In this document: positions 1 through 64,000 of the stretch, piece after piece
Layout of the letters: every line of letters begins with the position of its first letter
Numbering within the stretch: position 1 is the first letter of the stretch
Assembly: GCA_048772705.1 (NCBI GenBank)
Contig: JBLWGC010000123.1
Location: 1-64,000, forward strand
DNA: 64,000 nucleotides
Reading direction: 5' to 3'
From: Leidyana gryllorum EB-2025a
Lineage: Eukaryota; Protista; Apicomplexa
Translations under genes and position numbers: made by a program
Notes under the pieces: model-generated
Told to the model about the DNA's origin: nothing
The model's database searches: none
The model's input: the letters and a program-made list of their open reading frames with translations, nothing else

Positions 1-53
1 AAGGTCGCCGATTTGTTTCCTTCCCGAGGGAAGGTGTAACCAGTTACACTCTC

Positions 54-135
54 GGCAAGGTGGCCGAGCGGTTAAAACGGCGGCCTTCTAAGCCGTTGGG
101 TTTCAGCCGCGTGAGTTCGAATCTCACCCTTGTCG
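54..135 (+). pseudogene. tRNA-Ser(GCT)-derived; anticodon mutated to TCT
   Basis: Matches 9526-9607 with D-arm and anticodon changes. Confidence 0.8.
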
Positions 136-248
136 GTAGCATTCGGGGAGAGCGCAACTGCTTCAATGATTGAAATGAGGTTTCTGCCCGACTCGAACTC
201 GCTCCACGCTGGACGCTATACCAAGTCAATTGTACTGTCTGATGCACC

Positions 249-320
249 GGCTGTTTGGTGTAGTGGTATGATTCTTCCTTCGGGTGGAAGAAGTCCTGGG
301 TTCGATTCCCAGAACAGCCC
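249..320 (+). tRNA. tRNA-Pro(CGG)
   Basis: Cloverleaf, A/B boxes. Confidence 0.88.
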
Positions 321-401
321 CGTTGCTTGTCGGTTGACCCGACGCTCCATCTCATTTCAAGATGGTACGGCTTTCGTCCAAAGCTGCAGCTGAGGAAGTT
401 G

Positions 402-474
402 TCCACTGTAGTCTAAGTGGCTAGGATATGCGACTCTCACCCGCACGATCCGGGTTCAAGTCCCGGCAGTGGAA
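402..474 (+). tRNA. tRNA-Glu(CTC)
   Basis: Cloverleaf; one anticodon-stem change. Confidence 0.85.
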
Positions 475-531
475 ATCCAGCAGAGTGTGCTTGTAGGCAA
501 CGGTTCCACTACTCCCAGAGACATTGATTTG

Positions 532-604
532 CACCGCCCGCGGGGCTCGAACCCGCGACTGCAAGATTAAAAGTCTTGCGCTCTACCGACTGAGCTAGGG
601 CGGC
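532..604 (-). tRNA. tRNA-Lys(TTT)
   Basis: Cloverleaf. Confidence 0.9.
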
Positions 605-732
605 AAGGAAGCTCTAAACTTAGTTACACCCTATTTGCCGGTGGGTGGATCCGTGGAAGTATTGAGTGGTGGAACAATGTGCTTCAGTAACTTCCGTCAA
701 TAGGGGCTCATTCGTGATGTCCAGTTAACATT

Positions 733-803
733 GCCTTCTTAGCTTGGGGCAGAGCATTCGCTTAGTAAGTGAAAGGTCGCCGGTTCGATTCGGGCAGAAG
801 GCT
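733..803 (+). tRNA. tRNA-Thr(AGT), degenerate
   Basis: Cloverleaf with mismatches. Confidence 0.78.
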
Positions 804-851
804 TGGCTCACGAGCCAATCTATCCTGCAACTGTTCCCTTCTGCGCACACT

Positions 852-923
852 TAGCAGTGCGTCGTTTCAATCGACGGACCTTTGCGTTATGAGCCTAACA
901 CTCTTCCACTGAGCTACACTGCT
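852..923 (-). tRNA. initiator tRNA-Met(CAT), degenerate
   Basis: A1-U72; anticodon stem mismatches. Confidence 0.78.
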
Positions 924-1027
924 CAGTCTGCAACATGGAAGAGGTAGCCGAAATGTGATCCTCGAGATGTTAGTTGCCCTGACTGCCCTACCGAAGCGGG
1001 CTAACGAGGTGGCTGTGTTGGTTCTTA

Positions 1028-1097
1028 GGGCTGTTCTGGAATCGAACCCAGGACTCCTTCCACTCTGAGGAAGGATTATACCAGCAGAGCAACAGCC
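1028..1097 (-). pseudogene. tRNA-Pro pseudogene
   Basis: Decayed Pro body. Confidence 0.75.
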
Positions 1098-1183
1098 GAA
1101 TACTTGGGTGCATGCAACCGGATATACAAATGGAGATTCGAATCTACTGTGGCCTTTTCCAGCTTTTTTGGGATGATCGCCGC

Positions 1184-1267
1184 TGCACAGAATGGGATTC
1201 GAACCCATGCAGACTTGCGCCTACCAGAACTTGAGTCTGGCCCCTTAGACCACTCGGGCATCTGTGC
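1184..1267 (-). tRNA. tRNA-Leu(CAA)
   Basis: Class II cloverleaf. Confidence 0.9.
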
Positions 1268-1417
1268 ATTACTTTCCTTCTGAGTTCCAAAGTGTTAATG
1301 GCTTCCGTTGCGACCGCCGATGTCGTTCTGGCTGCGGTGTGCCGCCCCAAAGTACTCTCACGGCCCGGGGTGCTTAGATGGTAACGTATCTGACTGTAGT
1401 GGTGGCATCAGATATTC

Positions 1418-2021
1418 TGTTGTAGTTCGTGTTGGCCTGATGGTCAACTTCCTATCGGGTGGCCAAATTCGACTTGGTGAAATTTCCAACCCAATTAACA
1501 TCCATCTGGATACTTCCCTACATATTTGGCACTTATATAGGGGCATGTATAAGATGGTGAAAAGGCATTATTAACGAACGTAAAGCAACTACTACTAAAG
1601 CGTAAAGGCTAATGCACCCTAGTGGTCTGAGCTCTCTGCGACAGTGTAACTGTGCAGACACTCACATGAATGATCAGAGTGTGGTGTCGGGGAGAACTAC
1701 CGTGTGTGTCCAGCGCGAGGCTCCGCAAGAGTGCGAGCGACTGGCACATGGGTGGAGTGAGAGAGACACCAGAGCGAGAGACACACGCGAGCAAAGTTGG
1801 CTAAGTCAGAGTTGGACTAGGCAAGAGGCGGCCTAAGATAACTTTTGCACTTGGTACAACAAGTCGTAGTTCTTGTTTTGCGCCGTCGTGTGCGACATAT
1901 TCGTGGTAGACTTGTCGGCAAAAATACTAACTGGGTTCTAAGTCTGACTGGTGGTCGAAAGTATGCAGAGATGAGAACTGGGCCTCGTTCCCCCCTTGAG
2001 TAGCGACTTGGGGTTACAACA
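1418..2021. mobile_element. Solo-LTR-like element, family A (604 bp)
   Basis: TGTTGTA...TACAACA ends; TSD TATTC at 1413-1417 and 2022-2026; empty site near 55960; interrupts a Tyr pseudogene. Confidence 0.9.
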
Positions 2022-2147
2022 TATTCCACGAGTAAATTCCGTCCCACCCGAAGTTGAGGAGTGGACTTCTTGCAACGCAGTTCGTCTGACGCTCCTGTTC
2101 CATCCCATCCTGATCGATGCTTCGCCACCTCTACAGCCTCGCTCAAA

Positions 2148-2219
2148 GACCGAGTCGTCTAGTGGTTAGGACAGCACGTTGTGGCCGTGCAAACCCAGGC
2201 TCGATTCCTGGCTCGGACA
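2148..2219 (+). tRNA. tRNA-His(GTG)
   Basis: Cloverleaf; 5' end altered. Confidence 0.8.
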
Positions 2220-2312
2220 ACCAATCTAAAGTGCATTGCAATTCCCCTCCAAACCTCTCAGATCCTTATCGAGACTGAGAGACCAGTCAGAAAAGCTTAA
2301 GTGCGTGAGCAA

Positions 2313-2383
2313 AGCCTTCTGCCGGAATCGAACCGGCGACCTTTCGCTTACAAAGCGAATGCTCTGTCACCAGCTAAGAAGGC
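2313..2383 (-). tRNA. tRNA-Thr(TGT)
   Basis: Cloverleaf. Confidence 0.82.
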
Positions 2384-2484
2384 AATGTTAACGGAAGTTA
2401 CTGAAGCTCATTGTTCCACCGGTCGAACGGATCTAGGGCTCCACCCAACGGCAAATAGGGTGTAACTCAGTTTAGAGCTTCGTT

Positions 2485-2557
2485 GCCGCCCTAGCTCAGT
2501 CCGTAGAGCGCAAGACTTTCAATCTTGCAGTCGCGGGTTCGGGCTCCGCGGGCGGTG
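2485..2557 (+). pseudogene. tRNA-Lys body with TTC anticodon
   Basis: Loop CTTTCAA; D-loop GG lost. Confidence 0.75.
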
Positions 2558-2606
2558 CAAATCAATGTCTCTGGAAGCCGTAACCTACAACCACACTCTG
2601 CTGGAT

Positions 2607-2679
2607 TTCCACTCCCGGGACTTGAACCCGGATCGTGCGGGTGAAAGCCGCATATCCTAGCCACTTAGACTACAGTGGA
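2607..2679 (-). tRNA. tRNA-Glu(TTC)
   Basis: Cloverleaf. Confidence 0.85.
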
Positions 2680-2981
2680 CGAGTGGTTGAGTTGGGGCTT
2701 CGGCCGAGAGCCGTACCGTCTTGGAAATAATGGTATGTCGGCGTGATCAAGTGAGTGGATCTCTGATACAGATTCGGACTTAGTAACCAATTCCATTTGT
2801 ATTGATCGTGGAATCTTGGGCCTTCGCCGGGCCTTCACCGGGTACAGGGCGAGCTTTTTGCCGCCCCAACTCCGTCGGTGGAGCGCAAGACTTTTGATGG
2901 GAGAACCGCGGGTTCGGGGGGCGCGAGCAGTGCTGAATTGTATGCGAAGCCACTGGCCGCAAAATGCCGAGTTCGACAGGT

Positions 2982-3063
2982 GGCAACTTGCCCGAGTGGT
3001 TAGGGGGGTAGACTCGAAATCTATTGGGCCTGGTCCGCGCTGGTTCAAATCCAGCAGTTGTCG
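2982..3063 (+). tRNA. tRNA-Ser(CGA)
   Basis: Class II cloverleaf. Confidence 0.85.
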
Positions 3064-3127
3064 TGCGATGTGGTGGAAATGATGCAATTCCCAGCATCAA
3101 AAACTCATATGGGTCGAGACAGGGAAT

Positions 3128-3199
3128 GCCTCCTTAGCTTAGGGGCAGAGCATTCGCTTTGTAAGCGAAAGGTCGCTGGTTCGATTCCGGCAGAAGGCT
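3128..3199 (+). tRNA. tRNA-Thr(TGT)
   Basis: Cloverleaf. Confidence 0.85.
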
Positions 3200-3361
3200 T
3201 CAGTCATTAGCCTAAACATGGTTGCGATCATCCCCCCGCATTTTCGGACGGCGACTTGCACACAGCACTCGGCCATCTTGGCGAAGTGTTACCCGTTTCC
3301 TGTCCGTGAAATCTCAAAATGCGAGGAGTTCTGGGGTTGGAGGCCGGCGTGTTTTCTAGCG

Positions 3362-3433
3362 TCCGAGATAGTATAGTGGTTAGTATTTCCGCCTGTCACG
3401 CGGAAGACCCGGGTTCGATTCCCGGTCTCGGAG
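3362..3433 (+). tRNA. tRNA-Asp(GTC)
   Basis: Intact cloverleaf. Confidence 0.92.
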
Positions 3434-3736
3434 CAGTTCCAGCCCTCACAACTGGTGCAACTCAGATTTTGTCTCAGCTGGTCTGGACTTCATTCGGGAT
3501 TGTACGAGTGGGAGCCGCGTATAGTAGCCGACCTTGGAGAGACGTGGCATTGAACCCAGGACTTCTTCCAGCCGAAGAAAGAATCATATAACTAGACCAA
3601 ACAGCCCCCTGTGGGTGCCTCAGGTACTGGCAGGTTCCAAACCTGCGACTTCGTGGCTGAGAGACTTACCTCTGATGGCTGAGCTACGATTATTGGAGTT
3701 TGCGAGCAGCTTGCCGGTGCCCAGTCGATGCAGTGG

Positions 3737-3808
3737 AGCCTTCAGCCGGAATCGAACCGGCGACTTCTCGCTTACGAAGCGAACGCTATGCCCCTAAGCT
3801 AAGAAGGC
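3737..3808 (-). tRNA. tRNA-Thr(CGT)
   Basis: Cloverleaf with mismatches. Confidence 0.8.
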
Positions 3809-3884
3809 AATGGAAGCCGGAGATGACGAAACAATCGCTATTGACGGAGATTAGTGGAGCACTTTGCTGGAGTACTTCAATGAC

Positions 3885-3957
3885 TTCCACTGCCGGGACT
3901 TGAACCCGGATCGTGCGGGTGAAAGCCGCATATTCTAGCCACTTAGACTACAGTGGA
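3885..3957 (-). tRNA. tRNA-Glu(TTC)
   Basis: Cloverleaf. Confidence 0.88.
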
Positions 3958-4072
3958 CAACTCCCTCAGCTGCAGCTTTAGCCGAGAGCCGTACCCTTTT
4001 GACAAGACGTGGTTGCAATCCTGCGGTACAAAAAGGAGGATGTCTATACTAACCTGTGAACCATTGTAGCTG

Positions 4073-4145
4073 GGTCTTGTAGCTCAGTCGGCAGAGCGTG
4101 TGGCTGTTAACCACAAAGTCGCAGGTTCGAAACCTGCCAGGACCG
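4073..4145 (+). tRNA. tRNA-Asn(GTT)
   Basis: Intact cloverleaf. Confidence 0.92.
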
Positions 4146-4260
4146 GTTTCAGAGGCACACTAAACACTGACTGCGCTGCTCTCCCAATGGCACTTGTGGT
4201 CTGCGACTCTTCAAAGATGTAAGTTTGTTTGGATCCCGCCACGTGCAGCCGTATGTACTT

Positions 4261-4333
4261 TGGACGACCTGGGTATGGATCCCAGTACCTCTCGCATGCG
4301 AAGCGAGCGCACTACCATCTGAGCTAGCCGCCC
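4261..4333 (-). tRNA. tRNA-Ala(CGC), degenerate
   Basis: G3-U70; T-loop change. Confidence 0.8.
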
Positions 4334-4393
4334 ATGCGCTCTACATGGAAGACCTATTGCATCCAGTGGCTGACCGAGGGCCGATAAAACGGC

Positions 4394-4473
4394 TGACAAG
4401 AGTGGGATTCGAACCCACGCCCTTTCGGACTGCGGCCTTAACACAGCGCCTTGGACCACTCGGCCATCTTGCC
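4394..4473 (-). tRNA. tRNA-Leu(AAG)
   Basis: Class II cloverleaf. Confidence 0.9.
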
Positions 4474-4700
4474 GGAGTGTTCTTGGCTCGCCACTTTACA
4501 CGTTTTCTGTTCGTGAAGTCTCGAGAAGGAAGGCTTTTCTCACGGCCCGGGGTGCTTAGATGGCAACCCATCTGATGGTAGTGGTGGCATCAGCTATTCG
4601 ACGAGGAAATTCCGTCCGCCGGGAGTTGAGGAGTGGACTTCTTACAACGCATTCCATCCTGATCGATGCTTCGCTACCTCTACAGCCTCGCTCAAAGATT

Positions 4701-4772
4701 GTCCGAGTCGTCTAGTGGTTAGGACAGCACGTTGTGGCCGTGCAAACCCAGGCTCGATTCCTGGCTCGGACA
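4701..4772 (+). tRNA. tRNA-His(GTG)
   Basis: Cloverleaf; C54. Confidence 0.88.
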
Positions 4773-4847
4773 AGCAGTCTAAAGTGCATTGCTCTTCGCC
4801 CCGGTTGAAAATATTGTTGCAGCCATGGTCAAGCCTGTACGATCGGC

Positions 4848-4918
4848 TGCACCTTCCGGGACTCGAACCCGGGCTGCGAGCATGGGAAGCTCGCATCCTA
4901 CCCTTGAACCACAAGTGC
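4848..4918 (-). tRNA. tRNA-Gly(CCC)
   Basis: Cloverleaf. Confidence 0.82.
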
Positions 4919-5116
4919 ACTCGAGAAAGAGCTCCAGCACCCCGAGACTCGGCCGCAGTCTGCGTTGAGCTAGTGGGTGCCTCAAGTACTGGCAGGTTCC
5001 AGTCTGCGACTTTGTGGCTAAGAGACTTACCCTCTGGTGGCTGAACTACGAGGCTCGGCTAAGATGATTGGAGCTTGAGAGACTTAAGCTTTGCAGGTGC
5101 CCAGTCGATGTAGTCA

Positions 5117-5188
5117 AGCCTTCTGCCGGAATCTAACCGGCGACTTCTCGATTACGAAGCGAACGCTCTGCCCCTAAGCTAAGAAGGC
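5117..5188 (-). pseudogene. tRNA-Thr(CGT), degenerate
   Basis: B-box mutated. Confidence 0.75.
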
Positions 5189-5414
5189 AATGCAAGCCGA
5201 AGATCACGAATCAGACACTATTGACGGAGATTGCTGGGCACTTTGCTCAAGTATTCCACTGACTTCATCAACCACTGACTTCCACTGCCGGACTTGAACG
5301 CGGAGCTTGCGGGTGAGGCCGCATATCCTAGCCACTCAGACGACAGTGGGCAATATTCCACAGCGAAGGCAGCTACTCAGCCAAATCGTCGAAGTAAAGT
5401 GCTGAGCATTTGGC

Positions 5415-5486
5415 TACCTACGGCGACACTCAAACTCGCAACCTTTGGATAGAAGTCCAACGCGCTATCCATTGCGCCACGTAGGC
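5415..5486 (-). pseudogene. tRNA-Arg(TCT), degenerate
   Basis: Anticodon-loop deletion; B-box mutated. Confidence 0.75.
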
Positions 5487-5575
5487 CGCGGCTTTTCGAC
5501 TAGATTGAAATAACAACATTCACATTTTTGGACCACGCGCCAGCCGTTTCTCTGCAGCCAAAGTTGCATGGAGTT

Positions 5576-5648
5576 TGGACGACCTGGGTATCGATCCCAG
5601 TACCTCTCGCATGCAAAGCGAGCGCTCTACCATCTGAGCTAGCCGCCC
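5576..5648 (-). tRNA. tRNA-Ala(TGC)
   Basis: Intact cloverleaf. Confidence 0.9.
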
Positions 5649-5694
5649 ATCCGGTCTACATGGAAAACCTTCTGCATCCAGTGGCTGACCGAGC

Positions 5695-5774
5695 TGACAA
5701 GAGTGGGATTCGAACATACGCCCTTTCGGACTGCGGCCTGAACACAGCGCCTTAGACCACTCGGCCATCTTGCC
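5695..5774 (-). tRNA. tRNA-Leu(CAG)
   Basis: T-stem mismatches. Confidence 0.8.
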
Positions 5775-5869
5775 GGAGCCTTCTTGGCTCGCCACTTTAC
5801 ACGTTTTCTGTCCGTGAAGTCTCGAGGAGGGAGGACTTTTGGGGTTGAAGGCCGGTGTGTTTGTGAGCC

Positions 5870-5941
5870 ACCGAGATAGTATGGTGGTTAGTATTTCCGC
5901 CTGTCACGCGGAAGACCCGGGTTCGATTCCCGGTCTCGGAG
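5870..5941 (+). tRNA. tRNA-Asp(GTC)
   Basis: Cloverleaf; position 1 altered. Confidence 0.82.
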
Positions 5942-6203
5942 ATAGATCGTCTTCCGCTCTAGATTTCGTGATGCTCACCTGAACGATGCGTGTTACAGCC
6001 ACCGAGGATGGAACTCGGGACCTTTTGGGTGTTAAACAGACGTCGTGATCACTAGATGGCTGCACGGAGCTTCCGGACTGCGAAAGGGGCGTGTGTCTCT
6101 GGAACCACGTATCCGATGAGCCTGGTTTTTATGTATCGGCCTAAGTTGGACGGCCTGGACTAGTTAAGACCCTTCGCTTTGTATTCAGGAATGGAGATGT
6201 CAC

Positions 6204-6274
6204 GCATCTGTGGTTTAGTGGTAGACTGTGTCGTTGCCACCGAGACGACCCAGGTTCGATTCCCGGCAGATGCA
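6204..6274 (+). tRNA. tRNA-Gly(GCC), degenerate
   Basis: Cloverleaf with mismatches. Confidence 0.78.
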
Positions 6275-6338
6275 GAGAAGATGGCACATGGTGGAGTTTC
6301 ATGCGTGAGTTGGTGTTTGACCCTCCGATCACATCGCA

Positions 6339-6421
6339 CGAGAACTGCTGCATTTGAATCAGCGCGGGCCAAGCCCAGTAGATTTCTAGTCTACTCCCCT
6401 TAACCACTCGGGCAAGTTGCC
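6339..6421 (-). pseudogene. tRNA-Ser(AGA), degenerate
   Basis: Several stem mismatches. Confidence 0.75.
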
Positions 6422-6518
6422 ACCTGTCGGACTTAGTAACAGATTCCATCCGTATTCCTCGTAGAATGTTGGGGCTTCCTCGGGTCGAGGGCAACTCTGT
6501 ATCACAGATCCATTCCCT

Positions 6519-6592
6519 TGGTCACGCCCGGGCTCGAACCGGGGACCTTGAGCTTATTAGGCTCACGCTCTAACCGACTGAGCTACGCGACC
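6519..6592 (-). tRNA. tRNA-Ile(AAT)
   Basis: Intact cloverleaf. Confidence 0.92.
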
Positions 6593-6798
6593 ACTTCTGG
6601 GACGACACTCGGCACCGGTTCGAGAACCTTTTGCCTCTGCTTGCCGCGGTATTGGATCGATATCCAGAATGTCACTTCGGACCACCCCGGAATCTGAGTC
6701 TCACTTCTGAGCTTAAGAGCTTGAAGTGCCACTATTGACTATCTGAGGTTGAGCCTCAGTTCAATCATTCAAGCAGTTGCGCTCTCCCCGAGTGCCAC

Positions 6799-6896
6799 GG
6801 ACAATGGTGAGATTTCAACTCACGTGGGTGAAACCCAACGGCTTAGCAAGCCGCCGCCTTAACCGGCCGCCGCCTTAACCACTCGGCCACCTTGCC
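6799..6896 (-). pseudogene. tRNA-Ser(GCT) pseudogene with internal ~16-bp duplication
   Basis: gccgccgccttaacc repeated. Confidence 0.78.
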
Positions 6897-7005
6897 GACG
6901 ACATCTCATACTCGCTGGCACTTTTTCACAACGGTTTGGGGTCCTCGTCAAGCTTGCTGAACCGTATGTGACATCACTGGCTGCAAAATGCCGAGTTCGA
7001 CAGGT

Positions 7006-7087
7006 GGCAACTTGCCCGAGTGGTTAAGGGGGTAGACTCGAAATCTACTGGGCCTGGCCCGCGCTGGTTCAAATCCAGCAGTTGTCG
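7006..7087 (+). tRNA. tRNA-Ser(CGA)
   Basis: Intact. Confidence 0.92.
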
Positions 7088-7151
7088 TGCGATGTGGTGG
7101 AAATGATGCAATTCCCAGCATCAAAAACTTATATGGGTCGAGACAGGGAAT

Positions 7152-7223
7152 GCCTCCTTAGCTTAGGGGCAGAGCATTCGCTTTGTAAGCGAAAGGTCGC
7201 TGGTTCGATTCCGGCGGGAGGCT
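7152..7223 (+). tRNA. tRNA-Thr(TGT)
   Basis: Cloverleaf. Confidence 0.88.
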
Positions 7224-7385
7224 TCAGTCATTAGCCTAAACATGGTTGCGATCATCCGCCCGCATTTTCGGACGGCGGCTTGCACACAGCACTCGGCCAT
7301 CTTGCCGAAGTGTTACCCGTTTCCTGTCCGTGAAATCTCAAAATGCGAGGAGTTCTGGGGTTGGAGGCCGGCGTGCTTACTAGCG

Positions 7386-7457
7386 TCCGAGATAGTATAG
7401 TGGTCAGTATTTCCGCCTGTCACGCGGAAGACCCGGGTTCGATTCCCGGTCTCGGAG
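7386..7457 (+). tRNA. tRNA-Asp(GTC)
   Basis: Intact. Confidence 0.92.
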
Positions 7458-7722
7458 CAGTTCCAGCCCTCACAACTGGTGCAACTCAGATGATGTCTCA
7501 GCTGGTCTGGACTTCATTCGGGATTGTACGAGTGGGAGCCGCGTATAGTAGCCGACCTTGGAGAGACGTGGCATTGAACCCAGGACTTCTTCCAGCCGAA
7601 GGAAGAATCATACCACTAGACCAAACAGCCCCCTGTGGGTGCCTCAGGTACTGGCAGGTTAGAAGCCTGCGGCTTCGTGGCTAAGAGACTTACCGCTTGC
7701 AGGTGCCTAGTCGATGCAGTCG

Positions 7723-7794
7723 AGCCTTCTGCCGGAATCGAACCGGCGACCTTTCGCTTACTAAGCGAATGCTCTGCCCCTAAGCTAAGAAGGC
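7723..7794 (-). tRNA. tRNA-Thr(AGT)
   Basis: Intact. Confidence 0.92.
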
Positions 7795-7862
7795 AATCCA
7801 GGCCGAAGATCAAGAATCAGTCACTATTGACGGGGATTACTGAGGCACTTTGCTCGAGTAGC

Positions 7863-7934
7863 TTCCACTGCCGGGTCTTGAACCCGGATGTACGGGTGAG
7901 AGCCGCATAACCTAGCCACTTAGACTACAGTGGA
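7863..7934 (-). tRNA. tRNA-Glu(CTC), degenerate
   Basis: 1-nt deletion. Confidence 0.75.
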
Positions 7935-8015
7935 CAACTTCCTCAGCTGCAGCTTTGGACGAGAGCCGTACCATCTTGAGATGAGATAGAGCGTCGGGTC
8001 AACCGACAACCAGCG

Positions 8016-8087
8016 GGGCTGTTCTGGGAACCGAACCCAGGACTTCTTCCACCCGAAGGAAGAATCATACCACTAGACCAAACAGCC
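8016..8087 (-). tRNA. tRNA-Pro(CGG)
   Basis: Cloverleaf. Confidence 0.85.
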
Positions 8088-8174
8088 GGCTGTCGGTCGA
8101 GCAACCCGCTGAGTACAGTCGAGAGAGTGGTCATACGATGTTGAGAACAAAAAAATCGATGGAATCTGCACAAC

Positions 8175-8247
8175 GGGCGACTAGCTCAAATGGTAGAGCG
8201 CTCGCTTAGCATGCGAGAGGTACTGGGATCGATGCCCAGGTCGTCCA
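8175..8247 (+). tRNA. tRNA-Ala(AGC)
   Basis: Intact. Confidence 0.92.
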
Positions 8248-8525
8248 AACTTCGTACGGCTTCACCTGCCGCTATTTATTTCCCGAGCTGAGATAATTGT
8301 GCCTCGTAGCCCTTGGACAGACATGGGCATCGCAGTATGTGTGAAGGTTGCCTCTGAGCCCGGATTTCCGAGTTTGTATTTTACAAACACACACTCTGCC
8401 GACTAAGACACAAGAGCCGATTACAATATTTCAAAGGTCAGTAGAGAGACGCGTGTTGCATGTGTCCAGTTGAGGAGCGCTAGTCCGGATGGCTCTACCA
8501 ACTCTTTTTCGGGAAGGACTGAATC

Positions 8526-8597
8526 GGTTACGTGGTGTAGTGGTTAGCACTGGAGACTCTAAATCTCCCGACCTAGCTTCGATTCCCGGCGCGACCT
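8526..8597 (+). pseudogene. tRNA-Gln body with CTA (amber) anticodon; T-stem broken
   Basis: GGAGA-CTCTAAA-TCTCC. Confidence 0.78.
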
Positions 8598-8660
8598 CGA
8601 AACTGGTCTTCACTTTTCCGTGAAGCCTCGCCACTTCTCGTGGTCTGCGGGACCTTCGCT

Positions 8661-8733
8661 GCAGCCATGGTCTAGTGGTCACGACGTCTGCTTAACACGC
8701 AGAAGGTCCCGAGTTCGATCCTCGGTGGCTGTA
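8661..8733 (+). tRNA. tRNA-Val(AAC)
   Basis: Intact. Confidence 0.92.
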
Positions 8734-8873
8734 AGTCGCATTTTTCAGGTGAACACCACGAAATCTAAAGCGGAAAAACTAAGTGTCTCCAAGACCGGGA
8801 ATCGTACCCGGGTCCTCCCTTCTCGACACTTCACGAAAAGAAAACCTGTCAAGTGGCGAGCCAAGAACACTCC

Positions 8874-8953
8874 GGCATGATGGCCGAGTGGTCTAAGGCG
8901 CTGTGTTCAGGCCGCAGTCCGAAAGGGCGTGGGTTTGAATCCAACTCTTGTCA
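8874..8953 (+). tRNA. tRNA-Leu(CAG), degenerate
   Basis: Mismatches. Confidence 0.77.
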
Positions 8954-9007
8954 GCCATTGTATTGTGCAGGCACTCAGGTAGACAGGTCGTTCGAGCTAC
9001 ATACGGT

Positions 9008-9078
9008 TGCACCTGCCAAGACTCGAACCTGGGTTACGACCTTGGAAGGGTCGCGTCTTACCCTTAGACCACAAGTGC
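9008..9078 (-). tRNA. tRNA-Gly(TCC)
   Basis: Cloverleaf. Confidence 0.82.
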
Positions 9079-9130
9079 AATTGCGGTAGACCACAAGTGC
9101 AATTGCGGTAGACCACAAGTGCAATTGCGG
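9065..9130. repeat. 3 x 22-bp tandem repeat TAGACCACAAGTGCAATTGCGG
   Basis: Exact repeats overlapping the 5' end of Gly(TCC). Confidence 0.9.
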
Positions 9131-9345
9131 AAGAGCTGCAGCAGCCCGAGAGACTCGGGCGGTTTCTGCGTCGAGCTGTGTGGAACATCCTGAAAAACGG
9201 ACTGTTCGGGGATCGGATCGAGCACTTCCACAGACGAAGGAAACTGATACCACTAGCACTTCAACTCGACATGCGGGGCAGCAACTCTCATACAGCTAGC
9301 AAGCTTGCCTCGGTCGAAACGGAACGTCTTCCGAGTGAGAGGCTA

Positions 9346-9417
9346 TGATGCCGATGGGCCTCGGACCCACAACTCCCGGTTCCGAAGACCGATGCCTATC
9401 CAGTAGGCCACCGCACC
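9346..9417 (-). pseudogene. tRNA-Arg(TCG), degenerate
   Basis: CCGGT stem and CTTCGGA loop; B-box mutated. Confidence 0.7.
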
Positions 9418-9525
9418 ATGGAGAGGCTTCGGTCATCTCGATACTCGTGGAGTGAAAGAACACTTCGATCTCAGAACCTCCCCCAAACCGTTGTGAAAAA
9501 GTGCCAGCGAGCAAGAGATGTCGTC

Positions 9526-9607
9526 GGCAAGGTGGCCGAGTGGTTAAGGCGGCGGCCTGCTAAGCCGTTGGGTTCCACCCGCGTGAGTTCGAATCTCACC
9601 CTTGTCG
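9526..9607 (+). tRNA. tRNA-Ser(GCT)
   Basis: Intact. Confidence 0.92.
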
Positions 9608-9788
9608 GTTGCATTTGAGAAAAAACGCAACTGCTTCAAGGATTTAAGTGAGCTTTCTGTCCCACCCAAATCCAACGCCTACGCTGGGCGCTTTATACAG
9701 GAGCCACTTAAAATATTTCAGAGGTCAGTAGAGACCCGTGTTGCGTGTGTCCAGTTGAGGAACAGACTCTTCTGGGATGGGCTGAGCC

Positions 9789-9860
9789 GGTTGCGTCGTG
9801 TAGTGGTTAGCACTGGAGACTCTGAATCTCCCGACCTGGGTTCGATTCGCGGCGCGACCT
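9789..9860 (+). tRNA. tRNA-Gln(CTG), degenerate
   Basis: Two mismatches. Confidence 0.8.
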
Positions 9861-9920
9861 TGGAACTGGTCCTCTACTCCCTGAAACTTCGCCATGTCTT
9901 GGGCTGCGGGGACCATCCGT

Positions 9921-9993
9921 GCAGCCATGGTCTAGTGGTCACGACGTCTGCTTCACACGCAGAAGGTCCCGAGTTCGATCCTCGGTGGCTGTA
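9921..9993 (+). tRNA. tRNA-Val(CAC)
   Basis: Intact. Confidence 0.92.
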
Positions 9994-10048
9994 GCTCGCA
10001 ACTTTCAGCGAGAACCAAAGGGGAGAATCTTAACCGAAATCAACTGTG

Positions 10049-10120
10049 CTCCGAGACCGGAAATCGAACCCGGGTCTTCCGCGTGACAGGCGGAAATACT
10101 AACCACTATACTATCTCGGA
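10049..10120 (-). tRNA. tRNA-Asp(GTC)
   Basis: Cloverleaf. Confidence 0.88.
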
Positions 10121-10313
10121 CGCTCGCAAACACGCCGGCCTTCAGCCTCAGACGTCTTACCAGTTTCGAGATTCCACCGACAAAAACTGCGTGGAGCGAC
10201 GAACCAACACTGCGGCAAGATGGCCGAGTGGTCCAAGGCGCTGTGTTCGGGCCGCAGTCCGACAGGGTGAGGATCTGGGGTTAAGCCTTTCGAACCCCGG
10301 AGCAGTTGGACGG

Positions 10314-10393
10314 CCGGGGGTAGCTCAGTTGGTAGAGCATCTGACTGTAGTGCGGGCATCAGATAGTCGGCGGTTCGATTCCGTCCCACCGGA
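10314..10393 (+). tRNA. tRNA-Tyr(GTA) with 7-nt intron
   Basis: C1-G72; TCTGA-CTGTAG[TGCGGGC]A-TCAGA. Confidence 0.88.
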
Positions 10394-10701
10394 AGTAGAG
10401 GGTCATCGGCAAACTACTACTCAACTTGATGAGCGTTGATAGGCCAACTAGACTACTCCGACGAGAATTCCATCTATATAGTTCGGATGGGCTGGGAATC
10501 GATCCAGAACCCTTCGTATACTAAGCCACCTTTTCATCATCTGGGCTAGCCTCCCTCTATGCCTACCTCATGGCATTGAGTGATACTTCACATAGTGATA
10601 CGAGTCTCTCGACTGTACCCAGCGGGTTGAACCATTTGGTCTAGCGGGTTCGATTCCCAGCCCGTCTGATAGTTGTTGACGCTACACGGCACCATTCGCC
10701 C

Positions 10702-10774
10702 AGACGCTACTGGGACTCGAACCCAGAATCCCCGGTTCCGTAGACCGATGCCATATCCATTAGGCCATAGCGCC
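10702..10774 (-). tRNA. tRNA-Arg(ACG)
   Basis: Intact. Confidence 0.9.
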
Positions 10775-10895
10775 GACTAACGGAGCCGTCAAATGGAAGT
10801 GTGTAGCGATCAAGAAAGGACATGGGCAGCTACCCCCGATCGTGAATTTGGACAGACTTCACCTACATCTCCCATTCGAGACATCGGGGACATAC

Positions 10896-10968
10896 TATCC
10901 AAGCCAGGATTCGGGCCTGAGTATGCACGGCCACAACTTGCTGTTGTAAGCACCTAGACGACCCGGAC
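10896..10968 (-). pseudogene. tRNA-His pseudogene (recurrent variant)
   Basis: Decayed His body. Confidence 0.72.
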
Positions 10969-11044
10969 AATCTTCAAGTGAGGCTGGTGGGTACCAAAGC
11001 CACTTAAGATGTCGGGCTATCGGGTTTCGTGTCCTTGCATTCCT

Positions 11045-11117
11045 GCCGCCCTAGCTCAGTCGGTTGAGCGCAAGACTCTTAATCTTGCAGTCGCGGGTTC
11101 GAGCCCCGCGGGCGGTG
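11045..11117 (+). tRNA. tRNA-Lys(CTT)
   Basis: Cloverleaf. Confidence 0.88.
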
Positions 11118-11177
11118 AGCATCTATTTCCCTGGGAGTAAGAATGGAACTGTTGCCTACAAGCACACTCAGCTGGAG

Positions 11178-11250
11178 TTCCACTGCCGGGACTGGAACCC
11201 GGATCGTGCGGGTGGGAGCCGCATACCCTAGCCACTTAGACTACAGTGGA
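11178..11250 (-). pseudogene. tRNA-Glu body with CCC anticodon
   Basis: Loop CTCCCAC; T-loop change. Confidence 0.75.
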
Positions 11251-11482
11251 CGAGTCACAACAGTTGCACTGACGAATGAGGCGCCAGAGAAGTGTGACTC
11301 GGTCTCAGATTGGAAGTTCACCTAGGTTTGGCGGGTGGGCGGCTATCTCAAGTGGTAAAGCGGTGACTTTGCACGCGAGAGGTCAGTTTAGACATCTATC
11401 AATGCCGCAGGGCAGGCTGAACATGGGGGTATTTGGTCACTTCCGCGACATGTCGAATTCGACAGGTGGCAACTTGCCAGGT

Positions 11483-11563
11483 GGCAACTTGCCCGAGTGG
11501 TTAAGGGGTAGACTAGAAATCTACTGGGCCTGGCCCGCGCCGGTTCGAATCCAGCAGTTGTCG
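11483..11563 (+). tRNA. tRNA-Ser(AGA)
   Basis: Cloverleaf; 1-nt deletion. Confidence 0.8.
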
Positions 11564-11887
11564 TGTTATGTGATCGGGCATCAACTCCATTCGGTCGTGG
11601 CTGTGCTATATCATTCCAGCTAGTCGCCCGCTGTGCAGACCCCATAGCAATTAGTGGTTCTTGACATATTATGTCCGACGGGCTGTTTGGTCTAGTGCTG
11701 TGACCCCTCCTCAGGGTGGAGTCCTGGTTCGATTCCCAGCACAGCCCTCTTGGTCGTCGGTTGACCCGATCGGACAAGTTGCCCCAGAACCAACACAGCC
11801 ACCTCGTTAGCCCACTTCGGTAAGGCAGTCAGCGCAACTAACCTCTCGAGAATCGCATTTCGGCTACCTCTGACATGTTGCAGACTA

Positions 11888-11959
11888 AGCAGTGTAGCTC
11901 AGTGGAAGAGTGTTGGGCTCATAACCCAAAGGTCCGTCGATCGAAACGACGCACTGCTA
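11888..11959 (+). tRNA. initiator tRNA-Met(CAT)
   Basis: A1-U72; GGG/CCC anticodon stem; GATCGAAAC. Confidence 0.93.
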
Positions 11960-12006
11960 AGTGTGCGCAGAAGGGAACAGTTGTAGGATAGATTGGCTCG
12001 TGAGCA

Positions 12007-12078
12007 AGCCTTCTGCCGGAATCGAACCGGCGACCTTTCGCTTACTAAGCGAATGCTCTGCCCCTAAGCTAAGAAGGC
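12007..12078 (-). tRNA. tRNA-Thr(AGT)
   Basis: Intact. Confidence 0.92.
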
Positions 12079-12154
12079 AATTCAAGCCGGGAATCACGCA
12101 TCAGTCCCTATTTACGCTAGTTATCAGAGCACTTTGATCGAGTACTTTAATGAC

Positions 12155-12227
12155 TTCCACTGCCGGGACTTGAACCCGGATCGTGCGGGTGAAAGCCGCA
12201 TATCCTAGCCACTTAGACTACAGTGGA
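12155..12227 (-). tRNA. tRNA-Glu(TTC)
   Basis: Intact. Confidence 0.92.
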
Positions 12228-12391
12228 CAAGTGCTCGAGCTTAGGCTTCGGCCGAGAGCCGAACCGTCTCGGAAAGATTCCACAAGACTTTTGAAGGGAG
12301 AACCGCGGGTTCGGGCGGCGCGAGCAGTCCTGGTCAAGCTTGCTGAACCGTATGTGACATCACTGGCCGCAAAATGCCGAGTTCGACAGGT

Positions 12392-12473
12392 GGCAACTTG
12401 CCCGAGTGATTAAGGGGGTAGACTCGAAATCTACTGGGCCTGGCCCGCGCTGGTTCAAATCCAGCAGTTGTCG
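12392..12473 (+). tRNA. tRNA-Ser(CGA)
   Basis: Cloverleaf. Confidence 0.87.
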
Positions 12474-12537
12474 TGCGATGTGATCGGAGGGTCGAACACC
12501 AACTCACGCGCAAATCTCAACCTTGTGCTATCTCCTC

Positions 12538-12609
12538 TGCATCTGCCGGGAATCGAACCCGGGTCTTCCGCGTGACAGGCGGAGACACTAACCACTATAC
12601 TGACTCGGA
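12538..12609 (-). pseudogene. Chimeric tRNA: Asp 5' part plus Gly(GCC) 3' acceptor strand
   Basis: Junction within the shared GACCCGGGTTCGATTCCCGG. Confidence 0.82.
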
Positions 12610-12700
12610 CGCTCCGAACACGCCGGCCTCCAATCCCAGAAGTCTTTCTATTTCGGCTCACGGACAAAAAACGCGTGGAGCGACGAACCAACAAGACTGC

Positions 12701-12780
12701 GGCAATATGGCCGAGTGGTCTAAGGCGCTGTGTTCAGGCCGCAGTCCGAAAGGGCGTGGGTTCGAATCCAACTCTTGTCA
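12701..12780 (+). tRNA. tRNA-Leu(CAG)
   Basis: Cloverleaf with mismatches. Confidence 0.8.
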
Positions 12781-12840
12781 GTCATGGTATCGGCACTCGG
12801 TCAGCCACTTGATGCGATAGGTCGTCCATGTTGTACGGAT

Positions 12841-12913
12841 GGGCGGCTAGCTCAGATGGTGCAGCGCTCGCTTTGCATGCGAGAGGTACTGGGATCGATA
12901 CCCAGGTCATCCA
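12841..12913 (+). tRNA. tRNA-Ala(TGC)
   Basis: Cloverleaf with mismatches. Confidence 0.82.
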
Positions 12914-13002
12914 AACGCCATGCAACTTTGGCTGCAGAGAAACGGCTGGCGCGTGGTCCAAAAACGTGAATGTTGTTATTTCAATCTAGTCGAAAAGCTG
13001 CC

Positions 13003-13075
13003 GCCTACGTGGCGCAATGGATAGCGCGTTGGACTTCTAATCCAAAGGTTGCGAGTTCGAGTCTCGCCGTAGGTA
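13003..13075 (+). tRNA. tRNA-Arg(TCT)
   Basis: Intact. Confidence 0.92.
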
Positions 13076-13567
13076 GCCAAATGCTCAGCACTTTACTTCG
13101 ATGATTTGGCTGACTAGCTGCCTTCGCTGTGGAATGTTGCCCACTGTAGTCTGAGTGGCTAGGATATGCGGCCTCACCCGCAAGCTCCGCGCTCAAGTCC
13201 GGCAGTGGAAGTCAGTGGTTGAAGTCAGTTGAATATTTGAGCAAAGTGCCCAGCAATCTCCGTCAATAGTGTCTGATTCGTGATCTTCGGCTTGCATTGC
13301 CTTCTTAGCTTTAGGGGCAGAGCGTTCGCTCCGTAATCGAGAAGTCGCCGGTTCGATTCCGGCAGAAGGCTTGACTGCATCGACTGGGCACCTGCAAAGC
13401 TTAAGTCTCTCAAGCTCCAATCATCTTAGCCGAGCCTCGTAGTTCAGCCACCAGAGGGTAAGTCTTAGCCACAAAGTCGCAGACTGGAACCTGCCAGTAC
13501 TTGAGGCACCCACTAGCTCAACGCAGACTGCGGCCGAGTCTCGGGGTGCTGGAGCTCTTTCTCGAGT

Positions 13568-13637
13568 GCACTTGTGGTCCAAGGGTAGGATGTGAGCTTC
13601 CCATGCTCGCAGCCCGGGTTCGAGTCCGGCAGGTGCA
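13568..13637 (+). tRNA. tRNA-Gly(CCC)
   Basis: Cloverleaf; 1-nt deletion. Confidence 0.78.
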
Positions 13638-13712
13638 GCCGATCGTACAGGCTTGACCATGGCTGCAACAATATTTTCAACCGGGGCGAAGAGCAATGCA
13701 CTTTCGACTGCT

Positions 13713-13784
13713 TGTCCGAGCCAGGAATCGAGCCTGGGTTTGCACGGCCACAACGTGCTGTCCTAACCACTAGACGACTCGGAC
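13713..13784 (-). tRNA. tRNA-His(GTG)
   Basis: Cloverleaf. Confidence 0.88.
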
Positions 13785-13934
13785 AATCTTTGAGCGAGGC
13801 TGTAGAGGTAGCGAATCATCGATCAGGATGGAATGGAACAGGAGTGTCAGACGAACTACGTTGTAAGAAGTGCACTCCTCAACTCCCGGCGGGACGGAAT
13901 TTCTGGAATGGTGGAAAAACAACCATGTGTCCTC

Positions 13935-14005
13935 TGCATCTGCCGGGAATCGAACCCGGGTCGTCTCGATGGCAACGAGACATTCTACCACTAGACCACA
14001 GATGC
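13935..14005 (-). tRNA. tRNA-Gly(GCC)
   Basis: Intact. Confidence 0.92.
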
Positions 14006-14129
14006 GTGACACCTCCATTCCCGACCACAAAGTAATGAGTCTGCAGCGGGGGATGGTTTTGGGCCTTTGATACAGCATCCCCGTGCACCCTTTTAACAGG
14101 AGGAGATGCATCGAGAGAAGTTTCACTAG

Positions 14130-14202
14130 GGGAGTGTAGCGCAGTCGGCAGCGCGTAGGTCTCATAATCCTGAAGTCGAGAGTTCGATCCTCTCCACTCC
14201 CA
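14130..14202 (+). tRNA. elongator tRNA-Met(CAT)
   Basis: Intact; G1-C72. Confidence 0.9.
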
Positions 14203-14384
14203 GGGTCGGAATCGAAACCGCCGACAAACTCATCATGCTATCATCTTGCATCTGTCGGGAATCGCAAACGGGTTATCTCGATGCCAGCGAGTGAGTTTTC
14301 CACTAGACCACAGATGCAGAACACCATCCTGTTCAATCTCGTACGTGATGACAGCCATTCCTTATAAGCCTATCGATGCATCAA

Positions 14385-14456
14385 AGCCTTCTGCCGGAAT
14401 CGAACCGGCGACTTCTCGCTTACGAAGCGAACGCTTTGCCCCTAAGCTACGAAGGC
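14385..14456 (-). tRNA. tRNA-Thr(CGT)
   Basis: Cloverleaf with mismatches. Confidence 0.82.
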
Positions 14457-14530
14457 AATGTGAGCCGGAGATAACGAAGCAATCGCTATTGACGGAGATT
14501 AGTGGCACTTTGCTCGAGTAGTCCAATAAC

Positions 14531-14603
14531 TCCTACTGCCGGGACTTGAACCCGGATCGTGCGGGTGAGAGCCGCATATCCTAGCCACTTAGACTACAGT
14601 GGA
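14531..14603 (-). tRNA. tRNA-Glu(CTC)
   Basis: 3' acceptor altered. Confidence 0.8.
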
Positions 14604-14727
14604 CAACTCCCTCAGCTGTGGCGTGTTCAGAGCGTCCGAGATAGCATAGTGGTTACTATTTTCGCATGTCATGCCTCAGAAGCGGGCCCGATTGCCGGTA
14701 AATGAGTCTGGAACGGGGGATGGTTTT

Positions 14728-14799
14728 GGGCCTATGGCGCAACGGTAGCGCGTCTGACTCCAGATCAGAAGGTTGGGTGTTCGAATCACTCTGGGCTCA
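14728..14799 (+). tRNA. tRNA-Trp(CCA)
   Basis: Intact. Confidence 0.92.
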
Positions 14800-14835
14800 A
14801 CCGGACTCTATGTTTTTCCCGTTTGGGGCGCAACC

Positions 14836-14915
14836 TGACAAAAGTGGGATTCGAACCCACGACCTTTCGGACTGCGGTCTGAGCACAGCGCCTCAGACCA
14901 CTCGGTCATCTTGCC
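14836..14915 (-). tRNA. tRNA-Leu(CAG), degenerate
   Basis: Mismatches. Confidence 0.75.
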
Positions 14916-15009
14916 GGGATGTTGTTGGCTCGCCGCTCCAAGCGTTTTCTATCCCTTGAATCTCAAGATGGAAGGACTGTTGGGGTTTCAGGCCGGTGTG
15001 TTCGGAGCG

Positions 15010-15081
15010 TCCGAGATAGTATAGTGGTTAGTATTTCCGCCTGTCACGCGGAAGACCCGGGTTCGATTCCCGGTCTCGGAG
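15010..15081 (+). tRNA. tRNA-Asp(GTC)
   Basis: Intact. Confidence 0.92.
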
Positions 15082-15218
15082 CAGTTCCAGCCCTCACAAC
15101 TGGTGCAACTCAGATTTTGTCGCAGCTGGTCTGGACTTCATTCGGGATTGTACGAGTGGGAGCCGCGTATAGAAGCCGACCTTGGAGAGACGTGGCATTG
15201 AGTCAACAACTATCAGAC

Positions 15219-15290
15219 GGGCTGTTCTGGGAATCGAACCCAGGACTTCTTCCACCCGAAGGAAGAATCATACCACTAGACCAAACAGCC
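15219..15290 (-). tRNA. tRNA-Pro(CGG)
   Basis: Intact. Confidence 0.92.
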
Positions 15291-15377
15291 GGCTGTCGGT
15301 CGAGCAACCCGCTGAGTACAGTCGAGAGAGTGGTCATACGATGTTGAGAACAAAGAAATCGATGGGGTCTGCGCAAC

Positions 15378-15450
15378 GGGCGACTAGCTCAAATGGTAGA
15401 GCGCTCGCTTAGCATGCGAGAGGTACTGGGATCGATGCCCAGGTCGTCCA
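15378..15450 (+). tRNA. tRNA-Ala(AGC)
   Basis: Intact. Confidence 0.92.
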
Positions 15451-15725
15451 AAGTACGTACGGCTGCACGTGCCGGGATCTCACCATCTTTGAAGGGTCGC
15501 AGACCACAATTGCCATTGCGATACCAGCCCAGTCAGTGTCTAGCGTGCCTCTGAAAGCGCTCCTGGCAGGTTCCGAGCCTGCGACTTTGCGGTTAACAGC
15601 CACACCCTCTGCTGCCTGAGCTACAAGACCCCTTACAATGTTTCAGAGGTTAGTAGAGAGACCCTCCTCTTCCTACAACAGTTCGCACGGGGTGCCCGAG
15701 GGAAGGTGTAATCAGTTACAGTCTC

Positions 15726-15807
15726 GGCAAGGTGGCCGAGCGGTTAAGGCGGCGGCCTGCTAAGCCGTTGGGTTTCACCCGCGTGAATTCGAATCTCACC
15801 CTTGTCG
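15726..15807 (+). tRNA. tRNA-Ser(GCT)
   Basis: One T-stem mismatch. Confidence 0.85.
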
Positions 15808-16024
15808 GTAGCATTCGCGGAGAGCGCAATTGCTTCAATGATTGAAGTGAGCTTTCTGTCCGACTCAAATCCAACGATCTACGCTGGGCGCTATATACAG
15901 GAGCCGATTAAATTTTCCAGACGTCAGTAGAGAGACCCGTGTTGCGTGTGTCCAGTTGAGGAAGCGCTAGTCCGGATAATTCTACCGACTCAATTCTACC
16001 GACTCTTCTGGGATGGGCTGAATC

Positions 16025-16096
16025 GGTTGCGTGGTGTAGTGGTTAGCACTGGAGACTCTGAATCTCCCGACCTGGGTTCGATTCCCGGCGCGACCT
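16025..16096 (+). tRNA. tRNA-Gln(CTG)
   Basis: Intact. Confidence 0.92.
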
Positions 16097-16160
16097 TGGA
16101 ACTGGTCCTCACTGCTCCGTGAAACTTCGCCACTCCTCTTGGGCTGGGGGGACCATTCAT

Positions 16161-16303
16161 GCAGCCACCGTCTAGTGGTTACGACGTCTGCTTAACACGC
16201 AGAAAGTCCGAGGTGAATCCTCGGTGGATGTAGCTCCCACGGTCTAGTGGTTACGACGTCTGCTGAACACGCAGAAAGTCCGAGGTGAATCCTCGGTGGG
16301 GTA
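16161..16303 (+). pseudogene. Tandemly duplicated tRNA-Val pseudogenes
   Basis: B-box decayed; same pair inverted at ~41370-41512. Confidence 0.78.
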
Positions 16304-16358
16304 ACTCCTAACTTTCAGCGAGAACCACAGGAGAGAATCTTAAGCGAAACCACCTGTG

Positions 16359-16430
16359 CTCCGAGACCGGGAATCGAACCCGGGTCCTCCGCGTGACAGG
16401 CGGAAATACTAACCACTATACTATCTCGGA
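16359..16430 (-). tRNA. tRNA-Asp(GTC)
   Basis: Cloverleaf. Confidence 0.88.
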
Positions 16431-16589
16431 CGCTCTCAACACGCCGGCCTCCCATCCCAGAAGTCTTTCTATTTTGGCTCACGGACAAAAAACGCGTGGA
16501 GCGATGAACCAACAACACTGGGCAAGATAGCCGAGTTGTCTAAGGCGCTGTGCTCAGACCGCTGTCCGAAAGGGCGAGGATCTGGGGTT

Positions 16590-17192
16590 TGTTGTAGTTC
16601 GTGTTTGCCTGATGGTCAACTTCCTATCGGGTGGCCAAATTCGACTTGGGGTGAATTTCCAATCGAATTAACATCCATCTGGATACTTCCCTACATATTT
16701 GGCACTTATATAGGGGCATGTATACGATGGTGGAAAGGCATTATTAACGAACGTAAAGCAACTACTACTAAAGCGTAAAGGCAAATGCACCCTAGTGGTC
16801 TGAGCTCTCTGCGACAGTGTAACTGTGCAGACACTCACATGAATGATCAGAGTGTGGTGTCGGGGAGAACTACCGTGTGTGTCCAGCGCGAGGCTCCGCA
16901 AGAGTGCGAGCGACTGGCACATGGGTGGATTGAGAGAGACACCAGAGCGAGAGACACACGCAAGCAAAGTTGGCTAAGTCAGAGTTGGACTAGGCAAGAG
17001 GCGGCCTAAGATAACTTTTGCACTTGGTACAACAAGTCGTAGTTCTTGTTTTGCGCCGTCGTGTGCGACATATTCGTGGTAGACTTGTCGGCAAAAATAC
17101 TAACTTGGTTCTAAGTCTGACTTGTGGTCGAAAGTATGCAGAGATGAGAACTGGGCCTCGTTCCCCTTGAGTAGCGACTTGGGGTTACAACA
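16590..17192. mobile_element. Solo-LTR-like element, family A
   Basis: Same sequence as 1418-2021; TSD GGGTT at 16585-16589 and 17193-17197. Confidence 0.9.
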
Positions 17193-17228
17193 GGGTTGAG
17201 CCTTTTGAACACCGGAGCAGTTGGACGG

Positions 17229-17308
17229 CCGGGGGTAGCTCAGTTGGTAGAGCATCTGACTGTGGTGATGGCATCAGATAGTCGGCGGTTCGATTCCGCC
17301 TCACCGGA
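17229..17308 (+). pseudogene. tRNA-Tyr with intron; anticodon mutated to GTG
   Basis: CTGTGG[TGATGGC]A. Confidence 0.75.
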
Positions 17309-17496
17309 AGTAGAGTGGTGGTTGGCAGACTACTACTCAACCTGATGGGTTTTGCAGACATCGTTGATGGGCCAACTGGAATGAATCTGGCGAAGATTCC
17401 ATGCATATACAACTCAAATCTTGTCTCAGCTGTCGGAGCAGCATATCTTAGACAACCTTGAAGAGACGTGGCGTATTGAGTCAACAACTGACAGAC

Positions 17497-17568
17497 GGGC
17501 TGTTCTGGGAATCGAACCCAGGACTTCTTCCACCCAAAGGAAGAATCATACCCTTAGACCAAACAGCC
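17497..17568 (-). tRNA. tRNA-Pro(TGG)
   Basis: Cloverleaf. Confidence 0.87.
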
Positions 17569-18047
17569 GACAACCCACCATCCCGGTACAACCCCCAGTA
17601 CTGTGGAATCAGTCGAGCACGCCTTTCGGCTCCCTCTTTCATGTTGGACACTGAGAAGCGTGGCTCAGTGGGAGAGTGTTGGGCTCCTGACAGGAGGGTC
17701 CGTCGGTCGAAACGACGCACTGCTAAGCGTCAGCAGGAGGACACACTTATAGAAATGATACAGGCGTCTTTTGGATTCAAGAGCTCCCCGATCCGGCTAT
17801 CGACGCTACACGTTTGGCGTGCAAAGTCACCTCTCTACCACTTGAAATAGCCGCCAACCCGCCAAACCCAAGTGAATCTTCCCCGCCTCGGTTCCTCAAC
17901 AGTGGCACCTCGAGCTCTCAAGCTCAACACTGCGGCACAGATCGCGGGGTGGTCGGAGATGCCAAACTCGAATTTGGATCGCGTAAGTCTGCATGGCTCG
18001 GAATGTCAGCCACTCTTGTCGATTCCGCTGTGGAGCGAGACCACGAG

Positions 18048-18117
18048 AACGGTGGGCGGGACTCAAACCCACAACCTTTGCCTCCGGAGGGCAACACGCT
18101 ATCCGTTGCGCCACCGC
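18048..18117 (-). pseudogene. tRNA-Arg(CCG), degenerate
   Basis: Homologous to 61996-62068. Confidence 0.72.
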
Positions 18118-18288
18118 ACAATCCACAGCCTCACTGTCTGCGACCCCTGAGTCGGTGATATCGCCTGGCCCCGCTGGTTCGATTCAGCACTTGTCAAGTG
18201 GACGTAGTAGGCGGAGTTCGAAAGACTCCTTATCTTATTTGAGACACGGGTATCAACTCTGCTAGACCCTCGTCAGAGCCTAGCAAAA

Positions 18289-18360
18289 GGGCTGTTCTGG
18301 GAATCGAACCCAGGACTCCTTCCACCCTAAGGAAGGATCATACCACTAGACCAAACAGCC
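18289..18360 (-). tRNA. tRNA-Pro(AGG)
   Basis: Intact. Confidence 0.9.
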
Positions 18361-18553
18361 GACTGGTCGGTGGTGCAAATTGCTGGTAGAGTCGGGAGAC
18401 TGGTCATAATATGTCAGCGGCTAGCTCAAATGATATAGCACTCGCTTAAGATGCGAGAGATACTGGGATCAATGCCCAGGTCGTCCAAACTTCCAATGCG
18501 GTATTTGAAAACAGAGTCACGACCGAATGGAGTTGATGCCCGATCACATAACA

Positions 18554-18635
18554 CGACAACTGCTGCATTCGAACCAGCGCGGGCCAGGCCCAGTAGATTT
18601 CTAGTCTACCCCCTTAACCACTCGGGCAAGTTGCC
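18554..18635 (-). tRNA. tRNA-Ser(AGA)
   Basis: One T-stem mismatch. Confidence 0.84.
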
Positions 18636-18864
18636 ACCTGTCCAACTCGGCATTTTGCGGCCAGTGCCGTCACATACGGTTCAACAAGCTTTACTAGGAC
18701 TGCTCGCGCCGCCCGAACCCGCGGTTCTCCCTTCAAAAGTCTTGCGCTCTACCGACGGAGTTGGGGCGGCAAGAAGCTCGGACTTGGTAACAAATTCCAG
18801 TCGTATTGATGGTGGAATCTTTCCGAGACGGTTCGGCAGGCCGAAGCCTAAACTCGAGCACTTG

Positions 18865-18937
18865 TCCACTGTAGTCTAAGTGGCTAGGATATGCGGCTCT
18901 CACCCGCACGATCCGGGTTCAAGTCCCGGCAGTGGAA
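18865..18937 (+). tRNA. tRNA-Glu(CTC)
   Basis: Intact. Confidence 0.92.
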
Positions 18938-19268
18938 GTCATTGAAGTACTCGAGCAAAGTGCTCCACTAATCTCCGTCAGTAGCCATCGTTTCGTTGTC
19001 TCCAACTTACATTGCCTTCGAAGCTTAGGGGCAGAGCGTTCGCTTCCTAAACGAGAAGGCGCCGGCTCGATTCCGGCAGAAGGCTTTGATGCATCGATAG
19101 GCTTATAAAGAATGGCTGTCCACCAGGTACAAGAGTCAACAGAATCGTGTTCTGCATCTGTGGTCTAGTGGAAGAGTCTCTCGCTGCCATCAAGATAGCC
19201 CGTGTGCGATTCCCGACAGATGCAAAACGATAGCATGATGAGTTTGTCGGCGATTGCGATTCCGACCC

Positions 19269-19341
19269 TGGGAGTGGAGAGGATCGAACTCTCGACTTCA
19301 GGATTATGAGACCTACGCGCTACCGACTGCGCTACACTCCC
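19269..19341 (-). tRNA. elongator tRNA-Met(CAT)
   Basis: Intact. Confidence 0.92.
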
Positions 19342-19575
19342 CCCCGACTGTCTCCGAAGAATCACCCGAACCCAGAACCATGCTGCCAGGCAGGTTGGGT
19401 CAAGATACAACAAAGCGGGCTGTTCTGGGAATCGAACCCAGCACTCAATCCACCCTAAGGAAGGATATACCACTAGACCAAACAGCTGACTGGTCGGTGG
19501 TGCAATCCGCGGGTAGAGTCGAGAGAGTGGTCATGCTATGTTGGCAACCGATAAATGCGATGGGGACTGCACGTC

Positions 19576-19647
19576 GGGCGACTGGCTCAGATGGTAAAGC
19601 GCTCGCTTAGCATGCGAAAGGTATGGGATCGATGTCCAGGTCGTCCA
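19576..19647 (+). pseudogene. tRNA-Ala(AGC), degenerate
   Basis: Mismatches and deletion. Confidence 0.72.
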
Positions 19648-19920
19648 AACTTCGTACGGCTGCACCTGCCGCTATGTATTTACCGAGTTGAGAGCCTTTG
19701 ATTGTGCCCTGTAGCCCTTGGATAGACTTTGGCATCGCAATACGGTCTAGGGTGCCTGAGACCGCCGACCTGCGACTTAGTATTTAACAATCACACGCTT
19801 TGCCCACTGCGCTACAAGAGCCAGTTGAATATTTTGGAGGTTAGTAGAAAAACCCGTTTTGCATGTGTGGGGAAGCTCTAGTCCGGATGGCTCTATCAAC
19901 TCTTTGAGAAGGGCTAAATC

Positions 19921-19992
19921 GGTTGCGTGGTGTAGTGGTTAGCACTGGAGACTTTGAATCTCCCGACCTGGGTTCGATTCCCGGGGCGACCT
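19921..19992 (+). tRNA. tRNA-Gln(TTG)
   Basis: Cloverleaf. Confidence 0.85.
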
Positions 19993-20055
19993 TGAAACTA
20001 GTCCTCACTACTTCGTGAAACCTCCCTACTAGCTTTGGTCTGCGGGACCTGCCGT

Positions 20056-20128
20056 GCAGCCATGGTCTAGTGGTTACGACGTCTGCTTCACACGCAGAAG
20101 GTCCCGAGTTCGATCCTCGGTGGCTGTA
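20056..20128 (+). tRNA. tRNA-Val(CAC)
   Basis: Intact. Confidence 0.92.
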
Positions 20129-20184
20129 GCTCGCAACTTTCAGCGAGAACCAAAGGAGAGAATCTTAGAGCGAAACCACCTGCG

Positions 20185-20256
20185 CTCCGAGACCGGGAAT
20201 CGAACCCGGGTCTTCCGAGTGTCAGGCGGAAATACTAACCACTAGACTATCTCGGC
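20185..20256 (-). pseudogene. tRNA-Asp, degenerate anticodon loop
   Basis: Asp body. Confidence 0.75.
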
Positions 20257-20342
20257 CGCTCTAAATACGCCGGCCTCCAACTTCAAAAGTCTTTCCATTT
20301 TGTTATCTCAATTGTACTCAGCGGGTTGCACGACCGACAGGC

Positions 20343-20414
20343 GGCTGTTTGGTCTAGTGGTATGATTCTTCCTTCGGGTGGAAGAAGTCCTGGGTTCGAC
20401 TCCCAGAAGAGCCC
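20343..20414 (+). tRNA. tRNA-Pro(CGG)
   Basis: One acceptor mismatch. Confidence 0.85.
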
Positions 20415-20552
20415 GTCTGATAGTTGTTGACTGAATGCCACGTCTCTCCAAGGTCGGCTACCATACGCGGCTCCCACTCGTATAATCCCGGATGAAGTCC
20501 AGACCAGCTGAGACAAAATCTGAGTTGCAGCAGTTGTGAGGGGCTGGAACTG

Positions 20553-20624
20553 CTCCGAGACCGGGAATCGAACCCGGGTCTTCCGCGTGACAGGCGGAAA
20601 TACTAACCACTATACTATCTCGGA
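20553..20624 (-). tRNA. tRNA-Asp(GTC)
   Basis: Intact. Confidence 0.92.
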
Positions 20625-20818
20625 CGCTCTGAACACGCCGCCCTCCAACCCCAAAAGTCCTTCCATTTTGAGATGTCAAGCACAGAAAACGCGTGGAGCG
20701 GCGAGCCAACAACATGCCGGCAAAGATGGCCGAGTTGCCCAAGACGCTGTGCTCAGACTGCAGTCCGAAAGCTCGAGGATCTGGGGTTAAGCCTTTCGAA
20801 CCCCGGAGCAGTTGGACA

Positions 20819-20898
20819 GCGGGGGAAAGCTCAGTTGGTAGAGCATCTGACTGTAGTGCTGGCATCAGATAGTCGGCGCTTCGGTTCCGTCCCACCGG
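20819..20898 (+). pseudogene. tRNA-Tyr(GTA), degenerate
   Basis: Intron present; T-arm decayed. Confidence 0.75.
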
Positions 20899-21128
20899 AT
20901 GGTTTTGGCACACAGCGTTGATAGGCCAACTAGACAACTCCGGCGAGGCTTCCATCTATTGTAGTTCGGAAAGGTTGGGAATCGATCCCAGAACCTTTCG
21001 TATACTAAGCCACCGTTTCATCATCTGGGCTAGCCTCCCACTGTGCCTACCTCATGGCATTGAGTGATACTTCACATAGTGAGACGAGTCTCTCGACTGT
21101 ACCCAGCGGGTTGAACCACCGGCTAGGC

Positions 21129-21200
21129 GGCCGTTTGGTCTAGTGGTATGATCCTTCCTTAGGGTGGAAGGAGTCCTGGGTTCGATTCCCAGAACAGCCC
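21129..21200 (+). tRNA. tRNA-Pro(AGG)
   Basis: Cloverleaf. Confidence 0.87.
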
Positions 21201-21301
21201 GTCTGATAGTTGTTGACGCAACACGGCACTCGACCCATCCCCGACAGCTAAGACAGGATCTGAGTTGTTGACTCAACAGGCTGCAACCCGGCCATCCGCC
21301 C

Positions 21302-21374
21302 AGACGCTACTGGGACTCGAACCCAGAATCCCCGGTTCCGTAGACCGATGCCATATCCATTAGGCCATAGCGCC
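21302..21374 (-). tRNA. tRNA-Arg(ACG)
   Basis: Intact. Confidence 0.9.
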
Positions 21375-21495
21375 GACTAGCGGAGCCGTCAAATGGGAGT
21401 GTGTAGCGATCAAGACAGGACATGGGCAGCTACGCCCGATGGTGGGTGTGGACAGACTTCACCCACATCTCCCATTCGAGACATCGGGGACATAC

Positions 21496-21567
21496 TATCC
21501 AAGCCAGGATTCGAGCCTGGGTTTGCACGGCCACAACGTGCTGTCCTAACCACTAGACGACTCGGAC
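21496..21567 (-). tRNA. tRNA-His(GTG); recombinant of intact 5' part and pseudogene 3' end
   Basis: 3' end and flank come from the His pseudogene lineage. Confidence 0.8.
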
Positions 21568-21812
21568 AAATCTTTGAGCGAGGCGTAGAGGTAGCGCAGC
21601 ATTGATCAGGATGGGATGGAACAGCCACTCCTCAACTTCGGGTGGAACGGAATTTACTCGTGGAATATCTGATGCCACCACTACAGTCAGATACGTTACC
21701 ATCTAAGCAGCCCGGGCCGTAAGGGTACTTCGGGGTGGCACACCGCAGCCAGAACGACATCGGCGGTCGCAACGGAAGCCATTAACACTCTGGAACTCAG
21801 AAGGAAAGTAAT

Positions 21813-21896
21813 GCACAGATGCCCGAGTGGTCTAAGGGGCCAGACTCAAGTTCTGGTAGGCGCAAGTCTGCATGGGTTCGAATCCCATTCTGTGCA
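21813..21896 (+). tRNA. tRNA-Leu(CAA)
   Basis: Intact. Confidence 0.92.
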
Positions 21897-22171
21897 ACGG
21901 CGATCATCCCCAAAAAAAAACTGGAAAAGGCCACAGTCGGTTGCATGCAGCCGAGTAATCGGCTGTTGCTCTGCTGGTTTGATCCTTCCTCAGAGTGGAA
22001 GGAGTCCTGGGTTCGATTCCAGAACAGCCCTATTGGTCGTCGTTTGACTTGACTGGACATGTTGCCCTCAGAACCAACACAGCCACCTCGTTAGCCCGCT
22101 TCGGTAGAGCAGTCAGGGCAACTAACATCTCGAAAATCACATTTCGGCTACCTCTTCCATGTTGCAGACTG

Positions 22172-22243
22172 AGCAGTGTAGCTCAGTGGAAGAGTGTTAG
22201 GCTCATAACGCAAAGGTGCGTCGATCGAAACGACGCACTGCTA
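22172..22243 (+). tRNA. initiator tRNA-Met, degenerate
   Basis: Anticodon stem mismatches. Confidence 0.78.
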
Positions 22244-22484
22244 AGTGTGCGCAGAAGGGAACAGTTGCAGGATAGATTGGCTCGTGAGCTGCTGCCCGAA
22301 TCGAACCGGCGACCTTTCACTTACTAAGCGAATGCTCTGCCCCAAGCTAAGAAGGCAATGTCAACTGGACATCACGAATGAGTCCCTATTGACGGAAGTT
22401 ACTGAAGCACATTGTTCCACCACTCAATACTTCCACTGCTCCACATACCGGCCAATAGGGTGTAACTAAGTTTAGAGTTTCCTT

Positions 22485-22558
22485 GCCGCCCTTAGCTCAG
22501 TCGGTAGAGCGCAAGACTTTTAATTTTGCAGTCGCGGGTTCGAGCCCCGCGGGCGGTG
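22485..22558 (+). tRNA. tRNA-Lys(TTT)
   Basis: 1-nt insertion. Confidence 0.8.
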
Positions 22559-22618
22559 CAAGTCAATGTCTCTGGGAGTAAGAATGGAACCGTTGCCTAC
22601 AACCACACTCTGCTGGAT

Positions 22619-22691
22619 TTCCACTGGCGGCACTTAAACCCGGATCCTTCGGGTGAAAGCCGCATATCCTAGCCGCTTAGACTACAGTGGA
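22619..22691 (-). pseudogene. tRNA-Glu(TTC), degenerate
   Basis: Many mismatches. Confidence 0.72.
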
Positions 22692-23309
22692 CGAGTGGTT
22701 GAGTTGGGGCTTCGGCCGAGAGCCGTACCGTCTTGGAAAAAATGGTATGTCGGCGTGATCAAGTGAGTGGATCTCTGATACAGATTCGGACTTAGTAACC
22801 AATTCCATTTGTATTGATCGTGGAATCTTGGGCCTTCCTCGGGTACGGGGCGAGCTTCCTTGCCGTCCCAAATCAGTCGGTAGAGCGCCAGCCTTTTGAA
22901 GGGAGAACCGCGGGTTCGGGCAGCGCGAGCGGTCCGAGTCAAGCTTGCTGAACCGTATGTGAAGCCACTGTCTGCGGCATGCCGAGTTCGGCCGTTGGCA
23001 ACTTGCCCGAGTGGTTAAAGGGGTAGACTAGCAATCCACTGGGCCCGGCCCGCGCTGGTTCAAATCCAGCAGTTGTCGTGCGATGTGATCGGAGGGTCAA
23101 ACACCAACTCACGCATAAAACTCAACCATGTGCTATCTCCTCTGCATCTGCCGGGAATCGAACCCGGGTGGTCTCGATCGTGACGAGACATTCTACCACT
23201 AGACCCTAGATGCGGAATAGCTTGTTGTTGAAGCTCGTACACAATAACGGCCGTTTTGCTCCGAATGAGAAGACAGGGTCAAGTTGAGCGAGTATGAGAG
23301 GCGGCTCGT

Positions 23310-23381
23310 GGGTACGTAGTTCAGTGGTAGAGCAGCTGACTGCAGATCAGCAAGTCCGTGGTTCAACTCCGCGCGTGCCCT
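23310..23381 (+). tRNA. tRNA-Cys(GCA)
   Basis: Cloverleaf; U73. Confidence 0.88.
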
Positions 23382-23498
23382 GAAGTTGGGCTGAAAGGCT
23401 GGAAGATGTTAAACCAACATTCCTGACCACAGTGGGTTGCAGAATCCTGCGGTAGAAAGAGCAGGGTCTTTATACTAACCTCTGAAACATTGTAGCTG

Positions 23499-23571
23499 GG
23501 TCTTGTAGCTCAGTCGGCAGAGCGTGTGGCTGTTAACCACAAAGTCACAGGTTCGAAACCTGCCAGGAGCG
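23499..23571 (+). tRNA. tRNA-Asn(GTT), degenerate
   Basis: Mismatches. Confidence 0.8.
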
Positions 23572-23634
23572 GGTTCTGCGACAGTGTACTCTCTAGACGG
23601 TATTTAAATACCGGCAGTTGCAGACTACGAAGTT

Positions 23635-23707
23635 TGGACGACCTGGGCATCGATCCGAGTACCTCTCACATGCTAAGCGAGCGCTCTACCATTTGAGCTA
23701 GTCGCCC
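23635..23707 (-). tRNA. tRNA-Ala(AGC), degenerate
   Basis: Mismatches. Confidence 0.8.
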
Positions 23708-23805
23708 GTTGTGCAGACATTGTACAGACCCCATCGCATTTTTATGTTCTCAACATCGTATGATCACTCTCTCGACTGTATTCAGCGGGTTTCACGACCG
23801 ACAGG

Positions 23806-23877
23806 GGCTGATTGGTCTAGTGGTGTGATTATTCCTTAGGGTGGAAGAAGTCCTGGGTTCGATTCCCAGAACAGCCC
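23806..23877 (+). tRNA. tRNA-Pro(AGG), degenerate
   Basis: Mismatches. Confidence 0.78.
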
Positions 23878-24014
23878 CGTTGGTTGTCGGTTGACCCGAT
23901 GGGATAAGCAGTTTTAGAAGTAACACAGCCACCTCGTCACCACTTCGGCACTCAAGGCAATTCTGCGGTAGAAAGAGGAGGGTCTCTATAATCACCTCTG
24001 AAATATTGTAGCTG

Positions 24015-24087
24015 GGTCTTGTAGCTCAGTCGGCAGAGCGTGTGGCTGTTAACCACAAAGTCGCAGGTTCGAAACCTGCCAGGACCG
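24015..24087 (+). tRNA. tRNA-Asn(GTT)
   Basis: Intact. Confidence 0.92.
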
Positions 24088-24253
24088 GTTTCAGATGCAC
24101 CCTAAACACTGACTGCGCGGCTCTCCCAATGGCATTTGTGGTATGCGACTCTTCAAAGATGTAAGGTGGTTTTGATCCCTCCAGGTGTTGGTAGAGTCGG
24201 GAGACTGCTCATAATATGTCAAGAAGCACTAAATGCTATGGGGTCTGCATAGC

Positions 24254-24326
24254 GGGCGACTAGCTCAAATGATATAGCACTCGCTTAGCATGCAAGAGAT
24301 ACTGGGATCGATGCCCGGGTCGTCCA
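24254..24326 (+). pseudogene. tRNA-Ala(AGC), degenerate
   Basis: D-arm decayed. Confidence 0.72.
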
Positions 24327-24415
24327 AACTACATGCAACCTTCGCTACAGAGAAACGCCCGCGGCGTGGTCAAAAAGTGTGAGTGTTGTTCTTGTAATCC
24401 AATCGACAAGCTACT

Positions 24416-24489
24416 GCCTACGTGGCGCAATGGATAGCGTGTTGGACTTCTAATCCAAAGGTTGCGAGTTCGAATCTCGCAGGAGGTAG
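24416..24489 (+). pseudogene. tRNA-Arg(TCT), degenerate
   Basis: Deletion and acceptor mismatches. Confidence 0.72.
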
Positions 24490-24554
24490 CCAAATGATCA
24501 GCAGCTTACTTCGATCACCTGGCTGACTCTAGCTGCCTTCGCCGTGGAATGTTG

Positions 24555-24627
24555 TCCACTGTAGTCTAAGTGGCTAGGATATGCGGCTCTCACCCGCACA
24601 CTCCGGGTTCAAGTCCCGGCAGTGGAA
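24555..24627 (+). tRNA. tRNA-Glu(CTC)
   Basis: Cloverleaf. Confidence 0.88.
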
Positions 24628-24661
24628 ATCCAGCTGAGTGTGCTTGCAGGCAACAGATCCA

Positions 24662-24734
24662 CACCGCCCGCGGGGCTCGAACCCGCGACTGCAAGATTAA
24701 GAGTCTTGCGCTCTACCGACTGAGCTAGGGCGGC
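24662..24734 (-). tRNA. tRNA-Lys(CTT)
   Basis: Intact. Confidence 0.92.
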
Positions 24735-24922
24735 AAGAAAGCAACGACACAAAACCCGATAGCCTGACAACTAAAGTGGCTTTGGTATCCACCAGCCTCA
24801 GCAAGTTGTGGCCGTGCATACCCAGGCCCGAATCCTGGCTTGGATAGTATGTCCCCGATGTTTTGAATGGGAGATGTGGGTGATGCCATCGGGCGTCGCT
24901 GCCCATGTCCTGTCTTGATCGC

Positions 24923-25257
24923 TGATTGGAGTTTGTGGGGTCCTGGGAGGGGTTTGGATCGGTGGTGACGCGGTGTTGGATTGGCGTGACCTCCTCAACT
25001 TGTTCCGACATGTCTGGTTCCTTGGAGGATCGCCTTTGTAGGCGTAGGCTCTGTGATCGGGTTATTACGGGTATGATGAGTAGTAGAAGTTGTAGTAGAT
25101 TAGTTGTAGTTTCGTTGATCTATAGTCACTGATTAAGAGTGGCGCATCTCTCGCTCTGTCTATTCTTTTCTATTCTGTCTGTGCTTTTGTAGTTGTGTGC
25201 GGCATCGTCCCAATGGGCGATGCAGCTGGGTTGTGTCTGTGTGTCTATTACAGATCA
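24923..25257. mobile_element. Solo-LTR-like element, family B (335 bp)
   Basis: TGAT...ATCA ends; TSD ATCGC; empty site near 40426 (tcttgatcgctacacac). Confidence 0.85.
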
Positions 25258-25292
25258 ATCGCTACACACTTCCATTTGACGGCTCCGCTAGT

Positions 25293-25365
25293 GGCGCTAT
25301 GGCCTAATGGATATGGCATCGGTCTACGGAACCGGGGATTCTGGGTTCGAGTCCCAGTAGCGTCT
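25293..25365 (+). tRNA. tRNA-Arg(ACG)
   Basis: Intact. Confidence 0.9.
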
Positions 25366-25423
25366 GGACGAATGGCCGGGTTGCAGCCTGTTGAGTGCCG
25401 TGTTGCGTCAACAACTATCAGAC

Positions 25424-25495
25424 GGGCTGTTCTGGGAATCGAACCCAGGACTTCTTCCACCCGAAGGAAGAATCATACCACTAGACCAAACAGCC
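25424..25495 (-). tRNA. tRNA-Pro(CGG)
   Basis: Intact. Confidence 0.92.
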
Positions 25496-25702
25496 GCCTA
25501 GATCACTCAATGCCATGAGGTAGGCACAGAGGGAGGCTAGCCCAGATGATGAAACGGTGCTTAGTGTACGAAAGGTTCTGGGATCGATTCTCAGCTCATC
25601 CGAACTAGATAGATGGAACCCTCGCCGGAGTAGTCTAGTTGGCTCAACGCTGTCTGCCAAAACCATCAGGTTGAGTAGTACTTTGCCGATCACCACTCTA
25701 CT

Positions 25703-25782
25703 TCCGGTGGGACGGAATCGAACCGCCGACTATCTGATGCCAGCACTACAGTCAGATGCTCTACCAACTGAGCTACCCCCGG
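25703..25782 (-). tRNA. tRNA-Tyr(GTA) with 7-nt intron
   Basis: Cloverleaf plus TGCTGGC intron. Confidence 0.88.
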
Positions 25783-26012
25783 CCGTCCAACTGCTCCGGG
25801 GTTCAAAAGGCTCAACCCCAGATCCTCGACCTTTCGGACTGCGGTCTGAGCACAGCGCCTTAGACAACTCGGCCATCTTGCCACAGTGTTGTTGGTTCAT
25901 CCCTCCACGCGTTTTTTGTCCGTGAGCCAAAATAGAAAGACTTCTGGGATTGGAGGCCGGCGTGTTCAGAGCGTCCGAGATAGTATAGTGGTTAGTAAGG
26001 GAGATAGATCCA

Positions 26013-26085
26013 CACCGCCCGCGGGGCTCGAACCCGCGACTGCAAGATTGAAAGTCTTGCGCTCTACGGACTGAGCTAGGGCGGC
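26013..26085 (-). tRNA. tRNA-Lys body with TTC anticodon
   Basis: Stems intact; D-loop G18 changed to C. Confidence 0.75.
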
Positions 26086-26186
26086 AACGAAGCTCTAAAC
26101 TGAGTTACACCCTATTTGCCGTTGGGTGGAGCCCTGGATCCGTTCGACCAGTGGAACAATGAGCTTCAGTAACTTCCGTTAACATT

Positions 26187-26257
26187 GCCTTCTTAGCTGG
26201 TGGCAGAGCATTCGCTTTGTAAGCGAAAGGTCGCCGGTTCGATTCCGGCAGAAGGCT
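26187..26257 (+). tRNA. tRNA-Thr(TGT)
   Basis: Cloverleaf. Confidence 0.85.
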
Positions 26258-26330
26258 TTGCTCACGCACTTAAGCTTTTCTGAGTGGTCTCTCAGTTTTG
26301 GAGGGGAATTGCAATGCACTTTAGATTGGT

Positions 26331-26402
26331 TGTCCGAGCCAGGAATCGAGCCTGGGTTTGCACGGCCACAACGTGCTGTCCTAACCACTAGACGACTCGG
26401 AC
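26331..26402 (-). tRNA. tRNA-His(GTG)
   Basis: Cloverleaf. Confidence 0.88.
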
Positions 26403-26450
26403 AAATCTTTGAGCGAGGCTGTAGAGGTAGCGAAGCATCTATCAGGATGG

Positions 26451-27467
26451 TGTTGTAACCCCAAGTCGCTACTCAAGGGGAACGAGGCCCAGTTCTCATC
26501 TCTGCATACTTTCGACCACAAGTCAGACTTAGAACCAAGTTAGTACTTTTGCCGACAAGTCTACCACGAATATGTCGCACACGACGGCGCAAAACAAGAA
26601 CTACGACTTGTTGTACCAAGTGCAAAAGTTATCTTAGGCCGCCTCTTGCCTAGTCCAACTCTGCCTTAGCCAACTTTGCTTGCGTGTGTCTCTCGCTCTG
26701 GTGTCTCTCTCACTCCACCCATGTGCCAGTCGCTCGCACTCTTGCGGAGCCTGCGCTGGACACACACGGTAGTTCTCCCCGACACCACACTCTGATCATT
26801 CATGTGAGTGTCTGCACAGTTACACTGTCGCAGAGAGCTCAGACCACTAGGGTGCATTAGCTGTTGTAACCCCAAGTCGCTACTCAAGGGGGAACAAGGC
26901 CCAGTTCTCATCTCTGCATACTTTCGACCACCAGTCAGACTTAGAACCAAGTTAGTATTTTTGCCGACAAGTCTACCACGAATATGTCGCACACAACGGC
27001 GCAAAACAAGAACTACGACTTGTTGTACCAAGTGCAAAAGTTATCTTAGGCCGCCTCTTGCCTAGTCCAACTCTGACTTAGCCAACTTTGCTCGCGTGTG
27101 TCTCTCGCTCTGGTGTCTCTCTCACTCCACCCATGTGCCAGTCGCTCGCACTCTTGCGGAGCCTCGCGCTGGACACACACGGTACTTCTCCCCGACACCA
27201 CACTCTGATCATTCATGTGAGTGTCTGCACAGTTACACTGTCGCAGAGAGCTCAGACCACTAGGGTGCATTAGCCTTTACGCTTTAGTAGTAGTTGCTTT
27301 ACGTTCGTTAATAATGCCTTTTCACCATCTTATACATTATGCCCCTATATAAGTGCCAAATATGTAGGGAAGTATCCAGATGGATGTTAATTCGGTTGGA
27401 AATTTCACCAAGTCGAATTTGGCCACCCGATAGGAAGTTGACCATCAGGCCAACACGAACTACAACA
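26451..27467. mobile_element. Family A composite in inverted orientation: partial copy 26451-26861 plus full copy 26862-27467
   Basis: Two TGTTGTAACC starts; a single TSD GATGG at 26446-26450 and 27468-27472 flanks the whole. Confidence 0.88.
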
Positions 27468-27700
27468 GATGGGATGGAACAGGAGCGTCAGAGGAACTGC
27501 GTTGCAAGAAGTCCACTCCTCAACTTCGGGTGGGACGGAATTTACTCGTGGAATATCTGATGCCACCACTACAGTCAGATACGTTACCATCTAAGCACCC
27601 TGGGCCGTGAGAGTACTTCGGGGCGGCACACCGCAGCCAGAACGACATCGGTGGTCGCAACGGAAGCCATTGACACTTTGGAACTCAGAACGAAAGTAAT

Positions 27701-27784
27701 GCACAGATGCCCGAGTGGTCTAAGGGGCCAGACTCAAGTTCTGGTAGGCGCAAGTCTGTATGGGTTCGAATCCCATTCTGTGCA
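27701..27784 (+). tRNA. tRNA-Leu(CAA)
   Basis: Intact. Confidence 0.9.
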
Positions 27785-28079
27785 ACGGCGATCATCCCAA
27801 AAAAAAAGCTGGAAAAGGTCACAGTAGATTCGAATCTCCATTTGTATATTCGGTTGCATGCACCCAAGTATTCGGCTGTTGCTCTGCTGGTATAATCCTT
27901 CCTCAGAGTGGAAGGAGTCCTGGGTTCGATTCCAGAACAGCCCTCTTGGTCGTCGGTTGACCCGACGGGACAAGTTGCCCTCACAACCAACACAGCCACC
28001 TCGTTAGCCCACTTCGGCACTCAAGGCCATTAACATCTCAAGAATCGCATTTCGGCTCCCTCTTCCATGTTGCAGATTG

Positions 28080-28151
28080 AGCAGTGTAGCTCAGTGGAAG
28101 AGTGTTGGGCTCATAAAACAAAGGTCCGTCGATCGAAACGACGCACTGCTA
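28080..28151 (+). tRNA. initiator tRNA-Met, degenerate
   Basis: Anticodon stem mismatches. Confidence 0.77.
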
Positions 28152-28539
28152 AGTGTGCGCAGGAGAGAAACAGTTATAGAATTGATTGGGTCGTGAGCAA
28201 AGCCTTCTGCCGAAATCGAACCGGCGACCCATCGCTTACTAAGCGAATGCTCTGCCCTAAAAAGGCACCCCTGCCTCGATCCATATGAGGGTTTGATGCT
28301 CGGAATAGCATCATTTCCAGCACAGAATACAACTGGGCCTGGGCCGCGCTGGTGCAGATCCAGCAGTTGTCGTGCGATGTGATTGGAGGGGTCAGACACC
28401 AGCTTACGCATGAATTCCAATCTACCCCCTTCCCCACTCGGGCAAGTTGGCTACTGTCGATTTCGCCATGCGGCGAGGAGTGGCCCCACATACGGCCGCC
28501 GTAAGTGCTTATTTTCATCGCCTTCCGTGACTACCTACC

Positions 28540-28612
28540 GCCTCGGTAGCTCAGTTGGGAGAACCCCAGACTGAAGATCTGGAAGTCCCGTGTTCGATCC
28601 ACGGCCGAGGCA
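28540..28612 (+). tRNA. tRNA-Phe(GAA)
   Basis: D-stem mismatch. Confidence 0.83.
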
Positions 28613-28676
28613 GAGACGTTGTGACATTTGGTGTCACTATCTCAACTGTCCTCAGCGGGTTGCATGACCGACAGGC

Positions 28677-28748
28677 GGCTGTTTGGTCTAGTGGTATGAT
28701 TCTTCCTTCGGGTGGAAGAAGTCGTGGGTTCGATTCCCAGAACAGCCC
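28677..28748 (+). tRNA. tRNA-Pro(CGG)
   Basis: Cloverleaf. Confidence 0.85.
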
Positions 28749-28977
28749 GTTGGTTGTCGGTTGACCCGACGCTCCATCTCATCTCAAGATGGTATGGCTG
28801 TCCTCCAAAGCTGCAGTTGAGGAAGTTGCCAAGTGTAGTCTAAGTGGCTAGGATATGCGGCTCTCACCCACACCATCCGGGCTCAAGTCCCGGCAGTGGA
28901 AGTCATTGGACTGCTCGAGCAAAGTGCTCCAGTAATCTCCGTCAATAGTGACTGATTCGTGATCTTCGGCCTGTATT

Positions 28978-29049
28978 GCCTTCTTAGCTTAGGGGCCGAG
29001 CATTCGCTTTGTAAGCGAAAGGTCGCTGGTTCGATTCCGGCAGAAGGCT
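28978..29049 (+). tRNA. tRNA-Thr(TGT)
   Basis: Cloverleaf. Confidence 0.87.
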
Positions 29050-29171
29050 TGCTCACGAGCTTAAGCTTTTCTGGCTGGTCTCTCAGATCTCGATAACGAC
29101 CTGAGAGGGCTGCAAAATTCTTCGGTAGAAGATGAAGGATCTCCCTACTAACCTCTGAAAGATTGTCACTG

Positions 29172-29244
29172 GGTCTTGTAGCTCAGTCGGCAGAGCGTGT
29201 GGCTGTTAACCACAAAGTCGCAGGTTCGAAACCTGCCAGGACCG
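29172..29244 (+). tRNA. tRNA-Asn(GTT)
   Basis: Intact. Confidence 0.92.
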
Positions 29245-29359
29245 GTTTCAGAGGCACACTAAACACTGAGTGCGCTGGTGTGCCAATGGCACTTGTGGTC
29301 TGCGACCATTCAAAGATGGAAGTTTGTTTGGATCCCGCCACGTGCAGCCGTACGTACTT

Positions 29360-29432
29360 TGGACGACCTGGGTATCGATCCCAGTACCTCTCGCATGCGA
29401 AGCGAGCGCTCTACCATCTGAGCTAGCCGCCC
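29360..29432 (-). tRNA. tRNA-Ala(CGC)
   Basis: Intact. Confidence 0.92.
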
Positions 29433-29456
29433 ATCCGCTCATCCGCTCTACATGGA

Positions 29457-29762
29457 TGATGCGTCATTTTGAACCTGATCTGCATTCTTTCAGTTAAGCC
29501 CCAGAGTCAATGACGGCCTAAGGCCTTTAGGTTAAGCTAGATCTACGTGCCAGCCTGGTTAAGGGAGACACGAGCACGACACACACGTTTTTATTATTCA
29601 TTTTTCATTACATTCCAATACAACTAATTCAATTACCGGCACTTACCAGACCAAAACCCAACTTCAGAATACCCAGATTAGCCATCAGTATAGATTATGG
29701 ACCCAATGCATCCAACTAGGGACGGAACCAGCGATTCGGCGGATGTTCCGCCTATCAAACCA
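29457..29762. mobile_element. Solo-LTR-like element, family C (306 bp)
   Basis: TG...CA ends; TSD ATGGA; empty site near 4345 (ctacatggaagacc). Confidence 0.85.
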
Positions 29763-29811
29763 ATGGAAGACCTATTGCATCCAGTGGCTGACCGAGGGCC
29801 GATACAACGGC

Positions 29812-29891
29812 TGACAAGAGTGGGATTCGAACCCACGCCCTTTCGGACTGCGGCCTTAACACAGCGCCTTGGACCACTCGGCCATCTTGCC
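29812..29891 (-). tRNA. tRNA-Leu(AAG)
   Basis: Intact. Confidence 0.92.
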
Positions 29892-29986
29892 GGAGTGCCC
29901 TTGGCTCGCCACTTTACACGCTTTCTGTCCGTGAAGTCTCGAGAAGGGAGGACTTTTGGGGTTGAAGGCCGGGGTATCCACGAGCG

Positions 29987-30058
29987 TCCGAGATAGTATA
30001 GTGCTTAGTATTTCCGCCTGTCACTCGGAAGACCCGGGTTCGATTACCGGTCTCGGAG
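29987..30058 (+). tRNA. tRNA-Asp(GTC), degenerate
   Basis: Mismatches. Confidence 0.77.
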
Positions 30059-30840
30059 CACAGTTGGTTTCGCTTAGATTCTCTCCTTTGGTTCTCGCTG
30101 AAAGTTGCGAGCTACAACCACCAAGGATCGAACTCGGGAACTTCTGCGTGTGAAGCAGACGTCGTAAGCACTAGACCATGGCTGCACGGAGCTTCCGGAC
30201 TGTGAAAGCGGCGTGTGTCTCTGGAAACAGGTATCTGATGGAGGGCAGAAGGCTCGCAGGGGTGCGAGGAATGACACCGAATGTCACAACCTCTTTGCCT
30301 CAGCCGTGGATCTTCAGTCTGGCGCTCTCCCAACTGAGCTACCGAGGCGGTAGGTAGTCATGGAAGGCGGTGAAAATAAGCACTTATCGCGGCCGTATGT
30401 GAGCCCACTCCTCGCAGCATGACGGAATCGACAGTTGCCAACTTGCCCGAGTGAGGAACTAGTGTAGATCCAGCACATCTTGCGCCCTGTGGCTTCACAT
30501 ACGGTTCAGCAAGCTTGACTAGGACTGCTCGCGCGGCGCGAAGCCGCGGTTTTCCCTTAAAAAGTCTGGCGCTCTACCGACGGACTTGGGGCGGCAACGA
30601 AGCTCGGACTTAGTAACAAATTCCATTCGTATTGATCGTGGAATCTTGGGCCTTCCTCGGGTGCAGGGCGAATCTGTATCAGAGATCCACTCACTTGGTC
30701 ACGCGCGGGCTCCAGTCGCGGACTCGGAAGTTATCAGGCTCACGCTCTAACCGACTGGAATATGTGACCGCTTCAGAGTTGAGGTGAACAGTCACTAGCC
30801 GAAAGAGCGAGTGATGTGCACAGCAAAACCCCATAACTGG

Positions 30841-31442
30841 TGTTGTAGTTCGTGTTTGCCTGATGGTCAACTTCCTATCGGGTGGCCAGATTCGACTTGG
30901 TGAAATTTCCAATCGAATTAGCATCCATCTGGATACTTCCCTACATATTTGGCACTTATATAGGGGCATATATAAGATGGTGAAGAGGCATTATTAACGA
31001 ACGTAAAGCAACCACTACTAAAGCGTAAAGGCAAATGCACCCTAGTGGTCTGAGCTCGCTGCGACAGTGTAACTGTGCAGACACTCACATGAATGATCAG
31101 AGTGTGGTGTCGGGGAGAACTACCGTGTGTGTCCAGCGCGAGGCTCGGCAAGAGTGCGAGCGACTGGCACATGGGGGGAGTGAGAGAGACACCGGAGCGA
31201 GAGACACACGCAAGCAAAGTTGGCTAAGTCAGAGTTGGACTAGGCAAGAGGCGGCCTAAGATAACTTTTGCACTTGGTACAACAAGTCGTAGTTCTTGTT
31301 TTGCGCCGTCGTGTGCGACATATTCGTGGTAGACTCGTCGGCAAAAATACTAACTTGGTTCTAAGTCTGGCTTGTGGTCGAAAGTATGCAGAGGTGAGAA
31401 CTGGGCCTCGTTCCCCTTGAGTAGCGACTTGGGGTTACAACA
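30841..31442. mobile_element. Solo-LTR-like element, family A
   Basis: TSD ACTGG at 30836-30840 and 31443-31447. Confidence 0.9.
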
Positions 31443-31619
31443 ACTGGGATTGAAGCGGCCGCTCAGACCTTCGTCCACCCCGCCAAACAGTCATTCCAAG
31501 AGCCAAATACTGACATCGAGAAGGGGGTGTACCTACACCCTGACAGTTCGCACGGGAATCCCGACGGAAGGTGCGCTGGTCCGGATGGCTGTACCGACTC
31601 TTTTGGGATGGGCTGAAGC

Positions 31620-31691
31620 GGTTGCGTGGTGTAGTGGTTAGCACTGGAGACTCTGAATCTCCCGACCTGGGTTCGATTCCCGGCGCGACCT
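31620..31691 (+). tRNA. tRNA-Gln(CTG)
   Basis: Intact. Confidence 0.92.
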
Positions 31692-32034
31692 CGGAACTGG
31701 TCCTCACTACTCCTGAAACTTCGCCACTTCTCTTGGGCTGCGGGACTTTCGCAGGAAAATCATATCACTAGCACTTCAACTCGACATACGCGGTGGTGGC
31801 TCCCCATACAGCTAGCAAGCTTGCCTCGGTCGAAACAGAACGTCTTCCGAGTGAGAGGCTATGATGCGGATGGGACTCGAACCCACAACTCCCGGTTCCG
31901 AATACCGATGCCCTCTCCATTAGGCCACCGCAAAATGGATAGGCTTCGGTCATCTGGATACTGGTTGGGTGAAAGAGGAGACACCTCGGGGCAGCCCGCT
32001 TTCGTCCCACTCAAAAGTCGGATGCGTCCCGAAT

Positions 32035-32107
32035 GCGGTTGTGGCGCAATGGATAGCGCGTTGCCCTCCTAAGGCAAAGGTTGAGGGTTCGAGTCCCTCC
32101 AGCCGTT
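32035..32107 (+). tRNA. tRNA-Arg(CCT)
   Basis: Intact; single copy in window. Confidence 0.9.
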
Positions 32108-32222
32108 TCCTGCGTGCCTTCGTTTGTGCAAAGTGGAGCACAAACTGGTGAAAGTGATTGATGCAGTTGGGAGATTGGTCATACCATGTAAAAAGAACTG
32201 GATGTACTGGGGTTTGCTGAAT

Positions 32223-32295
32223 GGGCGACTAGCTCAAATGGTAGCGCGCTCGCTTAGCATGCGAGAGGTACTGGGATCGATGCCCAGGTCGTCCA
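32223..32295 (+). tRNA. tRNA-Ala(AGC)
   Basis: Cloverleaf. Confidence 0.87.
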
Positions 32296-32410
32296 AAGTA
32301 CGTACGGCTGCACGTGGCGGGATCCAAACCACCTTACATCTTTGAAGGGTCGCAGACCACAAGTGCCATTGGGAGAGCAGCGCAGTCAATGTTTAGGGTG
32401 CCTCTGAAAG

Positions 32411-32483
32411 CGGTCCTGGCAGGTTTCGCACCTGCGACTTTGTGGTTAACAGCCACACGCTCTGCCGACTGAGCTACAAGACC
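32411..32483 (-). tRNA. tRNA-Asn(GTT)
   Basis: T-loop change. Confidence 0.82.
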
Positions 32484-32600
32484 CAGCTACAATGTTTCAG
32501 AGGTTAATATAGGAACCCGCCTCTTGCTGGCGCAGGATTCTGCAACCCCTTATGGTCAGGAATGTTGGTTTAACATCTTCCAGCGTTTCATCTCAACTTC

Positions 32601-32672
32601 AGGGCACGCGCGAAGTTGAACCACGGACTTGCTGATCTGCAGTCAAATGCTCTACCACTGAGTTACGTACCC
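32601..32672 (-). tRNA. tRNA-Cys(GCA), degenerate
   Basis: Mismatches. Confidence 0.78.
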
Positions 32673-32768
32673 ACGAGGCGCCTCTCAAGCTCGCTCAACT
32701 TGACCCTGTCTTCTCATTCGAAGCAAAACGGCCGTTATTGTGTACGAGCTCCAACAACAAGGTGTTAC

Positions 32769-32839
32769 GCATCTGTGGTCTAGTGGTAGAATGTCTCGTT
32801 GCCATCGAGACGACCCGGGTTCGATTCCCGGCAGATGCA
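32769..32839 (+). tRNA. tRNA-Gly(GCC)
   Basis: Intact. Confidence 0.92.
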
Positions 32840-32905
32840 GAGGACACATGGTTGCTTTTCCACATTCAGAAATGAGTTGGTGTTTAACCCTCCAACCACA
32901 TCGCA

Positions 32906-32987
32906 CGACAACTGCTGGATTTGAACCAGCGCGGGCCCGGCCCAGTAGATTTCTAGTCTACCCCCTTAACCACTCGGGCAAGTTGCC
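32906..32987 (-). tRNA. tRNA-Ser(AGA)
   Basis: Intact. Confidence 0.9.
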
Positions 32988-33151
32988 GTTGTCGAACTTG
33001 GCATTTTGCGGCCAGTGGCTTCACATACGGTTCAGCAAGCTTTTACTAGGACTGCTCGCGCCGCCCGAACCCGCGGTTCTCCCTTCAAAAGTCTTGTGGA
33101 ATCTTTCCGAGACGGTCCGGCTCTCGGCCGAAGCCTAAACTCGAGCACTTG

Positions 33152-33224
33152 TCCACTGTAGTCTAAGTGGCTAGGATATGCGGCTTTCACCCGCACCATC
33201 CGGGTTCAAGTCCCGGCAGTGGAA
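33152..33224 (+). tRNA. tRNA-Glu(TTC)
   Basis: Cloverleaf. Confidence 0.9.
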
Positions 33225-33300
33225 GTCATTAGAGTACTCGATCAAAGTGCTCTGATAACTTGCGTAAATAGGGACTGATGCGTGATTCCCGGCTTGCATT

Positions 33301-33372
33301 GCCTTCTTAGCTTAGCGGCAGAGCATTCGCTTAGTAAGCGAAAGGTCGCCGGTTCGATTCCGGCAGAAGGCT
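33301..33372 (+). tRNA. tRNA-Thr(AGT)
   Basis: Cloverleaf. Confidence 0.9.
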
Positions 33373-33419
33373 TGCTCACGAGCCAATCTATCCTACAACT
33401 GTTCCCTTCTGCGCACACT

Positions 33420-33491
33420 TAGCAGTGCGTCGTTTCGATCGACGGACCTTTGGGTTATGAGCCCAACACTCTTCCACTGAGCTACACTGCT
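33420..33491 (-). tRNA. initiator tRNA-Met(CAT)
   Basis: Intact. Confidence 0.93.
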
Positions 33492-33815
33492 TAGTCTGCA
33501 ACATGTCAGAGGTAGCCGAAATGCGATTCTCGAGAGGTTAGTTGCGCTGACTGCCCTACCGAAGTGGGCTAACGAGGTGGCTGTGTTGGTTCTGGGGCAA
33601 CTTGTCCGATCGGGTCAACCGACGACCAAGAGGGCTGTGCTGGGAATCGAACCAGGACTCCACCCTGAGGAGGGGTCACAGCACTAGACCAAACAGCCCG
33701 TCGGACATAATATGTCAAGAACCACTAATTGCTATGGGGTCTGCACAGCGGGCGACTAGCTGGAATGATATAGCACAGCCACGACCGAATGGAGTTGATG
33801 CCCGATCACATAACA

Positions 33816-33897
33816 CGACAACTGCTGGATTCGAACCAGCGCGGGCCAGGCCCAGTAGATTTCTAGTCTACCCCCTTAACCACTCGGGCAAGTTGCC
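33816..33897 (-). tRNA. tRNA-Ser(AGA)
   Basis: Intact. Confidence 0.92.
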
Positions 33898-34114
33898 ACC
33901 TGTCGAATTCGACATGTCGCGGAAGTGACCAAATACCCCCATGTTCAGCCTGCCCTGCGGCATTGATAGATGTCTAAACTGACCTCTCGCGTGCAAAGTC
34001 ACCGCTTTACCACTTGAGATAGCCGCCCACCCGCCAAACCTAGGTGAACTTCCAATCTGAGACCGAGTCACACTTCTCTGGCGCCTCATTCGTCAGTGCA
34101 ACTGTTGTGACTCG

Positions 34115-34187
34115 TCCACTGTAGTCTAAGTGGCTAGGATATGCGGCTCCCACCCGCACGATCCGGGTTCTAGTCCCGGCAGTGGAA
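34115..34187 (+). pseudogene. tRNA-Glu body with CCC anticodon
   Basis: Duplicate of 11178-11250. Confidence 0.75.
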
Positions 34188-34247
34188 CTCCAGCTGAGTG
34201 TGCTTGTAGGCAACAGTTCCATTCTAACTCCCAATGAAATAGATGCT

Positions 34248-34320
34248 CACCGCCCGCGGGGCTCGAACCCGCGACTGCGAGATTAAGAGTCTTGCGCTCA
34301 ACCGACTGAGCTAGGGCGGC
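34248..34320 (-). tRNA. tRNA-Lys(CTT)
   Basis: Cloverleaf. Confidence 0.84.
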
Positions 34321-34588
34321 AGGAATGCAAGGACACAAAACCCGATAGCCCGACATCTCAAGTGGCTTTGGTACCCACCAGCCTCACTTGAAGATTGTCC
34401 GGGTCGTCTAGGTGCTTACAACAGCAAGTTGTGGCCGTGCATACCCAGGCCCGAATCCTGGCTTGGATAGTATGTCCCCGATGTCTCGAATGGGAGATGT
34501 GGGTGAAGTCTGTCCAGACCCACCATCGAGCGTAGCTGCCCATGTCGTCTTGCTCGCTACACACTTCCATTTGACGGCTCCGCTAGTC

Positions 34589-34661
34589 GGCGCTATGGCC
34601 TAATGGATATGGCATCGGTCTACGGAACCGGGGATTCTGGGTTCGAGTCCCAGTAGCGTCT
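34589..34661 (+). tRNA. tRNA-Arg(ACG)
   Basis: Intact. Confidence 0.9.
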
Positions 34662-34909
34662 GGGCGAATGCCCGGGTTGCAGCCTGTTGAGTCAACAACT
34701 CAGATCCTGTCTTAGCTGTTCGGGATGGGTCGAGTGCCTTGTTGCGTCAACAACTATCAGACGGGCTGTTCTGGGAGTCGAACCCAGGACTTCTTCCACC
34801 CGAAGGAAGAAACAGCCCCCTGTGGGTGCCTCAGGTACTGACAGGTTCCAAACCTGCGGCTTCGTGGCTAAGAGACTTACCGGTTGCAGGTGCCTAGTCG
34901 ATGCAGTCG

Positions 34910-34981
34910 AGCCTTCTGCCGGAATCGAACCGGCGACCTTTCGCTTACTAAGCGAATGCTCTGCCCCTAAGCTAAGAAGGC
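34910..34981 (-). tRNA. tRNA-Thr(AGT)
   Basis: Intact. Confidence 0.92.
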
Positions 34982-35049
34982 AATCCAGGCCGAAGATCAA
35001 GAATCAGTCACTATTGACGGGGATTACTGAGGCACTTTGCTCGAGTAGC

Positions 35050-35121
35050 TTCCACTGCCGGGTCTTGAACCCGGATGTACGGGTGAGAGCCGTATAACCT
35101 AGCCACTTAGACTACAGTGGA
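35050..35121 (-). tRNA. tRNA-Glu(CTC), degenerate
   Basis: Deletion and mismatches. Confidence 0.73.
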
Positions 35122-35203
35122 CAAACTTCCTCAGCTGCAGCTTTGGACGAGAGCCGTACGATCTTGAGATGAGATAGAGCGTCGGGTCAATCGACAACCA
35201 ACG

Positions 35204-35275
35204 GGGCTGTTCTGGGAATCGAACCCAGGACTTCTTCCACCCGAAGGAAGAATCATACCACTAGACCAAACAGCC
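35204..35275 (-). tRNA. tRNA-Pro(CGG)
   Basis: Intact. Confidence 0.92.
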
Positions 35276-35362
35276 GGCTGTCGGTCCAGCAACCCGCTGA
35301 GTACAGTCGAGAGAGTGGTCATACGATGTTGAGAACAAAAAAATCGATGGAATCTGCACAAC

Positions 35363-35435
35363 GGGCGACTAGCTCAAATGGTAGAGCGCTCGCTTAGCAT
35401 GCGAGAGGTACTGGGATCGATGCCCAGGTCGTCCA
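35363..35435 (+). tRNA. tRNA-Ala(AGC)
   Basis: Intact. Confidence 0.92.
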
Positions 35436-35713
35436 AACTTCGTACGGCTGCACCTGCCGCTATTTATTTCCCGAGCTGAGATAATTGTGCCCTGTAACCC
35501 TTGGACAGACCTGGGCATCGCAGTACGTGTGAAGGTTGCCTCAGAGCCCGGATTTCCGAGTTTGTATGTTACAATGACACGCTCTGCCGACTAAGATACA
35601 AGAGTCAGTTACATTATTTCAAAGGTCAGTAGAGAGATGTGTGTTGCATGTGCCCAGTTGAGGAGGGCTAGTCCGGATGGCTCTACCAACTCTTTTTCGG
35701 GAAGGACTGAATC

Positions 35714-35785
35714 GGTTACGTGGTGTAGTGGTTAGCACTGGAGACTCTAAATCTCCCGACCTAGCTGCGATTCCCGGCGCGACCT
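35714..35785 (+). pseudogene. tRNA-Gln body with CTA anticodon; T-arm broken
   Basis: Duplicate of 8526-8597. Confidence 0.78.
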
Positions 35786-35848
35786 CGAAACTGGTCTTCA
35801 CTTTTCCGTGAAGCCTCGCCACTTCTCGTGGTCTGCGGGACCTTCTCT

Positions 35849-35921
35849 GCAGCCATGGTCTAGTGGTCACGACGTCTGCTTAAGACGCAGAAGGTCCCGA
35901 GTTCGATCCTCGGTGGCTGTA
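35849..35921 (+). tRNA. tRNA-Val body; anticodon mutated to AAG
   Basis: Loop TTAAGAC. Confidence 0.75.
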
Positions 35922-36201
35922 AGTCGCATTTTTCAGGTGAGCACCACGAAATCTAAAGCGGAAAAACTAAGTGTCTCCAAGACCGGGAATCGTACCCGGG
36001 TCCTCCCTTCTCGACACTTCACGAAAAGAAAACCTGTCAAGTGGCGAGCCAAGAACATTCCGGCATGATGGCCGAGTGGACCAAGGCGCTGTGTAAAGGC
36101 CGCAGTTCGAAAGGGCGTGGGTTCGAATCCCGCTCTTGTCAGCCGTTGTATCGGTGCTCGGTCAGCCACTGGATGCAGAAGGTTTTCCATGTAGAGCGGA
36201 T

Positions 36202-36274
36202 GGGCGGCTAGCTCAGATGGTAGAGCGCTCGCTTTGCATGCGAGAGGTACTAGGATCCATACCCAGGTCGTCCA
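36202..36274 (+). tRNA. tRNA-Ala(TGC), degenerate
   Basis: T-arm mismatches. Confidence 0.78.
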
Positions 36275-36711
36275 AACTCAGTAGGGCGACCTGCCGGTAG
36301 TTAAATACAGAGACCTCTAACAGACCGCCGCATATCGCAGCTCCCGGCACCGCTAGGCTTCGAAACTGCGACTTTGTGGTAAACAGCTACACGCTTTGCC
36401 GACTGAGCTACAAGACCCAGTTGCAATGTTCTTCCAAGCGAGGAGAAATCATACCTGCAGACCAAACAGCCCCCTGGTCGGGCCTCGTGCCGAAGCTTGT
36501 CAGCGTCTCTGTCAATCTGCCACGGCTGTTTGAGGCGTGCCTCCTGCGTCTGCCGGGAATCGAACCTGGGTCGTCTCGGTGGCAACGACACATTCTACCA
36601 CTAGACCACAGATGCATGACTCGTTGTTGTTCAAGCTCGTGCACAATAACGGCCGTTTTGCCTCAAATGAGAAGACAGAATCGAGTTGAGCGAGTATGAC
36701 GGGTAGTTTGT

Positions 36712-36783
36712 GGGTACGTAGCTCAGTGGTAGAGCAGCTGACTACAGATCAGCAAGTCCGTGGTCCAACTCCGCGCGTGCCCA
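36712..36783 (+). pseudogene. tRNA-Cys body with ACA anticodon
   Basis: B-box mutated. Confidence 0.75.
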
Positions 36784-36864
36784 GAAGATGGTTTGGAACG
36801 ATCGGAGATGTTGGACCTCCATTCCTGACCACAAGGCAATTAGTTTGGAACGGGAGATGGTTTT

Positions 36865-36936
36865 GGGCCTATGGCGCAACGGTAGCGCGTCTGACTCCAG
36901 ATCAGAAGGTTGGGTGTTCGAATCACTCTGGGCTCA
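36865..36936 (+). tRNA. tRNA-Trp(CCA)
   Basis: Intact. Confidence 0.92.
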
Positions 36937-37326
36937 ATCAGACTTTATGTTCTTCTCGTATGGGGCGCAACCAAGAATGGGATTCGGACCCACGCCCAGT
37001 CGGCGCTGCGCCGTCACATACGTCCCTGCGAGTGCTACAGCTGTCCGCCCGTGTCTAATTGGCACTGGAGTTCAAGGGCGTAGAATTCTAGTGAATAAGC
37101 CATGTGCCATGTCCTCTGCATCTGCCTCGAATCGGACCTGGGTCGTCTCGGCGGCAACGACACAGTCTACCCCTAGACCACAGATGCGTGACACCTCCAT
37201 TTCTGAATACAAGGCGATGAGTCTGGACTACTCTAGGCCGTCCAACTTAGGGCGGTACGTAAAAACCAGGCTCATCGAATATGTGTTTCCAAAGACACAC
37301 GCCCCTTTCGCAGCCAAAAGCTCCGT

Positions 37327-37399
37327 GCAGCCATGGTCTAGTGGTCACGACGTCTGCTTAACACGCAGAAGGTCCCGAGTCCGATCCTCGGTGGCTGTA
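37327..37399 (+). tRNA. tRNA-Val(AAC)
   Basis: T-loop change. Confidence 0.83.
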
Positions 37400-37454
37400 G
37401 CTCGCAAGTTTCAGCGGGCACCAAAAAAGACAATCTTAAGCCAGATCAACTGTG

Positions 37455-37526
37455 CTCCGAGACCGGGAATCGAACCCGGGTCTTCCGCGTGACAGGCGGA
37501 AATACTAACCACTATACTATCTCGGA
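37455..37526 (-). tRNA. tRNA-Asp(GTC)
   Basis: Intact. Confidence 0.92.
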
Positions 37527-37658
37527 CGCTCCGAACACACCGGCCTGAAACCCCAAAAGTCCTTCCATTTTGTTGTGCAGACCCATCGCATTTGTTGGTT
37601 CTCAACATAGTATGACCACTATCTCAACTGTACTCAGCGGGTTGCACGACCGACAGGC

Positions 37659-37730
37659 GGATGTTTGGTCTAGTGGTATGATTCTTCCTTCGGGTGGAAG
37701 AAGTCCTGGGTTCGATTCCCAGAACAGCCC
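37659..37730 (+). tRNA. tRNA-Pro(CGG)
   Basis: One acceptor mismatch. Confidence 0.85.
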
Positions 37731-37811
37731 CGTTGCTTGTCGATTGACCTGACGCTCCATCTCATCTCAAGATGGTACGGCTTTCGTCCAAAGCTGCAGC
37801 TGAGGAAGTTG

Positions 37812-37884
37812 TCCACTGTAGTCTAAGTGGCTAGGATATGCGGCTCTCACCCGCACGAGCCGGGTTCAAGTCCCGGCAGTGGAA
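37812..37884 (+). tRNA. tRNA-Glu(CTC)
   Basis: Cloverleaf. Confidence 0.9.
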
Positions 37885-37956
37885 ATCCAGCAGAGTGTGC
37901 TTGTGGTCCAGTAATCTCCGTCAATAGAGACTGTTTCGTGATCTTCGGCTTGCATT

Positions 37957-38028
37957 GCCTTCTTAGCTTAGGGGCAGAGCATTCGCTTAGTAAGCGAAAG
38001 GTCGCCGGTTCGATTCCGGCAGAAGGCT
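37957..38028 (+). tRNA. tRNA-Thr(AGT)
   Basis: Intact. Confidence 0.92.
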
Positions 38029-38076
38029 TTGGTCACGAGCCGATCTATTCTAGACTGCTTCCCTTTTGCGCACACT

Positions 38077-38148
38077 TAGCAGTGAGTCGTTTCGATCGAC
38101 TGACCTTTGGGTTATGAGCCCAACACTCTTCCGCTGAGCTGCACTGCT
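38077..38148 (-). tRNA. initiator tRNA-Met, degenerate
   Basis: Several substitutions. Confidence 0.8.
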
Positions 38149-38273
38149 TAGTCTGCAACATGGAAGAGGTAGCCGAAATGCAATTCTTGAGATGTTAATT
38201 GCCTTGAGTGTCGACGCGGTGGCTGTGTTACTTCTAAAACTGCTTATCCCATCGGGTCAACCGACAACCCAGA

Positions 38274-38345
38274 GGGCTGTTCTGGGAATCGAACCCAGGA
38301 CTCCTTCCACCCTAAGGAAGGCTCATACCACTAGACCAAACAGCC
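38274..38345 (-). tRNA. tRNA-Pro(AGG)
   Basis: Cloverleaf. Confidence 0.87.
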
Positions 38346-38783
38346 GCCTGTCGGTCGTGCAACCCGCTGGGTACACTCGAGAGAGTGGTCATACTATGTG
38401 AAGTACCACTAAATGCGATGGGGTCTGCACAGCGGGGGACTAGCTCAAATGGTGAAGCGCTCGCTTAGCGTGCAAGAGGTACTGGGATCAATGCCCAGGT
38501 CGTCCAAAATTTGTAGTGCTGCAACTGGCGCTATTTGACTACAGAGTTGAGAGCTTTGAGGGTGCCCTGTAGCCCTTAGATGGACTTGGGCACCGCAGTA
38601 TGTGTGAAGGTTGCCTCAGAGACCGGATCTGCGAGTTTGTATTTTACAACCACACGCTCTGCCGACTAAAGTACAAGAGCCAGTTCCAATATCTCAGAGG
38701 TTAGTAGAGATACGCGTGTTGCATATGTCTGGTTGAGGGCTAGTCCGGAGGCTCTACCAACTCTTTTTGTGAAGGAGTGAATG

Positions 38784-38855
38784 GGTTGCGTGGTGTAGTG
38801 GTTAGCACTGGAGACTCTGAATCTCCCGATCTGGGTTCGATTCCCGGCGCGACCT
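38784..38855 (+). tRNA. tRNA-Gln(CTG)
   Basis: Cloverleaf. Confidence 0.9.
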
Positions 38856-38918
38856 CACAACTAATTCTCACTGCTTTGTGAAACCTCAATACTCCTCTTG
38901 ATCTGCGAGACCTTCCGT

Positions 38919-38991
38919 GCAGCCATGGTCTAGTGGTCACGACGTCTGCTTAACACGCAGAAGGTCCCGAGTTCGATCCTCGGTGGCTGTA
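38919..38991 (+). tRNA. tRNA-Val(AAC)
   Basis: Intact. Confidence 0.92.
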
Positions 38992-39044
38992 ACTCGCGTT
39001 TGTCAGGCGAGCACCACGAAATCTAAAGCGGAAGAACGAAGTGT

Positions 39045-39116
39045 CTCCGAGACCGGTAATCGAACCCGGGTCTTCCGAGTGACAGGCGGAAATACTAAGC
39101 ACTATACTATCTCGGA
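39045..39116 (-). tRNA. tRNA-Asp(GTC), degenerate
   Basis: Duplicate of 29987-30058. Confidence 0.77.
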
Positions 39117-39211
39117 CGCTCGTGGATACCCCGGCCTTCAACCCCAATAGTCCTCCCTTCTCGAGACTTCACGGACAGAAAGCGTGTAAAGTGGCGAGCC
39201 AAGGGCACTCC

Positions 39212-39291
39212 GGCAAGATGGCCGAGTGGTCCAAGGCGCTGTGTTAAGGCCGCAGTCCGAAAGGGCGTGGGTTCGAATCCCACTCTTGTCA
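39212..39291 (+). tRNA. tRNA-Leu(AAG)
   Basis: Intact. Confidence 0.92.
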
Positions 39292-39340
39292 GCCGTTGTA
39301 TCGGCCCTCGGTCAGCCACTGGATGCAATAGGTCTTCCAT

Positions 39341-39646
39341 TGGTTTGATAGGCGGAACATGCGCCGAATCGCTGGTTCCGTCCCTAGTTGGATGCATTGG
39401 GTCCATAATCTGTACTGATGGCTAATCTGGGTATTCTGAAGTTGGGTTTTGGTTTGGTAAGTGCCCGTAATTGAATTAGTTGTATTGGAATGTAATGAAA
39501 AATGAATAATAAAAACGTGTGTGCCGTGCTCGTGTCTCCCTTAACCAGGCTGGCACGTAGATCTAGCTTAACCTAAAGGCCTTAGGCCGTCATTGACTCT
39601 GGGGCTTAACTGAAAGAATGCAGATCAGGTTCAAAATGACGCATCA
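39341..39646. mobile_element. Family C element; same insertion carried by an inverted segmental duplication
   Basis: Reverse complement of 29457-29762 with the same TSD and flanks. Confidence 0.85.
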
Positions 39647-39670
39647 TCCATGTAGAGCGGATGAGCGGAT

Positions 39671-39743
39671 GGGCGGCTAGCTCAGATGGTAGAGCGCTCG
39701 CTTCGCATGCGAGAGGTACTGGGATCGATACCCAGGTCGTCCA
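39671..39743 (+). tRNA. tRNA-Ala(CGC)
   Basis: Intact. Confidence 0.92.
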
Positions 39744-39858
39744 AAGTACGTACGGCTGCACGTGGCGGGATCCAAACAAACTTCCATCTTTGAAGGGTCG
39801 CAGACCATAAGTGCCATTGGCACACCAGCGCACTCAGTGTTTAGTGTGCCTCTGAAAC

Positions 39859-39931
39859 CGGTCCTGGCAGGTTTCGAACCTGCGACTTTGTGGTTAACAG
39901 CCACACGCTCTGCCGACTGAGCTACAAGACC
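39859..39931 (-). tRNA. tRNA-Asn(GTT)
   Basis: Intact. Confidence 0.92.
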
Positions 39932-40048
39932 CAGCTGCAATGGTTCAGAGGTTAGTATAGAGATCCTCCTTTTTCTACAACAGGATTCTGCAACCACGTC
40001 TTGTCAAGAGGGTACGGCTCTCGGCTAAAGCTGCAGCTGAGGAAGTTG

Positions 40049-40121
40049 TCCACTGTAGTCTAAGTGGCTAGGATTTGCGGCTCTCACCCGCACGATCCGG
40101 GTTCAAGTCCCGGCAGTGGAA
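40049..40121 (+). tRNA. tRNA-Glu(CTC)
   Basis: Cloverleaf. Confidence 0.9.
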
Positions 40122-40155
40122 ATCGAGCTGAGTGTGCTTGTAGGCAACAGACCCA

Positions 40156-40228
40156 CACCGCCCGCGGGGCTCGAACCCGCGACTGCAAGATTAAGAGTCT
40201 TGCGCTCTACCGACTGAGCTAGGGCGGC
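40156..40228 (-). tRNA. tRNA-Lys(CTT)
   Basis: Intact. Confidence 0.92.
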
Positions 40229-40461
40229 AAGAAAGCAACGACACAAAACCCGATAGCCTGACAACTAAAGTGGCTTTGGTACCCACCAGCCTTAGCAAGT
40301 TGTGGCCGTGCATACCCAGGCCCGAATCCTGGCTTGGATAGTATGTCCCCGATGTTTTGAATGGGAGATGTGGGTGAAGTCTGTCCAGACCCACCATCGG
40401 GCGTCGCTGCCCATGTCCTGTCTTGATCGCTACACACTTCCATTTGACGGCTCCGCTAGTC

Positions 40462-40534
40462 GGCGCTAGGGCCTAATGGATATGGCATCGGTCTACGGAA
40501 CCGGGGATTCTGGGTTCGAGTCCCAGTAGCGTCT
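40462..40534 (+). tRNA. tRNA-Arg(ACG)
   Basis: U8 changed. Confidence 0.84.
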
Positions 40535-40635
40535 GGGCGAATGGCCGGGTTGCAGCCTGCGGAGTCAACAACTCAGATCCCGTCTTAGCTGTCCGGGATG
40601 GGTCGAGTGCCGTGTTGCGTCAACAACTATCAGAC

Positions 40636-40707
40636 GGGCTGTTCTGGGAATCGAACCCGGGACTCTTTCCACCCTAAGGAAGGATCATACCACCAGACCA
40701 AACAGCC
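40636..40707 (-). tRNA. tRNA-Pro(AGG), degenerate
   Basis: Mismatches. Confidence 0.8.
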
Positions 40708-40971
40708 GCCTAGTCGGTGGTTCAACCCGCTGGGTACAGTCGAGAGACTCGTCTCACTATGTGAAGTATCACTCAATGCCATGAGGTAGGCACAGAGGGA
40801 GGCAAGCCCAGATGATGAAACGGTGCTTAGTGTACGAAAGGTTCTGGGATCGATTCTCAGCTCATCCGAACTAGATAGATGGAACCCTCGCCGGAGTAGT
40901 CTAGTTGGCCTATCAACACTGTCTGCCAACACCATCAGGTTGAGTAGTACTTTGCCGATCACCACTCTACT

Positions 40972-41051
40972 TCCGGTGGGACGGAATCGAACCGCCGACT
41001 ATCTGATGCCAGCACTACAGTCAGATGCTCTACCAACTGAGCTACCCCCGG
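40972..41051 (-). tRNA. tRNA-Tyr(GTA) with 7-nt intron
   Basis: Cloverleaf plus intron. Confidence 0.85.
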
Positions 41052-41242
41052 CCGTCTAACTGCTCCGGGGTTCAAAAGGCTCAACCCCAGATCCTCGCCC
41101 TTTCGGACAGCAGCTTGAGCACAGCGCCTTAGACAACTCGGCTATCTTGCGACAGTGTTGTTGGTTCATCGCTCCACGCGTTTTTTGTCCGTGAGCCAAA
41201 ATAGAAAGACTTCTGGGATTGGAGGCCGGCGTGTCCAGAGCG

Positions 41243-41314
41243 TCCGAGATAGTATAGTGGTTAGTATTTCCGCCTGTCACGCGGAAGACCCCGGTTCCAT
41301 TCCCGGTCTCGGAG
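41243..41314 (+). tRNA. tRNA-Asp(GTC), degenerate T-arm
   Basis: Mismatches. Confidence 0.78.
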
Positions 41315-41576
41315 CACAGGTGGTTTCGCTTAAGATTCTCTCCTTTGGTTCTCGCTGAAAGTTGGGAGTTACACCACCGAGGATTCACCTCGGACTTTCT
41401 GCGTGTTAAGCAGACGTCGTAACCACTAGAGCGTGGGAGCTACAGCCACCGAGGATTCACCTCGGACTTTCTGCGTGTTAAGCAGACGTCGTAACCACTA
41501 GACCGTGGCTGCATGAATGGTCCCCGCAGCCCAAGAGAAGTGGCGAAGTTTCAGGGAGTAGTGAGGACCAGTTCCA

Positions 41577-41648
41577 AGGTCGCGCCCGGAATCGAACCCA
41601 GGTCGGGAGATTCAGAGTCTCCAGTGCTAACCACTACACCACGCAACA
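41577..41648 (-). tRNA. tRNA-Gln(CTG), degenerate
   Basis: Mismatches. Confidence 0.78.
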
Positions 41649-42424
41649 GATTCAGCCCATCCCAGAAGAGTCGGTAGAATCATCCGGACTAGCGCTTCCT
41701 CAACTGGACCCAGGCAACACGGGTCTCTCTACTGACCTCTGGGAATATTTTAGGTGGCTCATGTATATAGCGCCCAGCGTAGAGCGTTGGATTTGAGTCG
41801 GACAGAATGCTCACTTCAATCATTGAAGCAATTGCGCTCTTCGCGAATGCTACCGTCAAGGGCGAGTTTCGAACTCACGCGGGTGACACCCAACGGCTTA
41901 GCAGGCCGCCGCCTTAACCACTCGGCCACCTTGCCGAGAGTGAAACGAGCTACACCTTCCATCGGGAATCCCGTGCGAATTGGTACACCCCCTTCTCGAT
42001 GTCAGTATTTGCCTTTGGAATGACTGCTTGGCGGGGTGGAAGAAGGTCGGAGTGGCCGGTTCAGTACCAATCATAAGGCTTTGCTGAACACATCAGTCGG
42101 CTCCTTCGGCTAGTGACTGTTCACCTCAACTCTGAAGCGGTCGCGTGTTTCAGGCGGTCAGAGCGTGAACCTAATAAGTTCTGAGTCCGCGGTTGGAGCC
42201 CGGGCGTGACCAAGTGAGGGGATCTCTGCTAAAAAGTCGCCCCGGACGCGAGGAAGCCACAACATTCTGCGACTAATACGAAAGGAACTTTTTACCAAGT
42301 CCGAGCTTCCCTGCCGTGCCAGCTCCGTCGGTAGAGCGCAAGACTTTCAATGGTGGAGAGTCCTTGTCAAACTTGCTGAACCGTATGTGGAGCCACTGGC
42401 CGCAAAATGCCGAGTTCGACAGGT

Positions 42425-42506
42425 GGCAACTTGCCCGAGTGGTTAAGGGGGTAGACTCGAAATCTACTGGGCCTGGCCCGCGCTGGTTCAAATCCAGCAA
42501 TTGTCG
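42425..42506 (+). tRNA. tRNA-Ser(CGA)
   Basis: One acceptor mismatch. Confidence 0.87.
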
Positions 42507-42570
42507 TGCGATGTGGTGGAAATGATGCAATTCCCAGCATCAAAAACTCATATGGGTCGAGACAGGGAAT

Positions 42571-42642
42571 GCCTCCTTAGCTTAGGGGCAGAGCATTCGC
42601 TTTGTAAGCGAAAGGTCGCTGGTTCGATTCCGGCAGGAGGCT
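42571..42642 (+). tRNA. tRNA-Thr(TGT)
   Basis: Intact. Confidence 0.9.
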
Positions 42643-42803
42643 TCAGTCATTAGCCTAAACATGGTTGCGATCATCCGCCCGCATTTTCGGACGGCGGCTT
42701 GCACACAGCACTCGGCCATCTTGCCGAAGTGTTACCCGTTTCCTGTCCGTGAAATTCAAAATGCGAGGAGTTCTGGGGTTGGAGGCCGGCGTGTTTACTA
42801 GCG

Positions 42804-42875
42804 TCCGAGATAGTATAGTGATTAGTATTTCCGCCTGTCACGCGGGAGACCCGGGTTCGATTCCCGGTCTCGGAG
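42804..42875 (+). tRNA. tRNA-Asp(GTC)
   Basis: Cloverleaf. Confidence 0.84.
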
Positions 42876-43226
42876 CAGTTCCAGCCCCTCACAACTGCTG
42901 CAACTCAGATTTTGTCTCAGCTGGTCTGGACTTCATCCGGCATTGTAAGAGTGGGAGCCGCGTATAGAAGCCCACCTTGGAGAGACGTGGCATTGAGTCA
43001 ACAACTATCAAACGGGCTGTTCTGGGAATCGAACCCAGGACTTCTTCCACCAAAGGAAGAATATATAACTGGACCAAACAGAGCGCTGTGGGTGCGTCAG
43101 GTACTGGCAGGTTCCAAACCTGCGACTTCGTGGCTAAGAGACTTACACTCTGATGGCTGAGCTACGAGGCTCACCTACGATGATTGGAGTTGCGATAAGC
43201 TTGCAGGTGCCCATTCGATGCAGTCG

Positions 43227-43298
43227 AGCCTTCTGCCGGAATCGAACCGGCGACCTTTCGCTTACTAAGCGAATGCTCTGCCCCTAAGCTAAGAAGGC
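43227..43298 (-). tRNA. tRNA-Thr(AGT)
   Basis: Intact. Confidence 0.92.
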
Positions 43299-43374
43299 AA
43301 TGCAAGCCAAAGATCACGAATCAGTCACTATTGACGGGGATTACTGAGGCACTTTGCTCGAATGGTCCAATGAC

Positions 43375-43447
43375 TTCCACTGCCGGGACTCGAACCCGGA
43401 TCGTGCGGGTGAAAGCCGCATATCCTAGCCACTTAGACTACAGTGGA
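43375..43447 (-). tRNA. tRNA-Glu(TTC)
   Basis: Intact. Confidence 0.92.
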
Positions 43448-43629
43448 CAAGTGCTTGAGTTGAGGCTTCGGCCGAGAGCCGTACCGTCTTGGAAATCAGT
43501 GGTACCCAGCTCGTGCAATCTTACCGGAACTCGAGTGTGGCACCTTGGACCACCCCGAAATCCGTGCCGTACTTCTGACACTGTTGAGGGTTTGAGGTTA
43601 AGCCTTCGAATCTCGCAGCAGTTGGACGA

Positions 43630-43709
43630 CCGGGGGTAGCTCAGTTGGTAGAGCATCTGACTGTAGTGCTGGCATCAGATAGTCGGCGGTTCGATTCCGT
43701 CCCACCGGA
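43630..43709 (+). tRNA. tRNA-Tyr(GTA) with 7-nt intron
   Basis: Cloverleaf plus TGCTGGC intron. Confidence 0.88.
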
Positions 43710-43795
43710 GGTAGAGTGGTGGTTGGCAGACTACTACTCAACCTGATGGGCTTTGCAGACATCGTTGATTTGAGCGAGTATAAGAGGCGCCTCGT

Positions 43796-43867
43796 GGGTA
43801 CGTAACTCAGTAGTAGAGCAGCTGACTGCAGATCAGCAAGTCCGTGGTTCAACTCCGCGCGTGCCCT
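43796..43867 (+). tRNA. tRNA-Cys(GCA)
   Basis: D-arm changes. Confidence 0.82.
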
Positions 43868-44424
43868 GAAGATGACCTGAAGGTTTGAGAATGTTGAAAA
43901 TCCATCCCTGCCCACATACCAATGAGCCTGGAAGTCGGTGGACAATTTTGGGTCTATTGCGCAACGGTAGCGCGCCCAATTCCAGATCGGAAGGTGGCAA
44001 TATTATGAGTTAGTCGGCGGTGCCGATTCCGACCGTGGGAGTGTGAGAGGATCGACTTGCATCTGACTGTAGTGCTGGCATCAAATAGTCGGCGGTTCGA
44101 TTCCGTCCCACCGGAAGTAGAGGGTCATTGGCAAACTACTACTCAACCTGATGAGCGTTGATAGGCCAACTAGACTACTCCGACGAGAATTCCATGTATG
44201 TAGTTCGGATGGGCTGGGAATCGATCCCAGAACCCTTCGTATACTAAGCTACCTTTTCATCATCTGGGCTAGCCTCCCTCTATGCCTACCTCATGGCATT
44301 GAGTGATACTTCACATAGTGATACGAGTTTCTCGACTGTACCCAGCGGGTTGAACCATTTGGTCTAGCGGGTTCGATTCCCAGCCCGTCTGATAGTTGTT
44401 GACGCTACACGGCACCATTCGCCC

Positions 44425-44497
44425 AGACGCTACTGGGACTCGAACCCAGAATCCCCGGTTCCGTAGACCGATGCCATATCCATTAGGCCATAGCGCC
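44425..44497 (-). tRNA. tRNA-Arg(ACG)
   Basis: Intact. Confidence 0.9.
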
Positions 44498-44956
44498 GAC
44501 TAACGGAGCCGTCAAATGGAAGTGTGTAGCGATCAAGAGAGGACATGGGCAGCTACGCCCGATCGTGGGTTTGGACAGACTTCACTTACATCTCCCATTC
44601 GAGACATCGGGGACATACTATCCAAGCCAGGATTCGGGCCTGGGTATGCACGGCCACAACTTGCTGTTGTAAGCACTCGACCCGGACAATCTTCAAGTGA
44701 GGCTGGTATGTCGGCGTGACCAAGTGAGTGGATCTCTGATACAAATTCGGACTTAGTAACCAATTCCATTTGTATTGATCGTGGAATCCTGTGCCTTCCT
44801 CGGGTACGGGGCGAGCTTCCTTGCCGCCCCAACTCCGTCGGTAGAGCGCAAGACTTTTGAAGGGAGAACCGCGGGTTCGGGCGGCGCGAGCAGTCCTAGT
44901 AAAGCTCGCTGAATCGTATGTGAAGCCACTGGCCGCAAAATGCCAAGTTCGACAGC

Positions 44957-45038
44957 GGCAACTTGCCCGAGTGGTTAAGGGGGTAGACTAGAAATCTACT
45001 GGGCCTGGCCCGCGCTGGTTCAAATCCAGCAGTTGTCG
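44957..45038 (+). tRNA. tRNA-Ser(AGA)
   Basis: Intact. Confidence 0.92.
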
Positions 45039-45157
45039 TGTGCTGCGATCATCGGAGTAGGCGGCTGGGCTCAAAACACCAGCAGTACATGCTAAGGATT
45101 GCAGTGGCGACGCAGAGGCATCAAGTAAGTGAATCGGTGCCATCTGTCGTCGGAGGC

Positions 45158-45231
45158 GGTCGCGTAGCTCAGTCGGTTAGAGCGTGAGCCTAATAAGCTC
45201 AAGGTCCCCGGTTCGAGCCCGGGCGTGACCA
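45158..45231 (+). tRNA. tRNA-Ile(AAT)
   Basis: Intact. Confidence 0.92.
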
Positions 45232-45325
45232 AGGCAGTGGATCTGTGATACAGAGTTGCCCTCGACCCGAAGAAGCCCCAACATTCTACGACGAATACGG
45301 ATGGAATCTGTTGTGGTGTACCAGT

Positions 45326-45380
45326 TAGTGCAATGGGAAGTGTCTTGTGCTCGCAACCTGGAGGTCGCAGGATCGAATTC
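45326..45380 (+). promoter_or_regulatory. tRNA-like A-box/B-box module 1 inside family D element
   Basis: TAGTGCAATGG ... GGATCGAATTC at tRNA-like spacing. Confidence 0.6.
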
Positions 45381-45450
45381 ACGGCCCTGCACTTCGCCCT
45401 TGGCTAGCCACCTCGACCGGCACATAGCTGCCCTTAGTATTGTGATCCAG

Positions 45451-45504
45451 TAGTGCAGTGGTAACTACTCGGACTTGGGACCCGCAGGTCGGCGGATCGA
45501 ATCC
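45451..45504 (+). promoter_or_regulatory. tRNA-like A-box/B-box module 2 inside family D element
   Basis: TAGTGCAGTGG ... GGATCGAATCC. Confidence 0.65.
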
Positions 45505-45665
45505 CACCTCGGACAACTGTGCCAAGACCCCCAGGTGACGGGTGAGGGCAGGTCGAGGATGGAGGACGGGTGGGGGAGCCCCCGGGAGGCCCCACAGCGT
45601 CGTACACGCACGTCTAAGCTGCACACTGGTCTGCAGTGCCACGACATGTTCGGCGACTGCGCCAA

Positions 45666-45720
45666 TAGCACAATGGTAATGACTACGGACTTATGTTCTG
45701 AAGGTCGGTGGTTCGAGTCT
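45666..45720 (+). promoter_or_regulatory. tRNA-like A-box/B-box module 3 inside family D element
   Basis: TAGCACAATGG ... GGTTCGAGTCT; CTTATGT loop. Confidence 0.65.
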
Positions 45721-46131
45721 CCCCGCGGACAAGCCTGACTCCACGGCATTGTCAACGGGACTGGCTACTTAAGGTAAGTCTTGTCCATACGTGTGCAGGT
45801 GAAGGCTGTACACGCGCGCGCCAAGACATTTGAGGCAAGACCTTAGCTGTAGCACATAAGTAGCGTTAGGTCCAACTTAGATGCTTTTTAGAAAAGGAAA
45901 AAAGGGGGAACGAACTCGACAGTCGGCACTCACCCTGGAGCACAACAGAATCTGTTACTAAGTTCGACAGTTGCCAACTTGCCCGAGTGGGGAAGGGGAG
46001 AAGATTTGATCTCTACAGGGCCGGGGCCGGGCTGGTGCAGATCCAGCAGTTGTCGTGCGATGTGATCGGAGGGGTCAGACACCAACTCAAGCGTGAATCC
46101 CTGGAATGGTGGGAAAACCAACTGTGTCTTC

Positions 46132-46202
46132 TGCATCTGCCGGGAATCGAACCCGGGTCGTCTCGATGGCAACGAGACATTCTACCACTAGACCACAGAT
46201 GC
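46132..46202 (-). tRNA. tRNA-Gly(GCC)
   Basis: Intact. Confidence 0.92.
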
Positions 46203-46322
46203 ATAATATCTTGTTGAGCTAGTCGCCCGCTGTGCAGACCTCATAGCATTCCGTGGTTTTCGCCCCTCATCAGATACCTTTTTCCAGAGACACACGCCCC
46301 TTTCTCAGTCCGAAAGCTCCGC

Positions 46323-46395
46323 GCAGCCATGGTCTAGTGGTTACGACGTCTGCTTCACACGCAGAAGGTCCCGAGTTCGATCCTCAGTGGCTGTA
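46323..46395 (+). tRNA. tRNA-Val(CAC)
   Basis: One T-stem mismatch. Confidence 0.85.
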
Positions 46396-46613
46396 GCTCG
46401 AAACTTTATCTGAGCACCACGAAATCTGAAGCGGAAAAACGAACTGTGCTCCGAGACCTGGAATCGACCCTGGTCTTCCGCGTGATAGGCGGAAATCCTA
46501 ACCGCTATACTATCTCGGACGCTCTGGATACGCCGGCCTCCAACCCCAGAAGTTCTTCCATTTTGAGATTCCACGGATAGAAAACGCGTGGGGCGGCGAG
46601 CCAACAACATTTC

Positions 46614-46693
46614 GGCAAGATGGCCGAGTGGTCCAAGGCGCTGTGTTCAGGCCGCAGTCCGAAAGGGCGTGGGTTCGAATCCCACTTTTGTCA
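46614..46693 (+). tRNA. tRNA-Leu(CAG)
   Basis: Intact. Confidence 0.9.
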
Positions 46694-46703
46694 GGTTGCG
46701 CCC

Positions 46704-47019
46704 TGTTGAACTCTTTGTTCCGGACGCCGATCCTACTAAACCTATCGCAGGGTCTGTTTTTGATCCATCTAGTATTGAGCGCAGTTCAGAATTGTTAGAA
46801 GTATTGTTCATGTTTTTAGTTCAGTCCACGTAATAACAAAAAGAAACGTAAGCACACGTGTGTGTCTAATCTCTGTCTCCGCTCGATTGATCTAGGAATA
46901 ATAACCATGTGAAAATATTGCTAATTTGCCTAACTGAGGCATGACTATTGGAATAAGGGGGTAGCTAGCCGCAAAAACAAAGTCAGATCTATTAGGCGCG
47001 GTCCGGGCTTGACTGACCA
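46704..47019. mobile_element. Solo-LTR-like element, family E (316 bp)
   Basis: TG...CA ends; TSD CGCCC; empty site near 14826. Confidence 0.85.
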
Positions 47020-47050
47020 CGCCCCAAACGGGAAAAACATAGAGTCCGGT

Positions 47051-47122
47051 TGAGCCCAGAGTGATTCGAACACCCAACCTTCTGATCTGGAGTCAGACGC
47101 GCTACCGTTGCGCCATAGGCCC
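47051..47122 (-). tRNA. tRNA-Trp(CCA)
   Basis: Intact. Confidence 0.92.
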
Positions 47123-47294
47123 AAAACCATCCCCCGTTCCAGACTCATTTACCGGCAATCGGCCCGCTTCTTAGGCGTGACATGCGAAAATAGTAACCAC
47201 TATGCTATCTCGGACGCTCTGAACACGCCACGGACATTCCATTCGTTCAGAAAACGGCCGTTACCGTGTACGAGCTTCAACAACAAGGTGTCAC

Positions 47295-47365
47295 GCATCT
47301 GTGGTCTAGTGGTAGAATGTCTCGTTGCCATCGAGACGACCCGGGTTCGATTCCCGGCAGATGCA
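47295..47365 (+). tRNA. tRNA-Gly(GCC)
   Basis: Intact. Confidence 0.92.
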
Positions 47366-47440
47366 GATGACACATGGTTGCTTTTCCACCATTCAGAAAT
47401 TCAAGCGTGAGTTGGTGTTTAACCCTCCAACCACATCGCA

Positions 47441-47522
47441 CGACAACTGCTGGATTTGAACCAGCGCGGGCCCGGCCCAGTAGATTTCTAGTCTACCCCC
47501 TTAACCAGTCGGGCAAGTTGCC
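47441..47522 (-). tRNA. tRNA-Ser(AGA)
   Basis: Cloverleaf. Confidence 0.87.
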
Positions 47523-47754
47523 GTTGTCGAACTTGGCATTTTGCGGCCAGTGGCTTCACATGCGGTTCAGCAAGCTTTACTAGGACTGCTCGCGCCGCCC
47601 GAACCCGCGGTTCTCCCTTCAAAAGTCTTGCGCTCTACCGACGGAGTTGGGGCGGCGAGAAAGCTCGGACTTGGTAACAAATTCCAGTCGTATTGATGGT
47701 GGAATCTTTCCGAGACGGTTCGGCTCTCGGCCGAAGCCTAAACTCGAGCACTTG

Positions 47755-47827
47755 TCCACTGTAGTCTACGTGGCTAGGATATGCGGCTTTCACCCGCACG
47801 ATCCGGGTTCAAGTCCCGGCAGTGGAA
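47755..47827 (+). tRNA. tRNA-Glu(TTC)
   Basis: Cloverleaf. Confidence 0.88.
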
Positions 47828-47903
47828 GTCATTAGAGTACTCGATCAAAGTGCTCTGATAACTTGCGTAAATAGGGACTGATGCGTGATTCCCGGCTTGC
47901 ATT

Positions 47904-47975
47904 GCCTTCTTAGTTTAGGGGCAGAGCATTCGTTTAGTAAGCGAAAGGTCGCCGGATCGATTCCGGCAGAAGGCT
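47904..47975 (+). tRNA. tRNA-Thr(AGT), degenerate
   Basis: Mismatches. Confidence 0.78.
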
Positions 47976-48022
47976 TGCTGACGAGCCAATCTATCCTACA
48001 ACTGTTCCCTTCTGCGCACACT

Positions 48023-48094
48023 TAGCAGTGCGTCGTTTCGATCGACGGACCTTTGGGTTATGAGCCCAACACTCTTCCACTGAGCTACACTGCT
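48023..48094 (-). tRNA. initiator tRNA-Met(CAT)
   Basis: Intact. Confidence 0.93.
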
Positions 48095-48235
48095 TAGTCT
48101 GCAACATGTCAGAGGTAGCCGAAATGCGATTCTCGAGAGGTTAGTTGCGCTGACTGCCCTACCGAAGTGGGCTAACGAGGTGGCTGTGTTGGTTCTGAGG
48201 GCAACTCGTCCCATCGGGTCAACCGACGACCAAGA

Positions 48236-48307
48236 GGGCTGTTCTGGGAATCGAACTCAGGACTCTCTCCACCCTAAGGAAGGATCATACCACTAGACCA
48301 AACAGCC
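48236..48307 (-). tRNA. tRNA-Pro(AGG), degenerate
   Basis: Mismatches. Confidence 0.78.
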
Positions 48308-48562
48308 GCCTAGCCGGTGGTTCAACCCGCTGGGTACAGTCGAGAGACTCGTCTCACTATGTGAAGTATTACTCAATCCCATGAGGTGGGCGCAGAGGGA
48401 GGGTAGCCCAGATGATGAAACGGTGGCTTAGTATACGAAAGGTTCTGGGATCGATTCCCAGCCCATCCAAGCTACATGGATGGAACCCTCGCCGGAGTAG
48501 TCTAGTGGCCTATCAACGCTGTCCATCAGGTTGAGTAGTAGTTTGCCGATCACCCCTCTACT

Positions 48563-48642
48563 TCCGGTGGGACGGAATCGAACCGCCGACTATCTGATGC
48601 CAGCACTACAGTCAGATGCTCTACCAACTGAGCTACCCCCGG
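48563..48642 (-). tRNA. tRNA-Tyr(GTA) with 7-nt intron
   Basis: Cloverleaf plus intron. Confidence 0.88.
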
Positions 48643-48836
48643 CCGTCCAACTGCGCCGGGGTTCGGAAGGCTCAATCCCAGATCCTCGCCCTTTCGGACT
48701 CCGGTCTGAGCACAGCGCCTCAGACCACTTGGTCATCTTGCCGGGATGTTGTTGGCTCGCCGCTCCACGCGTTTTCTATCCCTGGAATCTCAAGATGGAA
48801 GGACTTCTGGGGTTGCAGGCCGGCGTGTCCAAAGCG

Positions 48837-48907
48837 TCCGAGATAGTATAGTGGTTAGTATTCCGCCTGTCACGCGGAAGACCAGGGTTCGATTCCCGGT
48901 CTCGGAG
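48837..48907 (+). tRNA. tRNA-Asp(GTC), degenerate
   Basis: Deletion. Confidence 0.77.
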
Positions 48908-48964
48908 CAGTTCCAGCCCTCACAACTGGTGCAACTCAGATTTTGTCTCAGCTGGTCTTACATT

Positions 48965-49036
48965 GCCTTCTTAGCTTAGGGGCAGAGCGTTCGCTTCGTA
49001 AGCGAGAAGTCGCCGGTTCGATTCCGGCAGAAGGCT
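48965..49036 (+). tRNA. tRNA-Thr(CGT)
   Basis: Intact. Confidence 0.92.
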
Positions 49037-49041
49037 TTGTT

Positions 49042-49340
49042 GCATCGATAGGCTTAAGAGGAATGGCTGTCACCACGTACAAGATTTACAAGATCGTGTT
49101 CTGCATCTGTGGTCTAGTGGAAGAGTCGCTCGCTGCCATCGAGATAACCTGTGTGCGATTCCGACTGCAAAATGGTAGCATGATGAGTTTGCATCGATAG
49201 GCTTAAGAGGAATGGCTGTCGCCACGTACAAGATTCACAAGATCGTGTTCTGCATCTGTGGTCTAGTGGAAGAGTCGCTCGCTGCCATCGAGATAACCTG
49301 TGTGCGATTCCCGACTGCAAAATGGTAGCATGATGAGTTT
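49042..49340. repeat. 2 x ~149-bp tandem duplication containing a Gly(GCC) pseudogene
   Basis: Direct adjacent repeat. Confidence 0.85.
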
Positions 49341-49363
49341 GTCGGCGGTTTCGATTCTGACCG

Positions 49364-49436
49364 TGGGAGTGGAGAGGATCGAACTCTCGACTTCAGGATT
49401 ATGAGACCTACGCGCTACCGACTGCGCTACACTCCC
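49364..49436 (-). tRNA. elongator tRNA-Met(CAT)
   Basis: Intact. Confidence 0.92.
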
Positions 49437-49672
49437 CCTCCGACTTTCTCCGAGGAATCACCTGAACCCAGAACCATGCTGCCAGGCAGGTTGGGTCAAG
49501 ATACAACAAAGCGGGCTGTTCTGGGAATGGAACCTAGGACTTCTTCCACCCGACGGAGGTATCATACCACTACACCAAACAGCCGCCTGTCGTTCGTGCA
49601 ACCCGCTGAAGACAGTTTAAAAAGTGGTCATCCTATGTTGAGAACCAACAAATGCGATGGGGTCTGCACCAC

Positions 49673-49745
49673 GGGCGACTAGCTCAAATGGTAGAGCGCT
49701 CGCTTCGCATGCGAGAGGTACTGGGATCGATACCCAGGTCGTCCA
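49673..49745 (+). tRNA. tRNA-Ala(CGC)
   Basis: Intact; 5' half of AGC-type body. Confidence 0.9.
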
Positions 49746-49860
49746 AAGTACGTACAGCTGCACGTGGCGGGATCCAAACAAACTTCCATCTTTGAAGGGT
49801 CGCAGACCACAAGTGCCATTGGCACACCAGCGCACTCAGTGTTTAGTGTGCCTCTGAAAC

Positions 49861-49933
49861 CGGTCCTGGCAGGCTTCGAACCTGCGACTTTGTGGTTAAC
49901 AGCCACACGCTCTGCCGACTGAGCTACAAGACC
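49861..49933 (-). tRNA. tRNA-Asn(GTT)
   Basis: Intact. Confidence 0.9.
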
Positions 49934-50046
49934 CAGCTACAATGGTTCAGAGGTTAGTATAGAGATCCTCCTTTTTCTACAGATTCTGCAACCACGTCTT
50001 GTCAAGAGGGTACGGCTCTCGGCTAAAGCTGCAGCTGAGAAAGTTG

Positions 50047-50119
50047 TCCACTGTAGTCTAAGTGGCTAGGATATGCGGCTCTCACCCGCACGATCCGGGT
50101 TCAAGTCCCGGCAGTGGAA
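50047..50119 (+). tRNA. tRNA-Glu(CTC)
   Basis: Intact. Confidence 0.92.
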
Positions 50120-50168
50120 ATCCAGCAGAGTGTGGTTGTAGGTAACGGCTTCCAGAGACATTGATTTG

Positions 50169-50241
50169 CACCGCCCGCGGGGCTCGAACCCGCGACTGCA
50201 AGATTAAGAGTCTTGCGCTCTACCGACTGAGCTAGGGCGGC
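50169..50241 (-). tRNA. tRNA-Lys(CTT)
   Basis: Intact. Confidence 0.92.
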
Positions 50242-50509
50242 GGGAATGCAAGGACACAAAATTCGATGGCCCGACATCTTAAGTGGCTTTGGTACCCACC
50301 AGCCTCTTGAAGATTGTCCGGGTCGTCTAGGTGCTTTCAACAGCAAGTTGTGGCCGTGCATACCCAGGCCCGAATCCTGGCTTGGATAGTATGTCCCCGA
50401 TGTCTCGAATGGGAGATGTGGGTGAAGTGTGTCCACACCCACCATCGGGCGTAGCTGCCCATCTCCTGTCTTTATCGCTACACACTCCCATTTGACGGCT
50501 CCGCTAGTC

Positions 50510-50582
50510 GGCGCTATGGCCTAATGGATATGGCATCGGTCTACGGAACCGGGGATTCTGGGTTCGAGTCCCAGTAGCGTCT
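50510..50582 (+). tRNA. tRNA-Arg(ACG)
   Basis: Intact. Confidence 0.9.
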
Positions 50583-50628
50583 GGGTGGATGGCCGGGTTG
50601 CAGCCTGTTGAGTCAACAACTATCAGAC

Positions 50629-50700
50629 GGGCTGTTCTGGGAATCGAACCCAGGACTCCTTCCACCCTAAGGAAAGATCATACCACTAGACCAAACAGCC
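50629..50700 (-). tRNA. tRNA-Pro(AGG)
   Basis: Cloverleaf. Confidence 0.88.
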
Positions 50701-50788
50701 GCCTGTCGGTCGTGCAAACCGCTGAGTACAGTTGAGAGGGTGGTTATACTATGTTGAGAACCAACACATGCGATGGGGTCTGCGCAAC

Positions 50789-50861
50789 GGGCGACTAGCT
50801 CAGATGGTAGAGCGCTCGCTTTGCATCCGAGAGGTACTGGGATCGATACCCAGGTTGTCCA
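50789..50861 (+). tRNA. tRNA-Ala(TGC), degenerate
   Basis: Mismatches. Confidence 0.8.
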
Positions 50862-51041
50862 AACTCAGTAGGCCGGCACCTGCCGGTGGTAAGATACAGA
50901 GTTGCGACCTCTAAGGAAGGAGTAGCCGAAATGCAATTCTCGAGATGTTAGTTGCCCTGACTGCCCTACCAAAGTGGGCTAATGAAATGCTGTGTTGGTT
51001 CTGAGGGCAACTTGTCCCGTCGGGTTAACCGACGACCAAGA

Positions 51042-51113
51042 GGGCTGTTCTGGGAATCGAACCCAGGACTTCTTCCACCCAAAGGAAGAATCATACCACT
51101 AGACCAAACAGCC
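51042..51113 (-). tRNA. tRNA-Pro(TGG)
   Basis: Intact. Confidence 0.9.
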
Positions 51114-52065
51114 GAATGGGAAGGGGGATACAACCGGCTACGTACAGCCGTAAACTCGAAGTGTGGCTAATTCGTCCTGAAATGAGTACCGTTGCGCAGA
51201 ATGGGACCCGCACCCATGCAGACTTGCGCCTACCAGTATGTGGCAAGATGCCTTAGTGGGTAAGGCGCTATTTTCAGACCCCACTCACATGGTCGTGAGT
51301 ATCTTTCTCCCACCTTGAAAGGGCACTGGCTACCCGCAGAAACCCCAGACTACTTATTTCGACGCTGCATTGCGAGAATGTCCGAGAGGTTAAGGGGGTG
51401 GCCTTAAGATCCACTGGTCAATTCCGCCTGGGTTCGAACCCCACTTCTCGCATAAGGAGGCAAGTGTCGGGGGAGGGGAATGGAACGGTCGACTACCTGC
51501 CGCACCCGCCGCAGTCAGATGCTGTACCAAGTGAGCGAACGCCTGTCGTGTGACCCTTTGACATCGAGGTTTGCTCCCGAACCGCACCTTTTGAGTGAGC
51601 ACCAAACGAAGTCTAAAGCGGAACGAGCTGTGCTGTAAGACGGGCAGTCGAACCCAGGTCTTCCGCGTGACGCGCGAAAATACTAAGGACTCCGGTCGAC
51701 CTGCCCAATGACTTGCATGACTCCACCCTGAGGCAAATAGAGTGTAACTTAGTTCAGAGTTTCCTTGTCATCCTAGCTCAGTCGGTGGAGCGCGAGCCTC
51801 TTAATCTTGCAGTCGCAGAGGAGTGGGCCGGGGAGTAAGAATGCAGTATGTTGCCTACAAGCACACCCATCTGCATTTGCGCTGCCGAGACTCGAACCGG
51901 GATGGTGCGGGTTGGGGCCACATATACTAGCCACCGAGACCATAGTGGACACGTCACCAAAGTTGCACTGACGAATGGGGGCAGAAAAGGCCTGAGAATT
52001 TTGCAACCCCCTCAGGTCGTTATCGAGACCGAGAGACCAGCCCGAAAAGCTTAAGCTTGTGAGCA
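51110..52065. repeat. Diverged segmental duplication; inverted copy at ~60830-61790
   Basis: Shared decayed tRNAs and Leu(TAA). Confidence 0.8.
51372..51452 (+). tRNA. tRNA-Leu(TAA)
   Basis: GCGAGAA/TTCTCGC acceptor; CTTAAGA loop; some mismatches. Confidence 0.78.
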
Positions 52066-52204
52066 AAACCTTCTGCCGGAATCGAACCGGCGACCTTTCG
52101 CTTAAGCGAATGCTCTGCCCCTAAGCTAAGAAGGCAATGCAAGCCGGGAATCACGCATCAGTCCCTATTGACACAAGAGCACTTTGATCGAGTACTCTAA
52201 TGAC

Positions 52205-52277
52205 TTCCACTGCCGGGACTTGAATCCGGATCGTGCGGGTAAAAGCCGCATATCCTAGCCACTTAGACTACAGTGGA
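52205..52277 (-). pseudogene. tRNA-Glu body; anticodon mutated to TTT
   Basis: T-stem mismatch. Confidence 0.75.
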
Positions 52278-52495
52278 CGAGTCACAACAGTTGCACTGAC
52301 GAATGAGGCGCCAGAGAACTGTGAGTCGGTCTCAGATTGGAAGTTCACCTAGGTTTGGCGGGTGGGCGGCTATCTCAAGTGGTAGAGCGGTGACTTGGCA
52401 GGCGAGAGGTCAGTTTAGACACCTATCAATGCCGCAGGGCAGGCTGAACATGGGGGCATTTGGTCACTCCTCCGGGCATGTCGAATTCGACAGTT

Positions 52496-52577
52496 GGCAA
52501 CTTGCCCGAGTGGTTAAGGGGGTAGACTTGAAATCTACTGGGCCTGGCCCGCGCTGGTTCAAATCCAGCAGTTGTCG
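52496..52577 (+). tRNA. tRNA-Ser(TGA)
   Basis: Intact; body identical to Ser(CGA) and Ser(AGA). Confidence 0.9.
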
Positions 52578-52994
52578 TGCGATCTGATTGGAGGGGCAGA
52601 CAACAACTCGCTCGTGAAACCCCAGAATGGTGCCTCAATCAGCCATCTGCCATCTTCTCTGCGTCTGCCGGGAATCGAACCTGGGTCGTCTCGGTGGCAA
52701 CGACACAGTCTACCACTAAACCACAGATGCGTGACATCTCCATTCCTGAATACAAACCGAAGGGTCTTAAAACTAGTCCAGGCTGTCCAACTTAGGCCGA
52801 TACATAAAAACCAGGCTCATCGGATACGTGGTTCCAGAGACACACGCCCCTTTCGCAGTCCGGAAGCTCCGTGCAGCCATCTAGTGGTCACGACGTCTGT
52901 TTAACACGCAGAAGGTCCCGAGTTCCATCCTCGGTGGCTGTAACACGCATCGTTCAGGTGAGCATCACGAAATCTAGAGCGGAAGACGATCTAT

Positions 52995-53066
52995 CTCCGA
53001 CACCGGGAATCGAACCCGGGTATTCCGCGTGACAGGCGGAAATACTGACCACTATACTATCTCGGA
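52995..53066 (-). tRNA. tRNA-Asp(GTC)
   Basis: Mismatches. Confidence 0.8.
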
Positions 53067-53229
53067 CGCTAGTAAAGATGCCGGCCTCCAAACCCCAGAA
53101 GTCCTCGCATTTTGAGACTTCACGGACAGGAAACGGGTAACACTTCGGCAAAATGGCCGAGTGCTGTGTGCAAGCCGCCGTCCGAAAATGCGGGCGGATG
53201 ATCGCGACCATGTTTAGGCTAATGACTGA

Positions 53230-53301
53230 AGCCTCCCGCCGGAATCGAACCAGCGACCTTTCGCTTAGAAAGCGAATGCTCTGCCCCTAAGCTAAGGAGG
53301 C
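53230..53301 (-). tRNA. tRNA-Thr body with TCT anticodon
   Basis: TTCGC-TTTCTAA-GCGAA; stems intact. Confidence 0.78.
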
Positions 53302-53365
53302 ATTCCCTGTCTCGACCCATATGAGTTTTTGATGCTGGGAATTGCATCATTTCCACCACATCGCA

Positions 53366-53446
53366 CGACAACTGCTGGATGAACCAGCGCGGGCCAGGCC
53401 CAGTAGATTTCGAGTCTACCCCCTTTAACCACTCGGGCAAGTTGCC
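53366..53446 (-). pseudogene. tRNA-Ser(CGA), T-loop deletion
   Basis: Indels. Confidence 0.75.
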
Positions 53447-53555
53447 ACCTGTCGAACTCGGCATTTTGCGGCCAGTGATGTCACATACGGTTCAGCAAGC
53501 TTGACCAGGACCCCAAACCGTTGTGAAAAAGTGCCAGCGAGTAAGACATGTCGTC

Positions 53556-53637
53556 GGCAAGGTGGCCGAGTGGTTAAGGCGGCGGCCTGCTAAGCCGTTG
53601 GGTTCTACCCGCGTGAGTTCGAATCTCACCCTTGTCG
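53556..53637 (+). tRNA. tRNA-Ser(GCT)
   Basis: Intact. Confidence 0.92.
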
Positions 53638-53928
53638 GTAGCATTCGGGGAGAGCGCATCTGCTTCAATGATTGAACTGAGGATTTTGGCCGACTCGAAT
53701 CCAACGCTTTACGCTGGGGTCTGTATACAAGACCCGTGTTGCATGTGTCCAGTTGAGGAAGCGCTAGTCCGACTCTTCTGGGATGGGCTGAACCGGTTGC
53801 GTCCTTGGTGGTTAGCACTCGACACTTTGGATTTTCCGACCTGGGTTCGATCCCGGCGCGACCCTTGAACTGGTCCTCACTACTCCCTGAAGCTTCGCCA
53901 CTTCTCTTGGGCTGCGGGGACCATCCAT

Positions 53929-54001
53929 GCAGCCATGGTCTAGTGGTTACGACGTCTGCTTAACACGCAGAAGGTCCCGAGTTCGATCCTCGGTGGCTGT
54001 A
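53929..54001 (+). tRNA. tRNA-Val(AAC)
   Basis: Intact. Confidence 0.92.
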
Positions 54002-54056
54002 GCTCGCAACTTTCAGCGGGCACCAAAAAAGACAATCTTAAGCGAGATCAACTGTG

Positions 54057-54128
54057 CTCCGAGACCGGGAATCGAACCCGGGTCTTCCGCGTGACAGGCG
54101 GAAATACTAACCACTATACTATCTCGGA
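54057..54128 (-). tRNA. tRNA-Asp(GTC)
   Basis: Intact. Confidence 0.92.
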
Positions 54129-54208
54129 CGCCCTGAACACGCCACGGACATTCCATTCGTTCAGAAAACGACCGTTACCGTGTACGAGCTTCAACAACAA
54201 GGTGTCAC

Positions 54209-54279
54209 GCATCTGTGGTCTAGTGGTAGAATGTCTCGTTGCCATTGAGACGACCCGGGTTCGATTCCCGGCAGATGCA
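54209..54279 (+). tRNA. tRNA-Gly(GCC)
   Basis: Cloverleaf. Confidence 0.9.
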
Positions 54280-54506
54280 GATGACACATGGTTGCTTTTC
54301 CACCATTCAGAAATTCAAGCGTGAGTTGGTGTTTAACCCTCCAACCACATCGCACGACAACTGCTGGATCTGTCCAGGCCCAGTAGAATTCAAATCTACC
54401 CCCCTTCCCCACTCGGGCAAGTTGGCAACTGTCGATTCCGGCGTGAGGCGAGGAGTGGCCCGCCGCGGTAAGTGCTTATTTTCACCGCCTTCCATGACTA
54501 CCTAGT

Positions 54507-54579
54507 GCCTCGGTAGCTCAGTTGGGAGAGCGCCAGACTGAAGATCTGGAAGTCGCGGGTTCGAGCCCCGCGGGCGGCA
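54507..54579 (+). pseudogene. Chimeric tRNA: Phe(GAA) 5' part plus Lys T-arm and acceptor
   Basis: Junction at shared AGTC in the variable loop. Confidence 0.82.
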
Positions 54580-54636
54580 ACGAAGCTCTGAACTGAGTTA
54601 CACCCTATTTGCCGTTGGGTGGAGCCCTGGATCCGT

Positions 54637-54724
54637 TCCGGTGGGACGGAATCGAACCGCCGACTATCTGACTATCTGATGCCAGCACTACAGTCAGATG
54701 CTCTACCAACTGAGCTACCCCCGG
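54637..54724 (-). pseudogene. tRNA-Tyr(GTA) with 8-bp internal duplication
   Basis: GACTATCT repeated. Confidence 0.8.
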
Positions 54725-54906
54725 TCGTCCAACTGCTGCGAGATTCGAAGGCTCAACCTCAAACCCTCAACAGTGTCAGAAGTACGGCACGGATTTCGGG
54801 GTGGTCCAAGGTGCCACACTCGAGTTCCGGTAAGATTGCACGAGCTGGGTACCACTGATTTCCAAGACGGTACGGCTCTCGGCCGAGGCCTCAACTCAAG
54901 CACTTG

Positions 54907-54979
54907 TCCACTGTAGTCTATGTGGCTAGGATATGCGGCTCTCACCCGCACGATCCGGGTTCAAGTCCTGGCAGTGGAA
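54907..54979 (+). tRNA. tRNA-Glu(CTC)
   Basis: Cloverleaf. Confidence 0.87.
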
Positions 54980-55039
54980 ATCCAGCAGAGTGTGCTTGTA
55001 GGCAACGGTTCCACTCCTACTCCCAGAGACATTGATTTG

Positions 55040-55112
55040 CACCGCCCGCGGGGCTCGAACCCGCGACTGGAAGATTAAAAGTCTTGCGCTCTACCGACTG
55101 AGCTAGGGCGGC
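55040..55112 (-). tRNA. tRNA-Lys(TTT)
   Basis: One mismatch. Confidence 0.85.
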
Positions 55113-55240
55113 AAGGAAACTCTAAACTTAGTTACACCCTATTTGCCGGTGGGTAGAACAGTGGAAGTATTAAGTGGTGGAACAATGTGCTTCAGTAACT
55201 TCCGTGAATAGGGACTCATTCGTGATGTCCAGTTGACATT

Positions 55241-55311
55241 GCCTTCTTAGCTTGGGGCAGAGCATTCGCTTAGTAAGTGAAAGGTCGCCGGTTCGATTCG
55301 GGCAGAAGGCT
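55241..55311 (+). tRNA. tRNA-Thr(AGT), degenerate
   Basis: Duplicate of 733-803. Confidence 0.78.
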
Positions 55312-55359
55312 TGGCTCACGAGCCAATCTATCCTGCAACTGTTCCCTTCTGCGCACACT

Positions 55360-55432
55360 TTGCAGTGCGTCGTTTTCGATCGACGGACCTTTGCGTTATG
55401 AGCCTAACACTCTTCCACTGAGCTACACTGCT
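55360..55432 (-). pseudogene. initiator tRNA-Met, degenerate
   Basis: Mismatches and insertion. Confidence 0.75.
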
Positions 55433-55731
55433 CAGTCTGCAACATGGAAGAGGTAGCCGAAATGTGATCCTCGAGATGTTAGTTGCCCTGACTGCCCTAC
55501 CGAAGCGGGCTAACGAGGTGGCTGTGTTGGTTCTGAGGGCAACATGTCCGGTCAAGTCAAACGACGACCAATAGGGCTGTTCTGGAATCGAACCCAGGAC
55601 TCCTTCCACTCTGAGGAAGGATTATACCAGCAGAGCAACAGCCGAATATTTGGGTGCATGCAACCGGATATACGAATGGAGATTCGAATCTACTGTGGCC
55701 TTTTCCAGCTTTTTTTTGGGATGATCGCCGT

Positions 55732-55815
55732 TGCACAGAATGGGATTCGAACCCATGCAGACTTGCGCCTACCAGAACTTGAGTCTGGCCCCTTAGACCA
55801 CTCGGGCATCTGTGC
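55732..55815 (-). tRNA. tRNA-Leu(CAA)
   Basis: Intact. Confidence 0.92.
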
Positions 55816-56089
55816 ATTACTTTCCTTCTGAGTTCCAAAGTGTTAATGGCTTCCGTTGCCACCGATGTCGTTCTGGCTGCGGTGTGCCGCCCCGAAGTAC
55901 TCTCACGGCCCGGGGTGCTTAGATGGTAACGTATCTGACTGTAGTGGTGGCATCAGATATTCCACGAGTAAATTCCGTCCCACCCGAAGTTTGAGGAGTG
56001 AACTTCTTGCAACGCAGTTCGTCTGACGCTCCTGTTCCATCCCATCCTGATCGATGCTTCGCTACCTCTACAGCCTCGCTCAAAGATTT

Positions 56090-56161
56090 GTCCGAGTCGT
56101 CTAGTGGTTAGGACAGCACGTTGTGGCCGTGCAAACCCAGGCTCGATTCCTGGCTCGGACA
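56090..56161 (+). tRNA. tRNA-His(GTG)
   Basis: Cloverleaf. Confidence 0.88.
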
Positions 56162-56254
56162 ACCAATCTAAAGTGCATTGCAATTCCCCTCCAAACCTCT
56201 CAGATCCTTATCGAGACTGAGAGACCAGTCAGAAAAGCTTAAGTGCGTGAGCAA

Positions 56255-56325
56255 AGCCTTCTGCCGGAATCGAACCGGCGACCTTTCGCTTACAAAGCGA
56301 ATGCTCTGCCACCAGCTAAGAAGGC
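56255..56325 (-). tRNA. tRNA-Thr(TGT)
   Basis: Cloverleaf. Confidence 0.85.
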
Positions 56326-56426
56326 AATGTTAACGGAAGTTACTGAAGCTCATTGTTCCACCGGTCGAACGGATCCAGAGCTCCACCCAACGGCAGATAG
56401 GGTGTAACTTAGTTTAGAGCTTCGTT

Positions 56427-56499
56427 GCCGCCCTAGCTCAGTCCGTAGAGCGCAAGACTTTCAATCTTGCAGTCGCCGGTCCGAGCTCCGCGGGCGGTG
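56427..56499 (+). pseudogene. tRNA-Lys body with TTC anticodon; T-arm decayed
   Basis: Duplicate of 2485-2557. Confidence 0.75.
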
Positions 56500-56548
56500 C
56501 AAATCAATGTCTCTGGAAGCCGTTACCTACAACCACACTCTGCTGGAT

Positions 56549-56621
56549 TTCCACTCCCGGGACTTGTACCCGGATCGTGCGGGTGAAAGCCGCATATCCT
56601 AGCCACTTAGACTACAGTGGA
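56549..56621 (-). tRNA. tRNA-Glu(TTC), degenerate
   Basis: T-loop change. Confidence 0.78.
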
Positions 56622-56921
56622 CGTGTGGTTGAGTTGGGGCTTCGGCCGAGAGCCGTACCGTCTTGGAAAAAATGGTATGCCGGCGTGATCAAGTGAGTGA
56701 ATGTCTGATACAGATTCGGTTAGTAACCAATTCCATTTTTATTGATCGTGGAATCTTGGGCCTTCGCCGGGCCTTCGCCGGGTACAGGGCGAGCTTCCTT
56801 GCCGCCCCAACTCCGTCGGTGGAGCGCAAGACTTTTGATGGGAGAACCGCGGGCTCGGGGGGGGCGAGCAGTGCTGAACCGTATGCGAAGCCACTGGCTG
56901 CAAAATGCCAAGTTCGACAGC

Positions 56922-57003
56922 GGCAACTTGCCCGAGTGGTTAAGGGGGTAGACTAGAAATGTACTGGGCCTGGCCCGCGCTGGTTCAAATCCAGCAGTTG
57001 TTG
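56922..57003 (+). tRNA. tRNA-Ser(AGA), degenerate
   Basis: Mismatches. Confidence 0.8.
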
Positions 57004-57079
57004 TGCGATGTGGTTGGAGGGGTAAACACCAACTGACGCATGAATTTCTGGAATGATGGAAAAACAACAATGTGTCCTC

Positions 57080-57150
57080 TGCATCTGCCGGGAATCGAAC
57101 CCGGGTCGTCTCGATGGCAATGAGACATTCTACCACTAGACCACAGATGC
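57080..57150 (-). tRNA. tRNA-Gly(GCC)
   Basis: One anticodon-stem mismatch. Confidence 0.84.
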
Positions 57151-57719
57151 GTGACACCTCCATTCCTGACCACCAAGTAATGAGTCTGGAGCGGGGGATG
57201 GTTTTGGGCCTATGGCCAACGTACCGCGTCTGACTCCAGATCAGCAGGTTGGGTTTTCGAATCACTATGGGCTCAATCAGACTCTTTTGTTTTTCCCGTG
57301 TGAGGCTCAACCTGAAAAGAGTGGGATTTGGACCCACGCCCTTTCAAACTGCGACTTGAATACAGCGCCTTAGACCCCTCAGCCATCTTATCAGCTCGAT
57401 TCCTGTCCCGCTACTCCAAGCGTTCCCTGTCTGTTGAAGCTAGAGAATGGAAAAGCTGGGCTCTGAGGTTGGGCTGTGCCTCCGACATGGTATCAAAGTT
57501 ATATTTCCGCCTGCCACGCCAACGATCGGGTGGGTATCAGCTCTGAACGCATTCATTTCCAATCCCAATGGCTTCATACACTCTTTTAATTCTTGGTCGT
57601 GAATGGTTAGCACTGCAGGCTTTGAATCTCCCGAGCTGGGTTCGATTCCCGGCGCGACTCGCAACTAGTTCTACTTCTTGAAACTTCGCAACTTCTCTTG
57701 GTTTCCGCAAAGCTTTCGT

Positions 57720-57792
57720 GCAGTCATGGTCTAGTGGTTACGACGTCTGCTTAACACGCAGAAGGTCCCGAGTTCGATCCCAGGTGGCTGTA
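57720..57792 (+). tRNA. tRNA-Val(AAC), degenerate
   Basis: T-stem mismatches. Confidence 0.78.
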
Positions 57793-57951
57793 ACTCGAAT
57801 CTTTGAAGTGAGTGCCACCAAAGCGAGGAAACAGGCTCTCTCCAAAACAGGGCATCGAACCCGCGTCTTCCGCGTCTTCAACCCTAAAAGTCTTCCTTCT
57901 CGAGAACTACACGGACAGAAAACCTGTAAAGTGGCGAGCCAAGGGCGCTCC

Positions 57952-58031
57952 GGCAAGATGGCCGAGTGGTCTAAGGCGCTGTGTTCAGGCCGCAGTCCGA
58001 AAGGGCGTGGGTTCGAATCCCACTCTTGTCA
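57952..58031 (+). tRNA. tRNA-Leu(CAG)
   Basis: Intact. Confidence 0.92.
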
Positions 58032-58091
58032 ACCGTTGTATTGGCACTCGGTGAGCCACTGGATGCAATATGTTTTCCATGTAGAGCGGAT

Positions 58092-58164
58092 GGGCGGCTA
58101 GCTCAGATGGTTGAGCGCTCGCTTTGCATGCGAGAGGTACTGGGATCGATACCCAGGTCGTCCA
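58092..58164 (+). tRNA. tRNA-Ala(TGC)
   Basis: Cloverleaf. Confidence 0.88.
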
Positions 58165-58378
58165 AACTCAGTAGGGCGGCACCTGCCGGTAGTTATACAG
58201 AGTTGCGACCTCTAAGAGAGAGTCGGACATCGCAGCTCCCGGTACTGCCAGGCTTCGAAACTGCGACGTTGTGGTGAACAGCTACACGCTTTGTCGACTC
58301 AGCTACAACACCCAGTTGCAATGTTCTTTAGAGCGAGGGAGAATGATACCTTAAGGTCAAACAGCCTCCTGGGCGGCC

Positions 58379-58603
58379 TGCCCGGCCAGGGCACTCGTAG
58401 GTGTCAAATGCTGGAGTACTCGGCGGTCGCGTTCGGCTGTCATTGGGTTGATTTGCTCCCCAGGGGGATCGAACCCTCGACCTTCGGCACATAAGGCCGA
58501 TGCTCTAACCAGCTGAGCTAGGGGGGCGATCACCGCCGTGCCACCGCGTAACTCACATTCGATTCTATCTCAGGGGGTTGTTACATCAAGTTTCAGAATG
58601 CCC
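58379..58603. mobile_element. Small insertion carrying a tRNA-Ile(TAT)-like gene
   Basis: Absent at the homologous site near 36480; flanked by CGGCC repeats; imperfect 13-bp inverted repeat 58384-58396 / 58596-58608. Confidence 0.5.
58454..58527 (-). tRNA. tRNA-Ile(TAT)-like, intronless
   Basis: TCGGC-CTTATGT-GCCGA; A/B boxes; one acceptor and one T-stem mismatch. Confidence 0.75.
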
Positions 58604-58838
58604 CGGCCTCGTGCCGACCAAGCTTGTCAGCGTCTCTGTTAATTTACCACGGCGGTTTGAGGCGTGCCTCCTGCGTCTGTCGGGAATCGAACCTGGGTCG
58701 TCTCGGTGGCAACGACACATTCTACCACTAGACCACAGATGCACAACTCGTTGTTGTTTGAGCTCGTGCACAATAACGGCCGTTCTGCTTCAGAAGAGAA
58801 GACAGAATCGAGTTGAGCGAGTATGGCGGGTAGTTTGT

Positions 58839-58910
58839 GGGTACGTAGCTCAGTGGTAGAGCAGCTGACTGCAGATCAGCAAGTCCGTGGTTCAACTCCG
58901 CGCGTGCCCT
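58839..58910 (+). tRNA. tRNA-Cys(GCA)
   Basis: Intact. Confidence 0.92.
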
Positions 58911-59399
58911 GAAGATGGTTTGGAACCATCGGATATGTTGGACCACAAGGCAATGAGTCTGGAGCGGGGGATGATTTTGGACCTATGGCGGAACGTAGCG
59001 CGTCCGACTCCAGCTTAGAAAATTGGGTGCTGTTCGATAGTGTCTATATGGCTTTGATGTTTGATTTCAGCCCTGGGGGATCCAGCATCCGGGTCGGTGC
59101 CATCTGTCGTCGCAGAAGTGGTCGCGTAGCTCAGTCGGTTACCGGTTCGAGCCCGGGCGTGACCAAGTGAGTGGATCTCTGATAAAGAGTCGCCCTGGAC
59201 CCAAGGGAGCCCCAACATTCTGCGACCAATACGAAAGGAATTTGTTACCAAGTCCGAGCTTCCTTGCCGCGCCAGCTCCGTCGGTAGAGCGCAAGACTTT
59301 CAATCGAGAGACCGCGGGTTCGGACAGCGCGAGCGGTCCGAGTCAAGCTGCTGAACCGTATGTGAAGCCACTGCCTGCGGCATGCCGAGTTCTACCGTT

Positions 59400-59481
59400 G
59401 GCAACTTGCCCGAGTGGTTAAGGGGGTAGACTCGAAATCTACTGGGCCTGGCCCGCGCTGGTTCAAATCCAGCAGTTGTCG
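59400..59481 (+). tRNA. tRNA-Ser(CGA)
   Basis: Intact. Confidence 0.92.
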
Positions 59482-59557
59482 TGTGATGTGGTTGGAGGGG
59501 TAAACACCAACTGACGCATGAATTTCTGCAATGGTGGAAAAACAACCATGTGTCCTC

Positions 59558-59628
59558 TGCATCTGCCGGGAATCGAACCCGGGTCGTCTCGATGGCAACG
59601 AGACATTCTACCACTAGACCACAGATGC
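59558..59628 (-). tRNA. tRNA-Gly(GCC)
   Basis: Intact. Confidence 0.92.
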
Positions 59629-59956
59629 GTGACACCTCCATTCCTGACCACAAAGTAATGAGTCTGAGCGGGGATGCTTTTGGGCCTCTGACGCAACGAC
59701 CGCGCCTGACTCCAGATCAGAGTTGGGTTTTCGAATCACTCTGGGCTCAATCAGACTATTTTGTTTTTCCCGTGTGAGGCTCAACCTGAAAAGAGTGGGA
59801 TTCGGACCCACACCCTTTCGAACTGCGACTTGAAGACAGTGCCTTAGACCACTCGGCCATCTTGCCGCACCGTTGTTGGCTCGTCGCTCCACGCTTTTTT
59901 GTCCGTGAGCCAAAATAGCAAGACTTCTGGGGTTGGAGGCCGGCGTGTTCAGAGCG

Positions 59957-60028
59957 TCCGAGATAGTATAGTGCTTAGTATTTCCGCCTGTCACGCGGAA
60001 GACCTGGGTTCGATTCCCGGTCTCGGAG
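59957..60028 (+). tRNA. tRNA-Asp(GTC)
   Basis: Cloverleaf. Confidence 0.84.
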
Positions 60029-60266
60029 CACAGTTGGTTTCGCTTGAGATTCTCTCCTTTGGTCCTCGGTGAAAGTTGCGAGCTACAGCCACCGAGGATC
60101 GAACTCGGGAATTTCTGCGTGTGAGGCAGACGTCGTAAGCACTAGACCATGGCTGCACGGAGCTTCCGGACTGTGAAAGCGGTGTGTGTCTCTGGAAACA
60201 GGTATCTGATGGAGGGCAGAAGGCTCGCACGGCTGCGAGGGATGACACCAAATGTCACGACCATTC

Positions 60267-60339
60267 TGCATCGCCCGTGGATCAAACACGGGACTTCCAG
60301 ATCTTCAGTCTGGCGCTCTCCCAACCGAGCAACCGAGGC
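60267..60339 (-). pseudogene. tRNA-Phe(GAA), degenerate
   Basis: Acceptor and B-box changes. Confidence 0.75.
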
Positions 60340-60639
60340 GGTAGGTAATCATGGAAGGCGGTGAAAATAAGGACTTACCGCGGCCGTATGTGGAGCCGAT
60401 CCTGGCCACATGACGGAACCGACAGTTGCCAACTTGCCCGGGTGGGGAACTAATGCAGATCAAACACGGGACTTCCAGATCTTCAGTCTGGCGCTCTCCC
60501 AACCGAGCAACCGAGGCGGTAGGTAATCATGGAAGGCGGTGAAAATAAGGACTTACCGCGGCCGTATGTGGAGCCGATCCTGGCCACATGACGGAACCGA
60601 CAGTTGCCAACTTGCCCGAGTGGGGAACTAATGCAGATC
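60280..60639. repeat. 2 x 178-bp tandem duplication (Phe/Ser pseudogene parts)
   Basis: Direct adjacent repeat with GATC junction microhomology. Confidence 0.85.
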
Positions 60640-60756
60640 CAGCAGTTGTCGTGCGATGTGATTGGAGGGGTTAGACACCAATTTACGCATGAATCGTGTG
60701 GTGGAAATGATACTATTTTCAGCATCAAAGCCTCATAGTGGATCGAGACCGGGGAA

Positions 60757-60828
60757 GCCTTCTTAGCTCAGGGGCAGAGCATTCGCTTTCTAAGCGAAAG
60801 ATCGCCGGTTCGATCCCGGCAGAAGGCT
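60757..60828 (+). tRNA. tRNA-Thr body with TCT anticodon
   Basis: Stems intact; loop TTTCTAA. Confidence 0.78.
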
Positions 60829-61460
60829 TTGCTCACGAGCTTAAGGTTTTCTGGCTGGACTCTCAGTCTCAATAACGACCTGAGAGGGTTGCCAAGTTCT
60901 CAGGCCTTTTCTGCCCCCATTCGTCAGTGCAACTGTGGTCACTCGTCCACTGTAGTCTCGGTGGCCAGTATATGCGGCGCCAACCCGGACCATCCCGGTT
61001 CGAGTCTCGGCAGCGCAAATGCAAGTGGGTGTAGGCAACATACTGCATTCTTACTCCCCGGCCCATTCATCCGCACCGCCCACGGGACTTCAATCTGCGA
61101 CTGCAAGATTAAGAGCTTGCGCTGCACCGACTGAGCTAGGACGACAAGGAAAGTCTAGACTTAGTTACACTCTATTTGCCTCAGGGTGGAGCCATGTAAG
61201 TCATTGGGCAGTTCCACCGCAGTCCTCAGTATTTCCGCCCGTCAAGCGGAAGACCTGGGTTCGACTGCCGGTCTTACAGCACAGCTCGTTCAGCTTTAGA
61301 CTTCGTTTGGTGCTCACTCAAAAAATGCGGTTCGGGAGCAAACCGCGATGTCCAAGGGTCGCACGACAGGCGTTCGCTCACTTGGTACAGCATCTGACTA
61401 CGGCGGGTGCGGCAGGTAGTCGACCGTTCGATTACCCCCTCCCCGACACTTGCCTCCTTA

Positions 61461-61541
61461 TGCAAGAAGTGGGGTTCGAACCCACGCGGAATTAACCAGT
61501 GGATCTTAAGGCCACCCCCTTAACCTCTCGGGCATTCTCGC
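61461..61541 (-). tRNA. tRNA-Leu(TAA)
   Basis: Homologous to 51372-51452. Confidence 0.78.
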
Positions 61542-61995
61542 AATGCAGCTTCGAAATAAGTAGTCTGGGGTTCCTGCGGGTAGCCAGTGCCGACCATGTG
61601 AGTGGGGTCTGAACACAGCCCCTTGCCCACGAGGGCATCTTGCCACATTCTGGTAGGCGCAAGTCTGCATGGGTGCGAATCCCATTCTGTGCAACGGTAC
61701 TCATTCCAGGGCGGAATTGGCCATTACATCGTGGATCCCCCTAACATTCGGCTGTTCGGTCTAGTGGTATGATCCTTCCTCAGGGGGTGGAAGGAGTCCT
61801 GGGTTCGATTCCTAAAACAGCCTTTTTGCTAGCCGCTGACGAGGGTCTAGGAGAGTTGATACACGCATCCCCTGTCTCAAATAGGATGTCTTTCGAACTC
61901 CGCCTACCACGTCACTCGACAGCTGCTAGATTCGAACCAGTGGGGCCAGGCGATACTGACGACTCAGGTGTTTAGACAGAGAGGCTGTGGGTTGT

Positions 61996-62068
61996 GCGGT
62001 GGTGGCGCAATGGATAGCGTGTTGCCCTCCGGAGGCAAAGGTTGTGGGTTCGAGTCCCGCCCACCGGT
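61996..62068 (+). tRNA. tRNA-Arg(CCG), degenerate
   Basis: TTGCC-CTCCGGA-GGCAA. Confidence 0.77.
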
Positions 62069-62766
62069 CTCGTGGTCCCGCTCAACCGTGGAATCGAGAA
62101 GAGTGGCTGCCATTTGGAGCCATGCAGACTTGCGCCATCCAAACTCAAGTTTGGCACCGCAGGCCACCGCGATCTGTGCCGCAGTGTTGAGCTTGAGGGC
62201 TCGAAGTGCCACTGTTGAGGAACCGAGGCTGGAAAAGTTCACTTGGGTTTAGCGGATAGGCGGCTATCCCAAGTGCCAGAGAGGTGACTTTGCAGGCCAA
62301 ATGTGCGGGGGTCGATACCCAGGTGGGGGAGCTCTCGAAGAAAAGACATCTGTGCACCATTTCTATAAGTGTGTCCACCTGCGGGGGCTCACCAGTGCGT
62401 CGTTTCGATCGACGGAACTCTGGGTCATGAGCCCAACACTCTCCTCGTGTCTTTCTGAGTGCTACAGCCTCTGTCGATCTTTCGACTGCACTTGTGGTCT
62501 GACGGCAAAATGCGACCGTGCTGAGGTCGTAACGCGGACTGAGTTCCCGCAGGTGCAGCCGTATGCAAGTCGGACGACCTGTCTATCGATCTCATCTGGC
62601 ATGTCAATGAGCACTCTACCCTTTGAGCTAGCGGTCTCCAACTTAGAAGAGCTATTGCATGCCCTCCTTGATGAGTGGACAATTGCCCGTTGAGAATCTG
62701 CGGAACGCTGCTGGCAAACTCGAGTCGCACGGCTGTGAGGGATGACACCAAATGTCACAACCTCTC

Positions 62767-62839
62767 TGCCTCGGCCGTGGATCGAACACGGGACTTCCAG
62801 ATCTTCAGTCTGGCGCTCTCCCAACTGAGCTACCGAGGC
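62767..62839 (-). tRNA. tRNA-Phe(GAA)
   Basis: Intact. Confidence 0.92.
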
Positions 62840-63318
62840 GGTAGGTAGTCACGGAAGGCGGTGAAGACGAGCACCTATCGCGGCCGTATGTGGGGCCACT
62901 GCCCGCTCAAAAGGCGAGGACTTCTGGGGTTGGAGGCCTGCGTGTTTACTAGCGTCCGAGATAGTATAGTGGTCAGTATCACGCCTGTCACGCGGAAGAC
63001 CCGGGGTTGATTCCCGGTCTTGGAGAAGTTCCAGCCCTCACAACTGCTGCAACTCAGATTTTGCCTCAGCTGGTCTGGACTTCATCCGGGATGGTACGAG
63101 TGGGAGCCGCGTATAGTAGCCGACCTTGGAGAGACGTGCCATTGAAGCCAGGACTTCTTCCACCCGAAGAAAGAATCATATAGCTAGACCAAACAGCCCT
63201 CTGTGGGTGCCTTAGGTACTGGCAGGTTCCAAACCTGCGACTTCGTGGCTAAGAGACTTACCTCTGTACAATGATGGGAGTTTGCGATAAGCTTGCAGGT
63301 GCCCAGTCGATGCATTCT

Positions 63319-63390
63319 AGCCTTCTGCCGGAATCGAACCGGCGACCTTTCGCTTACTAAGCGAATGCTCTGCCCCTAAGCTAAGAAGGC
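63319..63390 (-). tRNA. tRNA-Thr(AGT)
   Basis: Intact. Confidence 0.92.
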
Positions 63391-63477
63391 AATCCAGGCC
63401 GAAGATCACGAATCAGTCACTATTGACGGGGATTACTGAGGCACATTGCTCGAGCTGTTTCCCTTGCCGGTCCTTGA

Positions 63478-64000
63478 TGTTGTAACCCCAAGTCGCTACT
63501 CGAGGGGAACGAGGCCCAGTTCCCATCTCTGCATACTTTCGACCACAAGTCAGACTTAGAACCCAGTTAGTATTTTTGCCGACAAGTCTACCACGAATAT
63601 GTCGCACACGACGGCGCAAAACAAGAACTACGACTTGTTGTACCAAGTGCAAAAGTTATCTTAGGCCGCCTCTTGCCTAGTCCAACTCTGACTTAGCCAA
63701 CTTGCTTGCGTGTGTCTCTCGCTCTGGTGTCTCTCTCACTCCACCCATGTGCCAGTCGCTCGCACTCTTGCGGAGCCTCGCGCTGGACACACACGGTAGT
63801 TCTCCCCGACACCACACTCTGATCATTCATGTGAGTGTCTGCACAGTTACACTGTTGCAGAGAGCTCAGACCACCAGGGTGCATTTGCCTTTACGCTTTA
63901 GTAGTGGTTGCTTTACGTTCGTTAATAATGCCTTTTCACCATCTTATACATGCCCCTATATAAGTGCCAAATATGTAGGGAAGTATCCAGATGGATGTTA
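63478..64000. mobile_element. Family A element, inverted, truncated by the window end
   Basis: Begins TGTTGTAACCCC; inserted in a degenerate tRNA-Glu. Confidence 0.88.

Follow-up and report, generated by a model that had tools for sequence, protein, structure and literature searches.

Gene content of the window

The window, i.e., the whole stretch of 64,000 nucleotides analysed here, is confirmed as a genuine part of a tRNA gene patchwork of about 2 megabases in a gregarine genome; HSP90 places the organism in Gregarinoidea. The tRNA genes number 249 according to ARAGORN and 247 according to Rfam RF00005, with 130 on the plus and 119 on the minus strand. Neighbouring pairs are tandem (n = 93), convergent (n = 78) or divergent (n = 77) with a median gap of 117 bp. 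BLAST of modal copies delineates 376 tRNA-derived pieces which cover 41% of the window bases; 303 are full-length and 164 of these have at least 97% identity. The modal copies possess an intact cloverleaf and A and B boxes, and have no encoded CCA; Rfam scores reach 74 bits. The window is composed of about 12.5 kb of non-redundant sequence (library of 12,483 bp), and 98% of its bases have a paralogue.

A sequence-only reading had claimed more than 200 tRNA genes on both strands, serving all 20 amino acids plus iMet, with Leu-TAG, Val-TAC and Sec missing and without a protein gene. For the window all of this is borne out; the longest ORF has 234 aa, and Pfam gives no match for eight ORFs of 123-234 aa. 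Leu-TAG is rare genome-wide (14 copies, in other array contigs), and Val-TAC is represented by 1 copy in the sample, in another array contig. That tRNA genes fill the entire window is correct for most of it; overlooked were about 4 kb of LTR sequence from two retrotransposon families and the array edge at about 63,450. Rfam detects no 5S gene in the window. The features are compiled in Table 1.

Table 1. Positions of array features in the window
Positions	Strand	Feature	Remark
53..63390		Aperiodic two-strand mosaic of tRNA genes and pseudogenes	249 ARAGORN genes, 376 tRNA-derived pieces
1418..2021	+	Solo LTR, family 1, 604 bp	TG...CA ends, target duplication TATTC, within Tyr pseudogene
8526..8598	+	Gln body with amber anticodon CUA	T-arm/B-box damaged
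12537..12609	-	Chimeric gene: Asp 5' part, Gly-GCC 3' end	Joined across common T-arm/B-box
16590..17192	+	Solo LTR, family 1	Target duplication GGGTT, 36 bp upstream of Tyr gene
21357..21811	+	455-bp segment: 5' part of Arg-ACG, His, Tyr pseudogene	Native site, comparison with C138
21811..27934	+	22-gene block, 6.1 kb	Repeated in C138, same order, 99.9% identity
22996..23079	+	Ser body with Ala anticodon	Anticodon-switched example, 95% to modal
26451..27467	-	Full and partial family-1 LTR in tandem	Target duplication CCATC, Tyr pseudogene/His interval
30841..31442	+	Solo LTR, family 1	Target duplication ACTGG
45308..45947	+	Solo LTR, family 2, 640 bp	Target duplication GAATC, tRNA-like A/B-box modules
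46704..47019		316-bp insert, 42% GC	No paralogue in sampled array
54507..54579	+	Chimera of Phe (5' part) with Lys (3' arm and flank)	
63478..64000	-	3' LTR of family-1 element	Continues to 64,077; array edge

Aperiodic order and rearrangement

A fixed repeat unit is missing, as the sequence-only reading had it. The best lag match is 0.085 versus 0.033 expected, and TRF reports only ten local duplications of 2-3 copies each in the window. Gene-order runs in common have a median of 3 and a maximum of 10 (1 and 4 in the shuffled control). The ratio of direct to inverted paralogous blocks is 204:204.

Could an assembler have scrambled a periodic array at shared tRNA nodes? Many array contigs are short, several seem to end at retroelements, and some look redundant, two having an Ile-UAU match at the identical coordinate. 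Yet paralogous blocks are 75-99% identical, mostly 75-97%, with at least 99% in 9 pairs only, and each tRNA family has several diverged flank types. Whole-tRNA overlaps are present in only 4/77 of the non-LTR private junctions, the aperiodic order of 22 genes recurs in a second contig, C138, and contigs of >1.2 Mb point to long reads. Further, target-site duplications, an empty site and excision-capture by microhomology are not produced by assemblers. The explanation, which the sequence-only reading had named as its refuting case, fails on this internal evidence because new junctions are mostly in spacers and because C138 displays excision with re-insertion and an empty LTR site; its chance of being right is very slight. 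A search of sequencing runs returned none from this organism and four with matches, to tRNA bodies alone.

C138 allows individual events to be followed. The 455-bp segment is missing there from its native site and is re-inserted about 3 kb away at 100% identity. The LTR at 30841..31442 has its empty site in C138, with flanks 99.6-99.8% identical, and the tandem LTRs at 26451..27467 recur in identical structure. Recent near-identical blocks have a median of about 550 bp and most end in a switch to a more diverged paralogue: at about 99% identity 93/139 block ends continue into a diverged homologue, and in 58 of 102 clear identity drops another near-identical donor exists across the switch. Such paralogue switching, seen in both orientations, is what ectopic exchange or gene conversion leaves behind in the sequence. 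Blunt or microhomology junctions number 33 in spacers and 8 in tRNA, and donor-side breakpoints avoid good genes (16/84 vs 31% expected, p = 0.012), p-values here and below being optimistic because copies share mutations by descent. Ku70/80-like genes are encoded in the genome.

The tRNA genes themselves were considered as main recombination nodes and rejected: the distal end of a gene lies at only 4/139 recent block ends, four-gamete flank patterns occur in just 6/30 families, and a strict scan yields two clear chimeras. The recombinogenic domain proposed earlier is supported. Shuffling is mainly exchange between diverged paralogous blocks, complemented by end-joining and by solo LTRs from two chromodomain Ty3/gypsy families.

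Copy decay, terminators and tRNA supply

Broken copies have been amplified as well, just as the sequence-only reading stated, e.g., a Tyr pseudogene, Gln-CUA (four times, a second copy being at 35714-35786) and a Lys body with UUC (five times). In about 8% of the anticodon calls the copy is a mutated one with the body of another family. A pyrrolysine tRNA was dismissed; the gene with the amber anticodon CUA is a damaged Gln gene. The tRNA bodies accumulate differences more slowly than the spacers (0.67 to 0.41 of their rate), which could be due to conversion instead of selection, and 27% of the copies equal the modal body. Mutations are spread evenly across boxes, stems and anticodon; neither a methylation- or RIP-like pattern nor a transcription-type strand bias was seen in the array copies.

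These data bear on the suggestion that the array serves as a binding platform for TFIIIC/condensin, with selection acting on the internal promoter boxes and not on the tRNA product. A/B-box units at a density of about four to six per kb and the box-bearing tRNA-like modules in family-2 LTRs are compatible with it. However, in good copies the B-box differs at 2.8% vs about 3% elsewhere (p = 0.76), i.e., it is not protected, and in decayed copies it is mutated more often than anticodon positions 35-36 (22.7% vs 15.1%, p = 0.007), opposite to the prediction. Selection for B-boxes is not supported, and a platform is highly improbable. Next to negligible is an accumulation of tRNA-derived SINEs or tRNA copies retroposed by the resident retrotransposons. 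Young retroelements with intact ORFs adjoin, one of them tRNA-primed, yet the copies move in multi-gene blocks with native, family-specific 5' and 3' flanks, the Tyr intron is retained, modal genes end without CCA, and the genes are devoid of flanking tails or target duplications.

Most genes have no nearby terminator. A T-run within 15 nt downstream exists in 2.8% of 357 intact genes, and the median distance is 332 nt; Trp and Gly-GCC are exceptions. A T4 after a gap of 8-13 nt is found at 37 Asp places genome-wide, about 10%. T-runs occur at background frequency and have not been purged. A TATA-like upstream element was rejected, as it is present in only 14% of flanks, and the flanks have a flat composition. 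Because a T-run is not close by, most genes would either be transcribed on into their neighbours, with trimming, or be silent; 208/357 intact genes are predicted to traverse an opposite-strand gene before the first T4.

Arrays of a similar kind are estimated at 1.7-2.5 Mb, or 11-16% of the 15.5-Mb assembly, a size possibly inflated by array contigs which represent alternative haplotypes. The sequence read amounts to 162 kb, about 7% of the arrays. The whole arrays are estimated to hold 7,000-10,000 working and decaying tRNA genes, about 200 copies per family. Apicomplexans are noted for minimal tRNA sets, and that of the gregarine assembly is 150-200 times larger. All 58 Ile-UAU matches are at low coordinates, mostly in contigs with further array matches; among the contigs sampled Ile-UAU and Leu-UAG look array-bound. 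The cell appears to draw its tRNA from the arrays, and we infer that array copies are expressed. With usage taken from two HSP90 genes, copy number correlates with amino-acid use (rho 0.67, p = 0.001), and in 10/12 boxes the commonest anticodon fits the commonest codon class. This match could be inherited from an ancestral cluster (rho 0.71 with L029, see below).

Is this ordinary dosage amplification for tRNA output in large, fast-growing trophozoites, with scrambling as an incidental matter? The copy numbers, which follow amino-acid and codon use, and gene bodies more conserved than spacers agree with it. On the other hand, Plasmodium and Cryptosporidium manage with 45 tRNA genes in total and Gregarina niphandrodes has 231 annotated (PMC9250747), nearly half of the full-length copies do not reach 97% identity, the anticodon is switched in 8% and the proximal terminator is missing in 97%. 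We consider dosage distinctly unlikely. The earlier reading is supported as to the aperiodic all-isotype field; its preference for a structural domain over dosage is weakened by copy numbers which track amino-acid use and by arrays which are the apparent tRNA source.

Known tRNA arrays, turnover and chromosomal setting

The closest known cases, the arrays of Entamoeba and Schizosaccharomyces japonicus, are periodic, unlike the aperiodic gregarine array. In Entamoeba, arrays take up >10% of the genome and contain most tRNA genes (500-7,000), with flanking retrotransposons; E. histolytica possesses 25 uniform tandem units, each with no more than 5 genes and with short tandem repeats rich in AT, which are subject to concerted evolution (PMC2652664). 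The gregarine is likewise a protist parasite with retrotransposons at the flanks of its arrays, and these may also exceed 10% of the genome and contain most tRNA genes, yet it has an aperiodic mosaic of diverged copies and GC-rich spacers without short repeats; a fixed unit of up to 5 genes, near-uniform units and intergenic short tandem repeats were not found. Closest, and left out of the analogues named in the sequence-only reading, are the centromeric/subtelomeric tRNA/LTR arrays of S. japonicus, which extend over hundreds of kb and added 2,623 new tRNA genes in the complete assembly (PMC7619369). Multi-isotype arrays, thousands of extra genes, LTRs adjoining and inside and a similar genome size are shared. 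The S. japonicus units are periodic, of fixed order and 1.2-6.8 kb long, some with 5S rRNA (PMC7619369), whereas the gregarine array lacks a unit, has its genes in random orientation, mixes all isotypes in one field and is heavily decayed. The human chr1q23.3 tRNA tandem repeat (PMC4041453) and the silenced Arabidopsis clusters (PMC7544208, PMC12308677) are likewise amplified tRNA genes associated with boundaries or heterochromatin; these differ in having fixed few-isotype units, a tiny genome share and a dispersed functional set elsewhere. A description of a gregarine tRNA array was not found in the literature.

A compact all-isotype cluster, with 43 genes on both strands within 6.8 kb, is present in L029 (metagenome contig Ga0114129_10037694), whose source is probably a related gregarine. 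Its Thr, Gly-GCC and Leu-AAG bodies are near-identical to those of the array and the isotype proportions are similar; in contrast, its spacers are mostly unique, decayed copies are not obvious and 42/43 genes have a T-run within 15 nt. Synteny was ruled out. There is no gene order in common, so that a single-cluster origin is an inference.

With moderate confidence we favour the following course. An ancestral tRNA set, one compact all-isotype cluster, would have been amplified more than a hundredfold in a compartment which is rich in retrotransposons and probably heterochromatic, and would now turn over by birth and death in an aperiodic steady state. The window is made up of the 12.5 kb of gene-plus-spacer modules. 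New neighbours are created by blunt or microhomology joining, for the most part in spacers, and fragments are also excised and re-captured locally; chromovirus insertions are reduced to solo LTRs, and a few crossovers inside tRNA genes have given chimeras. Since every module occurs in both orientations at 75-99% identity no unit could homogenise, and therefore the array would remain aperiodic. Breaks probably begin where Pol III units are dense or replication stalls. The cell's tRNA would be supplied by some of the copies, single copies being nearly neutral. Giant eukaryotic tRNA arrays found in the literature are periodic; an aperiodic one displays another kind of steady state, with rearrangement faster than homogenisation. 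As copies differ in sequence and flanks each is uniquely mappable. This opens several questions to direct tests: the function of giant tRNA arrays, the choice of copies by Pol III, the ability of tRNA genes to work when no oligo-T terminator is next to them, and the tolerance of a cell for hundreds of anticodon-switched genes.

A role in centromeres or heterochromatin, if any, would be additional to this turnover. A heterochromatin-like setting is supported by the array adjoining nested chromodomain Ty3/gypsy clusters in two contigs and containing their solo LTRs. One may envisage centromeric or pericentromeric domains kept for chromosome function, in which two-strand read-through without terminators yields dsRNA for Argonaute-dependent heterochromatin, to which chromodomain retrotransposons would then be directed. 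This is compatible with the turnover mechanism, and the array is a candidate for gregarine centromeres, of which no description was found in the literature. In favour are the nested chromovirus clusters in C123 and C43, the order in C43 (array, retroelements, then at least one protein gene), at least two Piwi-domain genes, the predicted opposite-strand traverses, and the centromeres of S. japonicus, which are tRNA arrays with LTRs (PMC7619369). Yet the arrays are spread over dozens of contigs, T-runs are not purged and mutations have no transcription-type strand bias. We regard a centromeric role as possible, if doubtful. Unlikely is the more ambitious combination in which the terminator-less megabase field would be sole tRNA source and centromeric or heterochromatic scaffold at once, with tRNAs cut from long two-strand precursors and antisense-driven Argonaute silencing masking thousands of mutant, potentially mistranslating copies.

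The array terminates at a nested retrotransposon cluster. Just past the window the family-1 edge element has a gag-like ORF and pol with protease, RT, RNase H, integrase and chromodomain; this order with a C-terminal chromodomain is present in L007 and L020. TG...CA ends, 5-bp target duplications, a tRNA primer site and a purine-rich tract likewise agree with the Ty3/gypsy chromovirus type; different are the role as a mere array component and the tRNA-like modules of the family-2 LTR. The latter has 99.1% and 97.0% identity to both LTRs of the full-length chromodomain element L020 in C43. The family-1 primer-binding site fits the 3' end of array tRNA-Phe plus CCA. The closest matches are unannotated metagenomic elements (52-59%); contigs with related retroelements have 0-3 tRNA genes and no arrays, and a scan of viral contigs gave no matches. 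Family 1 appears to prefer the Tyr/His module.

A field of tRNA genes and its extent

The window contains 249 tRNA genes according to ARAGORN and 247 according to Rfam, split 130 to 119 between the plus and minus strands. The sequence-only reading had claimed more than 200 genes on both strands; this is borne out. The median gap is 117 bp, and neighbouring pairs are tandem, convergent and divergent in a ratio of 93:78:77. When the commonest natural copy of each tRNA family (the modal copy) was used as a BLAST query, 376 tRNA-derived pieces emerged covering 41% of the bases; 303 of them are full-length, 164 of these with 97% identity or more to the modal copy. Eight longer ORFs in the window have no Pfam match. 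The gene order is aperiodic (best lag match 0.085 versus 0.033 expected) and shared gene-order runs have a median of 3 and a maximum of 10, in agreement with the proposed lack of a fixed repeat unit. Leu-TAG and Val-TAC, reported as missing, are indeed absent from the window, but they are present beyond it.

An assembler which scrambles contigs at shared tRNA nodes, the case which that reading had held against itself, should leave junctions with whole-gene overlap and near-identical units. However, just 4 of 77 junctions overlap a whole gene, no more than nine block pairs reach 99% identity, and an aperiodic order of 22 genes is found again at 99.9% in a second contig. Judged by the internal evidence of the contigs, the mosaic is not an assembly artefact. 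The array is real and unusual.

The assembly comprises 15.5 Mb in 237 contigs, and contig C123 (81 kb) begins with the 64 kb of the window. Because HSP90 is closest to those of Protomagalhaensia, Gregarina sp. Poly 1 and Gregarina niphandrodes (76-79% over the full query), the organism is a gregarine of the Gregarinoidea. There are two cytosolic HSP90 genes (L026 on C159, L028 on C104), 80% identical and both nearest to gregarine HSP90s; they may be paralogues, or the assembly may contain two species. Exact motif matches number 374 for Asp, 252 for Tyr and 52 for Ile-UAU genome-wide. Scaled by motif density in 145 kb of sampled array, these yield an estimated 1.7-2.5 Mb of array with roughly 7,000-10,000 genes at 4.0 per kb, a size which haplotype redundancy may have inflated. 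Plasmodium falciparum and Cryptosporidium parvum have 45 tRNA genes, G. niphandrodes has 231 (PMC9250747).

We found no description of a gregarine tRNA array in the literature. Its closest described counterparts are the tRNA/LTR arrays at the centromeres and subtelomeres of Schizosaccharomyces japonicus (PMC7619369) and the arrays of Entamoeba (PMC2652664). Scale and retrotransposon neighbours are common to all three, yet the gregarine array lacks the periodic unit which defines the other two and thus belongs to neither type.

Copying unit and turnover

A paralogue exists within the 162 kb read for 98% of the window, and first-occurrence sequence amounts to 12.5 kb. Blocks of at least 300 bp are as often direct as inverted (204:204), with median lengths of 380-590 bp and identities of 75-99%. 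Flanks have stayed specific to each tRNA family, with typically a single upstream type and as many as five downstream types. Therefore, the copying unit is multi-gene genomic DNA, and retroposed tRNA was rejected. Throughout the array, isoacceptors belonging to one codon box (Ala, Val, Glu, Lys, Ser, Leu, Pro) have a single common body, often with the same flanks, and most of their differences fall at wobble position 34; anticodons thus seem to have been swapped on a shared gene.

The mechanism of array turnover is well supported. Among 139 ends of recent segments (about 99% identity), 93 run on into a more diverged homologue, 15 are non-homologous joins in a spacer, 5 lie within a gene and 4 at the distal end of a gene. 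At 58 of 102 clear identity drops another near-identical donor spans the continuation. Such switches to a diverged homologue are characteristic of ectopic exchange or conversion between paralogous modules. End-joining creates new neighbours. Of 77 non-LTR private junctions, 41 are either blunt or show microhomology of 3-19 nt, and 33 of these 41 lie in spacers; the genome has two Ku-domain genes. Donor-side breakpoints avoid good genes (16/84 versus 31%, p=0.012). The segment at 21,357-21,811, located between intact Arg and Leu genes in the window, is deleted from its native site in contig C138, where both flanking genes are broken, and re-inserted about 3 kb away at 100% identity. C138 also preserves the empty site of the window LTR at 30,841. 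Crossovers inside tRNA genes are a minority (Asp/Gly and Phe/Lys chimeras); four-gamete flank patterns were seen in 6 of 30 tRNA families. Among Gln-TTG copies in the sample, the most frequent body (3 copies) has a Gly-GCC 3' arm at its end and, by its sequence, is a Gln/Gly chimera which was joined at the B-box and amplified.

Copy decay and tRNA supply

Relative to the spacers, tRNA bodies diverge 0.67 times as fast in young pairs and 0.41 times as fast in old pairs. The modal body recurs unchanged in 200 of 752 copies. Differences are spread evenly within genes (B-box 2.8%, anticodon positions 35-36 3.6%, stems 2.6-3.1%); therefore, single copies look nearly neutral. Upkeep of the tRNA pool looks like homogenisation or array-level selection. 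Decayed copies are damaged in the B-box (22.7%) more often than in the anticodon (15.1%), and the within-gene comparison reveals no favoured class which keeps the boxes while losing the body. This counts against the selected TFIIIC platform of the sequence-only reading. Of 594 called genes, 46 have an anticodon which belongs to another amino acid, and 22 of these have at least 95% identity; Ala and Arg anticodons on Ser bodies are among the cases. Since seryl-tRNA synthetase does not read the anticodon, such Ser copies would mistranslate if expressed. The risk of mistranslation argues that much of the field may be silent or its products destroyed. Copy number tracks amino-acid use in the two HSP90 genes (rho 0.67); both this value and the selection statistics are optimistic, since related copies were counted as independent.

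Only 2.8% of 357 intact genes possess a T4 within 15 nt, the median distance being 332 nt. Before their first T4, transcripts of 242 of the 357 would run through one or more further genes, and those of 208 through a gene on the opposite strand. The T-run frequency in the array equals background. T-runs roughly 8-16 nt downstream occur in Trp, Gly-GCC and about one tenth of the Asp copies; sampled iMet, His, Ala, Gln and Leu-CAA genes have none within 100 nt. Since all 58 Ile-UAU matches look array-bound, the arrays probably supply the cell's tRNA despite missing proximal terminators, which might proceed by trimming of read-through transcripts or with only a minority of the copies contributing.

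In contrast, 42 of the 43 genes in L029, a 6.8-kb metagenome contig with related tRNA bodies, have a T-run within 15 nt. Its spacers are mostly unique, and no gene order is common to it and the array. L029 looks like the unamplified state, its source taxon being presumed. It is a compact, near-complete eukaryotic tRNA cluster with long same-strand runs. Four unrelated sequencing runs contain short, deep contigs which join different tRNA genes with related bodies, hinting at a wider spread of dense clusters in this lineage.

Retroelement surroundings

Gypsy elements are already known from gregarines (PMC9141347). In C123 the array gives way, at about 63,450, to the 3' LTR of a Ty3/gypsy element encoding protease, RT, RNase H, integrase and chromodomain, and nested retroelements continue to the end of the contig. 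In contig C43 (553 kb) array occupies 1-10 kb and 130-136.5 kb with motif matches between, retroelements begin at 137 kb and reach at least 180 kb, with a Piwi-like gene located at 451 kb. Plasmodium and Cryptosporidium are not known to possess Argonaute, beside which the Piwi-domain genes of this genome are unusual. A centromeric or RNAi-heterochromatin role beyond tRNA supply is a plausible, if rather doubtful, candidate.

Coordinates of individual features (L-numbers denote stretches read for comparison)
Feature	Location	Other copies or remarks
Gln-TTG call, possible Gln/Gly chimera carrier	window 19921-19992 and other Gln-TTG calls	3 copies of the chimera in the sample
Family-2 LTR with tRNA-like A/B-box modules	window 45308-45947	L020 (C43) 3678-4325, 9280-9926
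Family-1 LTRs near Tyr or Tyr-pseudogene/His	window 1418, 16590, 26451	L024:4208; L006:1501; L003:1501
Further such LTRs, by coordinates alone	C74, C60, C90	
Recent two-copy head-to-tail duplications	window 49040-49341, 60280-60639, 16165-16299, 41363-41508	72-178 bp, 96-99%; copy parts of tRNA genes
AT-richer insert, 316 bp	window 46704-47019	no paralogue in sampled arrays; at most weakly similar to a repeat in the C43 retroelement cluster
Piwi-domain genes	C121:41751-42719, C121:208175-209125, C43:450907-452273	at least two strong, one divergent
Solo LTR without target duplication	L003:1501-2102 (C45)	flanks unrelated
tRNA-free island within array, 3 kb	L014:3100-6300 (C138 53-56 kb)	holds diverged family-1 LTR (90%)
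Small tandem repeat	L029 ~5,400-5,690	

Two chromodomain Ty3/gypsy families have left LTRs in the window. The one family-2 solo LTR (640 bp) is 99% identical to one LTR of a full-length element in C43, which has both LTRs and a 1,200-aa chromodomain pol ORF. The four family-1 insertions have 5-bp target duplications, all different. The primer-binding site of family 1 is the complement of the array tRNA-Phe 3' end plus CCA, indirect evidence that this sequence is made and matured. Family-1 LTRs tend to lie no more than about 100 bp from Tyr genes or a Tyr-pseudogene/His module. This holds for about 6 of 9 array sites read and for 3 of a further 13 located by coordinates, far more than the few percent expected. 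Target duplications differ among them, and the Tyr/His module is a possible insertion hotspot. The solo LTR in C45 suggests recombination between LTRs at two different sites.
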